Source: Ottowia sp.
GTDB taxonomy: Bacteria; Pseudomonadota; Gammaproteobacteria; Burkholderiales; Burkholderiaceae_C
NCBI RefSeq assembly: GCF_046348305.1
Contig: NZ_JAXMEM010000012.1
Span: 35,618-99,617, forward strand
Reading direction: 5' to 3'
Length of the DNA stretch: 64,000 nucleotides
Both the position numbers and the translations under genes were made by a program. The notes under the pieces were generated by a model, which did no database searches, was not told the origin of the DNA, and saw only the letters and a list, made by a program, of their open reading frames with translations. Shown here piece by piece: positions 1 through 64,000 of the stretch (within the stretch, counting starts at the first letter, position 1; every line of letters starts with the position of its first letter).

Positions 1-1
1 C

Positions 2-1243
2 ACCACGCTGCAAGCCTGCATCGATGGCGCGAGCAGCGGCGACCGAATCGTGCTGGTCACCGACAGCCACATCGCCGAGGACGTGCTCATCCGCAAGAAC
101 CTCACCCTGGAGCCGGCACAGGCGCAGCCCAGCGTGCGCTCGGTCACCGCACTGGCCTCCACAGCCGACGTGGAGGTGACAGTCACCGGCCTCACTTCGC
201 GCGGTGGCGCCAGTCGCGTGCGCGGTTTTCTGGAGCCGGGCGGCGGAAACCTCAAACTCACGGTCACCGGCAGCACCCTGGTTGGCAAGGACTTCAACGC
301 CGCCCTCGAAATGACCATTTCGAACAAGACAGGACGCTATGGCCGCGCGCAGGCGCTGTTCGAGGGCAACACCGTCAGCCAGAGCGCCGCTGGCAGCAAC
401 TGCGCGCCAGCCATCGCCGTGCATGCGTTCAACCCGGGCCTGTCGGCCACCGTTGCGCGCAACACCGTCACGGCGACCAGCCTGGGCCAGTGCGCGGCCA
501 TCGGCATCTATGGCGCCGGCGCGCCGGCCCCCGGCGCGTGGTCGCTGGATGCGCAGTTGCGCAAGAACACCGTGCGGGGCAGCGGGGCCAATGCCGGCAT
601 TCAGGTGCGCAGCGGCCCGGGAGGCGCCCAGGTGCGCGCCGCCGTCACGGACAACCTAGTGGCGGGCAGCGGCTTCGCGGAAGGTTTGTCGGCTCTCGCC
701 GACAGCGCCAATGGCGGCTTGGATGTCCGGCTGCTGAACAACACCGTGGTGGATGCACAGGCAGGGCTGCACGCTACGGCACGCATCGACCTGGGCGCGC
801 ACGTCACCGGCGTGGTGGCCAACAACGTGTTTGCCCACCATGCCTTTGGCGGCATGGCGCTGGATGACGTGCCAGGCCTGCTCGACCACCACAACCTGGT
901 CTTCGCCAGCGTGCAGCCGCCGGGTGCTCGGCCGCTGGGCCACGGCACGCGCCGCGGCAATCCGTCGTTCGCCAGCGCGGCGGTTGGCGACTACCGCCTG
1001 CGCGCCGATTCCGACGCCATCGACCAGGGCGACGACGGCGCGGTGGACAGCCCCGACGGACGCGACCTGGACGGCCAGCCGCGCCGCGTGCGCACGGTGG
1101 ACATGGGTGCCTACGAGTTCCAGGGCGAGGCCATGCCGCCGTCCGTGGTGAATCCCGTCCCCGCTACGGAGCCGTGGGCGCTTGGCTGGAGTGTCGCCTT
1201 GCTGGCGCTGCTGGCTGGCTGGCATCTGCGCCGCCGGGGCTGA
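2..1243 (+). CDS. Secreted beta-helix (pectin-lyase-like / choice-of-anchor Q-like) surface protein with IPTL-CTERM-like sorting tail; 5' end lies outside the window
   Basis: Frame open from base 2 (TTLQACIDGASSGDRIVL); repeated NN(T/V)V/F beta-helix turns; GxPR...VDMGAYE ending; C-terminal VPATEPWAL + hydrophobic helix + RRR. Confidence 0.7.
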   Translation, partial: TTLQACIDGASSGDRIVLVTDSHIAEDVLIRKNLTLEPAQAQPSVRSVTALASTADVEVTVTGLTSRGGASRVRGFLEPGGGNLKLTVTGSTLVGKDFNAALEMTISNKTGRYGRAQALFEGNTVSQSAAGSNCAPAIAVHAFNPGLSATVARNTVTATSLGQCAAIGIYGAGAPAPGAWSLDAQLRKNTVRGSGANAGIQVRSGPGGAQVRAAVTDNLVAGSGFAEGLSALADSANGGLDVRLLNNTVVDAQAGLHATARIDLGAHVTGVVANNVFAHHAFGGMALDDVPGLLDHHNLVFASVQPPGARPLGHGTRRGNPSFASAAVGDYRLRADSDAIDQGDDGAVDSPDGRDLDGQPRRVRTVDMGAYEFQGEAMPPSVVNPVPATEPWALGWSVALLALLAGWHLRRRG

Positions 1244-1282
1244 GGCTGGCGCGTTCGTGGCACACCGTCCTACACTGCCAGC

Positions 1283-1894
1283 ATGACCGACGTCGCATCG
1301 ACCATCGTGATCGCCGACGACCACGTCTTGGTGCGCGACGGCTTCAAGCTCATGGTGGCGACCATTTGGCCCGGCACGCACATTCTCGAAGCCGCCGATG
1401 CCACCACGCTGCGCGAGCTGGCGCGACGCTTGCCGCAGCCGGCGCTGGCCCTCGTGGATCTGAACATGCCCGGCATGGACAAGGGCGCGGGCTTGGCGCT
1501 GCTGTCGCGCGAGTGCCCGCTGCTGCGCGTGGTGGTGGTGTCGGCGCTGACCTCGCCCGACGTGATCCGCCGCGCACTCGACCTGCCGAACGTCTACGCC
1601 TTCGTGCCCAAGAGCGCCGGCGGGCAGCGCATGCAGCAGGCGGTCGAAGCCGCGCTGGCGGGGCGCCGGTTGCCGCACGAACCGCCCGCCAGCGCCGCGC
1701 CGGCCGATGGCCGGCTCACGCCACGCATGGAGGCAGTGCGGGAACTGGTGCGCCAGGGCCTGTCCAACAAGCAGATCGCGCGGCAGCTGAACCTGTCGGA
1801 GGGCACGGTAAAGAACTACCTGACCGAAATCTTCCGCCTGCTCCAGGTCTCCAACCGCACCCAGGCGGCGCGCTCCGACATCGATTGCCCGTGA
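1283..1894 (+). CDS. NarL/LuxR-family response regulator
   Basis: IVIADDH receiver start, LVDLNMPG phospho-Asp, LTPR...GLSNKQIARQLNLSEGTVKNY HTH. Confidence 0.92.
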   Translation: MTDVASTIVIADDHVLVRDGFKLMVATIWPGTHILEAADATTLRELARRLPQPALALVDLNMPGMDKGAGLALLSRECPLLRVVVVSALTSPDVIRRALDLPNVYAFVPKSAGGQRMQQAVEAALAGRRLPHEPPASAAPADGRLTPRMEAVRELVRQGLSNKQIARQLNLSEGTVKNYLTEIFRLLQVSNRTQAARSDIDCP

Positions 1895-3615
1895 ACTGGC
1901 GGCGGCTGCTCCCCGGCAACACCGATGTCACCCAGCCGGTGCTGCTGATGCTGCTGACCCGACTGGGCGAACTGCTCGGCGCGCTGCTGTTTCTGGCCGC
2001 GCTGCCCTGGTGGCGGCCGGCGCTGTGGTTCGCGCTGGTGCTCGGCGCCAGCACCTGGGGCTTCGTGCGGGTACGCCGGCCGGACTTCAAGGCGCTGCCC
2101 CGGCAGCAGCGCCGGCGCATCTACCGCAGCTACATCTGGCTGTCCTCCGCCGCCATCGGCAGTGCCTGCTGGTTCTTGTACGCGCCGGGCGACCAGCGCC
2201 TGCACGCCATGCTGGGTCTGTACCTGGTGGCGTCGGCCGGCCTGGTGGCCATGTGGGGCGTGCGCGACATCCAGCGCACCGCGCTGGCCGTGGTCCTGAT
2301 CCTGGGGCCGACCGTGCTGCGCTTCATGGTCGAGGGGCTGTTCGAGCGGCGGCCCATGGTGTTCTTCCTGGGCGCGAGCGGGGTGGTGCTGGCGGCCATG
2401 ATCGTCTACACCGCGGCCCTGCATGCGCAACGCATCGCCCGCGAATCGGTGCTGCGCCGCCAGGCCGAGCGCGCGGTCGATGCCATGGCCGACCTGAGCC
2501 TGGCCAAGTCGCGCTTCTTTGCTGCGGTGAGCCACGACTTGCGCCAGCCGGTGCATGCCATCGGCCTGTACCTGGAGCCGCTGGCGCGCACGCTCGGCCC
2601 CCAGCCGGATCCGCTCGTGCGGCACGCGCTGCATGGCATCCACGAATCCTGGCGCGCACTCGACGATCTGCTGTCGCAGGTCCTGGACATCACCCGCATG
2701 GATGCCGGCGCCATGCTGGCCCGCCTGGAGCCGATCGCGCTGGCGCCGCTCGTCCGTGCCGTGGTGCAGCAGCACGGCGCCATGGCCGAACGCGTCGGGG
2801 TGCGCGTGGTGGCGCTGGTGCGCGAGACGGCCGGTTGCCACGTCCGTGCCGATGACATCATGCTGCGGCGGGTGTTGTCCAACCTGCTGGACAACGCCAT
2901 CAAGTTCTCGCCCGCCGGGCGCTGCGTGGCCGTCGCGGTGCGGCCGGGCGCGCGGGACTGCCGCATCCAGGTGCGCGACGCCGGGCCAGGCATTGCCGCA
3001 GACCGGCACGATGACGTGTTTCACGAGTTCGTGCAGCTCGACAATCAGGCGCGCAACCGCCAGCGCGGCTACGGCCTGGGCCTGGCCATTTCGCGCCGGT
3101 TTGCCGAGCTGATGCAAGGCTGCCTGACGCTGCGCTCGGCACCCGGCCAGGGCACCTGTTTCACGCTGACGCTGCCCGGCGCGACCGCCCCGCCGACGCT
3201 TGCGCCCGAGCCCGAGCCGGAGGCACCCGGGTCGGCGCCGACCGAGCCGGGACCGCTCGATGCGCCGCCGCTGCCGGCGCGCGACATTCTGCTGGTGGAA
3301 GACGACGCCCTGGTGGCCGATGCCATGTGCCAGTTGCTCGGCCTCTGGGGCCAGAACGTGCGCCACGTGGAAACGGTGGCCGAAGCGTGGCGCCTGCGCG
3401 ACTTCGGGCAGCTGGCCATCTGCGACGTGCGCCTGCCCGACGGCGGCAACGGGTTCGAGCTCGCCTTGCGGCTGCGCGCGCTGGGCAAACCCGTGTTCCT
3501 GCTCAGCGGCGAGATCGACGCCGACTTGAAGGCCCGCGCAGCAGCCGCGGACCTGCCCCTGCTCACCAAGCCCCTGTCGGCCGCACGCATGCGGGCGTTG
3601 CTGCGCGCCCTTTGA
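1891..3615 (+). CDS. Membrane hybrid sensor histidine kinase with C-terminal receiver
   Basis: GTG start overlaps regulator stop (GTGA); ~6 TM helices; SHDLRQP H-box, NLLDNAIKF, DAGPG, GYGLGL; ILLVEDD receiver. Confidence 0.9.
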   Translation: MNWRRLLPGNTDVTQPVLLMLLTRLGELLGALLFLAALPWWRPALWFALVLGASTWGFVRVRRPDFKALPRQQRRRIYRSYIWLSSAAIGSACWFLYAPGDQRLHAMLGLYLVASAGLVAMWGVRDIQRTALAVVLILGPTVLRFMVEGLFERRPMVFFLGASGVVLAAMIVYTAALHAQRIARESVLRRQAERAVDAMADLSLAKSRFFAAVSHDLRQPVHAIGLYLEPLARTLGPQPDPLVRHALHGIHESWRALDDLLSQVLDITRMDAGAMLARLEPIALAPLVRAVVQQHGAMAERVGVRVVALVRETAGCHVRADDIMLRRVLSNLLDNAIKFSPAGRCVAVAVRPGARDCRIQVRDAGPGIAADRHDDVFHEFVQLDNQARNRQRGYGLGLAISRRFAELMQGCLTLRSAPGQGTCFTLTLPGATAPPTLAPEPEPEAPGSAPTEPGPLDAPPLPARDILLVEDDALVADAMCQLLGLWGQNVRHVETVAEAWRLRDFGQLAICDVRLPDGGNGFELALRLRALGKPVFLLSGEIDADLKARAAAADLPLLTKPLSAARMRALLRAL

Positions 3616-3726
3616 TTTCACTGCCCGCGGGTGACCATCTTCACCTGTGCACGGCGCCGTGCGCTTTCTACAGTGATCGACATCGCCCGCACGCCGCGGT
3701 GCGAATTCACCCGAGGAGAACCCGCC

Positions 3727-4671
3727 GTGCCCCTGTCCGATTCCTGCGCCGTGATGACCCCGTCCCAGGGCCTTGTCCAGCCCGTGCCTCATGCGCGGCC
3801 CAAGGCCGGGCGCTTCGTCGAAACCTCCACCGTAAAGTGGCTGCGCCAGGCGTTCGCCGTGCTGCAGGCGACGTCCCCCGAAGCCGCCGCGCACCTGGCC
3901 TACGTGCTGCTCACGCGCCCGCCCCGCGTGGCCGAGCGCCCGTGGCAGGCGAGCCTGCGCGAACGCGCCGCGCAAGACACCCTGCCCTTTGGCCGCGGCC
4001 ACCTCGCGTTGTACGGCTGGGGCAGCGGCCCCACGGTGCTGTTGGTTCACGGCTGGGGCGCACGCGGCACGCACCTGGGCAAGATGGTGATGCCGCTGGT
4101 CGCGGCCGGCTACCGCGTGGTCGCATTCGACGCACCGGGCCACGGGCATTCCAGCGGGCGCTCGGCCACGCTGCCCCAGTTCGCCAGCGCCATCGCCACC
4201 GTTGCCGCGCACGTGGGGGAAATCCACGCCCTCGTCGCCCATTCGTTCGGTGTCGCGATGGCGCTGTGGGCGCAGCTCGACTGGGGCATGCAGGTGCGGC
4301 GCCAGGTGCTGTTCAGCTCGCTCGAGCATTGCAAGTGGGTGACGGAGGAGTTCGCCCGCCTGATGCGGCTGCCTGAATCGGTGCTGGCGCGCGGACGGCA
4401 ACTGATGGTGGAGCGCAGCCAGGGCGCCATGGACTGGGAGCGGCTCGCGGTGGGCGACATGCTGGCGCAGACCGTGTCGCCCACGCTGCTGGTGCATGAC
4501 GCCGAAGACCCCGAAGTCCCGATCGAGCACATGTTCCAGCTCATGACGGCCTGCGCGCAGCGCCCACTGGAGCTGCACGTCACCGAAGGGCTGGGACATC
4601 ACCGCCTGCTGGGCAACCGCGACGTGATCGACCGCCTGGTGGCCTTCATCGGCGCCCCGCAGGCTGCGTGA
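3727..4671 (+). CDS. Alpha/beta hydrolase
   Basis: LLVHGWG, AHSFG nucleophile elbow, HDAED, GLGHHR; GAGGAG RBS before GTG 3727. Confidence 0.85.
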   Translation: MPLSDSCAVMTPSQGLVQPVPHARPKAGRFVETSTVKWLRQAFAVLQATSPEAAAHLAYVLLTRPPRVAERPWQASLRERAAQDTLPFGRGHLALYGWGSGPTVLLVHGWGARGTHLGKMVMPLVAAGYRVVAFDAPGHGHSSGRSATLPQFASAIATVAAHVGEIHALVAHSFGVAMALWAQLDWGMQVRRQVLFSSLEHCKWVTEEFARLMRLPESVLARGRQLMVERSQGAMDWERLAVGDMLAQTVSPTLLVHDAEDPEVPIEHMFQLMTACAQRPLELHVTEGLGHHRLLGNRDVIDRLVAFIGAPQAA

Positions 4672-4675
4672 GCCC

Positions 4676-4849
4676 ATGTCAATCGCCCCCGCTCTCTGGA
4701 CCTGGCTGGCCGTCGTGCTGCCGCTGACTTGCCTGGGCGCGCTGGCCTGGTTGCGCGTGGGGATCCGGCGGCTGGCCCGCCGGCTGCCCGACCGCAACGA
4801 GGACATGGTGCTGACCGAGCAGCCGCCGTGCCGACCCGAAACCCGATGA
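4676..4849 (+). CDS. Small single-TM hypothetical protein (57 aa)
   Basis: Read manually: MSIAPALWTWLAVVLPLTCLGALAWLRVGIRRLARRLPDRNEDMVLTEQPPCRPETR; starts 5 nt after hydrolase stop. Confidence 0.45.
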   Translation: MSIAPALWTWLAVVLPLTCLGALAWLRVGIRRLARRLPDRNEDMVLTEQPPCRPETR

Positions 4850-4926
4850 AAACTGCGCTGCGCTCGCGCGCCAGTGCCAAGCCCGCGGCCCAACGCAAAC
4901 CCCGGGCCGGCAAGGGCCGCAGCCGC

Positions 4927-6210
4927 TCAGCTTGAGGCTGCGGCGCCGGGCGCTGCTTCCAGCGCGCGGGCGATCGCCTCGGCACGCGCCTGCTGCACGG
5001 CGGCGCCGATCTGCGGCCCGCGCGCGCCGCGCGCCTGGGCCGCGCGCGCAATGGGCTCGGTGGCCACCGCCAGCGCGGCGGCCAGCGCCTGCTGCAGGCG
5101 CGGGCGCTGCGGGTAGGCCGACTCTTCCAGGCCCAGCCGGCCGCGCGCATCGCACTCGCAGGCCAGCAGCACGTCGGCAAAGCGCTCGGGCTTGCGCAGC
5201 GCGTCGCAGCGCTCGAGCAGGCGCAGCAGCGCGGCGGCGTTCAGGCCGGCGCTGCGGTGGATGTTGCCGTGCTCACGCGCCACCACGTCGGCCAGTTCGG
5301 TGCACTCGGTGGGCACGCGCAGGCGCTGGCCGACGGCTTTCAGCAGGGTGCTGCTGCGCTGCTCGTGGCCCAGGTGCCTTGGCAGCACATCGGCCGGCGT
5401 CGTGCCCTTGCCCAGGTCGTGCATTAGGCAGGCCCAGCGCACCGCCAGCGGGGCGTGCAGGCGCGCGGCCGTCTGCAGCACCATCATCACGTGCACGCCG
5501 GTGTCGATCTCGGGGTGATGGCTGGCGGTTTGCGGCACGCCCCACAGGCGCTCCAGCTCCGGCAGCACCACGGCCAGCGCGCCGCATTCGCGCAGCACGT
5601 CGAACATGCGCGCCGGGTGCGCCTCCATCAGGCCGCGCGCCAGCTCCTGCCACACGCGCTCGGGCACCAGGTGGTCGGCCTCGCCCGCCTGTACCATCCG
5701 GCGCATCAGGGCCATGGTTTCGGGCGCGATGGAAAAGTCATGAAAGCGCGCGGCAAAACGCGCCACGCGCAGGATGCGCACCGGGTCTTCGGCGAAGGCG
5801 GCCGTCACGTGGCGCAGCACGCGCGCCTGCAGATCGCGCTGGCCACCGTAGGGGTCGATCAGGTCAGCATTTGAATCGAATAGGCCTTTAGCGCCCGTCC
5901 AATCGGCGCAAGCAGCTATTGAATTGATAGTCAAATCGCGCCGGGCCAGGTCTTCTTGCAGCGTCACGTCGGGGCTGGCGAGCACCGTGAAGCCGCGATA
6001 GCCGCGCCCGCTCTTGCGCTCGGTGCGCGCCAGCGCGTATTCCTCATGCGTCTGTGGATGCAGAAAAACCGGAAAGTCCTTGCCCACGGGCACGAAGCCG
6101 CGCGCCGCCATCTCCTCGGGCGTGGCACCCACCACCACCCAGTCGCGGTCCTGCACCGGCAGGCCCAGCAGCCCGTCGCGCACCGCACCGCCGACCATGT
6201 AGATTTGCAT
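4927..6210 (-). CDS. cca: CCA-adding tRNA nucleotidyltransferase with HD domain
   Basis: [43 protein letters not shown]. Confidence 0.96.
5871..5930. repeat. ~60-bp palindromic repeat family A, copy in frame inside cca
   Basis: TTGAATCGAATAGGCCTTTAGCGCCCGTCCAATCGGCGCAAGCAGCTATTGAATTGATAG; AT-rich; shares GCGCAAGCAGCTAT core with intergenic copies. Confidence 0.85.
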
Positions 6211-6249
6211 GGCCGCAGTGTATCGGCGGGGCTTGGCCCGAGGCCTCGG

Positions 6250-6891
6250 TCAGGCCGGCACCGCCGCGTCCCACGCCGCAACCCGAACCAGCCGCGGGTC
6301 GTCGGCGTGCTCCACCAGCATTTGCCGCACGCGGCCCTGCCACAACGTGCCGAAGCGCGCCAGTTCGTCGGCGCTGGCGCGACCGGCGGCGGCGCGCGGC
6401 AGCAGGGCGCGCATCTCGTCGGTCCAGGGCACGACCGAGGCGTCCAGCTCCACCTGCACGGCGCGACCGCTGTCCTGGCGGCGCAGGCCCAAGGTGCCCT
6501 GCACCGGTTGATCGAAGCGCAGCAGCTGGTGGCGCGAAAAGCGCCCGCCGATGCCGTGGAAGCCGGTCTCGGGCGCCGCGCCGGTGATGAGCTGCACCAC
6601 GGTGCCAACCACGCCGTTGGCGCCGTCCTCGCGGCCGCCCCGCATGAAGACCTCGACCTCGCCGCGCACCGGTGTTTCATCGCCATACAGCGCACGCAGG
6701 CCGCGCACCGTCATCAGCCAGGCGCCGGCCACCGTGGGGCACGAATGGCCGGCCAGGCGCACGGCATCGGCGTAGCGATAGGTCATCAGGCCGCCGCGTG
6801 CGGCGCCCAAAAATTCGGCCAGCGGGTCGCGCAGCGTGATCTGCGGGGCGTCGGCAAAAAAGTCGGGAAAGGTGGATTCGGTGCTTTGCAT
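6250..6891 (-). CDS. FmdE-like (GHSCP motif) protein
   Basis: AVRLAGHSCPTVAGAW motif; start MQSTESTFPDFF chosen at 6891. Confidence 0.65.
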   Translation of the reverse strand: MQSTESTFPDFFADAPQITLRDPLAEFLGAARGGLMTYRYADAVRLAGHSCPTVAGAWLMTVRGLRALYGDETPVRGEVEVFMRGGREDGANGVVGTVVQLITGAAPETGFHGIGGRFSRHQLLRFDQPVQGTLGLRRQDSGRAVQVELDASVVPWTDEMRALLPRAAAGRASADELARFGTLWQGRVRQMLVEHADDPRLVRVAAWDAAVPA

Positions 6892-7074
6892 GGCGGGTTC
6901 CGGAAACGATGGGGCGCGGGGCCTGATGCGCATTGGGCCGCATCGGCCCGCGGGCCGCAGACGTCGCCGGCCATGCCCGCACCCGCAGCGTGTGATTCGG
7001 GCCGGCGCCACGGCCCCGGCGGCAATCGGGGTTTGGGGTCATGATGCGCGTTTCGGATCGACTCCAACCCCCGC

Positions 7075-8208
7075 ATGAAATGCCTCGGACAACTCGCCCA
7101 CGGTGCGCGCCTGGAGCGCATGCACGCCTCACCGCTGTGGGCGGACAACGGCTTTCGCAACCGGCACCCCATCGCCGCCGGCCTGCGCGATGCGAGCGTG
7201 CCCATGCCTTCGCTGCGCGACATGCTGTGGCCGGGCGGGCGGCGTGTGCCGCGCTCGCCGCTGCCCGCCAACGACCCACGCGCCGCCTGGCTGCACACGC
7301 CGCAAAGCGGCCTGCGCGCCACCTGGCTGGGTCACTCCACCGTGCTGCTGGAGGTGGACGGCTGGCGCGTGCTGACCGACCCGGTATGGGGCCGGCGCGC
7401 ATCGCCGCTGATCGGCGTGGGGCCCAAGCGCTTTCAGCCGGTGCCGGTGGGCTTGCGCGATTTGCCCGCGGTGGATGTCATCGTGATCTCGCACGACCAC
7501 TACGACCACCTGGACTACCCCACCATCCGGGCGCTGGCGCGCTCGGACGTGCCCTTCGCCACCTCGCTGGGCGTGGGCGCGCACCTGCAAGCCTGGGGCA
7601 TCGCGCCCGAGCGCATCCACGAGCTGGACTGGTGGGACAGCTGGGCGGTGCCGAACACCGGCATCACGATCACCGCCGCTCCGTCGCAGCACTTCAGCGG
7701 CCGCACGCTCAAGACACGCAACAGCACGCTGTGGTCGTCACTGGTGGTGCGCGGGCCGCGCCACGCGGTGTTCTTCAGCGGCGACACGGGCCTGTCGGGC
7801 GAATACGCCGCCATCCGCCAGCGCCTGGGCCCGTTCGACCTGGCGCTGCTGGAAGTCGGCGCCTACTACCCCGCCTGGGGCGACATGCACCTGGGCCCCG
7901 ACCACGCGCTGGAGGCGCTGGCGCTGCTGGGAAATCCGCCCCTGTTGCCGGTGCACTGGGGCACTTTTGCCTTGGCCATGCATGACTGGGACCAGCCGCC
8001 CGAGCGCCTGCTGGAGCTGGCGCCGCGCACCAGCGCGCGCCTGGTGATGCCGCGCTTGGGCGAGGCCGTCGAGCCCGCACATGCCGAGCGCGTGCAGCCC
8101 TGGTGGCGCCAGGGTGCGGCGCCCGCGTCTGCCCTGCCCCCAGCCGCCGAAACCGCACCGCCGCTCACGCCCGAGCAGGTCGCCCGCCTGGACTGGCCGG
8201 GCGACTGA
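7075..8208 (+). CDS. MBL-fold metallo-hydrolase (NAPE-PLD/RomA-like)
   Basis: TWLGHST, LTDPVW, SHDHYDHLD, FFSGDTG, PVHWGTF. Confidence 0.9.
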   Translation: MKCLGQLAHGARLERMHASPLWADNGFRNRHPIAAGLRDASVPMPSLRDMLWPGGRRVPRSPLPANDPRAAWLHTPQSGLRATWLGHSTVLLEVDGWRVLTDPVWGRRASPLIGVGPKRFQPVPVGLRDLPAVDVIVISHDHYDHLDYPTIRALARSDVPFATSLGVGAHLQAWGIAPERIHELDWWDSWAVPNTGITITAAPSQHFSGRTLKTRNSTLWSSLVVRGPRHAVFFSGDTGLSGEYAAIRQRLGPFDLALLEVGAYYPAWGDMHLGPDHALEALALLGNPPLLPVHWGTFALAMHDWDQPPERLLELAPRTSARLVMPRLGEAVEPAHAERVQPWWRQGAAPASALPPAAETAPPLTPEQVARLDWPGD

Positions 8209-8217
8209 CGCGCGGCC

Positions 8218-8901
8218 TCACCGCGCCAGCCGGTACGGCTCCTCGAACTCAATGAAGTCGTGCTCGGCCAACGCGGCGTCGATCCAGGCCTTGACGCCCG
8301 GCAACGCGCACACGCGGTCCATCCACGCCGTGATGACCGCCGGCGCCGGCAGAACGTAGGTCTTGAACCGCATCACCACCGGCGCAAAGTACGCATCGGC
8401 AATGCCGAACTCGCCAAACAGCATGGGACCGCCGTGCTGCGCCAGCAACTCCTGCCACATGGTCACCAGGCGGCCGACGTCGGCGCGCACGCCGGCGTTG
8501 TCGCGCCAGACGATGGCGCCCACCTCGGGCAGGCGCGCCTCGATGTTCATGCCGCAGGCGCTGCGCAGCGCACCGAAGCCCGAGTGCATCTCGGCGCAGA
8601 TGCTGCGCGCGCGGGCACGGGCGCGCACGTCGCGCGGCCACAGGTGGAGGTCGGGAAATTTCTCGGCCAGGTACTCGGCAATGGCCAGCGAATCCCACAC
8701 GGCGAAGTCGCCGTCCACCAGCAGCGGCACCTTGCCCGCCGGCGCCAGCCCGCCCAGGCGCCGCTTGAAGTCCGAGTCGCCCGAGAACGAATCAAAGCGC
8801 AGCTGCACCTCCTCGAACTCGATGCCGGCCTGCCTGAGCAGCACCCAGGGCCGCATGGACCAGGACGAATAGTTCTTGTTGCCGATGTAGAGCTTGAGCA
8901 T
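8218..8901 (-). CDS. Glutathione S-transferase family protein
   Basis: IGNKNYSSWSMRPW, GKVP, WDSLAIAEYLAE. Confidence 0.92.
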   Translation of the reverse strand: MLKLYIGNKNYSSWSMRPWVLLRQAGIEFEEVQLRFDSFSGDSDFKRRLGGLAPAGKVPLLVDGDFAVWDSLAIAEYLAEKFPDLHLWPRDVRARARARSICAEMHSGFGALRSACGMNIEARLPEVGAIVWRDNAGVRADVGRLVTMWQELLAQHGGPMLFGEFGIADAYFAPVVMRFKTYVLPAPAVITAWMDRVCALPGVKAWIDAALAEHDFIEFEEPYRLAR

Positions 8902-8958
8902 GGAAGATCTCCGTATTGCGCGGCGCTCATGCTAACGCGCCGACGCGCGCCCCGGGGT

Positions 8959-9930
8959 TCAGCGGCCCGCGCTGCGCCGCCACACGTCCAGGCGCGACAC
9001 CGGCCCGTTGGTGCCCAGGATCATCGGGCCCACGGCCGACAGCGGCGCCGGCGTGATGCCCAGCGCCGCCAGGCCGGGCAACTGGCCGCTGGCGACATTG
9101 GGCACCTTCATCGAGTCCAGGTTGTCGCGGCTCATCAGCGTGCCCGGAAGACGCTCCATCACCAGCGCCTGCAGCCACGCCAGCGGGCCGGGCATGCCCA
9201 GCACCGGGCGGCCACGCCCTTCGGCCACGCCGGCCCACTGCGCCGCCGATTGCGCCAGCTCGCGCAGGGTGAACACGTCGGGGCCGCAGATTTCATAGGT
9301 CTGGCCGATGGTCGCCGCGTCCTGCAGGCAGCGCTCCAGGGCAGCGGCCACATCGCGCACCCACACCGGCTGAAAGCGCGCGCCAGCGCCCGCCAGCGGC
9401 AACACCGGCAGCATGCGCTGCAGCCGCACGAACAGGCGCAGGAAGCGGTCGTCGGGTCCATAGATCACGCTGGGGCGCAGCACCGTCAGGTCGATCATGC
9501 TGGCAGCGGCGGCCTCTTGCAGAACGGCCTCGCCGGCGGCCTTGCTGCGCTGGTAATGCGAGGGGGCGTCCGTGGCCGCACCCAGCGCGCTCACGTGCAC
9601 CACGCGGCGCACGCCATGCGCGCCGCAGGCGGCGGCGATCTGGCGCGGCAGCTCGACATGCATGCGCTCGAATTCCTTGGCGCTGCCATGCAGGATGGCC
9701 ACCAGGTTGACCACCGCGTCGTGCCCCGGCATCAGCCGGCCCAGCGTGCCGGGCTGGGTCACGTCGGCCTCGACCAGGTCCACGCAGGGCAGCGGCCACA
9801 GCTGGCGCGCACCCGGCCCGGCGCGCCGGCGCGTGGGCACCGTCACCTGCGCACCCGCGCGCTGCAAGCGCTCGATCAGATGGCGACCGACAAAGCCGGA
9901 GCCGCCCAGAACCAGAATTTTCGATGCCAT
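8959..9930 (-). CDS. NDUFA9-like NAD-dependent epimerase/dehydratase (atypical SDR)
   Basis: ILVLGGSGFVGR, HVSALGA, YQRSKAAGE, RPSVIYG, FQPVWV. Confidence 0.88.
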   Translation of the reverse strand: MASKILVLGGSGFVGRHLIERLQRAGAQVTVPTRRRAGPGARQLWPLPCVDLVEADVTQPGTLGRLMPGHDAVVNLVAILHGSAKEFERMHVELPRQIAAACGAHGVRRVVHVSALGAATDAPSHYQRSKAAGEAVLQEAAAASMIDLTVLRPSVIYGPDDRFLRLFVRLQRMLPVLPLAGAGARFQPVWVRDVAAALERCLQDAATIGQTYEICGPDVFTLRELAQSAAQWAGVAEGRGRPVLGMPGPLAWLQALVMERLPGTLMSRDNLDSMKVPNVASGQLPGLAALGITPAPLSAVGPMILGTNGPVSRLDVWRRSAGR

Positions 9931-9972
9931 GTCAAACCTCCAAAATCGTGATGGGTGCAAGCGCAGTCTGAT

Positions 9973-10098
9973 TCAAGCTCGCCCACCCTGCATCGACCTT
10001 GCGCAAAGTCCAAGCATTGTCATGGTGTCAGGGGATCCCGCCTGCGCCAGCTTGCCCGGGCGCAGATCGGACAACACGTTGCGGTCGATCAGGTACAC
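9973..10098 (-). pseudogene. Truncated VapC/PIN toxin (N-terminal fragment only)
   Basis: GTG 3 nt after antitoxin stop reads MYLIDRNVLSDLRPGK (PIN start consensus YLLDTNVLSEL), loses similarity and stops after 41 aa. Confidence 0.7.
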
Positions 10099-10100
10099 GC

Positions 10101-10364
10101 TCAGGCATCCAGACGCAGGACGACGCCGATCGGATCGATCTCGAAGTTGGCCACTTCGGACGAATTGGGTAGGCCGTCCATCCGCTCCAGCAAGGACACC
10201 GTGCGTTCGTTGCCGGCCAGGAACTGGTCGACATCCATGGTCAGCAACACGAAGGCGGGCTCACCGTGGTCGGTGATGAAAACGGGCCCTTGCCTGGCCA
10301 AGTGCTTGGCACGGCTGACGTTGTGACCGAACTCGCGGCTGGTGATGGTGTGGATGGCGCTCAC
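10101..10364 (-). CDS. Phd/YefM-family type II antitoxin
   Basis: TITSREFGHNVSRAKHLARQGPVFITDHGEPAFVLL; start overlaps slt stop (GTGA). Confidence 0.85.
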   Translation of the reverse strand: MSAIHTITSREFGHNVSRAKHLARQGPVFITDHGEPAFVLLTMDVDQFLAGNERTVSLLERMDGLPNSSEVANFEIDPIGVVLRLDA

Positions 10365-12382
10365 GGCAAATCCCGCGTGAGCACGCCCTCATCGGCCGCC
10401 GCCGGCCCGACGCGCCCCAGCCGGGCCTTGAGCGACTGCGGCTGGCCGGTGAGCAAGATGGCGTAGTCGGTGGTGTTGGCCAGCACCTTCTTGACGTAGT
10501 CGCGCGTTTCGGCAAAGGGGATGGTCTCGGCCCAGGCGGCGCCCTCCAGCACGGGGCCGTTGCGCCAGTTGCGCGGGCGGCCGGGCCCGGCGTTGTAGGC
10601 GGCGGCGGCCAGGGGCATGGAGCCGCGAAACTCATCCAGCGCCAGCTTGAGGTAGTTGGTGCCGATCAGGATGTTGGTGTCCAGCTCGCTGACCATGGCG
10701 GGCACGAAGCCGTCCAGGCCGATCTTGCGCGCGGTCCAGCGCGCGGTGGCGGGCATGATCTGCATCAGGCCCGAGGCGCCGACGTGCGAGCGCGCGTCCA
10801 TGACGAAGCGGCTCTCCTGCCGGATCAGGCCGTACACATAGGCCGGGTCGAGCCCGATGGCCTGCGCCTGGCGCACCACCAGGCCCTGGTGCGGCGTGGG
10901 GTAGCGCTGGGCGAAGTCCTCGAAGCCCTTGATGCGCTCGCTGGTGTTGATGCAGCGGTCCCACACCTGCAGCTCGCACGCCAGGTTGGCCGCGGCGTAG
11001 AGCTGGCGGTCGCCCATGCCGCCGGCGTCGTGCAGGTTGGTCCAGTAGTTCCACTCGCGCACGCCTTCGCTGCGCAGGCCCAGGCCGATGGCCAGCAGGG
11101 CGCGGTTCAGGCCGGGGTTGGCGCGCGCGGCGGCGCGCTCCTCGGCGGTGAGGGGTGCGGGCGCGGGCGGCGGCGTGATGGGGCGGCCCAGCTCCTCCAG
11201 CGCCAGCTTGCCGTAGAAGCTGCGGTCGCTGGCAATGGCCTCCAGCGGCTGGCGGGCGGCGGCGCGCGCCTCGTCGGTCCTGGCCAGGGCCGTCTCGGCA
11301 CGGGCGCGCCAATAAATCCACGTCGGGTCTTGCCGCAGCGGCTCGCTCATGGCGAGCACGGCGGCGCGCACGCCCGCCCACTGGCCGGCGCGCAAGGCGG
11401 CACGCGCCTGCCAGGCCAGCAAGTCGTCGCTCAGGTCCTGCGCGCGCGTGACCTTGGCGAAGTAGCCCCAGGCGTTGTCTTGCAGCTTGAGCGCGGCCTG
11501 CTTGCCGATGACGGCCCACAGCCAGTTGCGCTCCTCGGGCGAGAGCTGCACCGTCCACTTGCCATCCAGCAGGCCGGCGGCCTGGTCGGGGTCTTGCACG
11601 GCCACGCGGATCAGCGCGAGCACGATCAGCTCCTGCCCCTTGCGCGTGCCCACCGCGGCGCGGCTGGCCAAGTAGCGCGCGGCGCCGTTGCTGATCTGCG
11701 CCACGGTGGCCGCCGCATCGGGGGCGTCCAGCGCCACGGCGGAGCGGGCCATGCCGGGGCGGCCGGCCTCCATGGCCAGGCGCGCCTTCATCCACAGGTC
11801 GGCCGACGTGATCTGGCCGGCCTGGTGCAGCACGTCCGCGGCCAGCAGGCAGCCGTCGCCCTCGCTGCGCTGGGCCCACCAGTCGCGGCGCACGGCCTGC
11901 ACCGCCTCGCGCGAGACGCTGGCGCCCTGCAGCGCCTGCATGGCGGCGGCGTAGCAGCGCACCTCGGCGTCGTCGGCCATGCGAAAGCGCGGCAGCTCTT
12001 GCGCAAACGTGGCCCAGTCGCGGCGCTTGCCGGCCAGCAGCAGCCAGTCGTTGCGCAGGCGATCTTCCTGGTAGGTGCCGGCGTAGCGCGTCAGAAAGTC
12101 CTGCACGTCCTGCGCGCTGGCATCCTCCAGCCTCACCTTGAGGGCCCAATACGCCGCCCAGGGCTCCAGCGCATGGCCGCGCGCCAGCGGCAACAGGCTG
12201 GCCAGGCGCGCCTTGTCGCCCCGGCGAAACGCCTCGCGCATGTCCAGGATGACGCTGTCGGCGGCCGCGGCGGGGGCCGGCGCACTGGCCGCAGGCAGCT
12301 CGGCCGACTGCGCGCGCGCCGCCTCGGTGTGGGCCAAACCCGCGGCGGCGAAAGCCAATGTCAGAATCGAGAGCCTACGCAT
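10361..12382 (-). CDS. slt: Soluble lytic murein transglycosylase (Slt70-like)
   Basis: Signal peptide MRRLSILTLAFAAAG; LIRQESRF catalytic Glu, SGLMQIMP, AAYNAGPG, IPFAETRDYVKKV. Confidence 0.93.
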   Translation of the reverse strand: MRRLSILTLAFAAAGLAHTEAARAQSAELPAASAPAPAAAADSVILDMREAFRRGDKARLASLLPLARGHALEPWAAYWALKVRLEDASAQDVQDFLTRYAGTYQEDRLRNDWLLLAGKRRDWATFAQELPRFRMADDAEVRCYAAAMQALQGASVSREAVQAVRRDWWAQRSEGDGCLLAADVLHQAGQITSADLWMKARLAMEAGRPGMARSAVALDAPDAAATVAQISNGAARYLASRAAVGTRKGQELIVLALIRVAVQDPDQAAGLLDGKWTVQLSPEERNWLWAVIGKQAALKLQDNAWGYFAKVTRAQDLSDDLLAWQARAALRAGQWAGVRAAVLAMSEPLRQDPTWIYWRARAETALARTDEARAAARQPLEAIASDRSFYGKLALEELGRPITPPPAPAPLTAEERAAARANPGLNRALLAIGLGLRSEGVREWNYWTNLHDAGGMGDRQLYAAANLACELQVWDRCINTSERIKGFEDFAQRYPTPHQGLVVRQAQAIGLDPAYVYGLIRQESRFVMDARSHVGASGLMQIMPATARWTARKIGLDGFVPAMVSELDTNILIGTNYLKLALDEFRGSMPLAAAAYNAGPGRPRNWRNGPVLEGAAWAETIPFAETRDYVKKVLANTTDYAILLTGQPQSLKARLGRVGPAAADEGVLTRDLP

Positions 12383-12391
12383 GAACCCATT

Positions 12392-12976
12392 ATGACCACG
12401 CCGCCCGACAAAAAATCCCTGCGCGCCCGTCTGGTGCATGAGCGCCTGCACCTCGGCGACCGGCTCGCGCGCGCCGACGCGCTGCAAGACATCCTGCGCA
12501 TCTGGCTGATCGGGCGGCCCGACACGGTGATTGGCGCGTATTGGCCGATCAAGGGCGAGTTTGACCCCCTGCCCGCCCTGCACCGCTGGAAGGAGGACGG
12601 CGAGCTGATGGACGAGCCCCAGCGCCGGCGCATCGGCCTGCCGGTGGTCAACAAGCTGCATCGCACGCTGACCTTTCACGCCTGGTACCCCGGCTGCCCG
12701 ATGGAGGAGGACGCCTACGGCATCCCCAAGCCCAAGGACACCGAGCTGATCGTGCCCACCTTGTTGTTCGTGCCCTGCGTGGGCTACGGCCCCGGCGGCT
12801 TTCGCCTGGGCTACGGCGGCGGCTTTTACGACCGCACCCTGGCCGCCCTGCAGCCGCGCCCGCACACCGTGGGCCTGGGCTTTACCAACGGCTTTCTCGA
12901 AGACCTGGAGCCCGAGGCGCACGACGTGCCGCTGGATGCGATCCTGAATGACAACGGGGTGGTTTGGCCGGTGTGA
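12392..12976 (+). CDS. 5-formyltetrahydrofolate cyclo-ligase
   Basis: KKSLRARL, YWPIKGEFD, YGIPKP, FVPCVGY...RLGYGGGFYDRTL. Confidence 0.92.
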   Translation: MTTPPDKKSLRARLVHERLHLGDRLARADALQDILRIWLIGRPDTVIGAYWPIKGEFDPLPALHRWKEDGELMDEPQRRRIGLPVVNKLHRTLTFHAWYPGCPMEEDAYGIPKPKDTELIVPTLLFVPCVGYGPGGFRLGYGGGFYDRTLAALQPRPHTVGLGFTNGFLEDLEPEAHDVPLDAILNDNGVVWPV

Positions 12977-13028
12977 GGCTGTACGCAGGTTGACGCAGCA
13001 GAAACAGCGTCCGGGACTTCAACCGTTG

Positions 13029-14018
13029 TCAAGCGACGGCGTCCGTCGCGGCCCCCTCCCCCGTCACCGCCCGCGTGGCCACGGCCTGCGCGGCCAGCCA
13101 GTCGGCGAAGGCCTTGACTTCGGCGCGCTGCGCGCTGTGGGGCGACACCATCACCCAGTACGCCATGGGCGAGACCAGGCGCGCGTTGGGATAGGCGTCG
13201 GGCGCAAACACCTCCACCAGCTCGCCGCGCGCCAGGCTCTCGGCCACCAGAGGCGGGCGCGCCAACACCACGCCCTGACCCGACATCGCCGCCTGCACCA
13301 TCTGGTAGGCGTAGTTGAAGCTGAGCCAGCGCTTGGGCTGCGACTGCGCCAGGCCATTGGCGTCCAGCCAGCGGCGCCACGTGAGCCAGGCCAAGTGGGG
13401 CGTGTAGGCGTCGGCCGCCTCGATCAGGGTGTGGGCCAGCAGGTCGGCGGGGGTCTTCAGGCGCGGGCCGCTTCTCAAAAGCCAGGGGCTGGCCATGGGC
13501 GTGACCAGCTCGCCAAACAGGCGGCGCGCCGCAGGCGGCATGCGGTCCGCGGGGGCGTAGCGCACGGCCACGTCGATGTCGGTCACCTCCAGGTCCACCG
13601 CGCTGTCGCTGGCCTCGATGCGGATGTCGATGTCGGGGTGCTCGCGCTGAAACGCCTCCAGCTTGGGGATCAGCCACATCGACGCGAACGAGGCAAAGGT
13701 GGTGACCGACACGTGCCGGCGCCCCGCGTTCTGGCGGATGTGGCGCACCGCGGCGTCGATGCGCGGCAGGGCCTGCCCCACCGCGCTGATCAGCTGGATG
13801 CCGGCCTCGGTCAGCTCGACCGCGCGCGTGTGGCGCAGGAACAGGGGCACGCCCACGTCGTCCTCCAGCGCCTGGATCTGGCGGCTGACGGCCGACTGCG
13901 TGAGCGCCATTTCCTCGGCCGCCAGGCGAAAGTTGAGGTGGCGCGCCACCGCCTCGAAGGCGCGCAAATGGCCGGCCTGGATGGGGCGCGAGCGCAGGTG
14001 GGTCTGGGAGTGCAGCAC
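13029..14018 (-). CDS. LysR-family regulator (GcvA-like)
   Basis: LRAFEAVARHLNFRLAAEEMALTQSAVSRQIQALE HTH; FASMWLIPKL. Confidence 0.92.
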   Translation of the reverse strand: MLHSQTHLRSRPIQAGHLRAFEAVARHLNFRLAAEEMALTQSAVSRQIQALEDDVGVPLFLRHTRAVELTEAGIQLISAVGQALPRIDAAVRHIRQNAGRRHVSVTTFASFASMWLIPKLEAFQREHPDIDIRIEASDSAVDLEVTDIDVAVRYAPADRMPPAARRLFGELVTPMASPWLLRSGPRLKTPADLLAHTLIEAADAYTPHLAWLTWRRWLDANGLAQSQPKRWLSFNYAYQMVQAAMSGQGVVLARPPLVAESLARGELVEVFAPDAYPNARLVSPMAYWVMVSPHSAQRAEVKAFADWLAAQAVATRAVTGEGAATDAVA

Positions 14019-14141
14019 AGCGAGATTGATGCAAATCGGGAATCAATAGCGTGGCGGGATTTCATTGGACTGTCAATGGGGATCGGCGCAACATGCAGCC
14101 ATCGGATTCATTCCCGATTCAATGCTTTCCAGGAGCCCGCC

Positions 14142-14528
14142 ATGTCTGATGTCAAGCTGCATTCCTCGCCCAGCCTGTCCCTGTCCCGGGGCGTCGGCGT
14201 GACGCTGCAGCCGGGCCAGGCACGCACCCTGCGCGTGCCGGCCGCCGGCCTGCTGCGTGTGACGCGCGGCGCGTTGTGGGTGACCCGGCACGGCGCGCGC
14301 GCCCAGCCGGCGCCCGATGACGTGTATGTGGCGGCCGGCCAGCCGCTGGCGCTGCGCGCGGGCGAGTCGGTGGTGATCGAGCCGATTCACCGAGGCGGCG
14401 AGCCGGCTGGCCCGGTGGCCCCGGCCGCCTTTTGCTGGCAGCCGGCCACCGGGCGCTGCGCCGGCGCGCTGCGCGCGTTCGCGGATCGCTTGGGTGCCTG
14501 GGTGCACGGCGCGCACGTTCGCGCGTGA
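14142..14528 (+). CDS. DUF2917-like protein divergent from LysR
   Basis: AGGAG RBS; LRVTRGALWVT...DDVYVAAGQPL..GESVVIE. Confidence 0.7.
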   Translation: MSDVKLHSSPSLSLSRGVGVTLQPGQARTLRVPAAGLLRVTRGALWVTRHGARAQPAPDDVYVAAGQPLALRAGESVVIEPIHRGGEPAGPVAPAAFCWQPATGRCAGALRAFADRLGAWVHGAHVRA

Positions 14529-14529
14529 C

Positions 14530-14585
14530 GCTACTTGATTGATAGCTGGTTGCGCTTGATGAACAAGCGCAATCGCTTGTTTCAA
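14530..14585. repeat. Repeat family A, intergenic copy
   Basis: GATAGCTGGTTGCGCTTG-ATGAA-CAAGCGCAA hairpin. Confidence 0.75.
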
Positions 14586-14672
14586 CGAATATTTTCATGG
14601 ATCTCGCGGCAGCATGGGCGTGATTTGGAGTAGGCTTGCAGCCATCCAAAACAACCGGCTGCCGGAGACACC

Positions 14673-16985
14673 ATGAGCAAACCCCTGAGCCCCGCCGAGG
14701 CTGCGCTGCGCGATGCGGCGCGTGAATACCACCGCAGTCCCACGCGCGGCAAGATTTCCGTCACGCCGACCAAGCCGCTGGCCAACCAGCTCGATCTGTC
14801 GCTGGCCTATTCGCCCGGCGTGGCCTATCCGTGCCTGGACATCCAGGCCGATCCGAGCAAAGCCGCCGAATACACCTCGCGCGGCAACCTGGTGGGCGTC
14901 ATCACCAACGGCACGGCCGTGCTGGGCCTGGGCAACATCGGCGCGCTGGCGGGCAAGCCGGTGATGGAGGGCAAGGGGTGCCTCTTCAAGAAGTTCGCCG
15001 GCATCGACGTGTTCGACATCGAGCTGGACGAGCACGACCCCGACAAGCTGGTGGACATCATTGCCGCGCTGGAGCCCACGCTGGGCGGCGTCAATCTGGA
15101 GGACATCAAGGCGCCCGAGTGCTTCTATATCGAGAAGAAGCTGCGCGAGCGCATGAACATCCCCGTGTTCCACGACGACCAGCACGGCACGGCCATCATC
15201 TCGTCGGCGGCGCTGCTCAACGGCCTGGAGCTGGTGGGCAAGAAGATCGGCGACGTCAAGGTAGCCGTGAGCGGCGCGGGCGCCGCCGCCATCGCCTGTC
15301 TGGACGTGATGGTGGCCTTGGGCGTCAAGCCGGCCAACGTGCACGCCTGCGACTCCAAGGGCCTGATCTACGCCGGCCGCGCCAGCGTGGACGCCTCCAA
15401 GGCGCGCTACGCGCAGCCCGACACCGGCGCGCGCACCTTGGCCGACGTGGTCAAGGGGGCCGACGTGTTTCTGGGCTGCTCGGCCGCCGGCGTGCTGACG
15501 CAAGAGATGGTGAAAACCATGGCCGACAAGCCCATCATCCTGGCGCTGGCCAACCCCGAGCCCGAGATCCGCCCCGAGGACGCCAAGGCCGCGCGGCCCG
15601 ACTGCATCATCGCCACCGGGCGCAGCGACTACCCCAACCAGGTCAACAACGTCCTGTGCTTTCCCTACATCTTCCGCGGCGCGCTGGACTGCGGCGCCAG
15701 CAAGATCACCGAGGAGATGAAGCTGGCCTGCGTGCGCGAGATCGCCGCCCTGGCCAAGGCCGAGACCAGCGCCGAGGTGGCCACCGCCTACGCCGGCAAG
15801 GAGCTGCACTTCGGCCCCGACTACATCATCCCCACGCCGTTTGATCCGCGCCTGATCCTGCGCATCGCCCCGGCAGTGGCCGAGGCGGCGGCCAAGTCGG
15901 GCGTGGCCGAGCGCCCCATTGCCGACCTGGAGGCCTATCGCACGCAGCTGACGCGCTTCATCTACCAGACCGGCATGGTGATGCAGCCGGTGCTGACGGC
16001 GGCGCGCGCGGCCGATGCGGCGCACAAGCGCGTGGCCTACGCCGAGGGCGAGGACGAGCGCGTGCTGCACGCCGCGCAGGTGGTGGTGGACGACAAGCTG
16101 GCGCGCCCCATCCTGATCGGCCGCCCGGCCGTGATCGAGCAGCGCATCCACAAGGCCGGGCTGCGCATCCGCCTGGGCGTGGACGTGGACAACGTCAACC
16201 CCGAGGAGGATTCGCGCTTTCGCCAGTACTGGGAGACCTACCACCACCTGATGGGGCGCAACGGCGTCAGCGTCGAGGCCGCCAAGGCCACGGTGCGCCG
16301 CTCCAACACCGTCATTGCCGCGCTGATGGTGCACCTGGGCGATGCCGACGCCATGCTGTGCGGCACCGTGGGGCGCTACCACGCGCACCTGGACAACATC
16401 CGCGACATCATCGGCGTCGAGCCCGGCGCGCCCGACCTGGCCGCGCTCAACGCCATCATGCTGCACGAGCGCACGCTGTTCATCTGCGACACCTACGTGC
16501 ACGAAGACCCCAGCGCCGAGCTGCTGGCCGGCATCGCCAGGATGGCCGCCACCGAGGTGCACAACTTCGGCCTGCCGCCCAAGGTGGCGTTTTTGTCGCA
16601 CTCCAATTTCGGCTCGTCCAAGGACGCCTCGGCGCTCAAGGTGCGCCGCGCGCGCGACCTGTTCCGCGCGCTGGCCCCCGATGTCGAATGCGACGGCGAA
16701 ATGCACGGCGACAGCGCCCTGTCGGCCAAGCTGCGCGCTGCCACCATGCCCGACAGCACCCTGAGCGGCGAGGCCAACCTGCTGGTGTGCCCCAACCTGG
16801 ACGCGGCCAACATCCTGTTCAACGTGCTCAAGACCGTGGCCGGCAGCGGCGTCACCATTGGCCCCATGCTGCTGGGCGCGGCCGCGCCGGCGCACGTGCT
16901 CACGCCCTCGTCCACCGTGCGCCGGCTGGTCAACATGACCGCGCTGGCGGTCGATGAGGCACAGGTGCGCCGGCGCAACCGGTGA
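14673..16985 (+). CDS. maeB: NADP-dependent malic enzyme with phosphotransacetylase-like C-terminal domain
   Basis: [60 protein letters not shown]. Confidence 0.96.
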
Positions 16986-16995
16986 TCTGTCGGAT

Positions 16996-17058
16996 GCTCT
17001 GATATCAATAGCTGCGCGCGCCCATCACAAGGGCACAAGCAGCCATTTCGACGTTCAA
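16996..17058. repeat. Repeat family A, diverged intergenic copy
   Basis: TCAATAGCTGCGCGCGCCC...GGGCAC...TTCAA between converging maeB and yceI-like genes. Confidence 0.6.
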
Positions 17059-17062
17059 GCGC

Positions 17063-17638
17063 TCACTGTCTGAACGCCTCGATGGTGGCCGTGATGCGCA
17101 CGTTCTTGGGCATGCCCGCGTCCACCAGATAGTTCATGCCCCATTGGGTGCGGTCGATCACCGCCTCGAAGTCGCCGCCGCAGGCCTCGGTCCTGGCGCG
17201 CTTGTTGGGGTAGCACTTGAATTGATTGGCCTTGAGCGTGACCGGCAGCGTGCGTCCCAGCAGCGTGAGCTGGCCGGGCACCTCGACGAGGCGCTCGCCG
17301 TCGAACACCAGCCGGTCCGAGACGAAGCGCATGGTCGGGTATTGGCGCGCGTCGAACAGATCGGGCGAGAGCAGATGCTCGTCAAAGCCCCGGGAGCCGC
17401 TGTAGACGCTGGCCACCTGCACGAACAGGTCGATGGCGCCCGCCTTGGCCACGGGGTCGAAGCGCACCGAGCCCGCCACCTCGTCAAAGCGCGCGCGGTT
17501 GACCGAGGCGCCAAAGTGGTCGATGGCGAAGGTGGCGTAGGTGTGATCGGCGTCCAGGGCATAGCGCGCCGGCTCGGCATGGGCCGCGCCAAAAACCAGC
17601 CAGGCCAGGCCGAGAAAGGTGGACAAATGTTTGCGCAT
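17063..17638 (-). CDS. YceI-family periplasmic lipid/isoprenoid-binding protein
   Basis: Signal peptide; YALDADHT, HLLSPDLFDARQYPTMRF, IDRTQWG. Confidence 0.9.
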   Translation of the reverse strand: MRKHLSTFLGLAWLVFGAAHAEPARYALDADHTYATFAIDHFGASVNRARFDEVAGSVRFDPVAKAGAIDLFVQVASVYSGSRGFDEHLLSPDLFDARQYPTMRFVSDRLVFDGERLVEVPGQLTLLGRTLPVTLKANQFKCYPNKRARTEACGGDFEAVIDRTQWGMNYLVDAGMPKNVRITATIEAFRQ

Positions 17639-17780
17639 GGGTCATCCTCCAAAGACAATGCCAATCGGCTCAGTATGGCGGCGCAGCCGTCCGCAAGCCT
17701 TGACCTGAGGCAGCTTCCCCGCCTTTGCCGGCCAGCAGTCAAGGCCGCAACCGGATCACCATAGGACCCTCATCGACCCC

Positions 17781-20462
17781 ATGAGCATCCGCAACCTCGA
17801 CTCGCTGTTCCATCCGCAATCGGTGGCGATCATCGGCGCCTCCGAGCGGCCGTTTTCGGCCGGCGCCGCGCTGTGGCGCAACATGCACGCCAGCGGCTTC
17901 CAGGGCGCGCTCTGGCCGCTCAACCCCAAATACGAGCAGCTGGCCGGCCAGCGCTGCTATGCCCGCGTGCGCGATCTGCCCGGCGTGCCGGAGCTGGCCG
18001 TGATCTGCACCCCGCCCGCCACGGTGGACGATCTGATCCGGCAACTGGCCCAGGCCGGCACCAAGGCCGCCGTGGTCATCAGCGCCGGCCTCACGCCCGA
18101 GCAGAAGCAGGCCATGCTGGACGCCGCGCGCCCCCGGCTGCTGCGCATCCTGGGGCCCGACTGCGTGGGCCTGCTGGCGCCGCACGCGCACCTGAACGCC
18201 AGCATCGCGCCCGCCGCGGCCCAGCCGGGCCAACTGGCCCTGGTCTCGCAGTCCGACGCGCTGGTCACCGCCATGCTGGACTGGGCGCAGGCGCGCAGCA
18301 TCGGTTTTTCGCACTTTGTCGCACTGGGCGAGCACGCCGACGTGGACGCTGCCGACGTGCTGGACTACCTGGCCAGCGACGCGCACACGCGCGCCATCCT
18401 GCTGTGCATCGAATCGATCGAGCACGCGCGCAAGTTCATGTCGGCCGCGCGCGCGGCGGCGCGCAACAAGCCGGTCATCGTGCTCAAGGCCGGGCGCAGC
18501 GCGCCGGGACAACAGGCCGCCGCCTCGCACACCGGCGCGCTGGCCGGCGCCGATGCCGTGCATGAAGCGGCCATTGCCCGCGCCGGCATGCTGCGCGTGG
18601 ACAGCCTGGAGCAGCTCTTTCTGGCCGCCGAAATTCTCACCCGCTTCAAGGCGCCCGTCGGCGCGCACCTGAGCATCCTCACCAACGCCGGCGGCGCCGG
18701 CGTGCTGGCCGCCGACGCGGCGGCGGCGCATGGCCTGCGCCTGGCCGATCCGGGCGCTGCGCTGCGCGGCGAGCTGGCCGCGGTGCTGCCGCTCCGCAGC
18801 CCCCTCGGCAACCCGGTGACCCTCGCCGCCGACGCGCCCGCGCCGTGCTACGCGGACGCGCTGCGGGCGCTGGCACGCCACCCCGAGGACAGCGGCACGC
18901 TGCTGTTCATCCATGCGCCCACCGCCATCGTGCCGGCCGCCGACATCGCGCGCGCCATGATTCCCGTCGCCCACCCTGCGCAGCAGCACGCGCTGCCCCT
19001 GGTGGCGGCGTGGATGGGGGGCCCGGCCGTCGCCGAAGCGCGCCAGCTGTTCATGCAGGCCGGCACCGCCTGCTACGACATGCCCGAGCAGGCGGTGGCC
19101 GCCATCGGCATGCTGCACGACTACGCGCGCAACCAGGCCGAGCTGACCGAAGCGCCACCGGCCGCACCACCGGGCCAGCCCGCGCCCGACACCGCCGCCG
19201 TGCGCCGCCTGGTCGCCACCGCGCTGGCCGAGGGGCGATCGTGGTTGAGCGAGCCCGAGTCCAAGGCCGTGTGCGCGGCCTACGGCATCCCCGTGGTGGC
19301 CACCCACCGGGTCGCCCCCGAGCCCGAAGCCGCCGCCGACGAGGCGGCGCGCATCGGCTTTCCGGTGGTGCTCAAGATCGTGTCGGCCGACGTCACGCAC
19401 AAGTCGGACGTGGGTGGCGTGGCGCTCAACCTGCAGGACGCCCAGGACGTGCGCACCGCTGCGCAGACCATGCTCGCGCGCATCGCCAAGACCCACCCGC
19501 AGGCGCGGCTGGAGGGCTTTGCCGTGCAGGCCATGGTGCGCAAGCCGCAGGCGCAGGAGCTGATCGTCGGCGCCAGCATCGACCCCGGCTTCGGCCCCGT
19601 GATCCTGTTCGGCCAGGGCGGCACGGCCGTCGAGGTGCTCAGGGACAGCGCCATGGCGCTGCCGCCGCTGAACGCCCCGCTGGCGCGCGCACTGATCGAG
19701 CGCACCCGCGTGGCGCGCCTGCTGGCCGGCTGGCGCGACGTGCCCCCGGCCGACCTGGACGCCGTCATCGCGACGCTGATGGCCGTGTCCCAGCTGCTCG
19801 CCGACGTGCCCGAGCTGGCCGAGCTGGACATCAACCCGCTGCTGGTGGACCACGCCGGCGCCATTGCGCTGGACGCGCGCGTGGGCCTGAGCGCCGCGCA
19901 ACCCGCGGGCGCCCGCCACTTCGCCATCGCGCCCTATCCGGCCGATCTCATCGAGACGGTGCAGTGGCAAGGCCGCACGCTCACGCTGCGCCCGGTGCGC
20001 CCCGAGGACGAAGCGCAGCACCGCGCCTTTCTGGAAAGCCTGGATCCCGGCGACATCCGCCTGCGCCTGTTCTACACCCGCCGCTACATGGAGCGCAGCG
20101 AGCTGGCGCGCCTGGTGCAAATCGACTACACGCGCGAGATGGCCTTCATCGCCACCGCGCCCGACGAGAACGGCCGCGAGCAAACCCTGGGTGTGGCCCG
20201 CGCCAGCGCCGACCCGGACAACCAGGGCGCCGAGTTCGGCATCATCCTGCGCCACGGCTTGAAGGGCGCGGGCCTGGGCCGTCGGCTGATGGACAAGCTG
20301 ATCGGCCACTTCCGCGCCGCCGGCACGCGCGAGATGACCGCCGTGGTGCTCAAGGAAAACCGCGCCATGCGCGAGCTGGGCCACGCGCTGGGCTTTTCCG
20401 ACCAGCCCTCGCCGGACGACCCCGACATCCGGCTGCTGACGCTGGAGTTGCAGGCGCCCTGA
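17781..20462 (+). CDS. Acyl-CoA synthetase (NDP-forming)-like / ATP-grasp / GNAT fusion (Pat/PatZ-type protein lysine acetyltransferase)
   Basis: PQSVAIIGAS, ILGPDCVG, SHTGALAG, PVVLKIVSADVTHKSDVGG, ELDINPL, C-terminal GNAT (GAGLGRRL). Confidence 0.9.
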   Translation: MSIRNLDSLFHPQSVAIIGASERPFSAGAALWRNMHASGFQGALWPLNPKYEQLAGQRCYARVRDLPGVPELAVICTPPATVDDLIRQLAQAGTKAAVVISAGLTPEQKQAMLDAARPRLLRILGPDCVGLLAPHAHLNASIAPAAAQPGQLALVSQSDALVTAMLDWAQARSIGFSHFVALGEHADVDAADVLDYLASDAHTRAILLCIESIEHARKFMSAARAAARNKPVIVLKAGRSAPGQQAAASHTGALAGADAVHEAAIARAGMLRVDSLEQLFLAAEILTRFKAPVGAHLSILTNAGGAGVLAADAAAAHGLRLADPGAALRGELAAVLPLRSPLGNPVTLAADAPAPCYADALRALARHPEDSGTLLFIHAPTAIVPAADIARAMIPVAHPAQQHALPLVAAWMGGPAVAEARQLFMQAGTACYDMPEQAVAAIGMLHDYARNQAELTEAPPAAPPGQPAPDTAAVRRLVATALAEGRSWLSEPESKAVCAAYGIPVVATHRVAPEPEAAADEAARIGFPVVLKIVSADVTHKSDVGGVALNLQDAQDVRTAAQTMLARIAKTHPQARLEGFAVQAMVRKPQAQELIVGASIDPGFGPVILFGQGGTAVEVLRDSAMALPPLNAPLARALIERTRVARLLAGWRDVPPADLDAVIATLMAVSQLLADVPELAELDINPLLVDHAGAIALDARVGLSAAQPAGARHFAIAPYPADLIETVQWQGRTLTLRPVRPEDEAQHRAFLESLDPGDIRLRLFYTRRYMERSELARLVQIDYTREMAFIATAPDENGREQTLGVARASADPDNQGAEFGIILRHGLKGAGLGRRLMDKLIGHFRAAGTREMTAVVLKENRAMRELGHALGFSDQPSPDDPDIRLLTLELQAP

Positions 20463-20488
20463 CGCTGCGCGCGGGGAACCGAAACTCC

Positions 20489-20596
20489 AACAGCCGGACG
20501 CAGAGGACGCAAAAAATTCCATTCATGAGGACCGGATCCAGATTGAAGTTTTCTGCGCCTTTTGCGAAACCTTTGCGTCCTCTGCGTCCGGCTGTT
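20489..20596. repeat. 108-bp element with perfect 25-bp terminal inverted repeats (family B)
   Basis: AACAGCCGGACGCAGAGGACGCAAA (20489-20513) / TTTGCGTCCTCTGCGTCCGGCTGTT (20572-20596). Confidence 0.85.
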
Positions 20597-20623
20597 CATG
20601 GTTTTTATCGGCCCCCGGTAAAT

Positions 20624-20682
20624 TACAAGCGGTTTCAGTCGCTCGCGCCCATCCCGTGCGTGCAAGCAGCTATCATTTTTGA
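20624..20682. repeat. Repeat family A, intergenic copy abutting a start codon
   Basis: ...GTGCAAGCAGCTATCATTTTTGA immediately before ATG 20683. Confidence 0.7.
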
Positions 20683-21915
20683 ATGAACCCTTCCATGTTT
20701 CCGCGCGCCGCGCTGCTGGCCTTGTGCGCCGCCTGGGCGCTGCCCGGCGCGGCGCAGGACGCGCCCGCGCCCAGCCTCGACCCCGCCGAATTCAAGACCT
20801 GCCTGAGCCAGCTGCAGGGTACGCCGGCGTTTCGCGCCATCACGGCGCAGACCTTTGCCGAGCAGACCCGCACGCTCGCACCCGACCCCTCGGTGCTGGT
20901 GCTGCTCAATCGCCAGCCCGAGTTCACCATGCCGGTGTGGGACTACATGGCCGTGCTGGACGACGCCGAGCGCGTGCAGGACGGGCGGGCGGCCTTTGCC
21001 AAGTGGCAGGATGTGCTGCAAAAGATCGAGGCGCAGACGGGCGTGCCCGCCGCCATCATCACCGGCGTATGGGGCGTGGAGAGCAATTTCGGCCAGAACC
21101 TGGGCGGGCGCCCGCTGGTGCAGTCGCTGGCCACGCTGTCGTGCTTCGGGCGCCGGCAGGCCTACTTTCGCGGCGAGTTCGCGGCGGCGCTGCGCATCAT
21201 CCAGGAGGGCCACATCGCGCCCGACAAGCTGACCGGCTCCTGGGCCGGCGCGTTCGGGCAGACGCAGTTCATGCCCAGCACCTTTTTTGCCAACGCGGTG
21301 GACTTCGACGGTGACGGGCGGCGCGACATCGTGGACAGCGTGCCCGACGCGCTGGCCTCGACCGCCAAATTCCTGCAAAACGCCGGCTGGCGGCGCGGCG
21401 AGCCCTGGGGCTTTGAAGTGCGCCTGCCCAAGGGCTTCGACAGCTCGGGCGCAAGCCGCAAGGCCAAGCAGCCCATCGCCACCTGGCAGCGCGCCGGCCT
21501 GACGCTGGCGGATGGCCAGCCCCTGCCGGGCGATCTGCCCAGCGCCGGCCTGATGATTCCGGCCGCCGGCGGCCCGGCCTTTCTGGTAGGGCGCAACTTC
21601 GACGCGCTGTACCGCTACAACGCCAGCGAGAACTACGCCCTGGCCATCGCCCACCTGGCCGACCTGATCGCCGACCCGCAGGCGCCCCTGGCCTTTGCCA
21701 CGCCCTGGCCCACGGACGATCCGGGCCTGTCGCGCGCCGAGAACCGCGAGCTGCAAACCCTGCTGCTGGCGCGTGGCCACGACATCGGCACGGCCGACGG
21801 CATGATCGGCGCCAAGACGCGCGAGGCCATCAAGGCCGAGCAGCAAAGGCTGGGCGTCAAGGCCGACGGGCGCGCCGGCCAGAAGCTGCTGGCCGCGCTC
21901 AGAAAAGCGGATTGA
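20683..21915 (+). CDS. Lytic murein transglycosylase (MltB/SltB-like) with C-terminal PG-binding domain
   Basis: Signal peptide; WGVESNFG, GSWAGAFGQTQFMPS, YNASENYA, DGMIGAKTR. Confidence 0.92.
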   Translation: MNPSMFPRAALLALCAAWALPGAAQDAPAPSLDPAEFKTCLSQLQGTPAFRAITAQTFAEQTRTLAPDPSVLVLLNRQPEFTMPVWDYMAVLDDAERVQDGRAAFAKWQDVLQKIEAQTGVPAAIITGVWGVESNFGQNLGGRPLVQSLATLSCFGRRQAYFRGEFAAALRIIQEGHIAPDKLTGSWAGAFGQTQFMPSTFFANAVDFDGDGRRDIVDSVPDALASTAKFLQNAGWRRGEPWGFEVRLPKGFDSSGASRKAKQPIATWQRAGLTLADGQPLPGDLPSAGLMIPAAGGPAFLVGRNFDALYRYNASENYALAIAHLADLIADPQAPLAFATPWPTDDPGLSRAENRELQTLLLARGHDIGTADGMIGAKTREAIKAEQQRLGVKADGRAGQKLLAALRKAD

Positions 21916-23829
21916 TCACGAAGTCGATTCGGCGGCCGCCGCACGCGGCGCATTGAGCACGAAGGCATCGGAGAAACACGCGCCCTCTTCCAGCCCGTGC
22001 GACAAAAAGGCGGGCACCGCCGTCTGCACCATCATGGTGGAGCCGCAGGCGTACAGCTCCTGCCCGCGCATGTCGGGAAAGTCCTCCAGCACCGCCTGGT
22101 GCACCAGGCCGCGGCGGCCCTCCCAGCCGTCGCCCGGCGCGCCATCGGACAGCACCGGGATGAAGCGGAAGTTGGCGTGCTCGCACTGCCAGGTTTCGGC
22201 CAGATCGCGCATGTACAGGTCGGACACCTGGCGCACGCCCCAGTACAGGCGCATGGGCCGCGTGATGCCGCGCGCAAAGGCGTCCTCGATGATGCTCTTG
22301 ACGGGCGCAAAGCCCGTGGCCCCCGCCAGAAAGACGATGGGGCGCTCGCCTTCGCGCAGCGTGAAGCGCCCCAGCGGCCCCTCCAGGCGCAGCGTGTCGC
22401 CCACCTGCATGCCGTCGAACACATGGCCGGTGAAGCGCCCGCCCGGGATGCGCCGCACGTGCAGGTCGATCAGCGGGCGCTGCATCGGCGGGTTGGCAAA
22501 CGAGAAGGCGCGGCGCTCGCCGTCCTCCAGGATCACGTTCAGGTACTGGCCGGCGATGAAGTCCAGCTTCAGGTCGGCCGGGGGTTGCAGCAACAGGCGC
22601 ATCACCTCGGGCGCCAGGCGTTCCATGCTGACCACGGTGGCGCTGAACTCTTGCTTGATCAGGGGCTCCAGGGTTTCGACCTCGATCTCCAGGTCCTCCA
22701 GCGGCACGGCACAGCACATCAGCGCCTGGCCGCGCTCGCGCATGGCCTCGGTCAGCGTGGCGGGCTGATACGGGCCGTGGTCGAACTTGCCGTTGAGCAC
22801 CGTGCACACGCACAGCCCGCAGCCGCCGGCGCGGCAGTCGTATTGCAGCGGCAGCTCGGCGCGCAGGCCGGCCTCCAGGATGGTCTCGCCGCGGCGCGCC
22901 GACACGTGGCGCGCATCGGGATGCACGGTCACGTTCAGGGTGCGGGCCGCGCCGCCCGCGCGCCGCCACACCAGCCAGGGTTGCACCAGCAGCAGGCCGG
23001 TCACGCCCAGCACCAGCGCCCAGGTCCAGGCCGGCCCCCAGGCGTGCACCAGCGGGTACAGGCCCAGCAGCAGCCAGTCGAGCTTGAGCTGGCTGGGCAC
23101 CACGGCCATGTGCGCGGGGCCGCCCTGGCTGACGACGGGCAGCACCAGCGCCAGCACCAGCAGCATCACGCCGGCACTGACGGCGATCGGCTTGGGCGGC
23201 TGCATGGCCGCCTTGGGCACGCGCTGCACGTGCACCCACATCAGCAGCAGCGTGAGCAGCGGCACGCCGATGTGGATGAACACCAGCAGCGAAAACAGGC
23301 GATCGCTCACGGTGCTGTCGTAGATGAAGTTGCGGATCAGCGAGCCGCGGAACAGCGGAATCCAGTCCAGCCACTCGAAGCTGGTGGTGGTGACGAACTG
23401 GGCGAGCTGGTCCCAGGGCAGCATGTAGCCGTTGGCGCCGGCGGCATACACCAGCCAGATCAGCGCCACGCCCGTGACCCACGAGAACGCACGGAAGCCG
23501 CGCAGCCGGTCGAACGCGAAGTAGCGCAGCATGTGGATCACCATGGTCACCACCATGGCGTCCGAGGCGTAGCGATGCACGCTGCGCACGATGCCGCCGA
23601 TGAACCACTGCCGGTGCGTGAGCCCCTCCACCGACTGGTAGGCCCCCGTCACGCTGGTGTCGAAGAAGGCAAACAGGTACAGGCCGGTGCCGGCGACGAT
23701 CCAGAACAGGAAGAAGGTCAGCGGACCCAGGTGGTAGTAGGGGTTCAGGCGGTCGCCGAAGGCGCGGTTGAAGACCGCCTCCACCCGCATGAAGCCCCAG
23801 CGCATCAGCGCCTGCAGCCGACCGATCAT
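21916..23829 (-). CDS. Diheme cytochrome b fused to [2Fe-2S] ferredoxin and FAD/NAD(P)-binding reductase
   Basis: HRYASDAMVVTMVIH and HIGVPLLTLLLMWVH His pairs (14 apart), GYMLPWDQ; CRAGGCGLC...C; RRAFSFAN, AGATGFAP, YACG. Confidence 0.85.
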   Translation of the reverse strand: MIGRLQALMRWGFMRVEAVFNRAFGDRLNPYYHLGPLTFFLFWIVAGTGLYLFAFFDTSVTGAYQSVEGLTHRQWFIGGIVRSVHRYASDAMVVTMVIHMLRYFAFDRLRGFRAFSWVTGVALIWLVYAAGANGYMLPWDQLAQFVTTTSFEWLDWIPLFRGSLIRNFIYDSTVSDRLFSLLVFIHIGVPLLTLLLMWVHVQRVPKAAMQPPKPIAVSAGVMLLVLALVLPVVSQGGPAHMAVVPSQLKLDWLLLGLYPLVHAWGPAWTWALVLGVTGLLLVQPWLVWRRAGGAARTLNVTVHPDARHVSARRGETILEAGLRAELPLQYDCRAGGCGLCVCTVLNGKFDHGPYQPATLTEAMRERGQALMCCAVPLEDLEIEVETLEPLIKQEFSATVVSMERLAPEVMRLLLQPPADLKLDFIAGQYLNVILEDGERRAFSFANPPMQRPLIDLHVRRIPGGRFTGHVFDGMQVGDTLRLEGPLGRFTLREGERPIVFLAGATGFAPVKSIIEDAFARGITRPMRLYWGVRQVSDLYMRDLAETWQCEHANFRFIPVLSDGAPGDGWEGRRGLVHQAVLEDFPDMRGQELYACGSTMMVQTAVPAFLSHGLEEGACFSDAFVLNAPRAAAAESTS

Positions 23830-25253
23830 GCCGGCACCTCCATGGACCGGGCCCGCATGGCGCGCAGCACCACGACGACGAACAGCAGGCCGCCGATCAC
23901 GGCCAGCAGCCCGCCCAGGCCCATCAGGCCCATGCCGGCCACCTCGGCCGTGCTGCGCAGCACCTGCTCGCTGCCGGCCACCTTGCGCTGCACGCCATAG
24001 CCGCCCGACCAAACCAGGCCGATGATGTGCATCAGCTGCCCCGCGCCATACAGCCAGGGCTGCCACACCGCCATGCGCCCGCGCGGCGCGCTCCAGCCCA
24101 GCGTGGGCAGCAGGTGATAGACGATGCCCATCAGCGCCAGCGTGACGCCCACGATGCAGCCGTGGTAGTGCGCCGGAATCTTGACGTTGCTGCCGCTGAT
24201 CAGCATGCCGATCACGCCGCCGCAGGCGAACAGCAGCATGGAGCTGACCAGCGCGCCCCACAGCGGCCTTTGCTCATCGCGCAGCCGGCGCAGCGGCGCC
24301 AGTGCCAGCACCACGGCCAGCGCGATGGGAAAGATCGCCAGCCCGCCCCCAACGCGCATGGCCCAGGTGTGCAATTGGCGGTTTTCCACGCTGACGGCGT
24401 CATACGCCACATAGGCGTAGGGCGTGATGAACACGCTGACCAGCGCCAGCATGAGCAGCAGCAAGGCGATGCGCGGGCTCAGCAGCACCCGCCCGCCGCA
24501 GGCATGGGCCAGCCACAGCCACACCACCAGCATCAGCAGCGTCCAGGCAAACTGCAAGGCGTGGCCACCGCCCCAGAAGAGGATCTCGTAATAGGTGCGC
24601 AAATCCATGCGGGTGGGCACCGCGGCAAACGACCAGGCAAAGGCCAGCAGCGCCACGGCCACGCACACCACGCTGGCACTCAACCCGAAGCGCAGCGCGC
24701 GCTCGCCGTCGATCACGCCGCCCAGGCGCGGGGCGGCCAGCAGGCTGCGCAGCACCTGCACGCCCAGGCCCAGGCCAAAGACGACCAGCCCGGCCAGGAA
24801 CAGCGGCCCGTGCAACACCGGGATGTAGTTGGCCATGATGGCCTCGCCCGGGCGGATGAAGGCGCCCAGCGCCATCAGCACCGTGCCGCTGCCGCACAGG
24901 CCCAGGGCGGCCCAACTCCAGCCGAGGCCGCGCTCGGTGGTGTTCAGGCTCCACAACATGCCCGCCATGGCGGCAAACCACACCAACACCGACAAATCCA
25001 CGTGCACCACCAGTGCCACGCGAAAAAAGTCGGCAACCGGAAACCACTGGTTGACGCCCGGCGTGCGCGCCAGCACCAGCAGCACCGAATAGAGGCCCGA
25101 GCCAGCCAGCGCCGCCAGCCCCAGCGCCAACCAGGCCCGCGCCAGCGCGCGCTGGGCGGTGGTGGGCTGCGGCAAGGTGTAGGCGGCAGGCTCTGCCGTG
25201 CGCGGCGCGTACAGCGCGTGGGGATCGAAAATGGCTTGTGCAGGGTGATTCAT
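23826..25253 (-). CDS. Heme-copper oxidase subunit I-like paralog with degenerate binuclear site
   Basis: ~12 TM; LVVHVDL, ILFWGGGHALQF, IPAHYHG; only one His (QLHTW) where the HH pair is expected. Confidence 0.75.
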   Translation of the reverse strand: MNHPAQAIFDPHALYAPRTAEPAAYTLPQPTTAQRALARAWLALGLAALAGSGLYSVLLVLARTPGVNQWFPVADFFRVALVVHVDLSVLVWFAAMAGMLWSLNTTERGLGWSWAALGLCGSGTVLMALGAFIRPGEAIMANYIPVLHGPLFLAGLVVFGLGLGVQVLRSLLAAPRLGGVIDGERALRFGLSASVVCVAVALLAFAWSFAAVPTRMDLRTYYEILFWGGGHALQFAWTLLMLVVWLWLAHACGGRVLLSPRIALLLLMLALVSVFITPYAYVAYDAVSVENRQLHTWAMRVGGGLAIFPIALAVVLALAPLRRLRDEQRPLWGALVSSMLLFACGGVIGMLISGSNVKIPAHYHGCIVGVTLALMGIVYHLLPTLGWSAPRGRMAVWQPWLYGAGQLMHIIGLVWSGGYGVQRKVAGSEQVLRSTAEVAGMGLMGLGGLLAVIGGLLFVVVVLRAMRARSMEVPA

Positions 25254-25336
25254 ATCAATCTTCCAGGGTGCTGCCAAGCGCCGGGGGCGCCGCAAACCCA
25301 AAGCGCCCATTGGCCGCCGAGCGGGCCATGACAGCG

Positions 25337-25406
25337 AACGCCGTGGCCGGACCTGCGCCGGCCACAGGCGTTGCCCCTCCTCCAGGCGCAGCGCCAGAGA
25401 GGAGGG
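25337..25406. repeat. Two GC-rich intergenic hairpins inside the respiratory cluster
   Basis: AACGCCGTGGCCGG/CCGGCCACAGGCGTT (25337-25372); CCCTCCTC/GAGGAGGG (25375-25406). Confidence 0.65.
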
Positions 25407-25436
25407 AAGGCGCGCAGCGACGCAGGGAGGTGTTCA

Positions 25437-25970
25437 TTAGAACGTGATGCCGCCCTTCTCGGCGTTGTAGTCGATCACCAGGACTTGATTGGGTTTGAGC
25501 GTCACCGTGTCCTCGAGCTGCGCCGTGAAACCCGGAGCGCGTGCGTCGTCCTTCATGCGAACGGCAATTTTTTGTTCCCCGGCCGGCACCTGGACCCGCC
25601 GATATACCGCGGAGGCGCCATCGCGCTTCAGGCCACTGGGCTCGGCCGTCTCTTGCAGCACGCGCCGGCCGTTGATGTCCACCTCGATGCTGACGGGCGA
25701 GCGCTCGCGCGGGCAAATCTGCTTGGGACGCATCTGCGGGGGCAGCTTGGCCTTTTCTTCCTCGGTCAGGGGGCGGCAGTCGCCCACCGGCTTGCCGGTG
25801 TGCGTGAAGCTGATCTTGATCAGCGCATCGCCCGGCGGCAGCGGGTGGTAGACGGGCCAGTGCGAGAACACGCCGATGAACACGGCAAACAAGACGTACA
25901 GCAGCGCCTGGCCCAGCCATGCCCCCACGGAAACGCGATGGCGCGAAGGATCGACGGTGGAGGCATTCAT
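25437..25970 (-). CDS. Membrane-anchored hypothetical protein, coupled to the cytochrome b-MvhD gene
   Basis: One N-terminal TM, two Cys (DCRP, QICPRERSP); ATG overlaps upstream stop. Confidence 0.7.
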   Translation of the reverse strand: MNASTVDPSRHRVSVGAWLGQALLYVLFAVFIGVFSHWPVYHPLPPGDALIKISFTHTGKPVGDCRPLTEEEKAKLPPQMRPKQICPRERSPVSIEVDINGRRVLQETAEPSGLKRDGASAVYRRVQVPAGEQKIAVRMKDDARAPGFTAQLEDTVTLKPNQVLVIDYNAEKGGITF

Positions 25971-27562
25971 GTGGACAACTCGAGGGCGGATGGGGTGCGC
26001 TCGCGCGCCGACTGCGGGCCGCGCCAACGATCGAGGATGGGTGCGATGGCATCGGCATCCCGCGCACCGGACCAGACCATGGCCCAGCGTTCGCGCGGCA
26101 CGGTGGGCCGCAGGCGGGGCTCGCGCACGCCGTGCAGGCGCTCGTGCAACAGCGTGGCGCCGTCGCGGAACGCGCAGTGGCCGGGCGCGCACGCCTGCAC
26201 GAGCACGCCGGCGGCGCCGTCGCGCAGCGCGTATTCGACGAAGGCGGGCGGCAACTGGCCGACGCACAGCAATTCGATGGCCACCACGTCGGGCGCCAGC
26301 AGGCAGGCCGGCGGCGGCACGTGGGCGCAGCGAAAGGCCACGATGGATCGGGCCGCGGGCGCAGCCTGCAGCCGCTGGCGCAACTGCTCGCGCAGTGTGT
26401 TGACCGGCAACTGCGGCATGTCGATGCCGCTTTGCAAATCGGCCACGCTGCGAAATGGCGTCGCCGATGGGCAGGCGCCGGCGCAGATGCCGCAGCGCGC
26501 GCAGCGCTCGGCATCGACCACGGCCAGCTCATGACCGGGCTTGCCGCTGGGGTGCGCGACCATGCCGATGGCGGCGTAGGGGCAGTCATCGACGCAGCGC
26601 CGGCAGCCGCTGCAATAGTCGGGATCGACCCGGGCCGCGGGCGCGTCCTCGCGGCGGTGCGGCATGAAGGGCAGCCACAGCAGACCGGCCAGGGCGCCAC
26701 CCAGCACAACCCAGGCGAGCCCGCCCGACAGCGCGTCGGCCATGGGGTGGACAAACAGCAGCAACCAGTCCAGCCGCAGCGCGGCGGGCACCCGGGTCAT
26801 GTCGGCCGCCGGACCGCTGACCACGGGCGTCACGGTGGCCAGCCCCACGAACATGGCCAGCAGACCCAGGGCCAGCGGCTGCGGCGGCACGACGCGCGCG
26901 CGCGGCAGGCGCTGGATGTGAAACCACAGTCCGAACGTCATCAGCAGCGCCACGCCCAGATGCACGAAGACGAACAGCGAGAACAGGCGGTCGCCCACCG
27001 TGTCCAGCGACAGGAAGTTGCGCGCCAGCGGCGTGGTCAGCCCCGGCAGGGCGTCCAGCCATTCGGCGGTGGCCAGGGCCGAGTACTGGCCCAGCTCGTC
27101 CCAATTGAGCCAGAAGCCGCCGATGCCGCAGACAAAGGCAAACACGATGAGCGGCACGCCGGTGAGCCAGCTGAAGCGGTGATGGGCGCGAAAGCGCCCA
27201 TGCAGCCATTCGCGCAACGCGTGCAGGCCCATCAGCAGCACGAAGGCATCGGCCGCGTAGCGATGCACGCTGCGCAGCCAGCCACCGTAGAACCAGGGCC
27301 ACGCGGCCAGGCGCTCGATCGAGGCGTGGGCGCCGGCGGCCGAGGTGTCGATGACGGCGTACAGGTAAATGCCGCTGGCCGCCAGCGTCCAGAAGCACAG
27401 AAAGGCCATGCTGCCCAGGTGATGCAGCGGATTGAGCGCCGGCCACGTCCAGCGGTCGATGCCGCGCTCGAGCGCTTGCCAGGCAGCCAGGGCGCGCCCT
27501 GGCGCTGCCGGAGCCCCGGCGCGGCGCGGCACCGGCGCGGGCAGGACAGCGGCGGCATTCAA
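25967..27562 (-). CDS. Diheme cytochrome b fused to 2x[4Fe-4S] ferredoxin and MvhD/FlpD-like domain
   Basis: TTG start overlapping SCO stop; HRYAADAFVLLMGLH, HLGVALLMTFGLWFH; CSGCRRCVDDCP, CARCGICAGACP; IVAFRC..LLCVGQ..GVLVQACAPGHCAF. Confidence 0.82.
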   Translation of the reverse strand: MNAAAVLPAPVPRRAGAPAAPGRALAAWQALERGIDRWTWPALNPLHHLGSMAFLCFWTLAASGIYLYAVIDTSAAGAHASIERLAAWPWFYGGWLRSVHRYAADAFVLLMGLHALREWLHGRFRAHHRFSWLTGVPLIVFAFVCGIGGFWLNWDELGQYSALATAEWLDALPGLTTPLARNFLSLDTVGDRLFSLFVFVHLGVALLMTFGLWFHIQRLPRARVVPPQPLALGLLAMFVGLATVTPVVSGPAADMTRVPAALRLDWLLLFVHPMADALSGGLAWVVLGGALAGLLWLPFMPHRREDAPAARVDPDYCSGCRRCVDDCPYAAIGMVAHPSGKPGHELAVVDAERCARCGICAGACPSATPFRSVADLQSGIDMPQLPVNTLREQLRQRLQAAPAARSIVAFRCAHVPPPACLLAPDVVAIELLCVGQLPPAFVEYALRDGAAGVLVQACAPGHCAFRDGATLLHERLHGVREPRLRPTVPRERWAMVWSGARDADAIAPILDRWRGPQSARERTPSALELST

Positions 27563-28455
27563 TGCAGGGCCTCCGCAGGCACCGGTGCGCTCCGGCGCAC
27601 TTGCCGGCGGGCGCGCCGATGGCGCCGCCATTCGAGCACGAAGTACCCGATCATCCACACGAAGAACACCATGCCGCCAACGATCTCCATCACCAGCGCG
27701 TACTTGAAGCGGTAGGTGCCGGTCTCCGGGTCGTATACGGTGCACAGGATGCGCACGCGTTCGAGCAGGCCGGCCAGCGTCTCGCGCTGGGTGACGGGCG
27801 CGCGGCCCAGCAGCTGGCGCAGTGGCTCGCCGAGCTGCTGCGCCGTCAGTTGGTCGCCCCAGACCTGGGTGGCGATCTTGCCCTCGGCATCCAGCACGGT
27901 GACGCCCAGGATGTGATCGAAGCCCGCCGGCGTGGCCAGGTAGCTGAAGCCGAAGCTGCGCGTGAGCGGCTCCACGATCTTGGCGTGCGGGCTGAGGAAC
28001 TCCCAGTTGGGGTACTTGATGCCGTACTGCGCGGCAAACGAGCGCAGCGCCACCGGCGAGTCGGCCGGCTGGTTGAAGCCGATGCTGACGACGTTGAACT
28101 GGCCCGGGCTGAGCAGCTGGTCCAGCCCCTTGACGGCTTCGTGCAGGTTGCGCGTGCTGGTGGGACAGATCTCGAAGCAGCCGGTGTAGATGAAGCTCAC
28201 CAGCAACGGCTTGCCCCGGTATTGGGACAGCCGCACCGGCTTGCCCTGGCGGTCGAGCAAGGTGAAGTCGGGCGGCGTCGTGCCGATCACGGCCTGGCCG
28301 GCGGCCAGCGCGGCGGTGGCGTCCAGGCGGGGCACGGTGCTGGCCACGGCGTCGTCCGCCTGCGCCCATCCGGCGGCGCCCAGCAGGGGGAGCACGCCTG
28401 CCAGCGTCCACAGCATGCGTTGCACACGCTGGGCCAGCCCGGTCACCGCTTTCAT
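27559..28455 (-). CDS. SCO-family copper chaperone with C-terminal TM extension
   Basis: YTGCFEICP CxxxC, conserved His in GFDHIL, thioredoxin fold. Confidence 0.88.
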   Translation of the reverse strand: MKAVTGLAQRVQRMLWTLAGVLPLLGAAGWAQADDAVASTVPRLDATAALAAGQAVIGTTPPDFTLLDRQGKPVRLSQYRGKPLLVSFIYTGCFEICPTSTRNLHEAVKGLDQLLSPGQFNVVSIGFNQPADSPVALRSFAAQYGIKYPNWEFLSPHAKIVEPLTRSFGFSYLATPAGFDHILGVTVLDAEGKIATQVWGDQLTAQQLGEPLRQLLGRAPVTQRETLAGLLERVRILCTVYDPETGTYRFKYALVMEIVGGMVFFVWMIGYFVLEWRRHRRARRQVRRSAPVPAEALH

Positions 28456-28513
28456 CCGCACGTTCAAGCTCCGAACCGCCACGGCCAGCGCCGCGGCGAT
28501 CAACGGGCCACGC

Positions 28514-30214
28514 TCAACTGAGGCCCCACAGGGTGGACAGGTACTTCCAGTTGATGAAGTAGTACAGCACGAAGGCCACCAGGAACACCATGGCCAGCAC
28601 GAAGGTGCCGGGGGCCGCAAAACCGGCCGAACCGGCGGTTTGCGCCACCACGGTGGGGGCGGTGCGCGGGATCGGCGTGAAGGTGGCGCGCTCGGCGCCG
28701 CGTTCGAGCTTCTTGCCCCACAACAGCGAACCGACGGTGACGTAAATGTAGATCGCGCCACCGGCAATTGCCGCCACGCCGCCGATGCCCACCAGGCCCA
28801 TCATCAGGTAGGCGGCGCCCGGCCATTCGTAGGCCAGCGGGTTGCCGCTGAAGGCCATGTCCCAGTGGCGACGCGACACGCCCAGGGTGCCGGCGCCCAT
28901 CATCACCAGGCAGAAGAAGTACATCGAGAAGCCGAAGATGTACGGTTGCCACTTGGCCAGCTTGGGCGCGATCATCTCGCGCTTGAACAGCACCGGGATC
29001 AGGTAATACGTCAGCGCCATGAAAGTCAGCGTGGTGCCCACGACGACGGTGGCGTGAAAGTGGCCCGGCACATAGATCGTGTTGTGGATAATCATGTTGA
29101 GCTGCTCGGTGCCCATCATCACGCCCGAGATGCCGCCCAGGAAGCCAAAGCCGATGATCGAGATGAACACGCCCGAGAACGTGGGGTTGCCCCAGGGCGC
29201 CTTGCGCAGCCACTCGAACAGGCCCTTGGTGAAGCCCTTTTGCCGCTGCGCCACTTCCATCGCGCCGGGCACCGTCAGGCCGTGCAGCATCGAGGCCAGC
29301 ACCGCGAAGTACATGAAGTAACTGGTGTTGACGATCTTCCAGGGCGTGGACAGGCCCGGGTCGGCCAGCAGGTGGTGTGCGCTGGCCAGCTGGAGGAACA
29401 AGATGTAGAGCAAAAACGCCGTGCGGCTGACGCGCTCGCTCATCGGCTTGGCGCCGAAGACGACCGCTGCCACCAGATACCACACCGAGATGTGCGCGGC
29501 CACGTTGATCTGCTGCGAGGAGTGTCCCAGCGCCCACCAGATGGTGCGGTAGGCCAGCGGATCGACCTGCTTGATCAGGCCGATGGACATCAGCCAGGTC
29601 GGGATCAGGATGATGGCGCCCGACAGCAGGGTGAACACCGCAATGATGGCCGCCGTGATGGCGCCCATGGTGACCAGCGGCACCGAGCCCTGATAGGTGC
29701 GGTCGCGCTTGGCGACGACCAGGGTGCCGAAGAACACGCCGCATCCGATCAGCGCGCCGACGGCGAACAGGATGATGGTCAGATAGAACCAGGACGAGGC
29801 CATCATGGGCACGTAGCTGGTCATCATGACGCTGGAGCTGCCCTGGAACACGACGATGTTGTTGCCCACCGAGCCGATCACCATCAGCGCAAAGGCCAGC
29901 CAGGCGAGCTTGGGTGTGGCAATGCGGCAGCGCAGCAAGGTGGAGGCGCAGAAGTACAGGATGGCGATCTCAAAGAAGATCAGCCAGAAGATCAGCATGT
30001 CCAGGCCATGGGCCGTGAGCACCATGTAGAAGGTGTCGGCCTCCAGCCAGTGCACCGCCGGCCAGCGCGTGAGCACCACGCCGATGGCCAGCAGGCCGCC
30101 GAAGGCCAAGAACAGCACGCCGGCGACGGCGTTCCACATGATGAGTTTTTCGGCCTGCGCTTCAAATTGCAGGCCCGATCGCGGGCAGGTGCGATAGGTG
30201 GTGGCTTGTCCCAT
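28514..30214 (-). CDS. Heme-copper oxidase superfamily subunit I, B-family-derived, eNOR-like (Gln at cross-link Tyr position)
   Basis: TAHG, WWALGHSSQQ, SAHHL, PGHFHAT: all six His present; H+4 residue is Q, not Y. Confidence 0.85.
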   Translation of the reverse strand: MGQATTYRTCPRSGLQFEAQAEKLIMWNAVAGVLFLAFGGLLAIGVVLTRWPAVHWLEADTFYMVLTAHGLDMLIFWLIFFEIAILYFCASTLLRCRIATPKLAWLAFALMVIGSVGNNIVVFQGSSSVMMTSYVPMMASSWFYLTIILFAVGALIGCGVFFGTLVVAKRDRTYQGSVPLVTMGAITAAIIAVFTLLSGAIILIPTWLMSIGLIKQVDPLAYRTIWWALGHSSQQINVAAHISVWYLVAAVVFGAKPMSERVSRTAFLLYILFLQLASAHHLLADPGLSTPWKIVNTSYFMYFAVLASMLHGLTVPGAMEVAQRQKGFTKGLFEWLRKAPWGNPTFSGVFISIIGFGFLGGISGVMMGTEQLNMIIHNTIYVPGHFHATVVVGTTLTFMALTYYLIPVLFKREMIAPKLAKWQPYIFGFSMYFFCLVMMGAGTLGVSRRHWDMAFSGNPLAYEWPGAAYLMMGLVGIGGVAAIAGGAIYIYVTVGSLLWGKKLERGAERATFTPIPRTAPTVVAQTAGSAGFAAPGTFVLAMVFLVAFVLYYFINWKYLSTLWGLS

Positions 30215-30224
30215 GGTGCGTCCC

Positions 30225-30767
30225 TCAGTCCTTGATGTACATGCGGCCCACCATGGTGTGGTGGCCAATTCCACAGAACTCGTTGCACACGATCGAGATC
30301 TGGCCCGACTGGTTGGGCGTGATGGTCAGCACGTGCTCGAAGCCCGGCACCAGCTGGATGTTGATGTTCTGCGGCTGCAGCGAGAAGCCGTGGTTGTAGT
30401 CCATGGCCGTCAGATGCAGGCGGTATTTCTCGCCCTTCTTCAGCTCCAGGATGGGCCAGAAGTTCCACAGCCGGCCCAGCATGTAGACGTCGCTGCCCGG
30501 CGGCGGGGCCACCACGGGCGTGTTTTGCTCGCCTTCGGTGCGCACCGTGTACTTGTCGACCACGGCCTGCGCCTTGGCCGTGAACTTCTCGGGCGTGGTG
30601 CGGTAGGTCTCGGTCGACAGGTTCTGGTTGCCCCAGACGTGCCAGCCGACCATCATGACGAACATGATCAGGCACCAGGTCAGCGACAGCACGATCCACG
30701 TGCCTTCGACCCGGTCGATGGGATGCTTGTACCAAAGCCGCTCGGGCGGCGGAAGAATGGCGCTCAT
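30225..30767 (-). CDS. Heme-copper oxidase subunit II with CuA site
   Basis: Single TM; DYNHGF and CNEFCGIGHHTM CuA motif; no CxxCH. Confidence 0.92.
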   Translation of the reverse strand: MSAILPPPERLWYKHPIDRVEGTWIVLSLTWCLIMFVMMVGWHVWGNQNLSTETYRTTPEKFTAKAQAVVDKYTVRTEGEQNTPVVAPPPGSDVYMLGRLWNFWPILELKKGEKYRLHLTAMDYNHGFSLQPQNINIQLVPGFEHVLTITPNQSGQISIVCNEFCGIGHHTMVGRMYIKD

Positions 30768-30807
30768 GGTGTGGAACCTCGGGGTGGAAAGGCGATCGGA
30801 CCGGGGC

Positions 30808-30972
30808 TTACTTGCCCAGGGGCAGCATCATGATTTCGACCACGCCCCACAGGTTGTAGACCAGCATGGGAATCAGCACGCCCAGGAACAGCAGGATGAA
30901 GGGGCTGTCCAGCAACTGCTGCATCCAGGGAATGGGTTCGTTGGGGTCGTTCAGGTCGTCTTTCTGGCTCAT
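30808..30972 (-). CDS. Small single-TM oxidase subunit (IIa-like, 54 aa)
   Basis: MSQKDDLNDPNEPIPWMQQLLDSPFILLFLGVLIPMLVYNLWG; first gene of operon; GGAGGG RBS. Confidence 0.7.
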   Translation of the reverse strand: MSQKDDLNDPNEPIPWMQQLLDSPFILLFLGVLIPMLVYNLWGVVEIMMLPLGK

Positions 30973-31052
30973 GGATCCCTCCGGTGGAAAACCCGCGCCC
31001 AAGCGGACGCGGGGAGGCTCGCCCATTCTCGAGTAACCCACTCGGGATTGAT

Positions 31053-31066
31053 TTGACTTAGTTCAA
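31053..31066. promoter_or_regulatory. FNR/DNR/NnrR-type binding site
   Basis: TTGACTTAGTTCAA matches TTGA-N6-TCAA; lies between the oxidase operon and divergent ctaA-like gene. Confidence 0.7.
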
Positions 31067-31121
31067 TGTTTGGCGCCGCGGCCCGGCGGGCCGGCCGGAC
31101 GTCGCGCTACGATCGCGCGCC

Positions 31122-32066
31122 ATGACGCCCACCGCCCCCAGCGCCAGCAGCCCCCCGTCCGACCCCGACGCGCGCGATCCGGCACGCCGACTGCGCCGCA
31201 TGGCCCGGCTGTGCGCCGCGCTGGTGCTGGCGATCATCACGCTCAGCGCGTGGCTGCGCCTGGCCCGATCCGGCATTGGCTGCGCGGACTGGCCGGCCTG
31301 CTACGGAGCGGTGTGGCAAGCGGCCGCCCCCGCGCTGCCGGCCGGCGCCGAGACGTCCGCCACGGTTCTCGCCGTGCGGCTGGCGCACCGCGTGCTGGCG
31401 GTGGCCGCGCTGGTCTTGATCGTCGTCATGCTGGCCAGCGCGTGGCCGCCGCGCCGGCACGGGTGGCGACCGGCGCTGGAAGCCGGCGCGCTGCTGGCCG
31501 TCACCCTGGGCCTGGCCGTGCTGGGGGCCCTGGGCGCGCAGTCGCTGCTGCCGGCGGTGGCGCTGGGCAACCTGCTGGGCGGCTTTGCCATGCTGGCCCT
31601 CAGCCTGCGCCTGGCCAGTGGCCGGCCCATCGACGCCGGAACCGGCGCTCGCGTCTGGCTATGGGCCGCGTTCGGGCTGGTGCTGCTGGAAACCGCACTG
31701 GGCGGCCTGGCCAGCGCCAGCGGTTCCCTGCTGGCCTGCGACGGCCTGAGCGATTGCTGGGCAGAGGCACAGGACGGGCCCGCATGGAGCGCGCTGAACC
31801 CCTGGCACGCCCCAGCGCTTGGCGGCGGCGCCGGCGTGCAATGGGCGCACCGGCTGGGCAGCTGGCTCGTGCTCTTGCTGGCTGCGCCGCTGGCCTGGCG
31901 CCTGCGCCCGCACGATCGGCGCGGCGCCGCGGCTGTGCTGGCCTGCCTGCTGCTGCAAGCCGCACTGGGGCCGCTGATGGCGAGCGCCGGCTATCCGATG
32001 GCGCTGGTGCTGGCGCACAACGTGCTGGCGGCCTTCACGCTGGCCTTGCTGGCACGCTGGCTCTGA
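31122..32066 (+). CDS. COX15/CtaA-family heme A synthase-like protein
   Basis: GCADWPAC, LAHRV, ACDGLSDC, WAHRLG, LAHNV; 8 TM pattern. Confidence 0.8.
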   Translation: MTPTAPSASSPPSDPDARDPARRLRRMARLCAALVLAIITLSAWLRLARSGIGCADWPACYGAVWQAAAPALPAGAETSATVLAVRLAHRVLAVAALVLIVVMLASAWPPRRHGWRPALEAGALLAVTLGLAVLGALGAQSLLPAVALGNLLGGFAMLALSLRLASGRPIDAGTGARVWLWAAFGLVLLETALGGLASASGSLLACDGLSDCWAEAQDGPAWSALNPWHAPALGGGAGVQWAHRLGSWLVLLLAAPLAWRLRPHDRRGAAAVLACLLLQAALGPLMASAGYPMALVLAHNVLAAFTLALLARWL

Positions 32067-32080
32067 GATTGACCCGCCGG

Positions 32081-32521
32081 CTACTTCTTGCCCTTCATCA
32101 GCGCCTGCAAGCTGGCCATGTTCTCCTGCATGCGCTGCTGCACCACCTTCCAGGCGTCGGTGCGGGTCTTGGTCTCCAGCGCGGCCAGTTCCTGGAAGTC
32201 CTTCATGGCCTTCTTCATGCCGCGTTGCAACACCTCGCCCTGCTTGGCCATCGCGTCCTTGTCCAGCGCGCCTTTCATCGACTCCTGCAGGGCGGCCAGG
32301 TTCTCGCGCAGGATGGCGCTGCGCCGCTCGGCCAGCGCCTTCATGCCCTCATAGGCCTGGCGATTGGCCTCGGCCAGGGCCTCGAAGTCCTTGCGCTGCC
32401 ATTCGACCAGCGCGCTCGCGTCCACGCCGGGCAGCTTGAACTGCTTGAGCGTCTTGGTGAGTTCGCCCAAATCGGGCATGCCGGGCGCGGCGGCAGATGA
32501 CTTCTTGGTGCTTGTGGCCAT
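32081..32521 (-). CDS. Phasin-family protein
   Basis: FKLPGVDASALVEWQRKDFEALAEANRQAYEG; helical, Lys/Ala-rich. Confidence 0.8.
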   Translation of the reverse strand: MATSTKKSSAAAPGMPDLGELTKTLKQFKLPGVDASALVEWQRKDFEALAEANRQAYEGMKALAERRSAILRENLAALQESMKGALDKDAMAKQGEVLQRGMKKAMKDFQELAALETKTRTDAWKVVQQRMQENMASLQALMKGKK

Positions 32522-32567
32522 GACGATCCTCCAGGGGCGGGTTGAAAAACGGTGGGAATGACAGACG

Positions 32568-34151
32568 CTACGAGGCCGCCGCACGCGAACGCACGCGCTT
32601 TGCGGCAGCCGGTTTGTCGCCGGCTGATTTGCGGGCGGGCGCGCGGCGCGGCGCGGACTTCTTGCGCGCCGGGGGCGGGGCGGCGGCGGCCACCGGCGCC
32701 ATCGTGTCGGCCGGTGTGCCAGCGCCCTCCGCGCCATCCACGGCCGGCAGGCGCTTGATTTCGGCCAGCGCGTCTTGCAGGTAGCCCAGCAGTTCGGTGG
32801 ACTCGTCCTGCGACAACGCGCGGCGGCAGGCGGTGATGCCGAACTCGAGCGTCCCGGCATAGCTCTGGACGGTGATGTTGACGGCCATGCCGTGGTAGGG
32901 AATGGAGACGGGATAAAACGCCACCATCCTGGCGCCTGCCACGTACAGCTGGATGGCGGGCCCGGGCACGTTGGAGACGGTGACGTTGGCCAGCGGCGGC
33001 AGCCGGCGCGCCAGGTTGGAGCGCCCGTACAGCGAGGCCAGGCTGGTCATGACCCAGGGCGAGCCGGTGAAGGGCAAGTCCACGCCCAGCACGGGCTTGA
33101 GTTCGCGCACCACGGCCTTGGCCGCCTCGGACGAAGCGTGGATGGCCGCAAAGCGCGCGGCGGGGTCTGCCAGGTCGGTGGCCAGATCGACCCGCACCAT
33201 CGACACCTGGTTGTTCATGTCGTCGTTGCCCTCCACGCGCAGGCTGACCGGCACCGCGGCGATCAGGGGCTGGGCGGGCAGCAGGTTGCGCTCGGCCAGA
33301 AAGCGCCGCAACCCGCCGGCGCACATCGCCATGACGATGGTGTTGACCGTGCCGCCGACGCGCTTGCCCAGCGCCTTGAGCTCATCCATGGGCACCGACA
33401 GGGTGGTGAACGAGCGCTGGTTGGTGATGGCGTCGTTGAAGATGGTCTTGGGCGCCAGGCCCAGGTTGAGCGCGCGCTCGCCCGGTGTGCTCTGCTGGCC
33501 GGCCAGCACCCGCGCGGCGGTGGTGAGCGCGCGCGCCGCGGTGGGCAGCAGCTCGGCCAGCTTGCGGTATTGCTGGGCGGTGTTGGTGACGGCCGCCTGC
33601 AAGAGCTCGGTCACGCCCAACTGATAGGCCGTGGCGCGGCGCGCGCGGTGCGGCGGGCGCACGCGGCGGATTTCGGCGGAGGTGTCATACAGCACCTTGG
33701 CCAGCTCGGTGCCGGCCTTGCCGTCCACCCCGCTGTGGTGGGCCTTGGTGTAGAAGGCCACCTGGCCGTTTTGCAGGCCCTCGATGACGTACATCTCCCA
33801 CAGCGGGCGGCTGCGGTCGAGCAGGCTGGAATGCAGTCGCCCCACCAGTTGCTGCAGCTGCGCCATGGAGCCCGGCCGGCGCAAGACGAGGCTGCGCACG
33901 TGGTAGTCCAGGTCGATGTCGTCATCATGGATCCACACCGGCTCGGCCAGCTCGAACGGCATGGTGGCCAGCTTGCGCGTGAGCACCGTGGCCAGGTGCA
34001 GGCGCTCGCCGATCATGGCCTTGACGTCTTCGTAGAAGTCGCCCTGGTAGTCCCTGGGCAGCTCCAGCAGCATGAGGCTGCCCACGTGCATGGGCGTCTC
34101 GGGCGTTTCAAGATGCAGAAAGGATGCGTCGAGGCTGCTGAGGTGGTGCAT
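32568..34151 (-). CDS. Wax ester synthase/diacylglycerol acyltransferase (WS/DGAT)
   Basis: LSSLDASFLHLETPETPMHVG, HHSGVDG catalytic motif, LDRSRPLWE, NVTVSNVPGP. Confidence 0.93.
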   Translation of the reverse strand: MHHLSSLDASFLHLETPETPMHVGSLMLLELPRDYQGDFYEDVKAMIGERLHLATVLTRKLATMPFELAEPVWIHDDDIDLDYHVRSLVLRRPGSMAQLQQLVGRLHSSLLDRSRPLWEMYVIEGLQNGQVAFYTKAHHSGVDGKAGTELAKVLYDTSAEIRRVRPPHRARRATAYQLGVTELLQAAVTNTAQQYRKLAELLPTAARALTTAARVLAGQQSTPGERALNLGLAPKTIFNDAITNQRSFTTLSVPMDELKALGKRVGGTVNTIVMAMCAGGLRRFLAERNLLPAQPLIAAVPVSLRVEGNDDMNNQVSMVRVDLATDLADPAARFAAIHASSEAAKAVVRELKPVLGVDLPFTGSPWVMTSLASLYGRSNLARRLPPLANVTVSNVPGPAIQLYVAGARMVAFYPVSIPYHGMAVNITVQSYAGTLEFGITACRRALSQDESTELLGYLQDALAEIKRLPAVDGAEGAGTPADTMAPVAAAAPPPARKKSAPRRAPARKSAGDKPAAAKRVRSRAAAS

Positions 34152-34175
34152 GGCTTGGTGTCCAGGGACTGGGGA

Positions 34176-34763
34176 TCAGGCGCCGGCCACGCCGTAGGCG
34201 GCGTGGCGCCCGGCCACCGCCGCGACGTCGTGGCTGAGCAGCACCAGGTCGTGCAGGTCGCCGTCGCGATCGGCCACGTGCTGGCGCAGCAGGGCTTCGG
34301 GGTGAAACCCGAGGTCCTCGAACACGGCGATGGCGCCGGTCTGGTTGGTGGTCATTTGTGCCACCAGTTTTTTCAACCCCAGTTCGAGCGCCTGGATGAA
34401 GCACTCCTGGATCAGGCAGCGGCCCAGCCCGCGGCCGCGCTCGGACGAAGCCACCAGCACGCGCAGCTCGCCCACGTGGCGCGACCAGCTCAGCGGATCG
34501 GTGTAGATGGAGCTGCAACCCACCAGTTGGCCGCCCCGACGCGCCGCCAGGCCGGCCATGCGCCCGTCTTGCAGCGCGGCCATCCAGGCGTCGATCACCT
34601 TGGGATGGTTGATGTCGCGCGGCACGAACAGCAGGTCGGTGGTGGGCAGCCGGGCGACGAACTCGACCAGTGCCGCGCGGTCGCTGGCCTGCAGGCGGTT
34701 GAGTTCGACGGCGTCGCCGCCGCACTCGAGCGTGCGCGGGTAGCTGCGTGAAGCTTCGGTCAT
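34176..34763 (-). CDS. GNAT N-acetyltransferase
   Basis: ERGRGLGR acetyl-CoA motif; start overlaps phaC stop (ATGA). Confidence 0.85.
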   Translation of the reverse strand: MTEASRSYPRTLECGGDAVELNRLQASDRAALVEFVARLPTTDLLFVPRDINHPKVIDAWMAALQDGRMAGLAARRGGQLVGCSSIYTDPLSWSRHVGELRVLVASSERGRGLGRCLIQECFIQALELGLKKLVAQMTTNQTGAIAVFEDLGFHPEALLRQHVADRDGDLHDLVLLSHDVAAVAGRHAAYGVAGA

Positions 34764-35848
34764 ACGGAACGTCCCTCCAGCCAGGCGTCCAGCCTGGGCC
34801 ACATGCGTTTGACAGCGTTGGCGCCGGCGGCAATGCTGACATGGCCGCCGGGCAACGTGACTTCTTCCTTGTCGGTGGAGCCGATCATGCCCAGCAAGGG
34901 TTGCGAGCAGGCGGCGGGCACGATGTGGTCGTACTGCGCGGCGATGTGCAGCAGCGGAATGGTGATCTGCTTGAGATCCACCGGGCGCCCGCGGATCGTC
35001 AGCGTGCCCTTGTACAGCGCGTTCTCGCGCAGCAACTCCTTGGTCATCTCGCGAAAATAGCCGCCCGGCACCGGCAGGGTCTCGTTGCCCCAGCGCTCCA
35101 TCATGCGAAAGCCCACCACGTACTGATCGTTCCACATGTTGTCCCACAGCTTGATCTGCCCGGCCACGCGGCTGGCGGGGCGCAGCGCGTCGAAGCCGTT
35201 CCTGATGAAATCGGCGGGGATCACGCCGTTGCGATTGACGAAGGCATCCAGATCGAACGCCTTCTCGTCGGACATGGCGCGAAACAGCTCCATCTGCGAG
35301 AAGTCGATGGGCGTGGTGAAGCAGGCAATGTTGCGCACCGGCCCGCCCGGGTGCAGCGCCAGGTAGATCAGCGAGAGCATGCCGCCGGCGCAATACGACA
35401 CCAGGTTGACGTCCTCCTCGCCCGAGTCCTGCTGCACGCGCCGGATGCAGTCGGGGATGAAGTCCAGCACGTAGTCGGCCAGGCCCAGGTCGCGCTCGGC
35501 GGCGGTGGGCGCGTTCCAGTCGATCATGTAGACGTCGTAGCCGCGCTTGAGCAAAAACTCGACCAGGCTTTGGCCGGGCGCCAGGTCGAGCACGTAACCC
35601 TTGTTGGTGGGCGCCATGACGATCAGCAGCGGAATGCGGTAGACCTCGTCGGCCAACGCGTGGTAGTGCACCAGCTCGACCGTGCCGCGCCGGTGCAGCA
35701 CGGTCTTGGGCGTGCGGCCCACCGTGGGCGGCTCCGCGCCCATCAGCTCGATGCCCTTCAGGCCGCGCTGCACGGCGCGCTCCACTTCCAGGCGCAGGCG
35801 CTCGGTCAGGGCCAGGTCGGCGTCGCTGGTGCGGGCTTGGGTGGCCAT
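34760..35848 (-). CDS. phaC: Class III-type PHA synthase catalytic subunit
   Basis: TPKTVL, VLDLAPGQSLVEFL, SYCAGG catalytic Cys, YDHIVP, PGGHVS. Confidence 0.85.
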   Translation of the reverse strand: MATQARTSDADLALTERLRLEVERAVQRGLKGIELMGAEPPTVGRTPKTVLHRRGTVELVHYHALADEVYRIPLLIVMAPTNKGYVLDLAPGQSLVEFLLKRGYDVYMIDWNAPTAAERDLGLADYVLDFIPDCIRRVQQDSGEEDVNLVSYCAGGMLSLIYLALHPGGPVRNIACFTTPIDFSQMELFRAMSDEKAFDLDAFVNRNGVIPADFIRNGFDALRPASRVAGQIKLWDNMWNDQYVVGFRMMERWGNETLPVPGGYFREMTKELLRENALYKGTLTIRGRPVDLKQITIPLLHIAAQYDHIVPAACSQPLLGMIGSTDKEEVTLPGGHVSIAAGANAVKRMWPRLDAWLEGRSV

Positions 35849-35852
35849 GATG

Positions 35853-36341
35853 TCAAGCCTTGGCGGGGCGACGGGACCGGGAGGCGGTCTTGGCGGTCTT
35901 GGCGGGCTTGGCCTTGGTCTTGGCCGATGCGTCCTGGTTGGCCTTGGGCGCGGGCGCCACGGCTTCGGGCGCAGCCTGGGCCGGGGCAGCGGGCGCGCTG
36001 GGCGCGACGACGGGTGTGGCCGCAGGCTTGCGTGTGCGCGCCGGGCGGGGCACCTCATCGGGGGGCAGCAGGCGATCGAGTTTCTGCTCGATGCGCTCCA
36101 GCGTTTGCACCAACTCGGCCAGTTGCTTGCGGCTGGGCAGGTTGGCGCGGCGCAGGTAGCCATCGACCATCTTGTCGAAGCCCTGTTGCATGCCGGCGGA
36201 CACCGCCGTGGCCTGTTGCAGCGAGCGCACCAGCTCGGGCGACTTCAGGCTGCCGGTGGCCATGGTATTGGCCTCACCCTCCAGGCGGTTGATGGCGTCG
36301 CGCCACATCTGCAACGGGTCGAGAAACAGCGAGGGGATCAT
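35853..36341 (-). CDS. PhaE-like PHA synthase subunit with Ala/Lys/Pro-rich tail
   Basis: YLRRANLPSRKQLAELVQTLERIEQKLDRL; directly upstream of phaC. Confidence 0.72.
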   Translation of the reverse strand: MIPSLFLDPLQMWRDAINRLEGEANTMATGSLKSPELVRSLQQATAVSAGMQQGFDKMVDGYLRRANLPSRKQLAELVQTLERIEQKLDRLLPPDEVPRPARTRKPAATPVVAPSAPAAPAQAAPEAVAPAPKANQDASAKTKAKPAKTAKTASRSRRPAKA

Positions 36342-36413
36342 GGGGGCTCCGGGCCGAGGGGGGAGAGAGAAATGGCTGAATCTGCCTGCAATGTAGCAGC
36401 GCCATGCCCCGCG

Positions 36414-37589
36414 TCAACACCCCAGCGCGCGATAGGCGTGGTGGCGCCACTCGAAGGTGTAGGGGTTGCCAAAGCCGTAGTAGCGCTGGGTCATCAGCAC
36501 GCCGGCGATGTTCAGGCGCGGGTTGATCCACCACACGGTGCCGGCCAGGCCGCCCCAGCTCACTTCGTCGGCCGCGCCGGGCGGATCGAACGCACCGGGC
36601 TGGGCCAGCACCGACGAGCCCAGGCCAAACACCCGCCCGGGGTTGGCCGGCATGTTGGGAAACTGCACGTACAGCCCCGGCGCGACCTGGTTGCGCATCA
36701 TCTGCGCGCGGGTGTCGGGCTTCAGCAGGCCGCCCTCGCCGGGCATCAGCGCCTGCACCAGGCGCACCGTGTCGTCCAGCGTGGACAGCAGCCCGCCGCC
36801 GCCGGTTTGCCGCAGCTTGGGGCTCATGTAGGCACCGGGGAAAGGCGCGGCGTCCATGCGCACCAGGCCCGGTTTGAGCGGGTCCATGAAGTCCACCCCG
36901 CCATACAGCGCGGCCAGGCGGGCTCGCTTGGCCTCGGGCGCCCAGAAGGCGGTATCAAGCATGCCCAGCGGGCCGCAGATGCGCGCCTGGAAGAACTCGC
37001 CCAGGCTTTGGCCCGACACCACCTCGATCACGCGGCCCAGCACGTCGGTGGCCAGCGAATACTCCCAGCGCTCGCCCGGCTGAAACGCCAGCGGCAGCGT
37101 GGCCAGCACGTCGATGAACTGCGCCTGGCTGAGCAGCGGGTTGTGCACCCCCGCTTCGCCATAGGCCTTGAACAGCAGGCTGCCGGGGTCAAACAGGCCG
37201 TAGGACAGGCCCGAGGTGTGCGTCATCAGGTGACGCAGCGTGATCGGCTGGCGCGCGGGCTCGACCTGGTCAATGGCGGTGGCGCCAGCGCGCAAGACGT
37301 GGCGATTGGCCAGCTGCGGCAGGTAGCGCTCCACCGGATCGTCCAGGCTCAGGCGGCCGTCCTCCAGCAGCAGCAGCACGGCGCAGGACGTCAGCAGCTT
37401 GGTGTTGGAGAACACGCGAAAGATGTGCTCCTCGCGCAGCGGCACGCCGGCCTCGACGTCGGCCTGGCCGCAGGCGAAGCGATCGACCACCTCGCGCCCG
37501 CGCAGCAGCACGCTGGAGGCGCCGGGCAAAAACTGGCGATCAACCTGCGACTGCAGGGCCGCGTGCAGGGCTTGAAAGGGGCTGCTCAT
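36414..37589 (-). CDS. Serine hydrolase (class C beta-lactamase/esterase fold)
   Basis: FSNTK SxxK, HLMTHTSG, PGERWEYS, WGGLAGT. Confidence 0.9.
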   Translation of the reverse strand: MSSPFQALHAALQSQVDRQFLPGASSVLLRGREVVDRFACGQADVEAGVPLREEHIFRVFSNTKLLTSCAVLLLLEDGRLSLDDPVERYLPQLANRHVLRAGATAIDQVEPARQPITLRHLMTHTSGLSYGLFDPGSLLFKAYGEAGVHNPLLSQAQFIDVLATLPLAFQPGERWEYSLATDVLGRVIEVVSGQSLGEFFQARICGPLGMLDTAFWAPEAKRARLAALYGGVDFMDPLKPGLVRMDAAPFPGAYMSPKLRQTGGGGLLSTLDDTVRLVQALMPGEGGLLKPDTRAQMMRNQVAPGLYVQFPNMPANPGRVFGLGSSVLAQPGAFDPPGAADEVSWGGLAGTVWWINPRLNIAGVLMTQRYYGFGNPYTFEWRHHAYRALGC

Positions 37590-37688
37590 GGGCGATGTCT
37601 CCGAAGGGGTTGCCTCGGCCGCATCGTAGCGGCGCGCGCCGACGCCCAGGCCGCGCCAGTCGCCTGCGCGACGCGCCCTACCGGCGCC

Positions 37689-38072
37689 CTACCAGCGCCC
37701 GGCCTGCATGCGGATGGCCACCGCGCAGTCATCGAAGATCTCCAGCTTGGTGATCTTCACGCGCACGCCCAGCACGCCGTGCAGGCCCAGCAGGCGCTCG
37801 CACAGCTTGCCGATCAGGCTCTCCAGCAGGTTCACGTGCTCGGCCGTGCATTCGTCGATGATGATCTGGCGCACCTTGCGGTAGTCCAGCACGTGGGTGA
37901 TGTCGTCGTCAGCGGGCTTGAGCGGCTGCGCGCCCAGGTTGAGCTCGGCATCCACCTGGATGGGCTGCGGGCGGCCTTTTTCATGGTCGAGGATGCCCAG
38001 GCTGGCGGCAAAGCGCAGGCCGCTGAGGTGCAGGCGTTGCTCGCCCAGCTCGGTTTGGGGGTTGACGCTCAT
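37689..38072 (-). CDS. Dihydroneopterin aldolase family protein
   Basis: LGILDHE..PQPIQVD, VLDYRKVR, HVNLLE, KLEIFDDC. Confidence 0.85.
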   Translation of the reverse strand: MSVNPQTELGEQRLHLSGLRFAASLGILDHEKGRPQPIQVDAELNLGAQPLKPADDDITHVLDYRKVRQIIIDECTAEHVNLLESLIGKLCERLLGLHGVLGVRVKITKLEIFDDCAVAIRMQAGRW

Positions 38073-38076
38073 CGAG

Positions 38077-38490
38077 TCACCAGGGTTTGACGGCCACGCG
38101 CTCGACACCCACCGAGGCGCTGTCGGCATACACGTCGGGCTTGCGCGTGGCCACGCGCGCGGCCTGCACCTCGGGGCGGCGCAGCACGGCGGCCAGCACG
38201 GCGTCGCACAGGGTTTCCTGCAACTCGTGGTGCTGCTGGCCGACGGCCTGGGCAATCACCTCGCGCACGAAGTCGTAGTCCAGCGTGTCGCGGATGTCGT
38301 CGCGCGCGGCCTCGGCGTGCACAAGACGCACGCACAGATCGACATCGAACCACAGGCGCTGCGGCGCACCGCGCTCGAAGTCGTGCACGCCGATGCGCAC
38401 CGCGCGCTCGTGTCGGCGCAGGCTGAGCAGGCGGCACTCCAGCGCCAGGCGCGCATCCAGCGCCGCGAAAGCCAGCAGCATGGAGTTCAT
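38077..38490 (-). CDS. folB: Dihydroneopterin aldolase family protein
   Basis: IGVHDFERGAPQRL, DTLDYDFVR, HHELQETLC, KPDVY. Confidence 0.82.
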   Translation of the reverse strand: MNSMLLAFAALDARLALECRLLSLRRHERAVRIGVHDFERGAPQRLWFDVDLCVRLVHAEAARDDIRDTLDYDFVREVIAQAVGQQHHELQETLCDAVLAAVLRRPEVQAARVATRKPDVYADSASVGVERVAVKPW

Positions 38491-39314
38491 GCGGCCGCCC
38501 CCTTCGCGCCGTCAATGGAGTACATGACATCGCGATCGAGCGCCACCAGATGCTGGCCGTTGTCGGCCTGCAGTGTGGTGCCGTTCAGGCTCACGTTCTC
38601 CGCGATGAACACGGCGCAGCGCGCCACATCCGCCGGGTCGATCGGCTGGTGCAGCAGGTTGACGCGGCTGGCGCGCTCGAAGTTGCTCTGCGTCTGCGGC
38701 CCGCTCAGGTACATCAGCCCGGGCGACAGGCCGCACACCCGAACCCAGGGTGCCAGCGCCTGCGCCTGCAGGGCCACGCTTTGGGCCAGCGCCAGCTTGC
38801 TCACGGTGTAGGAAAAATAGTCCGGATTGAGGTTGTGCACCTTCTGGTCCAGCACGTGCACCACGCTGTGCAGCCCCGCCGTCGGCTGGCCACCTTCGGC
38901 CAGCGCCCGCGCCAGCCCGTTGGCCAGCAGCAGGGGTGCGATGGTGTTGGTGGAAAAATGATCCAACAGGCCGTTGGCACTCGCCGACAGGGCGTCATCC
39001 GCTTCAAAAACAGAAGCATTGTTGACGATGCAGTGCGGCAGCGCGCCCGCCAGTGCGCGGCCCAGGTGCAGCACGGTCAAGCCCGCATCGGGCGCGCGCA
39101 AATCGGCCTGCAACAGGTGGCAGCGGCGGCCCATGCGCTCGATGTCGGCCTGCAGGGCGTGCGCCTCATCCTCCGAATGGCGATGGTGGGCCAGCACGTC
39201 CCAGCCGGCGCGCGCAAAGGCCAGGCTGATCTCGCGCCCCAGCCGGCGCGCCGCGCCGGTGACCAGCACGGTGCGCGTTGGGGATGGGCGAAGAGCAGCG
39301 GACACGGGCCGCAT
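38487..39314 (-). CDS. SDR oxidoreductase (pteridine reductase/FolM-like)
   Basis: LVTGAARRLGR, VNNASVF, YTVSK. Confidence 0.88.
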   Translation of the reverse strand: MRPVSAALRPSPTRTVLVTGAARRLGREISLAFARAGWDVLAHHRHSEDEAHALQADIERMGRRCHLLQADLRAPDAGLTVLHLGRALAGALPHCIVNNASVFEADDALSASANGLLDHFSTNTIAPLLLANGLARALAEGGQPTAGLHSVVHVLDQKVHNLNPDYFSYTVSKLALAQSVALQAQALAPWVRVCGLSPGLMYLSGPQTQSNFERASRVNLLHQPIDPADVARCAVFIAENVSLNGTTLQADNGQHLVALDRDVMYSIDGAKGAAA

Positions 39315-39347
39315 TGTGGCAAATCGGCGCCGCGGGCGGCTGCGCGC

Positions 39348-40532
39348 ATGGCGGACAATTCGCCCGTGTCTTCCACCGCCGCCTCACACGCCCCATCCGC
39401 CGAACTGGCCGCGCACATCGTCCACGCCATCCAGGCCGCCGGCGGCTGGCTGCCCTTTGACCGCTTCATGCAGCTGGCGCTGTACGCGCCGGGCCTGGGC
39501 TACTACGCCCATGGCTCGCGCAAGTTCGGCCAGCTGGCGCGCGACGGCAGCGACTTCGTGACCGCGCCCGAGCTTTCGCCGCTGTTTGGCCAGACGCTGG
39601 CCGGCGCCGTGGCCGAGGCCTTGCAGCACACCGGCACGGATGAGGTGTGGGAATTTGGCGCGGGCTCCGGCGCGCTGGCCGAGCAGGTGCTGGGCGAGCT
39701 GGCGCGGCGCGGCCAGTCGCTGCGCCGCTACACCATCGTCGATGTGTCGGGCGCTCTGCGCACGCGTCAGCAGCAGCGCCTGGCCGCGCACGGCGCCATC
39801 GTGCAATGGGCCGACTCCCTGCCCGAGACCATGACCGGCGTGGTGCTGGGCAACGAGGTGCTGGACGCCATGCCGGTCAAGCTGCTGGCGCGGGTGGACG
39901 GGACGTGGCACGAGCGGGGCGTGGTCTGCAAGCCAAATCGGCCGCTGACGCCCAATGGACGAGCGCAAGCAGCTATCAATTCAGAAGCATTCGCATGGCA
40001 TGACCAGCCCACCGCGCTGCGCCCGCCGGTGGAGATCGACGGCGAGCACGACTGCGTGACCGAGATCCATCCCCAGGCCGAGGCCTTCGTGCGCACCCTG
40101 GCCGAGCGCCTGCTGCGCGGCGGCCGCGGCGCGGCGTTTTTCATCGACTACGGCTTTCCGGAGGCCGAGTACTACCACCCGCAGCGCCACATGGGCACCC
40201 TGGCCTGCCACCGCGCGCACCGCATGGACGACGAGCCGCTGGCGGACGTGGGCGAGAAGGACATCACCGCCCACGTCAACTTCACCGGCATCGCCCTGGC
40301 CGCGCAGGACGCGGGCCTGTCGGTGCTGGGCTACACCAGCCAGGGGCGCTTTCTGTTCAACGGCGGCCTGGCCGAGCGCATGGCCGCGCTGCCGCTCATC
40401 GAGCGCGCGCCCGCGATGAAGCTGCTGGCCGAGCACGAAATGGGCGAGCTGTTCAAGGTCATCGGCCTGGCCGTGGGCGAAGGCTGGGCCGCGCAAGGGT
40501 TTGCGACGGGCGACCGCACGCACCGGCTGTGA
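39348..40532 (+). CDS. SAM-dependent methyltransferase (NDUFAF7/MidA family)
   Basis: FDRFMQLALYAPGLGYY, DFVTAPE, EFGAGSG, NEVLDAMP, IDYGF, DITAHVNF. Confidence 0.92.
   Translation: MADNSPVSSTAASHAPSAELAAHIVHAIQAAGGWLPFDRFMQLALYAPGLGYYAHGSRKFGQLARDGSDFVTAPELSPLFGQTLAGAVAEALQHTGTDEVWEFGAGSGALAEQVLGELARRGQSLRRYTIVDVSGALRTRQQQRLAAHGAIVQWADSLPETMTGVVLGNEVLDAMPVKLLARVDGTWHERGVVCKPNRPLTPNGRAQAAINSEAFAWHDQPTALRPPVEIDGEHDCVTEIHPQAEAFVRTLAERLLRGGRGAAFFIDYGFPEAEYYHPQRHMGTLACHRAHRMDDEPLADVGEKDITAHVNFTGIALAAQDAGLSVLGYTSQGRFLFNGGLAERMAALPLIERAPAMKLLAEHEMGELFKVIGLAVGEGWAAQGFATGDRTHRL
39928..39988. repeat. Repeat family A, copy in frame inside the methyltransferase
   Basis: GCAAGCCAAATCGGCCGCTGACGCCCAATGGACGAGCGCAAGCAGCTATCAATTCAGAAGC. 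Confidence 0.85.
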
Positions 40533-40626
40533 GCGCCGCAAACGCCCGCGCGCGCCCGGCTTGGTTCCCTCGCCCATTGGGGCAGCGGGTTGGGGTGAAG
40601 GGTTGGGGGGAATGTGCGGTCTTGCT

Positions 40627-41447
40627 CCCTCGCCCCTCTGGGGAGAGGGTTGGGGTGAGGGGCCGCTGGCGTTGGAGTTGTTGGCCGTTGATTGCTTGCT
40701 CTGTTGTTCTGCGTGCTCCTGTTGGCCGGGATATGCGCCCGGCAGCGCACCTCCTTTTCTTGTACGCACAAGAAAAGGAGGCAAAAGAAAGCGCCCCCAC
40801 GTCTGCGACCCCTGCGCTTCGCTACGGGGCAAACCTGCGCCGCAACGCTTGCGGGGTGCGCCGCAGAACTCGCTGCGTTCACTTCGTTCACTGCGCTCAA
40901 ACAACCGCGGCGAGTCAGTCCACGAAGCGCGTGCATGCTGCGCTGCACGCGCCACCCCGCAAGCGCCGCGCCGCAGGCGCAGCCTCAAGGGGGAGGGAAA
41001 ACCATTCGGGCCATCGCTGCGCTCGGCCCCAGGTTTGGCTGTTGGCGGGGCCGAGCGCAGCGATGGCCCGGGTTGGAGTTGAACTCCCCTCTGGCCGTGC
41101 CGAGAAGCGCAGGGCGTGGGGCGGGCATGGGCAACGCAGTATGCCCATGCATCGTGATCTGACTTGCTGCGGTTGTTTGAGCGGCGTGAGCGCAGCGAAC
41201 AAAGCGAGTTCCGCAGCACCGCCCCGCGCGCGAGCATCGCAGGCTGCCCGCAGCGAAGCGAAGGGACACGGCCAGTGGGGTCGCCTTTCTTTGGTTCCTT
41301 TCTTTGGCGAAGCAAAGAAAGGGACTGCGCCGCCGGGCGCACATCCCGGCCAGCGAGCGCATGCAGCACCGACTCAAAATCAAACTTCAGCAAACTACTC
41401 CAACGCTGCAGCCCCTCACCCCAGCCCTCTCCCCAAAGGGGCGAGGG
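40627..41447. repeat. ~820-bp imperfect giant palindrome (two diverged ~410-bp units head-to-head)
   Basis: Arms align end to centre; perfect 24-bp central stem 41007-41030/41047-41070; terminal CCCTCGCCCCT..GGGGAGAGGG.TGGGGTGAGGGG motifs. Confidence 0.85.
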
Positions 41448-41480
41448 GCAAGACCGCACTGAAGTGCTGAGGAACCTTCC

Positions 41481-41675
41481 ATGATCCGCTGGCTGATCGT
41501 CGTCTTCCTGGCCCTGGTGCTGATCAATGGCCTGGCGCCCTTCCTGCGCAAGTTCGGCCTGGGACGGCTGCCGGGCGACTTTCACTTTCGGCTGTTCGGA
41601 CGTGAGTGGTTCATCCCGCTGGCCAGCACCGTGCTGCTGAGCCTGCTGGCCAGCCTGATCGCCCGCTGGTTGTAG
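41481..41675 (+). CDS. DUF2905-like small membrane protein
   Basis: LGRLPGDF...FIPLASTVLLSLL. Confidence 0.85.
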   Translation: MIRWLIVVFLALVLINGLAPFLRKFGLGRLPGDFHFRLFGREWFIPLASTVLLSLLASLIARWL

Positions 41676-43274
41676 CTACAGCATTTCGTCGGGCGCCAGC
41701 GGGCTCAGCAGATCGGCCAGCAGGCGCAGCCACACGCTGGTGTCGGGCTCGTGGTCGGAGTCGCTGAAATCCGCGCCGGGCGGGGCCAGCCAGCGCAGCC
41801 GACCTTCGGGCGTCAGCACCACGCGCCAGGCGCCGACGGCGAGACCGGCCCGCAAGCGCTCCGCCGCCTGGCGCGCCAGCTCGGGGCTGTGGATCACCAA
41901 TGCGACCTCGGAGTTCTGCAGCAGCGAGCGCTGGTCCAGGTTCATCGAGCCGACGCTGATCACGCGCTCGTCGACGATGACCAGCTTGGCATGCAGGCTG
42001 GCGCGCGAGCCGCGGCCGCTCGAGCCCCCCGCGGCCGAGCCGAGCACCGCCCGGGTCAGCCGCGCGGGTTCCAGCGCGCGCATCTCGTACAGCTCGACGC
42101 CCAGGTGCAGCATCTGCTTGCGGTGGCGCGCGTAGCCGACCTGGGCCAGCAGTGCGTCGGTGGAGGCCAGCGAGTTGGTAAACACCAGCACCCGAACGCC
42201 GCGCTGAAGCATGCGGGCAAATTGCTCGATCATGTCGGCGCCGGGCACGAAATACGGCGAGACGATCAGCACCTCGTTGAGCGCGCGCTGCATCAGGCCG
42301 AGCATGTCGCCCACCACGCTGGGGTCGCTCTGCTCGTCGTGCCCTGGCACCAGCTTGAAGGGGCTGTCGGCGCGCAAAACGGCAGGTGCCCACACCAGCC
42401 GCAGCGCGACCAGATCCATCGGCGGGGGCGGCGGGGGCGTGTTGCCCGGGGCCGGCAGATCGCTGGCGTCCGGCTGGGTGGTCGCGCCCAAGCGGGCCAG
42501 CTCTTCGGGCGTGATGAGCGTCTCGACCGGATAGGCCAGAGGGTTGTTCCAGTAGCGGTCGAAGCTGGCCGACATGTCCTGCACCACGGGGCCGGCGGCC
42601 AGCACGTCCAGGTCGACGAAATTGCTGCCGCTGGCGATGCCGAAATATGCATCGCCCAAATTGCGCCCGCCAGTGACGCCCCAGGCGTTGTCGGCGATGA
42701 ACAGCTTGTTGTGCATGCGATGCTGGATGCGCTGGAAGTCGTGCAACGAGCCCAGCGCGCGCAGCATGCCCAGACCGCGATCGCCGGGCAGCGGGTTGAA
42801 CATGCGCATCTGCACGCCGGGCACGCTGGCCATGCGCATCACCAGCGCGTTGTGGCCCGCGCTGTTGAAGTCATCCAGCAGGATGCGCACGCGCACGCCG
42901 CGCCGTGCGGCCGTGCGCACGGCGCGCAGCAGCTCGGCCGCGCTGGGGTCGGCGTGGATGGCGTAATACTGGATGTCGAGCGTGCGCGTCGCCTGTTGCG
43001 TCAGCGCCAGGCGGGTCGCAAAGGCGTCCCTGGACGAGGCGATCAGCGCGAAGCCCGACACGTCCGGCCGCACGGCCTCGGGTCGCCGCTGGCTGACGAG
43101 TTGCCCCAGCGGCGTCGCCCCGGGTTGGGCCAGCGCGTGCGACACCGGGCGCTGCACGTCGGTGGGCAGGCTGGCGCAGCCGGATAGCAGCCCGATGAGC
43201 ACGCCAAGCCCCGCCAGCCGACCGCGCCACAGCGCCGCAGCGCCTGGCGCGAGACCGGCGCCCGATCGATGCAT
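41676..43274 (-). CDS. Phospholipase D family lipoprotein (ClsC-like)
   Basis: Lipobox LLSGC; two HKD motifs RMHNKLFIADN and SLHAKLVIVDE. Confidence 0.92.
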   Translation of the reverse strand: MHRSGAGLAPGAAALWRGRLAGLGVLIGLLSGCASLPTDVQRPVSHALAQPGATPLGQLVSQRRPEAVRPDVSGFALIASSRDAFATRLALTQQATRTLDIQYYAIHADPSAAELLRAVRTAARRGVRVRILLDDFNSAGHNALVMRMASVPGVQMRMFNPLPGDRGLGMLRALGSLHDFQRIQHRMHNKLFIADNAWGVTGGRNLGDAYFGIASGSNFVDLDVLAAGPVVQDMSASFDRYWNNPLAYPVETLITPEELARLGATTQPDASDLPAPGNTPPPPPPMDLVALRLVWAPAVLRADSPFKLVPGHDEQSDPSVVGDMLGLMQRALNEVLIVSPYFVPGADMIEQFARMLQRGVRVLVFTNSLASTDALLAQVGYARHRKQMLHLGVELYEMRALEPARLTRAVLGSAAGGSSGRGSRASLHAKLVIVDERVISVGSMNLDQRSLLQNSEVALVIHSPELARQAAERLRAGLAVGAWRVVLTPEGRLRWLAPPGADFSDSDHEPDTSVWLRLLADLLSPLAPDEML

Positions 43275-43350
43275 GAATGCCCACACGCTCTGGATTGGCC
43301 GGATCATCGGCCATGATAAACACGCGGCCCGTTCGGCAGGCAGCGGCCCT

Positions 43351-44505
43351 TCAGCTTTGCATCAGGCGCCGCGCCTTGGCGATCGACATCAGCATGCCCA
43401 GCGCCAGCCCCAGCGTCACCATGGCCGTGCCGCCATAGCTGATGAAGGGCAGCGGCACGCCGACCACGGGCAGGATGCCGCTGACCATGCCCATGTTGAC
43501 GAAGGCATAGGCAAAAAAGATGGTGGCCAGGCTGGCCGCCAGCAGGCGCGCGAACAGGGTCGGGCCGTCGGCGGCGATCATCAGGCTGCGCGCGATCAGG
43601 AAGATGAAGCCGGCAATCACCGCCAGGTTGCCCACCAGGCCGAATTCCTCGGAATAGGCAGCAAAGATGAAGTCGGTGGTGCGCTCGGGGATGAACTCCA
43701 GGTGCGTCTGCGTGCCCTGCATGAAACCCTTGCCCCACAGCCCGCCCGAGCCGATGGCGATCATGCCCTGCAGGATGTGAAAGCCCTTGCCCAGCGGGTC
43801 GCGCGTGGGGTCCAGCAGGGTGCACACGCGCTGGCGCTGGTATTCGTGCAGCACCACCCAGTCCATGCCGTCGGCGCACAGCTCGGGCTCGAAGGCCAGG
43901 ATCAGCGCCACGCCGACGGCGGCGATCAGCACCGGCGGCAGCACCAGCTTCCAGGGCAGGCCGGCAAAGAAGATCACGGCCAGGCCGGCGGCCAGCACCA
44001 GCATGGCCGTGCCCAGGTCCGGCTGCTTGACGATCAGCCCCACCGGCACCGCCAGCAGCGCAAAGGCCACGGCAAAGTCCAGCGGGCGGGTTTGCCCTTC
44101 TCGGCGGTGAAACCACCAGGCCAGCATCAGCGGCGTGGCGATCTTCAGGAGCTCGCTGGGCTGGATCACCACGCCCAGGTTGATCCAGCGCTGCGCCCCC
44201 TTCTTGCTGATGCCGAACAGGGCGACGGCCACCAACAGCGCCACGCCCAGCGCGTAAACCGGCACGGCCAGTTGCATCAGCTGGCGCGGCGGCACCTGGG
44301 CCACCACGAACATGATGCCGGCGGCAATCAGCATGTTGCGCCCGTGGTCCACAAAACGCGTGCCGTGGTCGAACCCCGACGAGTACATGGCCAGCAGGCC
44401 CAGCCCGGCCAGCACCACGACAGCGGCCAGCAGCAACCAGTCGAAACCGCGCAACATCGGCGCCACCCGCTGCCACAGCGAGGGCTTGTCAAATACAACC
44501 GCCAT
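43351..44505 (-). CDS. rodA: Rod shape-determining SEDS protein RodA
   Basis: GAQRWI, QPSE, KQPDLGT, GYHI/GFHILQGMIAIGSGG, PERTTDFIFAAYSEEFG, LPFISYGG. Confidence 0.95.
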   Translation of the reverse strand: MAVVFDKPSLWQRVAPMLRGFDWLLLAAVVVLAGLGLLAMYSSGFDHGTRFVDHGRNMLIAAGIMFVVAQVPPRQLMQLAVPVYALGVALLVAVALFGISKKGAQRWINLGVVIQPSELLKIATPLMLAWWFHRREGQTRPLDFAVAFALLAVPVGLIVKQPDLGTAMLVLAAGLAVIFFAGLPWKLVLPPVLIAAVGVALILAFEPELCADGMDWVVLHEYQRQRVCTLLDPTRDPLGKGFHILQGMIAIGSGGLWGKGFMQGTQTHLEFIPERTTDFIFAAYSEEFGLVGNLAVIAGFIFLIARSLMIAADGPTLFARLLAASLATIFFAYAFVNMGMVSGILPVVGVPLPFISYGGTAMVTLGLALGMLMSIAKARRLMQS

Positions 44506-44544
44506 GGGCCGAATTATCCCGCGCGATCACCGTAGCATCGCGCC

Positions 44545-45144
44545 ATGACCACCACCCACCTGCTCTACCTGCACGGCTTTCGCTCCTCGCCCCAGTCCAA
44601 CAAGGCGCGACAGATGGCGGCGCGCGTGCAGGCCGAGCACCCCACCGTGCACTGGTGGTGTCCGCAACTGCCGCCCTCGCCCCGCGCCGCCGCGGCGCTG
44701 ATCGATGAGGGCACTGCCGACTGGCCGGCTGAGTACATGGCCGTCGTCGGCTCTTCGCTGGGCGGCTACTACGCCAGCTGGCTGGCCGAGCGGCGCGGCT
44801 GCCGCGCGGTGCTGCTCAACCCCGCCGTCGATCCGGCGCGCGACCTGGCCGCGCACGTCGGCGAGCAGAGCGCCTGGCACGACCCGGCGGCGAATTTCTT
44901 CTTTCGCGCCGAATACATCGAGGAGCTGCGCGCCCTGCGCGCCGGGCCGCTCGCCGACCCGAGCCGCATCCTGGCCGTCATCGCCAAGGGCGACGAAGTG
45001 CTCGCCTGGCGCGAAATGGTCGTGCGCTACGCCGGTGCGCATATCCGGCTGCTGGAGGGGGGCGATCATGCGCTGTCGGACTTTCCGGCGCTGATCGACG
45101 AGGTGATTGAATTCCTGCATCTCGCCCGGGATCAACAGTCCTGA
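44545..45144 (+). CDS. YqiA/YcfP-family esterase
   Basis: LYLHGFRSSPQS, VGSSLGGYYA, LLNPAV, GGDH. Confidence 0.92.
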   Translation: MTTTHLLYLHGFRSSPQSNKARQMAARVQAEHPTVHWWCPQLPPSPRAAAALIDEGTADWPAEYMAVVGSSLGGYYASWLAERRGCRAVLLNPAVDPARDLAAHVGEQSAWHDPAANFFFRAEYIEELRALRAGPLADPSRILAVIAKGDEVLAWREMVVRYAGAHIRLLEGGDHALSDFPALIDEVIEFLHLARDQQS

Positions 45145-45197
45145 TTTGATAGCTGTTTGCGCTTGCTGAGCCTGCGCAAACACCTGATTTCATTCAT
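45141..45197. repeat. Repeat family A, intergenic copy
   Basis: TTGATAGCTGTTTGCGC...GCGCAAA hairpin overlapping the yqiA-like stop. Confidence 0.75.
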
Positions 45198-45320
45198 AAA
45201 CCGCCGCCGGACGGCCGCAGCGCCGCGCCGCGTGCCCGCTCACCGGCCCGCTCACCGGCCTGTTTTGTGCTCCCCCAGACAGCGCACCCACCGCCGTTGA
45301 TGGGACAATCCATCCCCTCC

Positions 45321-47381
45321 ATGTACATGCTTTTCGACGAAGCCGGCAAATTTTTGGCCGGCCGCATCCTCTCCGAGGCCGAAGCCTCCGCCCAGGTCGA
45401 GCTCGACTCGGGCAAGCGCGTCAAGGTCAAGGCCGCCAACCAGCTGCTGCGCTTTGACAAACCGGCGCCCGCCGAGCTGCTGGCGCAGGCCGAATCACAG
45501 GCCACCGACATCGACCCGGCGCTGGCCTGGGAATTCGCCCCCGAGGGCGAGTTCGGCTTTGCCGAACTGGCGGCCGACTACTTCGGCGCGGCGCCCGACA
45601 CCGTGCAGCAGGCCGCCGCCCTGATGGCCCTGCAGCAGGCGCCGCACTACTTTCGCCGCGCCGGCAAGGGCCGCTTCAAGAAGGCGCCGGCCGACATCGT
45701 GGCGCAGGCGCTGGCGGCCATCGAGAAGAAAAAGCAGCTCGCCGCGCAGATCGCCGGCTGGGCGGGCGAGCTGGCGGCCGGCCGCTGCCCGGCGCCCATC
45801 GGCGAGCAGCTCTACAAGATCCTGTTCCGGCCGGACAAGAACGCCCCCGAATACAAGGCCGTGGTCGAGGCCGCGCGCGCCACGCAGCTGGCGCCGCTGA
45901 CACTGCTGCAGCGGGCGGGCGCGATCACCTCGGCCTACCAGTTTCACTGGCAGCGCTTTTTGTTCGAGAACTTCCCCAAGGGCACCGACTTTCCGCCGCT
46001 GCCGCCCCTGGCCCTGCCGCAGGATTTGCCGCTGGCGCCGGTGCAGGCCTTCTCCATCGACGACTCGCAGACCACCGAGATCGACGACGCGCTGTCGCTG
46101 CAAGGCCTGGGCACGGGTACCGTGGAGCTGGGCATTCACATCGCGGCGCCGGGCCTGGCGATCGCGCCCGGCGATGCGCTGGACGACGTGGGCCGCAACC
46201 GCCTGTCCACCGTCTACATGCCGGGCTACAAGATCACCATGCTGCCCGACGACGTGGTGCAGGCCTGCACCCTGGCCGAAGGGCAGGATGTGCCGGCGGT
46301 GTCGCTGTACGTCACGCTCGATGAAGCCAGCCTGGCCATCCAGGCCAGCGAGACGCGCATCGAGCGCGTGCCCATCGTCGCCAACCTGCGCCACGACCAG
46401 CTCGATGCGCTCATCACGCCCGAATGGCTGGCGGGCACCCATGACGCAAGCCAAACCGGGGCTTTGCCCGCCCCCATCCAGCGCGAGCAGCTATCGTTTT
46501 TATATCGTCTGGCCCAGCACCTGAAGGCCAAGCGCGAGCAGGTGCGCGGCAAGCCCGAAACCTTCAACCGGCCGGACTACAGCTTCAAGCTGGTCGGCGT
46601 GGCCGATGGCCAGGCGCCCACGGGCGACGAGCAGGTGCAGATCACCCCGCGTCAGCGCGGCGCGCCGCTGGACCTGATGGTGGCCGAGCTGATGATCCTG
46701 GCCAACAGCAGCTGGGGCGAATGGCTCAAGGGCCTGGGCGTGCCTGCCATCTACCGCAGCCAGGCCAGCCTGCTGCCGGGCATCAAGGTGCGCATGGGGG
46801 CCAAGGCGCTGCCGCACGCGGGCATCGGCGTGCCCAGCTATTGCTGGAGCACCTCGCCGCTGCGCCGCTATGTCGATCTGGTCAACCAGTGGCAGATCAT
46901 CGCCGCCGCACGCCACGGCACGGCCGCCGCGCTGGCCGCGCCCTTCAAGCCCAAGGACGCCCAGCTGTTCGCCATCATCAGCGCGTTCGACGCGGCCTAC
47001 ACGGCCTACAACGGCCACCAGGCCGCCATGGAGCGCTTCTGGACGCTGCAATGGCTGTGCCAGCACGGCGCCACCGAGCTGACGGCCAGCCTGCTGCGCG
47101 AGCAGGCCGGTGGCGCCTGGCTGGTGCGCGCCGACGAGCTGCCCCTGGTCTTCACCGTCATGGGCGCGCAAGCCCTGACCCGCGGCGCGCGCGTGCGCGT
47201 CAGGCTGGGCAACACCGACCCGATCGCGCTGGACGTGCACGGCACCGTGCTCGAGGTGCTGGCCGACACGCTGCCCGTCGCCGCCAGCGACACGCCCGAC
47301 GACGAGGACGCCGACGCCGGCCCGCTGGCCATCGCGGTGGACATGAACGAAGCCGAGCCCGCCGGCGATACCCCCGCATGA
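45321..47381 (+). CDS. RNB-domain exoribonuclease (RNase II/R family)
   Basis: SIDDSQTTEIDDALS, TVYMPG, AELMILAN, YCWSTSPLRRYVDL. Confidence 0.92.
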   Translation: MYMLFDEAGKFLAGRILSEAEASAQVELDSGKRVKVKAANQLLRFDKPAPAELLAQAESQATDIDPALAWEFAPEGEFGFAELAADYFGAAPDTVQQAAALMALQQAPHYFRRAGKGRFKKAPADIVAQALAAIEKKKQLAAQIAGWAGELAAGRCPAPIGEQLYKILFRPDKNAPEYKAVVEAARATQLAPLTLLQRAGAITSAYQFHWQRFLFENFPKGTDFPPLPPLALPQDLPLAPVQAFSIDDSQTTEIDDALSLQGLGTGTVELGIHIAAPGLAIAPGDALDDVGRNRLSTVYMPGYKITMLPDDVVQACTLAEGQDVPAVSLYVTLDEASLAIQASETRIERVPIVANLRHDQLDALITPEWLAGTHDASQTGALPAPIQREQLSFLYRLAQHLKAKREQVRGKPETFNRPDYSFKLVGVADGQAPTGDEQVQITPRQRGAPLDLMVAELMILANSSWGEWLKGLGVPAIYRSQASLLPGIKVRMGAKALPHAGIGVPSYCWSTSPLRRYVDLVNQWQIIAAARHGTAAALAAPFKPKDAQLFAIISAFDAAYTAYNGHQAAMERFWTLQWLCQHGATELTASLLREQAGGAWLVRADELPLVFTVMGAQALTRGARVRVRLGNTDPIALDVHGTVLEVLADTLPVAASDTPDDEDADAGPLAIAVDMNEAEPAGDTPA
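46446..46506. repeat. Repeat family A, copy in frame inside the RNB nuclease
   Basis: GCAAGCCAAACCGGGGCTTTGCCCGCCCCCATCCAGCGCGAGCAGCTATCGTTTTTATATC. Confidence 0.78.
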
Positions 47382-48295
47382 CACTGGCGCTGCGCCCCAC
47401 CCTGCCCTCGCTGCGCCGCTTCAGCACCCTGCAGTGGGCGCTGGGCCTGTCGATCTTGTTGCACGCGGTGGTGCTGACGGTGCGCTTCGTCGACCCGCAA
47501 GGGCTCCGGCGCGTGTTCGAGAACAACACGCTCGACGTGGTGCTGGTCAACGCCAAGAGCGATGAAAAACCCGTCAAGGCCCAGGCCATTGCCCAGCACA
47601 ACCTGGCCGGCGGCGGCGAGGCCAGCGACGCGCGCATCGCCAGCACGCCCCTGCCCCCCAGCGCGCGCGAGGCCGAGGGCGACGCCGCGCTCGACCAAAG
47701 CCAGCGCGAAATCCAGCGCATGCTGCAACAGCAGGAGCAACTGCTGGCCCAGGTGCGCCAGCAACTGGCCGCCCTGCCCGCGCCCGATCCGGCCCGCATC
47801 CAGAACGATCCGCAGGCCCGGGCCGACCAGGACCGCCGCCAGCAACTGCAAAAGCTGCTGGCCGCCATCGAGCGGCGCGTGCAAGAGGAAAACAGCCGCC
47901 CGCGCAAGCGCTTTCTCAGCCCCGCCACCCTGGGCGCCACCTACGCGACCTATTACGACGAGATGCGCCGCAAGATCGAGCAGGTGGGCACCGCCAACTT
48001 TCCGCACGTGGCCGGGCGCAAGCTGTATGGCGAGCTGCTGATGGCGCTGCTCATCAACCACGACGGGCGCATCCTGGACGCGCGCGTGGTGCGCGGCTCG
48101 GGCGACCGCATGCTCGACCGCCTGGCCGAGGCGATCGCGCAAAAGGCCGCGCCCTTCGGCCCTTTCACGCCGGCCATGCGCAAGGACACCGATCAGTTCG
48201 ACGTCACCGCGCGCTTTCGCTTCACGCACGAACAGACGCTGGAGACCACGCTGCAGGCCGACGAGATCGGCGCCACCCGCAGTGGGGTGCGCTGA
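47378..48295 (+). CDS. TonB-family energy transducer-like protein
   Basis: N-terminal TM with SILLH; TonB-C-like C-terminus (INHDGRI...AAPFGPF). Confidence 0.8.
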   Translation: MTLALRPTLPSLRRFSTLQWALGLSILLHAVVLTVRFVDPQGLRRVFENNTLDVVLVNAKSDEKPVKAQAIAQHNLAGGGEASDARIASTPLPPSAREAEGDAALDQSQREIQRMLQQQEQLLAQVRQQLAALPAPDPARIQNDPQARADQDRRQQLQKLLAAIERRVQEENSRPRKRFLSPATLGATYATYYDEMRRKIEQVGTANFPHVAGRKLYGELLMALLINHDGRILDARVVRGSGDRMLDRLAEAIAQKAAPFGPFTPAMRKDTDQFDVTARFRFTHEQTLETTLQADEIGATRSGVR

Positions 48296-49020
48296 TGCGC
48301 CACGTGGGGCGCTGGCTGCTGCTGGCCGCCGCGGCCGCGCTGGTGCTGCAACTGTTTTTCATCAGCCGCATCGCGCTGATGGCCGTGATCGACCCACAGT
48401 CCACCACCTTCGAGCGCTCCGAGGCCTGGCGCCTGGCCCAAGACGGCCCCCTGCGCTGGAGCCAGCACTGGCGCGACTATGACCAGATCGCCGACACCTT
48501 GAAGCGCGCGGTGATCGCGTCCGAGGACGACAGCTTCACCAACCACGACGGCGTGGACTGGGAAGCCATGGAGCGCGCCTGGGAGCGCAACGCCAAGGCC
48601 GAGCAGGCAGCAGCCACCCGCGCCGAGCAAAACCTGCCGGCGCGCCCCATCAAGATCCGCGGCGGCTCCACCATCACCCAGCAACTGGCCAAAAACCTGC
48701 TGCTGTCGGGCGAGCGCACCCTGCTGCGCAAGGGCCAGGAGCTGGTGCTGACCTTTGCGCTCGAGCGCCTGCTGTCCAAGCGCCGCATCCTGGAGATCTA
48801 CCTCAACCACGTCGAGTGGGGCACCGGCGTGTTCGGCGCCGAAGCCGCCGCGCAGCACTACTTCAAGAAGAGCGCCGCGCAACTGAGCGCGTGGGAGGCC
48901 GCCCGCCTGGCCGTCATGCTGCCGCGCCCGCGCTACTTCGAGCAGCGCCCGCGCTCGGCCTACCTCAACCAGCGCGCCGCCACGATCGTCGCGCGCATGA
49001 AGCGCGCCGAGCTGCCATGA
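48295..49020 (+). CDS. mtgA: Monofunctional peptidoglycan transglycosylase
   Basis: [46 protein letters not shown]. Confidence 0.93.
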
Positions 49021-49553
49021 GGATTCTGGGCATCGACCCCGGCCTGCGCACCACCGGCTTTGGCGTGCTCGACGTGGACGGCCCGCGCCTGGCCTATGTC
49101 GCCAGCGGCGTCATCCGCACGCACGACGCCGCCCAGGGCGATTTGCCCGCGCGGCTGAAGCTGCTGTTCGACGGCATCCGCGAGGTGCACGCCCGTTTTC
49201 AACCGCAGGCCGCCGCGGTCGAGATCGTCTTCGTCAACGTCAACCCCCAAGCCACGCTGCTGCTGGGCCAGGCGCGCGGGGCCTGCGTCACGGCGCTGGT
49301 GCATTGCGGCCTGCCGGTGGCCGAATACACCGCGCTGCAAATGAAAAAAGCCGTGGCCGGCCACGGCAAGGCCGCCAAGGCGCAGGTGCAGGCCATGGTG
49401 CAGCGCCTGCTGGGCCTGCCCCAAGCCCCCGGCCCCGACGCCGCCGACGCGCTGGGCCTGGCCATCACCCACGCCCACGCCGGCGGCACGCTGGCGCGCC
49501 TGCACGCCGCCGGGCTGGGCCGCACCACCAGCAGCATGTACCGCCGCAGCTGA
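49017..49553 (+). CDS. ruvC: Holliday junction resolvase RuvC
   Basis: [38 protein letters not shown]. Confidence 0.95.
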
Positions 49554-49573
49554 TCCGGTGCGCGCCCCCCGGA

Positions 49574-49699
49574 TCACTGGACTACCCTCCGCGCTGCGCG
49601 CTGCGGGGTTTCGCGCTTGGGAGCGGCCCGGCGCGCTCACTGGACTACCCTCCGCGCTTGCGCGCTGCGGGATTCGCGCTTGGGAGCGGCCCGGCGCGC
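49574..49699. repeat. Two tandem 63-bp copies of a GC-rich repeat (family C)
   Basis: Unit TCACTGGACTACCCTCCGCGC(T)TGCGCGCTGCGGG(GT/A)TTCGCGCTTGGGAGCGGCCCGGCGCGC; period 63. Confidence 0.9.
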
Positions 49700-50152
49700 T
49701 CACGCCGGCTTGTCGGGCGTGCGCCGCAATTCGCGCCGCCGCGCGGCGATCGGGTCGATGGCGGCCTTGCGCCCCGCACGCGCCGGCTTGCCCGCGCGCG
49801 CCAGCGGCACGGCCGCCACCGCCTCACCCAGCTCCGGCGGGGCCGCGCCCGCGTCCTGCCAGACAAAACCAGGGCGCGCGCCGCGCAGCCCCAGCTGTAC
49901 GCGCCCGGCGCACACCTGCACGCTGACGGCCGCGCCCACCAGCGATGCCGGCAGGCCCTGCGCCCAGGCCAGCAGGCGCTGGCGCTGCACCTGCTGGCGG
50001 TGGGCCAGCAGCTCCCGCTGCGCCTGCTTGACCTGCGCCTCGCGCTGCGCGCGCGTCAGGCGCGGGTGCTCCAGCACGGCGGCGACGCGCCGGGCCAGCG
50101 CCCGCTCGACGGGGTCGGGGGATTGGGATTCGAGAAACTGAAACGTCGACAT
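49700..50152 (-). CDS. Hypothetical Arg/Ala/Gln-rich protein
   Basis: AAGGAG RBS before ATG; upstream TTGACA-17-TGGCAT; no family recognised. Confidence 0.55.
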   Translation of the reverse strand: MSTFQFLESQSPDPVERALARRVAAVLEHPRLTRAQREAQVKQAQRELLAHRQQVQRQRLLAWAQGLPASLVGAAVSVQVCAGRVQLGLRGARPGFVWQDAGAAPPELGEAVAAVPLARAGKPARAGRKAAIDPIAARRRELRRTPDKPA

Positions 50153-50235
50153 GAACACTCCTTGGCATGGTGAAAACCAGCGCGACGCAGGCGGTGCAAA
50201 CAGGCGCACCTGTCCCCGCGCAACGCTTCCAGCTC

Positions 50236-50264
50236 ATGCCATCGGGGTGTTCAGTTCATGTCAA
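50236..50264 (-). promoter_or_regulatory. Possible sigma70 promoter for 49700-50152
   Basis: TTGACA (50264-50259), 17 nt spacer, weak -10 TGGCAT. Confidence 0.35.
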
Positions 50265-50315
50265 CATCCAAAAAAATCAGGGGTGAATTCTCGCTCAATT
50301 TCCGCCTTGCGGCGC

Positions 50316-50690
50316 TCACTGCGAGCGCTTGCGCTGGCCCGGTGCGCCCTTCTCCCGCCGCCTTTGCCGGTACCACTTCGGGTCGCGGTTGATTCTGACT
50401 TCTTCCACGAAGTGCTCTGGCGCGCACGCCATCATGGCCATGGGGCTGCGGCGGATCAGCTCGCAGGACTCCTCGAACGTGCGGCACAGCGTCACCTCGC
50501 AGCCGCAGCTGCCGCACACCCGCACCCGCGCGTCGTCGGTGGCCAGCATGCGCGCCCAGCGTTTGGGGCACAGCATGCCCCAGCGGGGTGTGCAGTACTG
50601 CACCTCCACCCGCATGAGGAAAGCGTAGGAATCGGTGGGGTCGGGCAGCGGTGCTTGATTGCGTTGCAAGGTCATCAACCAAAATAGCAT
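50316..50690 (-). CDS. Hypothetical Cys-rich (possible Zn-binding) protein
   Basis: CPKRW...VRVCGSCGCEVTLC cluster; no family recognised. Confidence 0.5.
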   Translation of the reverse strand: MLFWLMTLQRNQAPLPDPTDSYAFLMRVEVQYCTPRWGMLCPKRWARMLATDDARVRVCGSCGCEVTLCRTFEESCELIRRSPMAMMACAPEHFVEEVRINRDPKWYRQRRREKGAPGQRKRSQ

Positions 50691-50715
50691 GAATGCCCTT
50701 CGGGACTTTCCCTAG

Positions 50716-50876
50716 GAGGCTGTCGGACTCGGAACGTCGATAGCGAAAATCGGCCCCAGCGAGCACAGTTTTTGCCGGATTTGCAGCCCACTAGCCGAGC
50801 TAATGGGCAAAAAGACGGTGGAAAATGGGCCGCTGCAGTCGATTTGCAGCCAACGATTTCCAAGTCCGACAGCCTC
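50716..50876. mobile_element. 161-bp MITE with 14-bp TIRs and CTAG target duplication (IS5-like)
   Basis: CTAG|GAGGCTGTCGGACT ... AGTCCGACAGCCTC|CTAG; no transposase. Confidence 0.85.
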
Positions 50877-50935
50877 CTAGGCGTATCGCCAAGGTGTCCC
50901 AGACAAGCCCCCCCGCCTTGGCTACAGTGCCGGGC

Positions 50936-52090
50936 ATGAATCCCACACCCCGCCCCCTTTTCAGCACCGAGCACGACGCCTTTCGCGCGCTGGTGCGCCG
51001 CTTTTGCGAAAAGGAAATCGCGCCGCACCACGCCGCCTGGGAAGAAGCTCACGGCGTGCCGCGCGCCGTGTGGCGGCGCGCCGGCGAGCTGGGCCTGCTG
51101 GGCTGCTGGCTGCCCGAGGCGCAGGGCGGCCACGGGGCCGATTTGCTGTTCGACATGATTGTGGCCGAGGAGCTGGGCCGCATCGGCGCCACCGGCCCCG
51201 GCTTTGCCCTGCACTCCGTCATCGTCATGCCCTACCTCACGGCGCATGCCGCGCCCGCCTTGCAGCGCGCCCTGCTGCCCGCGATGGTGCGCGGCGAGTC
51301 GATCAGCGCCATCGCCATGACCGAGCCCGGCGCCGGCAGCGACCTGGCCGGCATGCGCACGCAGGCGCGCCGCGATGGCGATCACTACGTGCTGAGCGGC
51401 CAGAAGACCTTCATCACCAACGGCCACAACGCCGACGTGATCGTGGTGGCCTGCAAGACCGACGCCAGCCAGGGCGCGCACGGCGTGTCGCTGCTGGTGG
51501 TGCAGGATGGCATGGCCGGCTTCACGCGCGGGCGCAACCTGCGCAAGATCGGCCAGCACGCGCAGGACACGGCCGAGCTGTTCTTCGACAACGTTCGCGT
51601 TCCGGCCGACCACCTGCTGGGCGAGGAGGGCAAGGGCTTCAAGTACCTGATGCAGAAGCTGCCGCAAGAGCGCCTGCTCATCAGCGTGCAGTGCCAGGCC
51701 CGCGCCGAAGCCGCCTTCGACTGGACCGTGCAGTACGTGCAGGAGCGCCAGGCCTTCCGGCAGCGCCTGGCCGATTTTCAGAACACCCGCTTCAAGCTGG
51801 GCGCGCTGGCCGCCGACCTGGCCGCCGGCCGGGCCTATTGCGACCAGTTGCTAGCCCGCCACCTCGCCGGCGAACTGGACGCCGTGGGCGCCGCCGCCGG
51901 CAAGCTGTGGCACAGCGAGCTGCTGGGCCGCGTGACCGACGAGTGCCTGCAGCTCTTCGGCGGCTACGGCTACATGCACGAATACCCCATCGCCCGCGCC
52001 TGGAGCGACGCGCGCATCGAGCGCATCTACGGCGGCACGTCCGAGATCATGAAGGAGATCATCGCCCGCGATCTGCTGGATGGGCGTTGA
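50936..52090 (+). CDS. Acyl-CoA dehydrogenase (LCAD-like)
   Basis: AIAMTEPGAGSDL, GQKTFITNG, DTAELFFD, LPQERL, GGYGYMHEY, IYGGTSEIMK. Confidence 0.95.
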   Translation: MNPTPRPLFSTEHDAFRALVRRFCEKEIAPHHAAWEEAHGVPRAVWRRAGELGLLGCWLPEAQGGHGADLLFDMIVAEELGRIGATGPGFALHSVIVMPYLTAHAAPALQRALLPAMVRGESISAIAMTEPGAGSDLAGMRTQARRDGDHYVLSGQKTFITNGHNADVIVVACKTDASQGAHGVSLLVVQDGMAGFTRGRNLRKIGQHAQDTAELFFDNVRVPADHLLGEEGKGFKYLMQKLPQERLLISVQCQARAEAAFDWTVQYVQERQAFRQRLADFQNTRFKLGALAADLAAGRAYCDQLLARHLAGELDAVGAAAGKLWHSELLGRVTDECLQLFGGYGYMHEYPIARAWSDARIERIYGGTSEIMKEIIARDLLDGR

Positions 52091-52093
52091 AGG

Positions 52094-52280
52094 CAGCCGA
52101 GCGCAAAGGCAACGCAAAGAACGCCAAAACACCGTCAACTGAGCTTGATTGGCCGAAAGGCCTTTTTTTGCAAGCGCAGGCAGCTATCAAATCGGCAGCG
52201 GCGAATTTGGATTCTTCTGCGCCCTTTGCGAATTCTTTGCGTCCTCTGCGTCCGGCCGTTCGGCTTTGCGTCCGGCTGTC
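52094..52280. repeat. Family B element with a family A copy nested inside (52146-52198)
   Basis: TTCTGCGCCCTTTGCGAATTCTTTGCGTCCTCTGCGTCCGGC matches 20551-20592; CAAGCGCAGGCAGCTATCAAAT inside. Confidence 0.78.
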
Positions 52281-52290
52281 CCTTTGTGCT

Positions 52291-53373
52291 TCAGCCCAGC
52301 ACCAGCCGGTTGAGCAGCGCCCCGCCCACCATCAGCCAGCCAAACAGCATCAGGGCCAGCAGCAGCGGACGCACGCCCGCCCTGCGGATGGCGCTGACGT
52401 GGGTGGTCAAGCCCAGGGCCGCCATGGCCATGGCCAGCAGGTGGTTGTCCAGCTCGGTCGCCGCCCGCGTCACCGGCGCCGGCAGCCATTGCAGGGAGTT
52501 GAACAGCACCACCGCGACAAAACCCACGGCAAACCAGGGCACCGTCACGCGCGGTGCGCTCGGGCGGGCCGCCCCGGTCGCGCGTCGATCCGCGCCGGGG
52601 TGTCGCGCCAGCCAGGCCGACAGGCCGATCAGAAACGGCGCCAGCATCATCACGCGCACCATCTTGGCGATCACGGCCGTGTCGGCCGCGGCGGCGCTCA
52701 CGGCATTGCCTGCCGCCACCACCTGCGCCACCTCGTGCACGGTGGAGCCGATGTAGACGCCAAACGCATGCTCGCCGCCGGCCATGAACCCCCAGTGCCG
52801 GTTGAGCTCGAAGAGCGCGGGATACAGAAACGTCGCCACGGTGCCGAACACCACCACCGTGGCCACCGCCACCGTCACCTGCTCGGCACGGCCCTTGACC
52901 ACCGGCTCGGCCGCCAGCACGGCCGCCGCGCCGCAGATCGAGCTGCCGGCGCCGATCAGCATGGCGGCCTGCCGATCCAGCCCCAGCCAGCGCGTGCCCA
53001 GCCATACCGCCAGCACAAAGGTGCCACACACCACCGCCGCGTCGATCAGCACGCCGGCCGCGCCCACTTGCGCGACGTCCTGCACCGTCAGGCGCAGGCC
53101 GTACAGCACGATGCCCAGGCGCAGCAGGTTCTGCTTGGAGAACACCACGCCTGGCTCTGCGTGGACGGCGATGCGCGCATACCCCAGGTTGCCCACCACC
53201 ATGCCCAGCACGATGGCCAGGCTGAGCCCGCTCAAGCCCGCAGCCTGCACCCAGGCGTGCTCGGCCAGGCGCAGCGCCAGCCAGCCCAGGCCGGCGCTCA
53301 GCACCAGCCCCGGCAGCAGGCGGCTTCCCGCATCCCATCCGGCCAACCCGGCCGTTCTCGACAAGACAGACAT
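52291..53373 (-). CDS. YeiH-family putative sulfate/anion exporter
   Basis: [45 protein letters not shown]. Confidence 0.92.
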
Positions 53374-53495
53374 TTCCACTCCGTTGCGATCACGTGCATC
53401 ACCATGCACAGCCCGCACTGTAGAAATCGGCCATCAATCTGTCCAACGAATGATTTTTGTATGATCAAACTGTTTTGCCGATTGATAATGCAGTC

Positions 53496-54416
53496 ATGGA
53501 TCCTTTGCACCTGACGCTGCGGCAACTGCAAATCTTTGCCGCCGTGGCGCACGCCGGCAGCACCGCCGCAGCCGGCGACGCGATCGGCCTGTCGCAGTCG
53601 GCCACCAGCGCCGCCCTGAAGGAGCTGGAGCGCGTGCTGGACGCCCCCCTGTTCGACCGCGTGGGCAAGCGCCTGCAGCTCAACAGCAACGGACGCTCGC
53701 TGCTGCCGCGCGCCCGGTCGCTGCTGGACGGCGCCGCCAGCCTGCAACGCACCGCCCGCGGCGAGCTGGACACGCCCGACGCCCTGCGCATCGGCGCCAG
53801 CACCACCATCGGCAATTACGTGCTGCCGCGTTGGCTCAGCCTGCACTGGGCGCCCTGGTACGCCGCGCAACCGCCCGAGTGGCATGCCGAAGTGAAGATC
53901 GGCAACACGGCCGAAATCTGCCGCGCGGTGGCCGATTTCACGCTGGACATCGGCCTGATCGAAGGCCCTTGTCAAGACCCGTTGCTGCACACGCGTCCCT
54001 GGCTGCGCGACGAGTTGATCATCGTGGCCTCGCCCCGGCTGGCGCGCCAGCTGCAGCCCCAGGCGACCGCCGTGCCCGTCAGCGTGCTGCGCCAGCAGGT
54101 CTGGCTGCTGCGCGAGGCCGGCTCGGGCACCCGCGTGGCCACCGACCTCGAGCTGCTGCCGCACCTGCGCGCCTACCGCCGCAGCATCGAGCTGGGCAAC
54201 TCCGAAGCCATCAAGCACGCCGCCGCCGAGGGCCTGGGGCTGGCCTGCCTGTCCGAATGGGTGGTGGCCGACCTGGTCAAATCCGGGCGGCTCGCGCGCG
54301 TGCCCACCACGCTGCCGCGCATGCGGCGCCCCTGCTACGTGGTGCTGCACCGCCACAAGCAGATGACGGGCGGGCTCGAGCGCTTGACGGCGTCGCTGAT
54401 GCAAAACGAAAGCTGA
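53496..54416 (+). CDS. LysR-family regulator (YeiE/CysL-like) divergent from yeiH-like gene
   Basis: LTLRQLQIF..LSQSATS, IGASTTIGNYVLP, DIGLIEG, REAGSGTR, ELGNSEAIK. Confidence 0.92.
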   Translation: MDPLHLTLRQLQIFAAVAHAGSTAAAGDAIGLSQSATSAALKELERVLDAPLFDRVGKRLQLNSNGRSLLPRARSLLDGAASLQRTARGELDTPDALRIGASTTIGNYVLPRWLSLHWAPWYAAQPPEWHAEVKIGNTAEICRAVADFTLDIGLIEGPCQDPLLHTRPWLRDELIIVASPRLARQLQPQATAVPVSVLRQQVWLLREAGSGTRVATDLELLPHLRAYRRSIELGNSEAIKHAAAEGLGLACLSEWVVADLVKSGRLARVPTTLPRMRRPCYVVLHRHKQMTGGLERLTASLMQNES

Positions 54417-54493
54417 AACCGCGCCGCGCCATGCACCGTTGATCCCCTGCGGCAGAACGCCCGAAAAAGCACGCGCCCACCGGACCACGAAGC

Positions 54494-54959
54494 CGCGTTG
54501 TCCTCCTGACGCCCTGCGTGCGCGGCCTGATTGCCGGCCTGCCCCACCGTGGCGCTCTCGTGTTTGCTGGCACCCGTGGCGACAAGCCCACAAGCACCCA
54601 CGCGCGCGAACCCCGCCGCTTGCGCCGTGACTGGTGTTGACGTGACCTTGCACGGCCTGCGCCGCAGTTTCGGCAGTCTGGCCGAGCGGCTGGAATTGCC
54701 TGCCGGCGTGGTGGCGCAGATTCAGGGCCACAAGCCCAGCGCCACCGCCGAAAAGCATTGCCGCGTGCGCCCGCTGGACTTGCTGCGCCTGCACCACGAA
54801 CGGTTCGACGTGTGGATTTTGGAGCGGGTCGCCGTGAAGTTCATCGCCAGCAAGAAGCCCGGCAAGCTGCTGACAGTGGGCAGTGGGCAGCGCCGCCAAA
54901 TAACGCAACGACAAAAAATCCCTGAAAAACGAATAAACGCAACTACAATAAAGCCATGA
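54494..54959 (+). pseudogene. Decayed tyrosine-recombinase (phage integrase) C-terminal fragment
   Basis: RVVLLTPCVRGLIAGLPHRGALVF in frame 2, then TLHGLRRSF..QGHKPSATAEKHC in frame 3; catalytic Tyr position is Cys; no N-terminus. Confidence 0.8.
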
Positions 54960-55234
54960 ACATCACGTTCGACCCGGACAAGGACGAAGCCAACCGGGCC
55001 AGACATGGTGTATCGCTTGCTGATGCTGCGGGCTTCGAGTGGGAAACCGCTTTGGTATGGCCTGACCACCGCCACGACTATGGCGAACCGCGCATGGCGA
55101 CACTGGGATACATCGGCCCGCGCATCATGGCCGTGGTGTTCACCGACCGCCCCGAGGGCAAGCCCACGGAGCGCCGCATCATCAGTCTGAGGAAAGCCAA
55201 CCGCCGCGAGGTGACACGCTATGCCGAAACTTAA
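54956..55234 (+). CDS. brnT: BrnT-family toxin
   Basis: FDPDKDEANRARHGVSL, DYGEPR, RIISLRKANRRE. Confidence 0.92.
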   Translation: MNITFDPDKDEANRARHGVSLADAAGFEWETALVWPDHRHDYGEPRMATLGYIGPRIMAVVFTDRPEGKPTERRIISLRKANRREVTRYAET

Positions 55235-55502
55235 ACCCGGAACCATCCTGCCGACGCCTGCGGAAGATGCAGCCATTTCCGCCGCCGCCCAAGCCGACCC
55301 GGACGCACGCCCGTTTACCGATGCCGAATGGGAGGCGGTAAAGCCACAGGCACGCCGGGGCCGCCCGCTGGGCAGTGGCACCAAAATTCAGGTGACCATG
55401 CGCCTGGACGTCGACACGGTGCAGCGCCTGCGCGCGACCGGGGCAGGCTGGCAAACCCGCGTCAATGACGTGTTGCGCAACTGGGTCAAACGCCACGCCT
55501 GA
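55221..55502 (+). CDS. brnA: BrnA-family antitoxin
   Basis: RRGRP..KIQVTMRLDVD..RATGAGWQTRVNDVLR; overlaps brnT. Confidence 0.92.
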   Translation: MPKLKPGTILPTPAEDAAISAAAQADPDARPFTDAEWEAVKPQARRGRPLGSGTKIQVTMRLDVDTVQRLRATGAGWQTRVNDVLRNWVKRHA

Positions 55503-55658
55503 TGAGATCTTGCCCGCGATCCCCCGGCGCGGCCTATCCGCTACTTGACGCCCTGCGGGTTCCAACTGACGGTCACCACGCAAGCCGGTCGCACCGGAGC
55601 GTTTTGCCTCGGAGTTCATCAGGATCGCCCCCGGTCTTGAAGAGACTGGCTTTTTCAT

Positions 55659-55681
55659 GCCCGCCGCGTGCGGGCTTTTTT
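55659..55681 (+). terminator. Rho-independent terminator-like hairpin
   Basis: GCCCGC-CGCGT-GCGGGC-TTTTTT; second hairpin + T run at 55631-55655. Confidence 0.65.
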
Positions 55682-55756
55682 GCGAACGCGCCGCGATGGC
55701 CCACCGACGGGTGCAAAACCTCGCCCCGGTGCCTACACAGCGGTTACACGGGCTGG

Positions 55757-55797
55757 AAAAAGAAAACCCCGCTGCGAAATTGCTAGCGGGGTTTTCA
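55757..55797 (-). terminator. Terminator downstream of tRNA-Phe
   Basis: GAAAACCCCGCT/AGCGGGGTTTTC 12-bp stem followed by U-run on minus strand. Confidence 0.75.
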
Positions 55798-55816
55798 GTG
55801 CCCATGCGGGCTTGTA

Positions 55817-55892
<76 letters not shown>

Positions 55893-55927
55893 GTAAAACG
55901 CGAGATTATATCGGGTTTCTGGCGCGC

Positions 55928-56641
55928 TCAAGCCGTCGCCTGGCTGCTTTTTCGCCCGCGCGCCAAGTCGACGCCCAGTTGCTTGAGCTTGCGGTAGAGG
56001 TGGGTGCGCTCCAGGCCGGTTTTTTCGGCCACGCGGGTCATGGAGCCGCCCTCCTTGGCCAGGTGAAACTCGAAATAGGCCTTCTCGAACGCGTCGCGCG
56101 CCTCGCGCAGAGGCTGGTCCAGCTCGAACGAGCGCTGGGGCTGGGGCGACAGGTCGAGCGCCTGGGGCAACGTCTGCCCGCCGGTCATCGCCGCTTCGAC
56201 CGTGAGCTCGGCGTCGGTGGCAACGGCCGGCGCACGGGGCTCGACCTCGCGCACCGGTGCCTCGGGCGGTGGCGGCGTCGAACGCGCCAGCGCGTGCTCG
56301 ACGCTCTTGAGCAGCTTTTGCAGCGTGATGGGCTTTTCGAGAAACGCGTGCGCGCCGATGCGCGTGGCCTCCACCGCGGTCTCGATGGTGGCGTGGCCGC
56401 TCATCATGATGACGGGCATGGTCAGCAGACCGGTGCCGCGCCACTCCTTGAGCAGGGTCACGCCGTCGGTGTCGGGCATCCAGATGTCGAGCAGCACCAG
56501 GTCGGGACGTGCGCGCTGGCGCGCGGCGCGGGCCTGCGCGGCGTTTTCGGCGAGTTCGACGGTGTGACCCTCGTCATTGAGGATCTCCGACAGGAGATCC
56601 CGAATGCCCAGCTCATCGTCAACCACCAGAATATTGGCCAT
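55928..56641 (-). CDS. NtrX-like response regulator (receiver + Fis HTH, no AAA+ domain)
   Basis: ILVVDDE, LLDIWMP, MSGH, EKP; GLERTHLYRKLKQLG. Confidence 0.9.
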   Translation of the reverse strand: MANILVVDDELGIRDLLSEILNDEGHTVELAENAAQARAARQRARPDLVLLDIWMPDTDGVTLLKEWRGTGLLTMPVIMMSGHATIETAVEATRIGAHAFLEKPITLQKLLKSVEHALARSTPPPPEAPVREVEPRAPAVATDAELTVEAAMTGGQTLPQALDLSPQPQRSFELDQPLREARDAFEKAYFEFHLAKEGGSMTRVAEKTGLERTHLYRKLKQLGVDLARGRKSSQATA

Positions 56642-56666
56642 GGGTAAGCATGTTTCCTTCGTGATG

Positions 56667-58991
56667 TCAGCCGCTTGCAGCGTGTGCCCGATGGGCGGCC
56701 TGCGCCGCCGGCTCAAATGTCAATGATACTTGCGCGCCGGTGACCTGCCCATCGTGGATGCGATTGGACACATCCACGCGCGCGCCGTGCTCCTCGGCAA
56801 TTTTCTTGACCACCGCCAAGCCCAGTCCGGTGCCCTTGGCCTTGGTGGTGACGTAGGGCTCGAAGGCACGCTTGAGGATGGCCTCGGGAAAGCCATGGCC
56901 GTGATCGATGACGGACAGGCGCACGCGCTGCGTGGCCTCGACCCACTGCGTGCGGATGAGCACCCCAGCACCGTCGCCGCCGGCCGGTGGTCTGTCGACC
57001 CCGCTGGAGGCGTCCAGCGCATTTTGCACCAGGTTGTGGATGACCTGGCGCAGTTGCTGAGCATCGCCCAGGATGGGCGGGCAGGCGTCGTCGCGCTCGA
57101 AGCGCAGCGGCACGGCGTTCTCGTGCGCCGTGCCGTCGGCGGCCGTCCCGTACAGATGCAGCACGTCGGCCACCAGGGCATTCAAGTCCATGCGCGCCAG
57201 TTGCGCGGCCGGCAAACGGGCGTAGTCCCGAAATTCGTTGACCAGGCGCTTCATGGCGTCGACCTGCTCGACGATGGTGCGCACCGACTTGACCAGCAGC
57301 GCGCGGTCGGCCTCGGGCAGCTTGTCGGCCAGCCGGCGCTCCAGCCGCTCGGCCGACAGCTGGATGGGCGTAAGCGGGTTCTTGATCTCGTGCGCCAGGC
57401 GCCGTGCCACCTCGCCCCAGGCCTGGGTGCGCTGCGCGGAGACGATCTCGGAAATGTCGTCGAACACCAGCAGGTGCAACCCCCCCGGCAGGCTCGCGCC
57501 GCGGGCCACCAGCGAGACGGCGTCGGCATTGGCGCCCTCGGTGGCGCCGTGCAGCTCGAACGCCTGCTGCCAGTGGTCGGGCCCGTGCTCGGCCAGGGCC
57601 TGCTCGAAGGCGCTGAACTGCTGTTGCACGTCGCGCGCGAAGCCTTCGAGCTTGGGCTGCGACGCCAGTGGCTGGCCGACCACCGCCGCCAGCGGCGCAC
57701 GCAGGATGCGGGTGGCGCCGGGGTTGGCCGATTGCACCACGCCGGCGTGGTCGAGCACGATGACGCCGGCCGTCAGGTTGTCCAGGATGGTTTGCAGGTT
57801 GGCGCGCGCGGTGTCGACCGCGCGCATGCTGGTGTCCACCGCCGCGCGGGCGTCGGCCAATTGCCGGGTCATGTCGGCAAACGAGCGCGTAAGGCCGACC
57901 AGCTCATCGCGCCCGGGCAGGATAACCTTGGGCCGCAAGTCGCCGGCCGCCACCTGGCGCACGCCGTCGGCCAGCATGAGCAGGGGCGCGGCCAGTTGCT
58001 GGCCCAGCAGGACCGCCAGCAGCACGGCGCCAAAGACGGCCAGAAACAGCGCCAGCGTGAGCGTGCCGATGTACATGCGCCGCAGGCCCTGGCGGCCCAA
58101 GGCGCGCTCCTGGTATTCGCGGTTGGCCTCCTGCACGGCCAGCGCGTTTTCAACCAGGGTGGTGGGCAGCGGCTGCACGGCCTCGAGCAGGCGCGTCTCG
58201 TCGGCCAGGCCCAGCGAGCGACCGCCGACCACCGCCAGGGCACGAATGCGCGCCGTCGGCGGCGCGGCGCCGGGCACGGGCGAGGCCAGGTCGTCGATGC
58301 CTTCGATCTGCGTGGCCACGCCCAGCGCGCGGGCGTTGCGCAGCAGTTGCGCCGAGGGGCGCACCGGCGAAAACTCGAAGCGCGACACGCCGGCACTGGC
58401 CAGCAGGCGCCCCGAGCTGTTCCACAGGTTGGCGTCGGTGGCGCCAATTTGCGTGCGCAGCCGCTCCAGCGGCAAGGCCGCGGCGCCGTCGGGCACGTCG
58501 GCCAGTTGGGCGGTGGCACTGCGCAACTGGTTGCCGAACTCGCGCGCCTGCGTCTCCAGCGAGGTGCGCGCCAGCGTCAGGCCCGACTCCAGCGCACCCT
58601 CGACCCGCACGTCGAACCAGGTTTCGATGGAGCGTGAGACGAACTGGTAGGACACCACGTAGATCAGCAGGCCCGGCAGCACGCCCACCAGGCCGAAGAT
58701 GGCCGCCAGCTTGATCAACAGCCGGCTGCCGAACTTGCCGCGCCGCAGGCGCGACAGCAGCCGATAGACGCCCCACAGAATGACCAGCGCCAGCACGGCG
58801 GCGGCCGCGATATTGACCCACAGCAGGCGGGTGTAGTAGCGCTCGTAGAGCAGGCGGTTGTTGGTGGCCTGCACCAGCAGGAAGATCAGCACCACGCCGC
58901 CCAGCAGCATCACGGCGGCGGCCACGCGCAGCGACCAGCGGGTGACGGCGCTGCGCCCGGGCAGCGCCAGGTCGTCGGCCGGCGCCGTCAC
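56667..58991 (-). CDS. NtrY-like HAMP/PAS sensor histidine kinase
   Basis: AWGEVARRLAHEIKNPLTPIQLSAERL, NLVQNA, DHGHGF, GTGLGL. Confidence 0.93.
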   Translation of the reverse strand: MTAPADDLALPGRSAVTRWSLRVAAAVMLLGGVVLIFLLVQATNNRLLYERYYTRLLWVNIAAAAVLALVILWGVYRLLSRLRRGKFGSRLLIKLAAIFGLVGVLPGLLIYVVSYQFVSRSIETWFDVRVEGALESGLTLARTSLETQAREFGNQLRSATAQLADVPDGAAALPLERLRTQIGATDANLWNSSGRLLASAGVSRFEFSPVRPSAQLLRNARALGVATQIEGIDDLASPVPGAAPPTARIRALAVVGGRSLGLADETRLLEAVQPLPTTLVENALAVQEANREYQERALGRQGLRRMYIGTLTLALFLAVFGAVLLAVLLGQQLAAPLLMLADGVRQVAAGDLRPKVILPGRDELVGLTRSFADMTRQLADARAAVDTSMRAVDTARANLQTILDNLTAGVIVLDHAGVVQSANPGATRILRAPLAAVVGQPLASQPKLEGFARDVQQQFSAFEQALAEHGPDHWQQAFELHGATEGANADAVSLVARGASLPGGLHLLVFDDISEIVSAQRTQAWGEVARRLAHEIKNPLTPIQLSAERLERRLADKLPEADRALLVKSVRTIVEQVDAMKRLVNEFRDYARLPAAQLARMDLNALVADVLHLYGTAADGTAHENAVPLRFERDDACPPILGDAQQLRQVIHNLVQNALDASSGVDRPPAGGDGAGVLIRTQWVEATQRVRLSVIDHGHGFPEAILKRAFEPYVTTKAKGTGLGLAVVKKIAEEHGARVDVSNRIHDGQVTGAQVSLTFEPAAQAAHRAHAASG

Positions 58992-59635
58992 GAGCCGCGC
59001 TCCGCGCTGAGCACCTGGCGCCGCTCGAGCTGCAGGTGCCAGTCGGACTGGCGCACCGTCCCGAGCTGAAAGGTGCGCGGCAACTGGCTGGCGTCCAGCC
59101 GGAACTGGAATTGCAGGACCTGAACACCGCCGCCGGACAGCTCCGCGGCATTGGCGATCTTCCAGCCGGCAATGCGTTGCACCGCACCCATGACCTCGTC
59201 CAGCGAGTCGTACTGCTGCGTCAGGCCCAGGCCGTATTCCGCGCCCACCAGCGGCTCGCTGGAGGTGCTGATGCGCCAGTGGCGCGTGAGCGGCTGATAG
59301 GCAATGCGCGTGAAGCGCTGGGCCGACGCCACGGGCTGGTCGAACCAGTACCAGCGCTCGCGCAGCACGCGGGCTTCGGCCACGAAGTAGATCGGAATGC
59401 CCTTGAGCAACGCGTCCTGCACCGAGGGCGCCAGCTCGAAACTCAGTTGTGCGTAGAGAAAAAGCCCTTCATCACCGCGTTCGACCCGCAACTCGTCCAC
59501 GCCAGGCGCGGCAGCCTGCGCCAGGCCCGCCAGGCCCAGCGCGGCGCTCGACAACAGCCCGCCCAGCATTCGGCGCCGGATGGCGCTGTCAGGCGGGCGA
59601 CTTTTGCAGCAGGGCATAGAAGAAGCCATCGTCAT
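58988..59635 (-). CDS. DUF4390-family protein
   Basis: ALLKGIPIYF, RERWYWFD, YQPLTRHW, SQLPRTFQ; conserved position between rsmB and ntrY. Confidence 0.85.
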   Translation of the reverse strand: MTMASSMPCCKSRPPDSAIRRRMLGGLLSSAALGLAGLAQAAAPGVDELRVERGDEGLFLYAQLSFELAPSVQDALLKGIPIYFVAEARVLRERWYWFDQPVASAQRFTRIAYQPLTRHWRISTSSEPLVGAEYGLGLTQQYDSLDEVMGAVQRIAGWKIANAAELSGGGVQVLQFQFRLDASQLPRTFQLGTVRQSDWHLQLERRQVLSAERGS

Positions 59636-60947
59636 CACAGGCCCCATTGTCACCAACGCGGCCGCCCAGACCGTCGCGCCCGGGCAACAAATGCCCCGGT
59701 GCGGGGCAGCGCAGCACGTCGCTGTTGCGTGCGGCAAACGCCTCGATGCGTTCGGCGCCCTCCTGGCGAAACACCGAGCAGGTGCAATACAGCAGGCGCC
59801 CGCCCGGGGCCAGCAGCGGCCACAGCGCGTGCAGCAGGCGGTCCTGCTCGGCAGCCAGCTGGGCGATGTCGCTCGCACGGCGCAGCCAGCGCACGTCGGG
59901 GTGGCGGCGCACGATGCCCGACGCGCTGCACGGCGCGTCCAGCAGGATGGCGTCGTAGTGCGCGCCGTCCCACCAGGCGCCCACGTCACCGGCATCGGCC
60001 ACGCGCACCTCGGCGCTCAGGTCCAGACGGGCGAGGTTGTCGGAGATGCGCTGGCTGCGCTCGGCATTGAGCTCGAGTGCCGTGACACGGGCTTGCGGCG
60101 CGCATTCGAGCAGGTGCGCGGTCTTGCCGCCCGGCGCGGCGCAGGCGTCGAGCACGCGCAGGGGCGTCGCCGGCAGGCCTTCCAGCAGCAGGGGGGCGGC
60201 GCGCTGCGCCGTCGCCGACTGCACCGACACCAGCCCCTGCGCAAGGCCCGGCAGCTCGCGCACGGGTCGCGGGCGCGCCAGGCGCACGGCGGCCGCGCCC
60301 AGCGGCGTGGCGGCGATCTGGTGCCGGGCCAGCAACTCGCAGTACGCCGCCACCGAGCCACGCCGGAGGTTGACGCGCAAATCCATCGGCGCGGGCAACT
60401 GGTCGGCGTCCAGGATGGCGGCCCAGTCATCCGGATAGTCGCCCTGCAGGCGGCTGATCCACCACGCGGGGTGATTCCAGCGGGCCACCGCGTCGCCCGC
60501 CACCGCCGCCAGGCAGGAATCGGCCTCGCGCCGAAACCGGCGCAGGCAGGCATTGACAAAGGCGGCCTGGCGCCGCGTATCGGCCTGGCGCTTGGCGGCC
60601 TCGACGGCCTGGTCGACCACGGTGAAGGCGTTGTAGGACACCTCGCCCTCGGCCAGCAACAGCGCCAGCGCGGTGCACAGCAGCGCATCGACGGCGGGCG
60701 CGGGCCGGCGCGATGCCAACTGGCGGCGCACAGCCTGCGCCGTGCCCAGCCGCCGCAACACCGCAAAGCCCAGCGCTTGCGCGCCGCCGCGCAGCGCCGG
60801 GGGTACGGCCTCAAGCAGGCGGGTCAGCGACTGGCCGGCCTGCACGGCCTCGACCAGGCGCGCCACGGCCTGAATCAGCTGCCACAGCGGCGGTGCGCGC
60901 GCGGGCTCGTCGGCCAGCGCACGCCCTTGCGGCGCGCTCAATGACAC
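59589..60947 (-). CDS. rsmB: 16S rRNA m5C967 methyltransferase
   Basis: NusB-like N-terminus, SVQS, LDACAAPGGKT, DAPCSASG..RRHPD, YCTCS; start uncertain (60947/60941). Confidence 0.92.
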   Translation of the reverse strand: MSLSAPQGRALADEPARAPPLWQLIQAVARLVEAVQAGQSLTRLLEAVPPALRGGAQALGFAVLRRLGTAQAVRRQLASRRPAPAVDALLCTALALLLAEGEVSYNAFTVVDQAVEAAKRQADTRRQAAFVNACLRRFRREADSCLAAVAGDAVARWNHPAWWISRLQGDYPDDWAAILDADQLPAPMDLRVNLRRGSVAAYCELLARHQIAATPLGAAAVRLARPRPVRELPGLAQGLVSVQSATAQRAAPLLLEGLPATPLRVLDACAAPGGKTAHLLECAPQARVTALELNAERSQRISDNLARLDLSAEVRVADAGDVGAWWDGAHYDAILLDAPCSASGIVRRHPDVRWLRRASDIAQLAAEQDRLLHALWPLLAPGGRLLYCTCSVFRQEGAERIEAFAARNSDVLRCPAPGHLLPGRDGLGGRVGDNGACDDDGFFYALLQKSPA

Positions 60948-60948
60948 G

Positions 60949-60999
60949 CCCTCCGCGCTGCGCGCTGCGGGATTCGCGCCTGGGAGCGGCCCGGCGCGC
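60949..60999. repeat. Repeat family C, single copy upstream of rsmB
   Basis: CCCTCCGCGCTGCGCGCTGCGGGATTCGCGCCTGGGAGCGGCCCGGCGCGC matches the 49574-49699 unit. Confidence 0.88.
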
Positions 61000-61086
61000 C
61001 TGGATCGACCGCCAACCCGGCGACCGGGCTCGCCACCGCGGCGCTCAGCTCGTGCTTCAAACAACAGGGGGTTGACACAGGGGGTC

Positions 61087-61650
61087 TCATGGCCGGTCAT
61101 CCTCGGCCGGTATCAGCACCTGCCCGGGACGAAAGCCGCACAAGCGCGCCATCACCATGGCCGGAAACTGCGTGGCCGCGGCGTTGTAGGCGCGCACGGC
61201 TTCATTGAAGGCCGCCGTCAAGGGCAGTTCCTGGTGGCGCAAGCGGTCCCACTGAGCCTGCAAGGCAGGCCCGGCCTCGGCGGGCGCCACGGCGACCCAT
61301 GCCGCCTGCAGGGCCGCCTGGGCTTGCGCCAGGCTGCGCACCGCGCGGGCACTCACGGGCTGGCTGCGCACGGGCGCCAGGGCCAGGGCCAGCTGGTCGC
61401 CGGCGGCACCCAGGCGCGCCCAGGCTTGCGTCTGGGACTCGTCCAGGGTGCTTGCGGGGGCATCGGGCGATGGATCGGCCGGTGGCAGCACGCTCTTGAC
61501 CCACGCCAGGCGCTCGCGCAGCAGCGGCTCCAGCGCGGCAAAGGCCGTGCCCACGGCAGCACGCAGGCGCACCAGCCGGTTGTAGGCGCCAATGGCCCAG
61601 AAAAACACCAGGGCCAGCACCAGCACAAGGGACCAAAGACTTTGGGACAT
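61087..61650 (-). CDS. LemA-family protein
   Basis: N-terminal TM + YNRLVRLR; FNEAVRAYN....QFPA. Confidence 0.82.
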   Translation of the reverse strand: MSQSLWSLVLVLALVFFWAIGAYNRLVRLRAAVGTAFAALEPLLRERLAWVKSVLPPADPSPDAPASTLDESQTQAWARLGAAGDQLALALAPVRSQPVSARAVRSLAQAQAALQAAWVAVAPAEAGPALQAQWDRLRHQELPLTAAFNEAVRAYNAAATQFPAMVMARLCGFRPGQVLIPAEDDRP

Positions 61651-61723
61651 CCGCAAAATCAAAGAAAAAACGCCCTGGCACGCCCGTGGGGCGCGCGCAG
61701 GGCGCTATGGTTTCAAGAGTGTC

Positions 61724-64000
<2,277 letters not shown>

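Follow-up and report, generated by a model that had tools for sequence, protein, structure and literature searches.

Introduction

The closest described counterparts of the repeat analyzed here are the Rickettsia palindromic elements (RPEs), palindromic repeats that occur between genes and also in frame within housekeeping genes (Ogata et al. 2000, 2002, via PMC10969869). In-frame fusions have also been described for bacterial MITEs, namely intragenic ERIC, QMITE1 of Coxiella and the MITEs of Anabaena (PMC10969869). Until now, in-frame protein-coding palindromes have been treated as peculiar to Rickettsia and a few reduced or unusual genomes. REP and REPIN elements are mobilised by RAYT transposases (IS200/IS605-like Y1), and REPs are extragenic by definition. 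The DNA uptake sequences DUS (Neisseriaceae) and USS (Pasteurellaceae) are motifs of 9-12 nt that are present about once per kb.

Here, we studied a 64-kb stretch of DNA (the window, ~70% G+C) from an Ottowia-like bacterium from activated sludge, in which a family of palindromic repeats had been predicted. The element probably belongs to a short, non-coding, imperfect-palindrome repeat family that multiplied by insertion in the Comamonadaceae, and whose in-frame copies were kept as protein loops in an RPE-like manner.

Results

A repeat family of the Comamonadaceae

The window contains exactly eight copies of an imperfect-palindrome element of ~62 nt, five of them intergenic and three intragenic. 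This is the number and the division that the original prediction had given; its positions agree with the nhmmer coordinates within a few bases, and the three host frames are real genes. The core CGCAAGCAGCTAT was found nine times with up to two mismatches (2.3 expected; 0 of 100 shuffles reached nine). All nine matches lie inside the eight elements, the ninth being the left arm of the copy at 16996. Besides the eight copies, the nhmmer profile returned nothing below E = 0.5 in the window except palindromic self-hits. The profile model proposed earlier was also built independently, by training it on 70 copies from other genomes and excluding the window sequence, the CCA genes and the orthologous loci. 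It recovered all eight window copies with E values from 1e-12 to ~2e-4.

The consensus, tTTTcAAGcCAAATCGGCCTCTAGCGC followed by a loop of 9-11 nt, GCGCAAGCAGCTAT and cAATTTaATAGCA, has the anatomy claimed before, with AT-rich ends and an imperfect GCGC...GCGC hairpin, and the unit is ~62-67 nt long. The right arm GCGCAAGCAGCTAT is more conserved than the left one, also in intergenic copies. Pairing is confined to the internal arms. The sequences at the outer ends, TTTCAAGCC... and ...TTAATAGCA, are not mutually reverse-complementary, and no clear terminal inverted repeats were found there. Of the six consensus reading frames, three are open, and one TAG change would open a fourth. The core sequence was in no paper found by literature searches, and searches for palindromic or intragenic repeats in Acidovorax or Comamonadaceae yielded nothing relevant.

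Counting copies in 83 Comamonadaceae loci (1.45 Mb) gave a total of ~120. Ottowia, Polaromonas, Giesbergeria, Simplicispira and Diaphorobacter were the densest genera, with up to 1-2 copies per 10 kb, and no copies were present in Ramlibacter, Limnohabitans, Variovorax, Delftia and Paracidovorax among these loci. The repeat family thus spans many Comamonadaceae genera and is not special to the window genome. The new peptide loops of the original prediction held, with a net gain of 8-16 aa, although the element spans 20 codons.

In-frame copies in conserved enzymes

Copy 1 (5866..5931, nhmmer 5872-5931, plus strand) is antisense to the gene for the multifunctional CCA-adding/repair enzyme (4927..6210, minus strand) and encodes 22 residues in the frame of that gene. 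Copies 5 (39927..39989) and 7 (46447..46507) are both sense copies on the plus strand. The former encodes KPNRPLTPNGRAQAAINSEA in the gene for a SAM-dependent MidA-family methyltransferase (MidA/COG1565, Methyltransf_28; 39348..40532, plus strand), and the latter encodes SQTGALPAPIQREQLSFLYR in the gene for a ribonuclease of the RNB family with an RNB domain (45321..47381, plus strand).

Of the 231 ORFs in the window with a length of 100 aa or more, the majority are spurious in this high-G+C genome. This number lends some weight to the idea that the intragenic copies are artefacts, being either chance matches in spurious long ORFs or two adjacent genes read through. However, each of the three hosts is one full-length, conserved protein that has Pfam domains and hundreds of orthologues with the same segment, and GC3 periodicity runs on at both flanks of each insert. 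Profiles blind to these copies matched them far better than chance, with E values of 1e-12 to 2e-6 (1e-12 for the CCA enzyme, 1.3e-9 for the methyltransferase and 1.6e-6 for the RNase). Homology, orthologue counts and the independent-profile E values refute the artefact explanation, which we consider practically negligible, and the copies claimed to lie in long ORFs without breaking the frame do so in real genes. The inserts also stand out in codon usage, with a GC3 of 0.36, 0.45 and 0.62 in comparison to 0.89-0.93 in the rest of each gene (CCA gene: 0.36 in the insert and 0.89 elsewhere).

The earlier note had named loops of the same length but of unrelated DNA in distant orthologues as evidence to the contrary. 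The opposite was seen: for all three hosts, orthologues without the element have shorter loops. The loop of the methyltransferase has 66 nt (22 aa) in the window and in its relative L086, but is a turn of 6-7 aa in ~35 other Comamonadaceae; in ~26 loci of other genera of the family it has 18-21 nt, with a maximum of 48 nt in any of them. Orthologues at 71-75% identity and the Burkholderia thailandensis structure 4F3N are without the insert, and the net gain is 14-16 aa. In an AlphaFold model (pLDDT 79.6 overall), the insert is a low-confidence loop (pLDDT <50) between the confident strands 186-194 and 215-221, and is thus predicted to be a disordered loop at a beta-hairpin turn.

The CCA loop was matched with an E value of 2e-11 by a profile excluding every CCA gene. 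Its length is graded across the family, the short form being found in Ramlibacter; Ramlibacter-type genes are 11 aa shorter and have a short AQDEHGK turn. The E. coli sequence in this comparison is approximate; the conclusion is independent of it, as an equally short turn is seen in the Ramlibacter-type loci. A structure model of the CCA enzyme was discarded (mean pLDDT 57, head domain <50, shallow alignment), and an alignment to 1VFG was used instead, which placed the insert in the turn after RRDxTIN. Near the C-terminus of the enzyme there is a second, independent site that is filled in other genera. For the RNase, orthologues of ~50% identity are 8 aa shorter at the insertion site, whereas 120 orthologues of at least 75% identity have the same length, and copy 7 is retained in L086 and in L087 (Ottowia sp. 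GCA_016703855). Contigs labelled as metatranscriptomic cross the RNase insert without a joint, although DNA carry-over is possible for them.

Judging from these alignments, the element would add 8-16 residues to surface loops of the CCA enzyme, the MidA methyltransferase and the RNB RNase, and the inserts appear to be translated and tolerated. As half of the consensus frames are open, in-frame copies in surface turns could be kept and translated. A net gain smaller than the element is not predicted by simple insertion; it arises because element DNA seems to overwrite adjoining native codons, apparently TINxIA in the CCA enzyme, AxEVEA in GlmU and LxxLYxL in the RNase. Integration itself would substitute element sequence for a few native codons.

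Related genera have further hosts, namely GlmU, ThiL, an ABC ATPase and a YhhN-like membrane protein. The usual frame gives the peptide xIAACADWxGAxGxFD, which recurs in the CCA enzyme, GlmU, ThiL, the ABC ATPase and the YhhN-like proteins, and in-frame copies use at least four frames and orientations. When the CCA genes are excluded, 9 of 85 copies (~10%) in the related loci are intragenic. An AnmK gene (L041) gave a 35-bit match with no evident length change. A match in a short-chain dehydrogenase gene (L076, 25 bits) was rejected as probably compositional, with no length difference in 33 orthologues.

The likeness to RPEs concerns behavior, and the host lineage is unrelated. In both cases, a dispersed palindromic family is found between genes and in frame in unrelated housekeeping genes, with a recurring peptide, inserts in probably fold-compatible loops and old insertions common to related species. 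The element differs from RPEs in its length (~62 nt versus roughly 100-150 nt), in its use of four or more frames and orientations, in the overwriting of native codons with a gain of only 8-16 aa, and in a core kept at synonymous sites. Its hosts are free-living Betaproteobacteria of sludge, water and soil with 62-70% G+C, and not reduced, AT-rich, intracellular Alphaproteobacteria. The in-frame copies, the shorter empty loops and the codon signature together argue for the RPE-like mechanism that had been proposed for a free-living betaproteobacterium. The same behavior would then occur in abundant GC-rich, free-living bacteria of wastewater, soil and ice, with essential enzymes (the tRNA CCA-adding enzyme and GlmU) among the hosts and with many orthologues with and without the insert as natural controls. 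Comamonadaceae would thus offer a tractable, culturable system for the birth of loops from short mobile DNA. For annotation, the element explains AT-rich islands of rare codons in GC-rich genes and unexpected differences in loop length among orthologues.

Insertion and age of the copies

The only clean pair of a filled and an empty site was found at the junction of a transglycosylase gene and ruvC. This junction reads ...GCC ATGA (67-nt element) ATGA GAATCC in L087, whereas the same site in the window and in L086 is an overlapping stop/start, ...GCC ATGA GGATTC, with no element. The difference is a gain of 71 nt flanked by ATGA. For the ATGA, a 4-bp target duplication, microhomology and an origin from the end of the element itself are all conceivable; the last may apply, as many copies have ATGA-like ends. 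Other filled/empty pairs that we examined were too diverged to define the element ends. The SLT-epimerase spacer was rejected as an empty site, as the window holds a toxin-antitoxin remnant there and the site is therefore not clean.

Most window copies look old, because the same sites are occupied in species with only 80-86% protein identity. The intragenic insertions likewise appear to be old and common to whole clades. The copies were presumably spread by transposition; no transposase partner or mobilising enzyme was found in the 64-kb window and the 20-kb loci.

The element resembles MITEs in being small, non-autonomous, non-coding and present in multiple copies, in its presence or absence between relatives, in a possible short target duplication, and in the way it fits reading frames and supplies starts and stops. 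It differs from them in that its inverted repeat is internal, with no clear terminal inverted repeats at its outer ends, that no partner insertion sequence was identified, and that the possible target duplication was seen in one pair only.

Placement between genes

Copy 2 (14529..14589, minus strand) lies between a DUF2917-like gene and maeB (14673-16985), and is retained at the orthologous site of Ottowia pentelensis (L001, 2033-2091). Copy 3 (16995..17055, minus strand), which has the best-formed hairpin among the eight, occupies the 77-nt spacer between the convergent stops of maeB (16985) and yceI (17063). A joint in a metagenome contig that skips 16977-17069 and would fuse two genes was dismissed as unreliable (one contig, 55-nt side). 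The right end of copy 4 (20625..20684, plus strand) overlaps the ATG (20683) of an SLT_2/MltB-like transglycosylase gene. Copy 6 (45136..45197, minus strand), separates the UPF0227 gene (44545-45144) from the RNB gene, overlapping the stop codon of the former (45142-45144), and is present at the same site in L086 and L087. Copies 3, 4 and 6 bear out the contact with start and stop codons claimed earlier. Copy 8 (52140..52200, plus strand) is located between the convergent genes for an acyl-CoA dehydrogenase (50825-52090) and Cons_hypoth698 (52291-53418). In place of the left arm it has GGCCGAAAGGCC and then T7.

An unrelated 108-nt MITE (20489-20596) lies 28 nt upstream of copy 4; with terminal inverted repeats of 25 nt it is a true MITE, in contrast to the element. 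Copy 8 is probably nested inside a copy of this other MITE family.

Intergenic copies favor convergent spacers: 22 were convergent, 23 co-directional and 8 divergent, compared with 128, 410 and 120 available spacers, respectively. Their orientation was unbiased (12 versus 11). The enrichment between convergent genes is suggestive of an intrinsic terminator. A simple terminator scan flagged one of the three copies in 14-21.5 kb, copy 2, which was the only window copy marked as terminator-like; most copies have no U-tract. Promoter and IHF-site readings of the AT-rich right end were rejected, since neither fits the consensus spacing as judged by eye. Under the preferred explanation of a family multiplied by insertion, copies would persist where they are least harmful. 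Such sites would be short spacers, chiefly those separating convergent gene ends, and the gaps between cistrons, in which a TGA stop or an ATG start may come from the AT-rich ends of the element itself.

Like REPs, the element occurs preferentially at 3' ends and in spacers of convergent genes, and it has apparently been inherited vertically for a long time within the family. Its reverse strand, ATAG-CTGCTTGCGC...GCGCTAGAGG, consists of ATAG and then an imperfect GC-rich palindrome of ~37 nt, resembling in part the GTAG plus palindrome of REPs. However, the tetranucleotide is ATAG and not GTAG, conserved AT-rich flanks belong to the unit, and three of the eight window copies are intragenic, as are the nine non-CCA copies of the related loci. 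In contrast to REPINs and BIMEs, which are inverted doublets, the copies are singletons; all eight in the window are more than 1 kb apart.

Synonymous-site conservation of the core

The core codons ACT, AAT, ATA and GCT are 94-100% conserved at synonymous sites across 31 CCA genes that represent many genera, and they are the only codons dominated by A/T endings among 229 three- or fourfold degenerate positions. Outside the core codons, the CCA insert has diverged. This pattern in the aligned genes speaks for DNA-level selection or homogenisation and not for passive decay of a selfish insert. Tentatively, the core GCAGCTAT-N7-ATAGC may act throughout the genome as a signal that is subject to nucleotide-level selection or concerted homogenisation, kept across genera against a strong GC3 bias even in the essential genes for the CCA enzyme and GlmU; we regard this as possible but rather unlikely. 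If so, protein loops of Comamonadaceae would be shaped by a structured 60-nt DNA or RNA signal and not merely scarred by selfish DNA, and integration would replace native codons that resemble the end of the element. The conservation at synonymous sites could also point to a trans-acting factor.

Taken further, the element could be primarily a host DNA or RNA signal that is kept by selection or homogenised, insertion being its origin and function the reason for its persistence, with the proteins merely accommodating it. Such a signal could be bound at GCTAT-N7-ATAGC by a dimeric protein, or could be a hairpin for transcript ends or processing. The conserved core codons in a diverged insert speak for it, as do the conserved right and loose left arm of intergenic copies, the retention of copies at orthologous sites across species, the preference for convergent genes, and CCA loops unlike the element in genera that lack the family. 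On the other hand, U-tracts are missing from most copies, both orientations are equally frequent, and most copies fold no better than shuffles. Rfam searches gave tRNA alone at the gathering threshold and no credible match around three copies at E values up to 1, and no binding protein is known. Moreover, a complete unit was gained at a site that functions in relatives without it, which looks like spread and not like need. We consider a primary host function rather unlikely, and prefer a repeat family spread by insertion.

The same conservation would be expected by a reading of the core as a DNA uptake sequence, built up by biased uptake and recombination, often in inverted pairs. As in DUS and USS, the core is conserved family-wide, flanked by AT-rich tracts and tolerated in coding DNA, where it shapes peptides, and relatives have a TfoX_N gene next to the CCA gene. 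Nevertheless, we judge this reading very improbable. The two arms differ in sequence, the whole 67-nt unit was gained at once at the empty site, and the density (~1 per 8 kb, not ~1 per kb) is some ten times lower than that of DUS or USS. The core is also scarce outside the full 60-nt unit: in 319 kb of element-rich genomes, 36 of 39 occurrences of GCAGCTAT were inside full elements and only 3 outside, where composition predicts 5.8.

Detection and anatomy of the repeat family

Eight copies of a palindromic repeat had originally been proposed for this DNA of ~70% G+C. With up to two mismatches, the 13-nt core occurred nine times in the window (2.3 expected), and all nine matches lay inside eight units of ~60 nt that align end to end. 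A profile of these eight copies recovered all of them, and the window was otherwise empty of matches better than E 0.5. For comparison, we used 80 loci around the gene of the CCA-adding enzyme (CCA gene), one genome per Comamonadaceae species, and seven more loci from relatives. To avoid circularity, an independent profile was built from 70 copies, excluding the window, every CCA gene and the loci orthologous to the other intragenic sites of the window. This profile recovered all eight window copies with E-values from 1e-12 to 1.6e-4, confirming the family at the predicted positions.

Alignment of copies from many genera gave a unit length of ~62-67 nt and the layout tTTTcAAGcCAAATCGGCCTCTAGCGC - 9-11 nt loop - GCGCAAGCAGCTAT cAATTTaATAGCA, in which the arms pair only imperfectly. 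Conservation was highest in the right arm and in a small GCTAT-N7-ATAGC inverted repeat (core duplex GCAGCTAT-N7-ATAGC), while the left arm and the loop were loose. On the opposite strand, the unit reads as ATAG followed by an imperfect GC-rich palindrome. Of the eight window copies, only two folded better as single strands than shuffled sequence did. The element matched no Rfam family; a tRNA gene of the window (55820-55892, minus strand) matched RF00005 with 66.6 bits.

Two related loci carry palindromes of 80-95 nt (L041, 236-315; L051, ~4200-4300). Both of their arms are well conserved (ATAGCTGCTAGCGCACG / CGTGCGCTAGCAGCTAT) and lead into the CAATTTAATA tail that the element also has; these palindromes could be related to the family as a sister or parental form. 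In another locus (L008), each unit of a 167-bp tandem repeat (1648-2135; 2.9 units, 90% matches) contains one element copy, with a (CTGC)n run immediately upstream of the repeat (1529-1563).

Distribution and genomic setting

About 120 copies were found in 1.45 Mb of related loci. Counted outside the CCA gene, their density was ~1-2 per 10 kb in Ottowia, Polaromonas, Giesbergeria, Simplicispira, Diaphorobacter and the window, and ~0.6 per 10 kb in Acidovorax and Rhodoferax; no copies were present in the 21-109 kb sampled from each of Ramlibacter, Limnohabitans, Variovorax, Paracidovorax and Delftia. Nine of the 85 non-CCA copies in related loci were intragenic candidates. One of these nine, in L076, is probably a compositional false match, and another is a match in the AnmK gene of L041.

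According to a rough GC3-based gene call, 22 intergenic copies were in convergent, 23 in co-directional and 8 in divergent spacers, of which 128, 410 and 120, respectively, were available; the excess at convergent 3' ends is clear. This bias is real and speaks for a pure terminator, but a terminator-like tail was found in only one of the three copies within 14-21.5 kb, and we regard this explanation as weak. The element showed no preferred orientation in co-directional spacers (12 versus 11). Between the same two convergent genes, an Acidovorax locus (L049) has the element (at 5297), and L070 and L043 have instead an ordinary terminator-like hairpin, AAACAGCCCCTTCAGGGCTGTTT. The counts speak against a function of the core as a DNA uptake sequence: over 319 kb from genomes rich in the element, its 8-mer occurred 36 times inside full units and three times outside (5.8 expected).

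Element copies inside protein-coding genes

The three window frames that contain the element are true genes, since their whole-frame GC3 is 0.82-0.90 and each has full-length homology, to a multifunctional CCA-adding enzyme, a MidA/COG1565 methyltransferase and an RNB-domain RNase. Their closest relatives are from Ottowia and Burkholderiaceae of activated sludge or wastewater. The GC3 of the insert codons was 0.36 (CCA enzyme), 0.45 (methyltransferase) and 0.62 (RNase), compared with 0.89-0.93 for the rest of each host gene. ORF artefacts and chance matches are excluded by the host homology, the orthologues and the E-values of the independent profile.

The cleanest case of insertion is the methyltransferase, which matched the B. 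thailandensis structure 4F3N with E 1e-98. In the window and in L086, a relative, the segment between ERGV and FAW measured 66 nt, and in L087 (Ottowia sp. GCA_016703855) 90 nt; most other Comamonadaceae loci had 18-21 nt here, and none exceeded 48 nt. Every protein match of at least 76% identity had the insert; it was absent from several of 71-75% identity (P0139, P0140, P0145, P0149, P0154, P0221, P0224) and from 4F3N. The 60 nt AAGCCAAATCGG...CAGCTATCAATTCAGAAGCA correspond to the element end to end and encode K P N R P L T P N G R A Q A A I N S E A. In the AlphaFold model (mean pLDDT 79.6), residues 199-212 had pLDDT below 50 and lay between the confident strands 186-194 and 215-221, so that the element is predicted to have expanded a hairpin turn.

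In the CCA enzyme, a profile made without any CCA gene matched the window loop after the RRDLTIN motif with E 2e-11, and the same loop in ~35 loci of Ottowia, Acidovorax, Diaphorobacter, Polaromonas, Rhodoferax, Giesbergeria, Simplicispira and Curvibacter. Loop length was graded: Ramlibacter-type genes had a short turn, AQDEHGK, many Acidovorax had 6 residues more, Ottowia and Polaromonas 11 to 13 more, and some Rhodoferax a still longer loop. All 120 closest orthologues kept the loop length of the window, and the event is therefore old. Five or six other loci contain the element at another site, near the C-terminus and independent of the first. In Ottowia relatives, a gene with the competence-regulator domain TfoX_N adjoins the CCA gene (L001, 12458-12877; L003, 11273-11689).

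Among orthologues of the RNB RNase, all 120 with 75% identity or more were of the same length; most distant representatives (~50% identity and below) were several residues shorter at the site, commonly 59 versus 67. The element-like DNA was kept by L086 and L087. Contigs from runs labelled metatranscriptomic crossed the insert without a joint, a weak indication that the RNA retains it.

The original prediction of a mechanism like that of Rickettsia palindromic elements (RPEs) is thus supported by in-frame copies in real genes and by shorter loops where the element is absent, and a mobile repeat of RPE-like kind is, in our judgement, the probable explanation.

Further in-frame copies were found in related loci in genes for ThiL, a MalK-like ABC ATPase, a YhhN-like membrane protein and, in several Ottowia, Acidovorax and Giesbergeria, GlmU, whose loop length differs between genera. 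Most hosts outside the window used the antisense frame, giving xIAACADWxGAxGxFD. Three of the six consensus frames were open (F Q A K S A S S A C Q A S A S S Y Q F N S; F K P N R P L A L V K R A Q A A I N L I A; and, antisense, A I K L I A A C A R L T S A R G R F G L K), and the RNase frame was open once one TAG was removed. The 35-bit match in the AnmK gene of L041 (13511-13562, TASACAASASSYGKQSKQ) came with no evident difference in length from the Acidovorax orthologue, and insertion does not account for it.

Insertion at gene junctions

At the transglycosylase-ruvC junction, stop and start overlap in the window and in L086 (GCC-ATGA-GGATTC). L087 has GCC-ATGA-[67-nt element]-ATGA-GAATCC at the same place, with both genes intact. 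This one clean pair shows that the whole unit, including its AT-rich flanks, arrived at once in L087, and illustrates how start and stop codons come into contact with element copies. The repeated ATGA is consistent with a 4-bp duplication of the target but, since many copies have ATGA-like ends, equally with microhomology or with a sequence belonging to the element itself. At a HlyD-ABC site (L001, L005, L008), the element supplies the TGA of the upstream gene as well as the ATG and first codons of the downstream one.

The SLT-epimerase spacer of the window (9990-10360) contains a Phd/YefM-like antitoxin ORF and an apparent truncated PIN/VapC remnant; in L001 and L003 it contains an element copy instead. 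One contig from one bioreactor metagenome run joined 16976 to 17070, skipping 16977-17069 with copy 3 (16995-17055, minus strand) and both stop codons. This join has a side of only 55 nt and probably arose as an artefact of assembly.

At 20489-20596 lies an unrelated MITE of 108 nt whose 25-nt terminal inverted repeats (AACAGCCGGACGCAGAGGACGCAAA / TTTGCGTCCTCTGCGTCCGGCTGTT) are perfect; metagenome contig depth rose ~ten-fold over it. Copy 8 (52140-52200, plus strand) appears to be nested in a second, degenerate MITE copy at ~52095-52262 (52236-52260). Both MITE copies lie within 28-36 nt of an element copy.

Putative codon replacement and conservation of the core

Three observations are left unexplained by simple insertion: the size of the gains, the conservation of the core and the scarcity of recent movement. 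Net gains were 8-16 residues, less than the 20 codons of the element. In CCA genes with the element, the ancestral T-I-N-x-I-A is encoded by ACT ATC AAT nnn ATA GCT, the end of the element, versus ACG/ACC ATC AAC GCG ATC GCG in genes without it. A-x-E-V-E-A in GlmU and L-x-x-L-Y-x-L in the RNase also lie within element-like DNA. These sequences suggest that native codons mimicking the element were overwritten by it, and the net gain would fall short of 20 codons for this reason. The element may integrate at sites that resemble its end and replace them, or a duplication may be resolved afterwards.

In the 31 CCA genes, of many genera, that contain the element, conservation of ACT, AAT, ATA and GCT was 100, 94, 100 and 100%. 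Among 229 columns with conserved residues, these were the only three- or fourfold degenerate positions with a dominant codon ending in A or T. Because these synonymous sites are conserved while the remainder of the insert has diverged, the comparison argues for nucleotide-level selection on the core or its homogenisation. Such conservation also favours a signal in DNA or RNA that the host maintains and to which proteins have to adapt, a serious partial rival that we nevertheless consider rather unlikely. Most window copies occupied identical sites in species whose proteins are only 80-86% identical, and there was little sign of recent movement.

Comparison with known repeat systems

For the RPE-like mobile repeat that we favour, the closest known system in behaviour appears to be the RPEs themselves, palindromic repeats that lie in frame in unrelated housekeeping genes and encode a recurrent peptide in tolerated loops (PMC10969869). 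The element appears to share these properties but is smaller (~62 versus 100-150 nt), belongs to free-living GC-rich Betaproteobacteria, uses several frames, apparently overwrites codons and conserves its core. In-frame palindromic mobile repeats are a known kind, apparently undescribed for Comamonadaceae. The element differs from MITEs in lacking terminal inverted repeats, and from REP elements in not being confined to extragenic DNA and not forming doublets. Its ATAG-plus-palindrome layout nevertheless recalls REP elements, and a RAYT-type mechanism may apply.

Follow-up and report, generated by a model that had tools for sequence, protein, structure and literature searches.

An in-frame copy of a dispersed hairpin repeat beside the catalytic motif of the CCA-adding enzyme in Ottowia and related Comamonadaceae

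The cca gene of Ottowia raises the question of how part of the catalytic region of a core tRNA-maturation enzyme can also be a copy of a dispersed DNA repeat, and what keeps its DNA repeat-like. A preliminary description of the 64,000-nucleotide stretch analysed here (the window) had placed a repeat at positions 5871-5930 and suggested that it overwrote or mimics part of a conserved motif and lengthened the adjoining loop. Its reading of the minus strand around motif B, within an intact 427-aa ORF, was exact. The repeat is real, and we place it at 5874-5931, in agreement with the earlier coordinates.

A repeat copy in the catalytic region of cca

cca (4927-6210, minus strand) encodes a multifunctional class II CCA-adding enzyme and is the sole match in this Ottowia genome (G000; the assembly is 90.6% complete). 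The protein has a PolyA_pol head domain (57.8 bits), a PolyA_pol_RNAbd domain and a C-terminal HD domain (38.9 bits). Motif A is present in the head domain (GGAVRD at residues 7-12, plus D21-R-D23). The motif B catalytic triplet R90-R91-D92 (5935-5943, minus strand) lies directly upstream of the element and is unchanged. Motif C (D119-PYGGQR-D126-L), which starts with the 'spring' element D119-P-Y-G-G123 (5842-5856, minus strand), and motif D (E141-D142-PV-R145) are both intact. R90-R91-D92, D119, P120, G123, D126 and E141-D142-PV-R145 are invariant in both of our Cca alignments. The AF2 model (pLDDT 89.8, pTM 0.87) matches the structures 3h37, 1miv, 4wc2 and 3wfq (probability 1.0, TM ~0.6), and its closest folds are class II CCA/A-adding enzymes. 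From the intact motifs and the single-copy status of the gene, we presume that the enzyme is fully functional and infer that the loop is translated. Because the catalytic residues are all intact, motif B has been re-coded, not disrupted.

The copy was found by nhmmer with a family model whose seed was another copy and from which cca had been masked out. It occupies 5874-5931 on the minus strand, and its codons run from T94 through D112 and into the first base of S113. The match (47.7 bits, E 2.5e-12) covers model positions 1-58 of 59 and ranks 21st of about 500, in the top 5% of repeat copies, and weaker similarity to the family 3' tail continues to about 5869. The cca copy, ATAGCTGCTTGCGCC-GATTGGACG-GGCGCTAAAGGCCTATTCGA, has all of the family boxes (ATAGCTGC, GCGC...GCGC and GGCC.ATTT) and the central hairpin (5891-5909, minus strand), in which GCGCC (5905-5909) is predicted to pair with GGCGC (5891-5895) around a 9-nt loop. 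The hairpin core has a minimum free energy of -13.6 kcal/mol; the family averages -14.1, and shuffles give -9.9.

The 5' arm of the repeat encodes TINSIA (ACT ATC AAT TCA ATA GCT; 5914-5931, minus strand), the continuation of motif B. These first 18 nt overlie T-I-N-x-I-A codon for codon, in keeping with the proposal that the element overwrote or mimics part of the motif; the corresponding codons in repeat-free lineages are ACC ATC AAC GCC ATC/ATG GCC. The TINSIA codons had been called AT-ending, which is correct for five of the six; ATC ends in C. The contrast that had been drawn with an otherwise GC3-rich gene is borne out: GC3 is 0.38 at codons 94-114 and 0.89 over the other 406 cca codons (Fisher p 8e-8).

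The loop had also been said to be longer, and it is. Residues A100-L117 (5860-5913, minus strand), flexible by AlphaFold, form a loop 11 residues longer than the canonical loop before DPYGG; RRD and the Gly of DPxGG are 34 aa apart in this Cca and 23 aa apart in each of the eight other Burkholderiales families sampled (8/8). The copy takes the place of the native loop as well as extending it. The extra residues are also visible in an alignment to 1vfg. The preliminary description had named, as evidence against itself, the same loop in lineages without the repeat; outside the Comamonadaceae we found the short canonical loop. In the AlphaFold model the insert is a low-confidence surface loop, with a mean pLDDT of 61 for residues 101-110 and values below 50 for residues 106-108.

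We give practically no credence to the idea that the repeat match is an artefact of chance or composition, or to the idea of cca as a pseudogene in decay. Such readings have only the shortness of the element in their favor. However, the E value was obtained with an independent model, the same match occurs in dozens of genomes, and the single-copy gene has an intact ORF with all motifs. We also rejected the frame slip in G008 as a sign of a pseudogene. The slip falls within an A5 run, and the assembly has 4 contigs and is 89% complete; an assembly error is thus its simplest reading.

The repeat family and the age of the cca copy

The family is a dispersed hairpin repeat of about 59-67 nt with the consensus ACTATCAATTTGATAGCTGCTTGCGCTTG-loop-CAAGCGCCAGAGGCCGATTTGACTTGAAAA, and it is specific to the Comamonadaceae. 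By iterated nhmmer, the 3.58-Mb Ottowia genome has about 500 copies (140 per Mb), and in the 64-kb window the 16-mer CAATAGCTGCTTGCGC occurs 11 times with up to 3 mismatches, compared to 1.4 expected. About one third of the copies are inside ORFs, and the intergenic copies are concentrated at gene 3' ends. Hairpin stability exceeds that of shuffles and is the same inside and outside genes. There was no signal of base-pair covariation in the family alignment (all MI <0.09). An Rfam scan of the window returned tRNA only and nothing matching the repeat, a literature search by repeat sequence strings returned nothing relevant, and the R. ferrireducens genome paper reports CRISPR only and does not mention the family.

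The copy in cca is one of many in genes. At least 114 other copies are in frame and have coding signal on either side; between them they use all six frames of the element. This count is approximate because the gene caller was crude. Hosts with full-length equivalog matches include PurL, HrpA, an AddA-like protein, UvrA, UvrD, RecQ, ProA, MnmC and ComEC. Two such copies are in the window. One (39931-39987, minus strand; 43.6 bits) is fully inside an ORF in the opposite orientation (39348-40532, plus strand), with good coding signal on both sides. The other (46448-46504, minus strand; 31.4 bits) is in a gene at 45321-47381 (plus strand) and uses another element frame. The copy in ProA is younger and is confined to repeat-rich Ottowia.

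We found no mobilising enzyme for the family. The only PF01797 (Y1/RAYT) gene of this genome (G000 C3:327611-328228) is flanked by inverted repeats of a different type, GGGGTCAGATCA, with no family copy closer than about 5 kb. Repeat-poor Ottowia (G001, G009, G016, G019, G020 and G024) and other families have RAYT-like genes, and the repeat-rich genomes G010 and G023 lack them. We therefore rejected RAYT as the mobiliser, based on the different flanking repeat and a presence that is uncorrelated with the family. The element ends carry a direct ATTTGA-like repeat, and terminal inverted repeats are not clear. At the hairpin foot, TAG is nearly invariant and is preceded by A in 77% of copies and by G in some. 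A comparison of ProA sites with and without the element did not resolve a target-site duplication, as the junctions have diverged too far. As neither a mobilising enzyme nor terminal inverted repeats nor a target-site duplication were identified, insertion by transposition is only putative.

The same element is present in cca of many genera, which rules out a recent, genome-specific insertion. The Ottowia model matches the cca loop DNA of Acidovorax, Polaromonas, Rhodoferax, Simplicispira, Diaphorobacter, Giesbergeria and Curvibacter with 15-51 bits, and nearly all of these matches begin at model position 1-2, the ACT of TIN. In the cca tree, the repeat-like state occurs in every major subclade of the family. 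Judged by these matches and the tree, the cca element is ancient and common to the Comamonadaceae, and is not limited to one genome or genus. Some repeat-free Comamonadaceae have an equally long loop with GC-ending codons. Sister taxa in the tree have a loop peptide in common but encode it in different codon styles, and we therefore read the GC-rich long loops as probable ameliorated descendants of the repeat.

A single ancient insertion in cca is compatible with the tree. One clade of all 85 expanded-loop lineages, a grouping named after the tree had been seen, was not rejected (p-AU 0.55). However, the backbone has weak support, and in the free tree canonical 23-aa loops (Ramlibacter, L083 and L104) nest inside the expanded clade. 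That nesting could reflect several independent insertions at one hot spot, in Ottowia, in the Acidovorax group and in the Polaromonas/Rhodoferax group, favored by native codons (ACC ATC AAC GCC ATC GCC ... ATC GAC CC) that resemble both ends of the element. Loop lengths that vary by clade (27, 33-35 and up to 49 aa) fit such a history, as do the resemblance of each cca copy to the current variant of its own genome and the element-like sequences of unequal length at the ProA site of two unrelated groups. We nonetheless consider independent insertions rather improbable. The register is the same in nearly all repeat-state lineages, and the single expanded-loop clade has the higher likelihood. In addition, the repeat-free, GC-rich long loops match their repeat-state sisters in peptide and length, which indicates long persistence at the site and not fresh arrival.

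What keeps the cca copy repeat-like

A copy that is common to the Comamonadaceae and whose DNA is still repeat-like is no ordinary insertion left to decay. Repeat-like cca DNA is found only in genomes in which the family is abundant. In Ottowia, all ten genomes with repeat-like cca are repeat-rich (10/10; 46-500 core hits), and the cca loops of repeat-poor Ottowia (0-8 hits) are relic, GC-rich or short. In other genera, 12/12 repeat-state genomes are rich (36-612 hits), and 11/11 genomes with a GC-rich long or a short loop are at the background hit level. There are two exceptions: Ottowia G013 is repeat-rich yet its cca loop is GC-rich, and the likewise repeat-rich Comamonas aquatilis has only a relic in cca.

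The cca copy is also closer to the repeat variant of its own genome than to that of another genus. The copy in our Ottowia genome reaches 50.2 bits with the Ottowia model and 33.1 with an Acidovorax model, whereas the copy in Acidovorax G041 reaches 38.6 and 60.4, respectively. Pairwise identities at codon positions 1/2/3 are 0.85/0.87/0.62 in the flanks of cca and 0.72/0.76/0.64 in the element. A/T-ending codons are kept in 81% of element comparisons and in 34-37% of those in the flanks (Fisher p 2e-28, in a test that counts related sequences as independent). Among 28 other repeat-state cca genes, ACT and ATA are each kept in 28/28, GCT in 27/28 and AAT in 26/28.

We think it probable that 5874-5931 is an in-frame copy that entered cca once, early in the evolution of the Comamonadaceae, was tolerated, and has since been re-homogenised or held. 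The AT-rich 5' arm is similar to the native ACC ATC AAC GCC ATC GCC, and this similarity may have aided entry. Tolerance of the element would be explained by its site, a flexible surface loop that joins two head-domain strands. The element would later have been re-homogenised against the genomic repeats, by gene conversion or by replacement with new copies, or alternatively held by whatever acts on all copies. Selection on the protein would retain only variants compatible with T-I-N-(A/S)-I-A. Where the family died out, mutation pressure would have re-coded the loop with GC-ending codons, or the loop would have been deleted. The longer loop itself would have no required role in the enzyme.

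A different explanation, which we regard as unlikely but well short of negligible, is that the ~60-nt unit acts in cis as a DNA or RNA signal across the genome, overprinted on coding sequence and kept directly by selection or drive. Candidate roles are a protein-binding site, a processing site, or a DNA-uptake or recombination site like the DUS and USS discussed below, and gene conversion would not be needed. The nearly invariant synonymous sites of the 5' box across genera, the retention of repeat-like DNA only where the family is abundant, the lineage-specific 'dialects' that the cca copy follows, the equal hairpin strength inside and outside genes and the lack of a transposase correlated with the family all fit such a signal. 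So does the small length gain at some sites. In Acidovorax cca the element covers T-I-N...F-D-P and lengthens the protein by a net 4 aa only, and the element-like stretch in ProA of Polaromonas/Rhodoferax adds only 4 aa where Ottowia carries +14 aa. On the other hand, the whole ~60 nt can be aligned with the consensus, 'variable' stem included, and exceeds known uptake signals in length; there is no known binding protein or uptake specificity; and the intergenic copies cluster at gene 3' ends, as REPs do. The lack of covariation in the family alignment is better explained if the units are copies of a master sequence than if each site was selected independently.

We consider it very unlikely that the longer loop is adaptive, through contact with tRNA or a partner or through the dynamics of motif C, with the likeness to the repeat incidental or secondary. 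The loop does adjoin motif C, which is the hinge for head-neck movement (PMC8563995), and most Comamonadaceae keep an expanded loop even after its DNA has been re-coded. However, the loop peptide is strongly different between lineages, loops in the Comamonadaceae are 23 to 49 aa long and are short in several lineages, and synonymous sites are conserved as strongly as replacement sites. The low model confidence of the loop and the rank of the segment among the best-scoring repeat copies also argue against a role of the peptide.

On the preferred reading, of one early entry followed by re-homogenisation or retention, cca offers a natural, alignable reporter locus for repeat upkeep, be it by gene conversion, re-insertion or selection of a signal. 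It would also report how much foreign peptide the class II head domain tolerates beside motif C. In-frame AT-rich blocks in Comamonadaceae genes appear to be repeat-derived and to evolve in concert, and thus should be masked in annotation and phylogenetics. If the unit is in fact a signal, it would be live and family-wide, at hundreds of fixed sites that include the catalytic core of Cca and other essential enzymes, and coding sequence and signal would have co-evolved throughout the history of the Comamonadaceae. The family would then be a new kind of genome-wide 'overprinted' signal and not selfish DNA, an outcome that we regard as unlikely.

Comparison with known repeats and signals

Fragments of this family have almost certainly been seen before. 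A statistical listing of unnamed 'potential novel motifs' (PMC5217627) includes GCTTAT(N)5AAGCG of Acidovorax ebreus and ATAGCT(N)22CAAAAG of Polaromonas naphthalenivorans, with 114 and 125 copies, respectively, mostly near gene ends and with 5 and 18 copies in genes. Our Acidovorax repeat consensus contains GCGCTTAT-NNN-ATAAGCGC and ATAGCT, and by this likeness the two motifs are almost certainly fragments of the same repeat family. The full element, its in-frame translation, its conservation across genera and the cca case are absent from that listing.

Other known elements share some features with the Ottowia repeat. The BRE of Bordetella and Comamonadaceae are also betaproteobacterial and are occasionally inside coding sequences, but they are GC-rich (69%), 75-91 bp long and present in few copies, in tandem VNTR arrays (PMC3110155). 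We rejected the BRE as the same element because they are GC-rich, longer and tandem. The DUS of Neisseriaceae and the USS of Pasteurellaceae are, like the Ottowia repeat, family-specific, highly abundant and found in genes in all frames. They also have lineage 'dialects' and, if the parallel holds, would share upkeep by drive and not by protein function. DUS and USS are 10-30 nt long and have a demonstrated uptake function. The Ottowia repeat is longer and hairpin-shaped, and the likeness is one of analogy only.

REPs and REPINs (PMC3733652, PMC3116915) are, like the Ottowia repeat, abundant imperfect palindromes with an xTAG at the hairpin foot. In the Ottowia repeat this tag is [A/G]TAGC and mostly ATAG, compared to GTAG in REPs. 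Both repeats are enriched in the spaces between convergent genes and between co-oriented ones. Di Nocera et al. (2013) described intragenic REPs in DNA repair genes of other phyla (PMC3733652), and the Ottowia repeat is likewise inside the DNA repair genes uvrA and uvrD. Unlike in the REP/RAYT system, the Y1 gene does not track the repeat in its flanks or in its presence. The unit is also unlike a REP in that it is ~60 nt long, with conserved AT-rich arms and about a third of its copies in ORFs.

The closest analogue is the family of Rickettsia palindromic elements (RPEs, summarised in PMC10969869), and we suggest that the Ottowia repeat works like an RPE and do not claim that it is one. Both are short, palindromic, dispersed repeats that are intergenic and also in frame in many housekeeping genes. 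Both would be translated as extra surface peptides that do not destroy the host protein, and some insertions of both are old and common to several species. RPEs were reportedly described by Ogata et al. in 2000 and by Claverie and Ogata in 2003, and to our knowledge Rickettsia is the only textbook case of in-frame palindromic repeats. The Ottowia repeat differs in that it is in free-living, high-GC Comamonadaceae, is ~60 nt long compared to about 100-150 nt for RPE-1, and, in cca, partly overlays native codons of a catalytic motif; the likeness rests on behavior and not on sequence. We know of no description, for RPEs, of repeat-like synonymous sites across genera or of copies that track the variant of their own genome.

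A free-living, high-GC family appears to have RPE-like in-frame repeats on a larger scale, in more than 100 genes of one 3.6-Mb genome. What seems new beyond RPEs is a repeat that has re-coded part of a catalytic motif, has probably persisted there since early in the history of the family, and would still, despite strong GC pressure, be held or re-homogenised as DNA.

An in-frame repeat in cca

The cca gene at window 4927-6210 (minus strand), an intact open reading frame of 427 aa, is the only cca match in the 90.6%-complete source assembly. In domain make-up (PolyA_pol head, RNA-binding and HD), its product is a multifunctional class II CCA-adding enzyme. Codons 94-114 read ACT ATC AAT TCA ATA GCT GCT TGC GCC GAT TGG ACG GGC GCT AAA GGC CTA TTC GAT TCA AAT, and their GC3 is 0.38, compared to 0.89 in the remaining 406 codons (Fisher p 8e-8). 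The preliminary description reported this minus-strand reading correctly but wrongly counted ATC as AT-ending.

This segment belongs to a dispersed repeat family. With up to 3 mismatches allowed, the window contains 11 occurrences of the 16-mer CAATAGCTGCTTGCGC, compared to 1.4 expected, and iterated nhmmer searches found ~500 family copies in the 3.58-Mb genome (140 per Mb). To guard against circularity, we built a family model from another seed, the copy at window 39963, with cca masked throughout. The masked model matched window 5874-5931 over positions 1-58 of 59 (47.7 bits, E 2.5e-12), ranking 21 of ~500. Family members share three conserved boxes (ATAGCTGC; GCGC-(about 11 nt)-GCGC; GGCC.ATTT), AT-rich arms and a hairpin in the centre. 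The hairpin is more stable than shuffled sequences in 90% of copies (-14.1 vs -9.9 kcal/mol), and no covariation was detectable in the family alignment.

The family match and the loop lengths of orthologs uphold the initial interpretation that the element overwrote or mimics part of a conserved motif and made the following loop longer. The element re-codes part of the conserved TIN tail of motif B, downstream of RRD, and extends the loop that leads into motif C (which starts at DPYGG), while leaving the catalytic residues, all invariant in cca alignments, untouched. An AlphaFold2 model of the product (44-sequence alignment; pLDDT 89.8, pTM 0.87) has a predicted fold that matches class II CCA/A-adding enzymes. 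Its only weak internal stretches are the known flexible loop (residues 61-80) and the insert (mean pLDDT 61 at residues 101-110, <50 at 106-108), which comes after strand 99-101 and before the DPYGG turn and helix 123-128. Motif C, described as a spring reorienting the head and neck (PMC8563995), begins 3-4 residues past the insert. On the simplest reading, the insert would be a tolerated, flexible surface loop.

Distribution and age of the expanded loop

Measured from RRD to the DPxGG glycine, the source cca has 34 aa, compared to 23 aa in eight other Burkholderiales families (e.g., TINAIAQDEHGNIIDPFGG), and the extra residues are also visible in alignment with A. aeolicus 1vfg. Other genomes share the expansion, and loop length ranges from 23 to 49 aa across Comamonadaceae. 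Among the Ottowia compared, which include O. flava (G007) and Ottowia sp. VDI28 (G001), the site holds repeat-like DNA in ten other species (ACTATCAAT.C.ATAGCTGC..GCGC.GA.TGG...GCGC...GGCC.A.TT), a long loop in GC-ending codons in four, and a short or intermediate loop in five. One of these five (G019, locus L015; 25-aa loop) nevertheless retains ATAGCTGCTTGCG after TINAIA, which points to a remnant left by deletion of the element and not to a site that it never invaded. In Ottowia G008 (L021:1440-1530), cca has the same element and a 1-nt frame slip in an A5 run (GGCAAAAAGACC) that interrupts the gene at residue ~114. For an assembly of 4 contigs and 89% completeness, a homopolymer error is the simplest reading.

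Among 80 named Comamonadaceae cca loci searched, the Ottowia-derived, cca-masked model matched loop DNA at 15-51 bits, in Acidovorax, Polaromonas, Rhodoferax, Simplicispira, Diaphorobacter, Giesbergeria and Curvibacter. Nearly all matches start at model position 1-2, at the ACT of T-I-N. In the Acidovorax group, the 3' TTTGACCC of the element continues straight into the F-D-P of the DPYGG motif, and the net gain there is therefore just 4 aa. Two MAG loci labelled 'Asaia bogorensis' (L065) and 'Synechococcus sp. UW140' (L092) have a typical Comamonadaceae cca nested among Polaromonas-like sequences; these contigs are probably mis-binned or mislabelled.

In a cca tree built after removing the loop columns, the outgroups are all short-loop, Comamonadaceae form a clade at 100% support, and each major subclade contains the repeat-like state. 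Canonical 23-aa loops of Ramlibacter and two MAGs fall inside the expanded clade, on weak branches only. A tree joining all 85 expanded-loop lineages, a group chosen from the tree itself, was not rejected (p-AU 0.55) and was 6.8 log-likelihood units higher, which is compatible with one early gain of the element. Sister taxa have loop peptide and length in common, yet their codon styles are not alike: Curvibacter PD_MW3 (...RPDGTFD..., repeat-like DNA) vs Curvibacter PAE-UM and Hylemonella (...RPDGSFD..., GC-rich), Paracidovorax anthurii vs P. citrulli, and Polaromonas E14 vs LacPavin. This pattern looks like amelioration of an old insertion.

The cca copy and the genomic repeats

The cca copy and the repeats elsewhere in the genome still evolve together. 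Thirteen Ottowia genomes contain 43-500 matches to the core motif ATAGCTGCNNGCGC, compared to 0-8 in other Ottowia and other families, and all ten Ottowia genomes with repeat-like cca are in the repeat-rich set. In other genera, 12/12 genomes with repeat-like cca are rich (36-612 matches vs 3-17 in controls), and 11/11 with GC-long or short loops are at background. There are two exceptions: Ottowia G013 (L013) has 122 core matches, yet its cca loop is GC-rich and long with no repeat signal, and Comamonas aquatilis (G057, L094) has 228 matches, yet only a weak relic in cca.

Variants also track. The family consensus of Acidovorax G041 is GCTACTAATTTGATAGCTACTAGCGCTTATTGAATAAGCGCTAGAGGCCATTTTGACTC, and its cca copy has the same form, scoring 60.4 bits by the Acidovorax model and 38.6 by the Ottowia model; the source cca copy scores 33.1 and 50.2, respectively. 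Across pairs of the 29 repeat-state cca genes, identity at codon positions 1/2/3 is 0.72/0.76/0.64 within the element, compared to 0.85/0.87/0.62 for the flanks. The A/T-ending codons of the source gene are kept with the same amino acid in 81% of comparisons in the element, including ACT (28/28), ATA (28/28), GCT (27/28) and AAT (26/28), vs 34-37% in 180 flanking codons (Fisher p 2e-28, for sequences that are phylogenetically non-independent). Abundance, variant tracking and synonymous sites all indicate a lasting tie between the copy in cca and the repeats of its genome, and they rule out protein-level selection as the cause of the repeat-like DNA. Either the cca copy is repeatedly re-homogenised from other copies, by gene conversion or re-insertion, or all copies are under a common DNA- or RNA-level constraint.

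Other copies, mobilisation and known repeats

Nine family copies lie in the 64-kb window. Three are in frame, including those at 39931-39987 and 46448-46504, and six are not fully within called genes (14530-14581, 16996-17051, 20635-20682, 45140-45194, 52148-52198 and 61663-61720). By a crude codon-usage caller (2862 genes), on which intragenic counts depend, 162/501 copies in the genome are fully within ORFs; in 114 of these, good coding signal covers 40 or more codons on each flank, and all six element frames are used. The hosts checked by NCBIfam are full-length housekeeping proteins, namely PurL (2 copies), HrpA, an AddA-like helicase (3 copies), UvrA, UvrD, RecQ, AceE-type E1, MnmC, ProA and ComEC. 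Orientations and frames differ among the two in-frame copies in purL (C6:69085-73347) and the three in the addA-like gene (C10:116396-119716).

The ProA copy (+14 aa, 44 bits) is confined among Ottowia to repeat-rich genomes and is absent from repeat-poor Ottowia, outgroups, Acidovorax, Diaphorobacter, Comamonas, Curvibacter, Giesbergeria and Simplicispira. Rhodoferax G046 (L203) and Polaromonas G065 (L206) have an element-like +4-aa stretch at this site (27 and 13 bits), reflecting either independent colonisation of one site or 'overprinting'. Colonisation of the genes thus took place at different times, with some site preference. At one junction each, native codons resemble an AT-rich element end: ACC ATC AAC and ACTATCAAT in cca, and ATT YTG AAR and TTTTCAAG in ProA. 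These resemblances hint at homology-assisted integration or target preference.

No clear terminal inverted repeats were found for the family, the junctions of filled and empty ProA sites were too diverged to reveal a target-site duplication, and no transposase correlated with the family across the compared genomes. The single Y1/RAYT-type gene of the source genome (C3:327000-328700, L031) lies between inverted copies of AAATGGGGTCAGATCAACATTT, which may be its own REP/TIR partner. We rejected Y1/RAYT as the mobiliser because the inverted repeat on either side of it is not the one studied here and the gene's occurrence does not follow that of the family. The complete Ottowia genome G021 has ~20 IS200/IS605-type Y1 transposase matches (~150-aa ORFs, 152 bits); the other Ottowia compared show no such expansion.

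Taken together, the sequence comparisons argue that the cca segment is an ancient and presumably translated copy from a Comamonadaceae repeat family that is essentially undescribed. In the literature searched, the family is traceable only as a statistical listing of potential novel motifs, GCTTAT(N)5AAGCG in A. ebreus and ATAGCT(N)22CAAAAG in P. naphthalenivorans (PMC5217627). The BRE of Bordetella and Comamonadaceae is a different element, GC-rich and tandem. Convergent gene pairs have an excess of intergenic copies of our family between them and divergent pairs a deficit, the same bias as in REP elements, and intragenic REPs and RPEs occur in other phyla, notably in uvrA, uvrB and uvrD (PMC3733652).

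Follow-up and report, generated by a model that had tools for sequence, protein, structure and literature searches.

The window analyzed here, a 64-kb stretch of Ottowia sp. DNA, holds at positions 21916–32066 a minus-strand run of eight co-directional genes (g1–g8), a divergent ctaA-like gene and a CRP/FNR-type box (Table 1). Every gene listed in a preliminary description of this cluster was recovered in place on the minus strand, with the ctaA-like gene on the plus strand; its count of ten genes falls to nine credible ones, the likely tenth being a 60-codon ORF that lies within 183 bp inserted between g6 and g7. The insertion, which also contains a weak hairpin/terminator-like element, is missing in the closest relatives (L001, L002, and L003), where the g6 stop overlaps the g7 start (ATGA), and the ORF is probably not a gene. 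The true starts of g3, g4, g5, g6, g7, and g8 are well internal to the longest ORFs. The overlapping start and stop codons reported previously occur at three junctions: g4/g5 (TTGA; the TTG start of g5 overlaps the SCO stop and is preceded by GGAGG), g5/g6 (ATGA), and g7/g8 (ATGA).

Table 1. Features of the eNOR-type gene cluster; coordinates are positions in the window.
Feature	Position	Strand	Details
ctaA-like heme A synthase gene, 314 aa	31122..32066	+	Pfam COX15-CtaA, E = 2.5e-26
CRP/FNR(Dnr/NnrR)-type box TTGACTTAGTTCAA	31053..31066		TTGA-N6-TCAA; centre ~88 bp upstream of g1 start codon
g1, small single-TM-helix subunit, 54 aa	30808..30972	-	ATG at 30972, GGAGGGA before ATG
g2, CuA subunit II, 180 aa	30225..30767	-	Complete CuA site
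g3, eNOR-type HCO subunit I, 566 aa	28514..30214	-	Pfam COX1, E = 2.6e-61
g4, SCO/SenC copper chaperone, 298 aa	27559..28455	-	Pfam SCO1-SenC, E = 1.2e-13
g5, cyt b-2x[4Fe-4S]-MvhD/FlpD, 531 aa	25967..27562	-	Pfam Cytochrome_B, Fer4 families, FlpD
g6, N-terminal TM helix + periplasmic beta-sandwich, 177 aa	25437..25970	-	AF2 model
183-bp insertion between g6 and g7, 60-codon ORF inside	25254..25436	-	Probably not a gene
g7, divergent HCO subunit-I paralog, 475 aa	23826..25253	-	Pfam COX1, E = 9e-14
g8, cyt b-Fer2-FAD_binding_6-NAD_binding_1, 637 aa	21916..23829	-	Pfam matches to all four

The terminal enzyme encoded by g1–g3 is an eNOR-type HCO, a nitric-oxide reductase; NO reduction by eNOR is the enzyme step producing N2O, a greenhouse gas. 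The best solved relatives of g3 are B-family oxidases (7deg_A, 1e-42; Thermus thermophilus ba3, ~2e-39), and its motif H231-x3-Q235 (GHSSQQ) aligns with GHPVVY of 7deg and with the T. thermophilus counterpart; thus, Q235 replaces the cross-linked Tyr. A Gln in this position has been published as diagnostic of eNOR (PMC8756737). Together with the heme and metal ligands H69, H231, H280/H281, and H385/H387, all conserved in orthologs, it bears out the earlier view of the enzyme as eNOR-like. The g2 protein has one TM helix and a periplasmic cupredoxin domain in which the CuA ligands (H126, C161, E163, C165, H169, and M172) show ≥95% conservation across 63 sequences; its family matches are to Pfam COX2 (weak) and to NCBIfam CoxB and NosZ C-terminal. 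The g1 gene occupies the position held by cbaD (subunit IIa) in ba3 operons, and an HMM built from g1 orthologs matches a small ORF upstream of subunit II in the eNOR operons of Defluviimonas, Thermus, and Thermomicrobium. None of the nine cluster proteins contains a CxxCH motif or matches a Rieske or cytochrome c1 family, as previously stated (this applies to the cluster rather than to the rest of the genome), and no periplasmic redox mediator is encoded within the cluster.

The ctaA-like gene and SCO are the operon's own cofactor-biogenesis genes. The Cys pairs and His ligands of the ctaA-like protein are conserved in orthologs, as are C93xxxC97 and H181 of g4, which has a signal peptide and a C-terminal TM helix. 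In the complete related loci, ctaA is divergent and upstream in 34/61 and elsewhere or downstream in 8/61; relatives' loci carry ctaB too. The FNR-type box noted between g1 and ctaA is the only TTGA-N6-TCAA box in the window (0.1 expected by chance), and 23 of 62 related loci have a strict box no more than 300 bp upstream of g1, against ~1.2 expected from the background frequency (98 per 1.56 Mb). Within 10 kb, a Crp/Fnr-family regulator gene is present in 28 loci and nirS in ~12.

The g5 and g8 proteins each join a six-helix bc-type diheme cytochrome b to soluble redox domains. In g5 (a family of 411 representatives as 50% clusters at E ≤ 1e-30), these are a 2x[4Fe-4S] ferredoxin and an MvhD/FlpD domain, with PDB sequence matches to cytochrome b6 (4e-20), MvhD (5e-7), and the HdrA ferredoxin domain; the heme ligands H100/H114/H201/H215 are conserved, as are eight Cys for two [4Fe-4S] clusters and four in the MvhD part. 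In g8, they are plant-type [2Fe-2S] ferredoxin and FNR-type FAD/NAD(P)H domains, with conserved H85/H99/H186/H200, C332/C337/C340/C372, and RxFS and GATGFAP motifs; matches include NCBIfam BenC (E = 4e-53) and, in the PDB, the 5ogx reductase (2e-50), T4moF, BenC, and cytochrome b6 (9e-21). Hydropathy and AF2 secondary structure agree on six TM helices in g8, for which the AF2 model has low confidence in the membrane part. As these helices are homologous to cytochrome b helices A–F, the Fe-S and flavin domains of both proteins must be on the cytoplasmic side, in line with the cytoplasmic NAD(P)H/Fe-S electrons of the preliminary description.

The g6 protein has no family in Pfam or NCBIfam, and its 956 homologs are all named "hypothetical." Its AF2 model (pLDDT 88) has a helix at residues 15–35 followed by a beta-sandwich, without a Foldseek match in the PDB at E ≤ 0.001; Cys65 and Cys86 are conserved, without a cofactor motif. 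From its alignment with g3 (hhalign probability 98.9%, 24% identity), g7 is a divergent paralog of g3-type subunit I; a sequence search against the PDB gave no match. Both heme sites are kept and the canonical helix-VII His-His pair is absent: H84, H231, Q234, F235 (at the Tyr position), Y281, E290, H362, H364, and H409 do not vary across 121 sequences, in which His284, His291, and His295 are variable (Y284 and N291 in the window protein). The cytochrome b domains of g5 and g8 are 48% identical, so that with g3 and g7 the cluster contains a paired duplication.

Natural fusions link these proteins to one another. Of 150 diverse representatives, 62 carry g6 as a C-terminal extension of the g5-type protein, an arrangement that puts its beta-sandwich in the periplasm; the other fusions are single cases, namely cytochrome b–g7 (P0436 and P0437), SCO–cytochrome b–Fer4 (P0440), g5–g6–cytochrome c (P0473), and cytochrome b with a CPR-type flavodoxin-FAD-NAD(P)H (diflavin) reductase in place of the g8-type soluble half (P0435). 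The fusions of g5 with g6 and of cytochrome b with g7, SCO, or the diflavin reductase point to one membrane complex, in which g5–g8 would be physically associated with the HCO subunits.

The g1–g8 arrangement is conserved far beyond chance, with the same order, and with stops overlapping starts, in 61 of the 62 related loci that have enough flank. Distant loci (L084, L085, L086, and L088) likewise link cytochrome b fusions to eNOR genes, so that the linkage is both tight and wide. A core of eNOR, SCO, g5, and g6 is kept in distant relatives (an alphaproteobacterial plasmid and marine-sediment contigs), among them L084 and L085 (metagenomes; the queries were g5–g6 fusions only ~26–39% identical to the window g5) and the Defluviimonas plasmid. 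The cytochrome b fusions are a widely conserved, uncharacterised set. The literature searched contained no characterised equivalent of this architecture, in keeping with the preliminary description, but a preprint already describes the same genes in Ferrigenium straubiae (bioRxiv 10.64898/2026.01.22.701106). The Thermus and Thermomicrobium eNOR operons were found to lack the g5–g8 module, which is therefore accessory rather than intrinsic to eNOR. As these operons show, eNOR works without the module; Rhodothermus marinus eNOR, too, gave two subunits on SDS-PAGE after purification and has activity with ascorbate/TMPD (PMC11214002; also bioRxiv version). The self-contained chain first envisaged, from NAD(P)H/Fe-S through b hemes to eNOR, is partly supported: the eNOR identity, the genetic linkage, the cytoplasmic domains, and the donor-type reductase relatives hold. 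Counting against this reading, Ca. Accumulibacter vicinus has a g5–g6–g8 triad apart from any HCO gene.

The module probably wires cell-internal reducing power (NAD(P)H/Fe-S) to eNOR. NAD(P)H would be oxidised at the cytoplasmic FNR-type FAD domain of g8, and single electrons would pass via [2Fe-2S] to the n-side and then the p-side heme b. In g5, a cytoplasmic Fe-S-level donor, which could be the g8 flavin domain, would reduce the hemes b via the MvhD [2Fe-2S] and two [4Fe-4S] clusters; the paralogous cytochrome b domains may pair, like cytochrome b in bc complexes. The p-side hemes would then deliver electrons to eNOR, through its low-spin heme inside the membrane or through CuA, with the g6 beta-sandwich as a putative docking element and g7, with its degraded metal site, as a possible pseudo-symmetric partner or scaffold for g8. 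Candidate acceptors are CuA, the eNOR low-spin heme, g7, and quinone; since CuA is above subunit I, direct transfer to it from a p-side heme b may be too far, which counts against the proposed route, as does the lack of a cluster-encoded periplasmic mediator. Such NO reduction would bypass the quinone pool, bc1, and cytochrome c, and, being largely non-electrogenic, would act in detoxifying NO or balancing redox when cells denitrify under micro-oxic conditions. We tentatively favor this overall reading of an FNR/Dnr-regulated eNOR operon with its own cofactor biogenesis and an accessory bypass module, at somewhat less than even odds. The most widespread core form, g5 and g6 alone beside eNOR without the NAD(P)H-binding g8, counts against the NAD(P)H route.

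For F. straubiae, the opposite direction, from quinol to NAD+, has been proposed (bioRxiv 10.64898/2026.01.22.701106). The PEWY-like xDW(F/Y) motif retained at the p-side of the g5 and g8 cytochrome b domains would fit a quinol site instead, which counts against the bypass reading. Flow from g8 to eNOR is suggested by the soluble half of g8, which has its nearest matches among NADH-to-[2Fe-2S] donor reductases (5ogx, T4moF, BenC, and MmoC) and whose solved relatives are all NAD(P)H-oxidising one-electron donors, and by the CPR-type reductase in P0435.

Contigs from RNA runs with exact matches cross the g3/g4 and g4/g5 junctions. By a rough measure, metatranscriptome contigs have g4–g8 coverage at least 10-fold below that of g2 and g3, which counts against the module reading. 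Under denitrifying conditions, the proteome of F. straubiae included eNOR and both cytochrome b proteins (bioRxiv 10.64898/2026.01.22.701106).

Together with an eNOR, the locus encodes a cytochrome b electron module that is widely conserved and uncharacterised and had previously been noticed in one preprint. The respiratory cluster placed at 21916–32066 by the preliminary description is confirmed by its gene content and domain matches (Pfam and NCBIfam). The region has a G+C content of 70%, so that the longest ORFs overshoot the real genes; with starts set from ribosome-binding sites, stop/start overlaps and the sequences of relatives, eight minus-strand genes (g1 to g8, g1 being upstream) and one divergent plus-strand gene (ctaA) were obtained. 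These nine stand from the ten genes originally counted, and the tenth is probably a 60-codon ORF in a 183-bp insertion between g6 and g7 (25254–25436, minus strand), which is missing in the closest relatives, where the g6 stop overlaps the g7 start. This ORF opens at the old g7 start in a different frame, and g7 restarts at an ATG at 25253 with the length of its N-terminus unchanged. Also within the insertion are a GGCCGG...CCGGCC hairpin and a weak element resembling a terminator, by which g7 and g8 may be uncoupled from g5 and g6. Start and stop codons overlap, as described earlier, at three junctions (g4/g5, g5/g6, and g7/g8). None of the nine proteins contains a CxxCH motif or matches a Rieske or cytochrome c family in Pfam or NCBIfam; the reported absence of Rieske, cytochrome c1 and CxxCH proteins thus holds for the proteins of the cluster, as distinct from the whole genome. 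In most relatives (62 loci; e.g., locus L078, 4660–5573) ctaB/cyoE, encoding heme O synthase, lies between g3 and g4. No ctaB was found in the g3–g4 gap (28456–28513) or elsewhere in the 64-kb window, and the nearest relatives (loci L001–L003, L015, L039, and L080) lack it between g3 and g4; ctaB is lost in the window's clade.

Genes of the eNOR cluster, in window coordinates.
Gene	Position	Strand	Length	Assignment
g1	30808-30972	minus	54 aa	small protein, one TM helix
g2	30225-30767	minus	180 aa	CuA subunit II
g3	28514-30214	minus	566 aa	HCO subunit I
g4	27559-28455	minus	298 aa	SCO/SenC
g5	25967-27562	minus	531 aa	cytochrome b + two [4Fe-4S] + MvhD/FlpD
g6	25437-25970	minus	177 aa	no known family
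g7	23826-25253	minus	475 aa	weak COX1 match
g8	21916-23829	minus	637 aa	cytochrome b + Fer2 + FAD_binding_6 + NAD_binding_1
ctaA	31122-32066	plus	314 aa	heme A synthase-like

The g3 protein is a homolog of HCO subunit I (Pfam COX1, E = 2.6e-61), with B-family oxidases as its closest solved relatives (7deg_A and T. thermophilus ba3). Its GHSSQQ motif aligns on GHPVVY of 7deg, which indicates that Q235 stands where the cross-linked Tyr would be; g3 retains the HH pair and the helix-X HxH. In published work, Gln in this position serves as the diagnostic of eNOR (PMC8756737), and Q235 is conserved at least 95% in 61 orthologs. The metal ligands (H231, H280, and H281) and haem ligands (H69, H385, and H387) are all conserved. 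The CuA site of g2 is complete and conserved, with ba3-like spacing (H126, C161, E163, C165, H169, and M172), and the SCO protein g4 keeps its CxxxC and His; across ~60 orthologs, CuA and SCO residues are at least 95% conserved. In a partial channel comparison with the ba3 K-channel, g3 has Ser at the S309 position and His at the T312 position. The eNOR of R. marinus reduces NO, not O2, and carries heme As (Murali et al., PMC11214002), and ctaA is present in many eNOR operons (PMC11214002); at the present locus ctaA is the only hint at haem A use. We assign the terminal enzyme (g1–g3) firmly to the eNOR type, its activity being predicted from these residues, and with Q235 in place and the metal, haem and CuA ligands intact, the Gln-type, eNOR-like enzyme of the preliminary description is upheld. 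Matches at ~30% identity also occur on haloarchaeal plasmids, under the annotation ba3-type oxidase subunit 1.

A scan of species-representative genomes gave 80 loci (58–94% identity) in Burkholderiales, Lysobacterales, Steroidobacteraceae and Rhodocyclales-like MAGs, and in the isolate Simplicispira lacusdiani. Of the 62 loci that extend far enough upstream, 61 have g1–g8 in the same order and on the same strand, and the 18 truncated loci agree up to their ends; a gene-neighbourhood check, suggested earlier as a means of examining the association, thus finds the cytochrome b fusions collinear with the eNOR genes. The 514 related genomes do not equate to 514 fusion proteins; one search pattern falls in the generic FNR domain. 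The sole exception among the 62 is Ca. Accumulibacter vicinus, in which g5-g6-g8 lie apart amid unrelated genes (locus L070, 7839–11917). The genes around this triad are LolA-like, ABC-transporter, DUF1302, rpe, and trpE, and there is no g7 and no HCO gene within 10 kb of it.

More distant loci differ in gene content. A metagenome scan, for which the queries were g5-g6 fusions ~26–39% identical to g5 of the window and the patterns degenerate, gave four true loci among 600 candidates and does not constitute a survey. Two of the four (L084 and L085) comprise subunit II, eNOR subunit I (GHSAQQ or GHSSQQ), SCO and g5/g6, without g7 or g8; another (L086) has the full set, with the accessory genes in the order g8-g6-g7-g5. 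A plasmid of the alphaproteobacterium Defluviimonas (NZ_CP156080; locus L088) has the order g1-subunit II-subunit I-cyoE-SCO-g5-g6-hemerythrin. The hemerythrin-family gene (14532–14936) is directly 3′ of g6; as hemerythrins bind O2 or NO, it may perhaps be a linked sensor or buffer. No cytochrome b gene occurs within 9 kb of the plasmid eNOR operons of Thermus thermophilus, the eNORs of which carry GHGAQQ together with a His/Lys helix X and adjoin nirS and cytochrome c552. In plasmid pTF24b (locus L089), helix X reads GHFK, and an Rrf2 (NsrR-like) regulator is also adjacent; this eNOR is a natural comparison case of a cytochrome c-fed enzyme without the module. The megaplasmid eNOR operon of Thermomicrobium roseum has no cytochrome b module either. 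Across these operons, g1-g2-g3 are present in every case examined, g5 and g6 are a widespread accessory core, and g7 and g8 seem to have arisen later, in Beta- and Gammaproteobacteria, by duplication of a pair consisting of HCO subunit I and cytochrome b.

The N-terminal halves of g5 and g8 are bc/b6-type cytochrome b (Cytochrome_B, PF00033/PF13631), with 48% identity between the two domains. The haem His ligands, with 13-residue spacing, are conserved (H100/H114/H201/H215 in g5; H85/H99/H186/H200 in g8). Six TM helices, equivalent to cytochrome b helices A–F, are predicted from hydropathy and from the helices of an AF2 model of low confidence, and this count places the C-terminal domains of both proteins in the cytoplasm; the g8 model, built from an 18-sequence alignment, has pLDDT <60 in its membrane part, and is usable for the helix count but not for distances or a fold search. 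As in bc1 and b6f, g5 and g8 have two haems with four His ligands, a cd-helix LPWxQ motif (here LPWDQ) and an ef-loop (E/D)W; the Qo-region motif is L-D-W-L/F, compared with P-E-W-Y, and D251 and W252 are invariant. They differ from bc1 and b6f in that the cluster has no Rieske or c1/f partner, that soluble redox domains take the place of helices G and H (or of subunit IV helix G), and that Pro205 occupies position +5 from the n-side haem ligand, where bovine cytochrome b has the Qi-site His (H201). A further difference is g8 His33 (~23731–23733), invariant in 18 aligned g8 homologs (65–92% identical) and variable in more distant members, which aligns with cytochrome b6 Cys35, the residue that binds haem cn covalently on the n-side. 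Judging by this alignment, His33 could be the site of an additional cofactor or a place where the Fe-S domain makes contact.

The soluble half of g8 comprises, in order, a plant-type [2Fe-2S] domain, FAD_binding_6, and NAD_binding_1 (Pfam), and matches the NCBIfam BenC model at 4e-53, which is below the model cut-off. Its PDB matches include 5ogx (2e-50) and 1krh (1e-34), and its closest solved relatives (5ogx, T4moF, BenC, and MmoC) are all reductases that donate electrons from NADH to [2Fe-2S]. The domain order is that of the class IB-type Fdx-FNR reductases (BenC, MmoC, and T4moF); we know of none of these that sits behind a membrane cytochrome b, as g8 does. Thousands of g8 homologs have the identical five-domain architecture under generic names only. 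The soluble part of g5 has eight Cys for two [4Fe-4S] clusters, followed by an MvhD domain (Pfam FlpD, E = 3e-12; PDB MvhD, E = 5e-7), the conserved Cys of which (C412, C433, C458, and C463) fit a putative [2Fe-2S] cluster. In a full HMMER search of representatives (E <= 1e-30), the g5-like family forms 411 clusters at 50% identity.

Natural fusions within this family connect the products of the cluster. Among the best 150 g5-like representatives, 62 are g5-g6 fusions, in which g6 follows the cytoplasmic MvhD domain via one TM helix, so that g6 is identified as a periplasmic appendage of g5. The same 150 include cytochrome b-g7 fusions in both orders (proteins P0436 and P0437), and single cases of an SCO-cytochrome b fusion (P0440) and of cytochrome b joined to a CPR-type flavodoxin-FAD-NAD(P)H reductase (P0435). 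These fusions point to SCO, the cytochrome b proteins, g6, and g7 being in physical contact. One g5-g6-cytochrome c fusion was also found (P0473); at 1 in 150 representatives, a cytochrome c carrier as a general feature of the module was rejected.

The AF2 model of g6 (pLDDT 88) has one TM helix and a beta-sandwich, for which Foldseek gave no match in the PDB at E <= 0.001, returning generic beta-sandwiches alone. A search for cofactor motifs in g6 found none, only a conserved Cys pair; the possibility that g6 is a degenerate subunit II was rejected by hhalign against g2 (probability 0.4%). The g7 protein is a true subunit-I homolog (hhalign against g3, probability 98.9%), in which both haems keep their ligands and one metal His remains, with Phe at the Tyr position and Tyr-Leu/Val in place of the HH pair. 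Nearby His residues are frequent in the orthologs (His284 in 98, His291 in 113, and His295 in 112 of 121), and Glu290 is invariant; from this conservation, His284/291/295 and Glu290 could form a non-canonical metal site in most orthologs. The g7 of the window has Tyr284 and Asn291 (residues at ~24369–24404). With the helix-VII His not strictly conserved and these two substitutions in the window, a degenerate scaffold is a better fit than a catalyst.

An eNOR terminal enzyme, conserved accessory redox proteins with intact cofactor ligands, a cytoplasmic location of the flavin and Fe-S domains and a periplasmic location of g6 can be regarded as firm. From these features we infer that g5–g8 serve as an electron-input module for eNOR. 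NAD(P)H would enter at g8, an Fe-S-level donor or the g8 flavin would feed the MvhD domain of g5, and the b haems would carry electrons across the membrane to eNOR, the last step possibly being from the p-side haem b to CuA or to the low-spin haem. The outward direction is favored by the kinship of the g8 reductase half with NADH-oxidising donors and by the CPR-type variant P0435. As electrons and protons would both come from the cytoplasm, there would be no net charge separation, which points to NO detoxification or redox balancing rather than to energy conservation. The weak points of this proposal are that the core form (eNOR with g5 and g6) has no NAD(P)H site and that eNOR exists without the module; in addition, the conserved xDW(F/Y) motif may leave room for a quinol site. 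The initial observation of this gene arrangement is confirmed and its interpretation partly supported: linkage, intact ligands and cytoplasmic redox domains agree with a self-contained NAD(P)H/Fe-S electron chain, but the module is accessory, certain eNORs do without it, and the core form has no NAD(P)H entry point.

Alternatively, g5–g8 could constitute a separate NAD(P)H-driven, HCO-derived reductase that is merely co-regulated with eNOR, with g7 as the catalytic subunit for O2 scavenging or for reduction of NO or another small oxidant; we consider this unlikely. The cytochrome b-g7 fusions in both orders and the overlap of the g7 stop with the g8 start would suit such an enzyme, as would the retention in g7 of the ligands of both haems and the invariance of H231, Q234, Y281, and E290, which together with the usual His291/His295 could form an altered metal site; subunit II would be unnecessary if haem b delivered electrons inside the membrane. 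However, the widespread core of eNOR, g5, and g6 lacks any g7, as does the Accumulibacter triad, g7 without eNOR was never observed among the loci examined, and the variable helix-VII His, with Tyr284 and Asn291 in the window, fits poorly with catalysis.

A role of the module in the biogenesis or maintenance of eNOR appears rather improbable. In this role it would carry electrons out of the cytoplasm for heme A synthesis by CtaA, for the reduction of Cu(II) or thiols during SCO/CuA assembly, or for the reductive re-activation of eNOR; in yeast, ferredoxin and ferredoxin reductase supply the electrons for Cox15. The module lies among the assembly genes ctaA, ctaB, and SCO, eNOR requires heme As, the synthesis of which uses electrons and O2, and both the SCO-cytochrome b fusion and the periplasmic Cys pair of g6 are consistent with assembly functions. 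Transcript coverage likewise has the pattern usual for assembly factors: g2/g3 are covered far deeper than g4–g8 in metatranscriptome contigs, although this is a rough measure with possible DNA carry-over. Against this, g5/g6 adjoin eNOR in the metagenome loci L084 and L085, where nothing in the locus matches the ctaA ortholog HMMs, and the eNORs of Thermus and Thermomicrobium exist without the module; moreover, two dihaem wires, five Fe-S clusters, a flavin and an HCO paralog would be a heavy cost for assembly, and both cytochrome b proteins are detectable in the F. straubiae proteome.

Quinol oxidation is the basis of another proposal, put forward for Ferrigenium in the form of a quinol:NAD+ oxidoreductase driven by NO reduction (bioRxiv 10.64898/2026.01.22.701106). 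In such a scheme, which we hold to be improbable, the module would be a Rieske-less, bc-type quinol oxidase coupled to eNOR, with quinol oxidation in a Qo-like pocket on the p-side, passing one electron to CuA/eNOR and the other via the b haems to Fe-S/flavin and on to NAD(P)+ or a ferredoxin-level acceptor. CuA has a midpoint potential near that of the Rieske centre, g5 and g8 are genuinely homologous to bc/b6 cytochrome b, having LPWDQ in the cd helix and, at the place of PEWY, a conserved xDW(F/Y), and MvhD domains are known from electron-bifurcating Hdr-type complexes; the operon also occurs in F. straubiae, an autotrophic Fe(II) oxidiser that needs reverse electron flow. More improbable still is the full form of this scheme, in which eNOR and the cytochrome b fusions are one supercomplex with Qo-type bifurcation without Rieske, such that CuA takes the high-potential quinol electron, the low-potential one reduces NAD(P)+ or a ferredoxin-level carrier, and NO reduction powers reverse flow. 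By our own estimate from standard potentials, with ubiquinone at +90 mV and CuA at ~+240 mV, the second electron would be at ~-100 to -240 mV, and with inward movement against the membrane potential it would fall short of NAD+ at -320 mV; quinol bifurcation with reverse flow is thus estimated to be energetically strained with ubiquinone. Furthermore, every solved relative of the g8 reductase half is an NAD(P)H oxidiser, P0435 carries a dedicated NADPH-to-haem donor, and Pro205 stands in place of the Qi-site His; most carriers are activated-sludge or soil heterotrophs (e.g., Rubrivivax, Ottowia, and Dokdonella), with no obvious need for reverse flow.

That the cytochrome b fusion genes simply adjoin the eNOR operon without a functional link is hardly credible, since against the stand-alone triad of Ca. 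Accumulibacter vicinus and the eNOR operons without a module stand the collinearity in 61 of 62 loci over Burkholderiales, Lysobacterales and Steroidobacteraceae, the linkage kept in Alphaproteobacteria and distant metagenome lineages despite reordered genes, and the overlapping stops and starts together with the SCO-cytochrome b fusion.

Of characterised enzymes, the R. marinus eNOR (Murali et al., 2024, PNAS, PMC11214002) shares with the window a Gln instead of the cross-link Tyr, all three His ligands of the metal, both haem His, a CuA-type subunit II, B-family kinship, and ctaA at the operon. It differs in showing two subunit bands on SDS-PAGE, in having been supplied with artificial donors and in having no described cytochrome b, Fe-S or flavin partner (PMC11214002), whereas the window and many Proteobacteria have four extra redox/membrane genes in the operon. 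The counterpart in gene content is the eNOR operon of F. straubiae KS (bioRxiv 10.64898/2026.01.22.701106), with eNOR II and I, sco1, a ‘scaffold’ protein, a cyt b+[Fe-S]+FAD+NADH protein, and a cyt b+[Fe-S] protein; unlike the window, it has a heme O synthase, and, judging by the metagenome locus L086, the order is g8-g6-g7-g5. In the proteome of this bacterium during denitrifying Fe(II)-oxidising growth, eNOR and both cytochrome b proteins were found; the authors called the latter ‘rather unusual’ and proposed a quinol:NAD+ oxidoreductase in an eNOR supercomplex, in a preprint that contains no distribution or fusion survey and no biochemistry (bioRxiv 10.64898/2026.01.22.701106). This 2026 preprint is the sole mention of the module’s cytochrome b genes that our literature search found, and the search returned no biochemical, genetic, or structural study of the module; in agreement with the preliminary description, no characterised equivalent was found in this literature, although the architecture had been noticed once.

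Partial parallels exist elsewhere. In Sulfolobus, SoxABCD and SoxM each combine an HCO with a co-encoded bc-type cytochrome b homolog in one complex that lacks cytochrome c1 (and, in SoxABCD, Rieske), and the NCBIfam SoxC model weakly matches both g5 and g8; however, SoxC is a plain quinol-oxidising membrane cytochrome without cytoplasmic Fe-S or flavin, SoxA has no CuA, and the substrate is O2. The NOX/FRE family resembles the logic proposed for g8, in that a cytoplasmic FNR-type NAD(P)H/FAD domain is combined with a six-helix dihaem membrane domain and electrons move outward. The resemblance to NOX is in logic only: the NOX/FRE ferric-reductase fold is unrelated to the membrane domain of g8, which matches Cytochrome_B and not the ferric-reductase domain, and the family has no [2Fe-2S] and delivers electrons to external O2 or Fe(III) instead of an HCO. 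The cofactor set of g5 (dihaem cytochrome b, two [4Fe-4S], and MvhD) equals that of QmoC plus the MvhD part of QmoB, but Qmo and HdrE have NarI-type rather than bc-type cytochrome b, and QmoABC and Hdr-Mvh function in cytoplasmic sulfur metabolism without an HCO. Hmp and NorVW are functional analogs, removing NO with NAD(P)H apart from the respiratory chain, although they are soluble and cytoplasmic and have other folds and chemistry.

Enzymes of the eNOR type are among the commonest NO reductases in environmental data, and hence a source of N2O, and are expressed in wastewater organisms (PMC11214002); GTDB holds 547 genomes that encode one (PMC11214002). If g5–g8 do feed eNOR as proposed in a large group of Proteobacteria, this would be the first haem-copper enzyme to draw its electrons on the cytoplasmic side, with quinone, bc1, and cytochrome c all bypassed; such denitrifiers would depart from textbook models in energy yield and in how NO/N2O turnover is controlled, and a large family of bc-type cytochrome b fusions (411 clusters at 50% identity) would gain a function. 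If, instead, bifurcation were to take place, it would be a new respiratory energy coupling and a new route to reductant for lithoautotrophic denitrifiers. The question is made testable by cultivable carriers (Simplicispira lacusdiani CPCC 100842, with locus L078, Defluviimonas sp. SAOS-178_SWC, and Ferrigenium cultures) and by the natural fusions.

With regard to regulation, TTGACTTAGTTCAA in the ctaA–g1 spacer is the sole TTGA-N6-TCAA of the window, and a strict TTGA-N6-TCAA is found upstream of g1 in 23 of 62 loci, compared with ~1.2 expected by chance. Within 10 kb of the locus, a Crp/Fnr-family regulator is encoded in 28 loci and nirS in ~12. No internal terminator or promoter of note was found within the operon, and exact-match metatranscriptome pieces, for which DNA carry-over is possible, span the g3/g4 and g4/g5 junctions. 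The window sequence is common in activated-sludge and wastewater metagenomes. The genes flanking the cluster are unrelated to it: on one side a Pat-like acyl-CoA synthetase/acetyltransferase and a lytic transglycosylase, and on the other (32081–36341) a storage-lipid/PHA neighbourhood comprising phasin, a WS/DGAT wax-ester/triacylglycerol synthase, a GNAT gene, a class III-like PhaC, and a possible PhaE-like ORF, which fits an activated-sludge organism that accumulates storage polymers.
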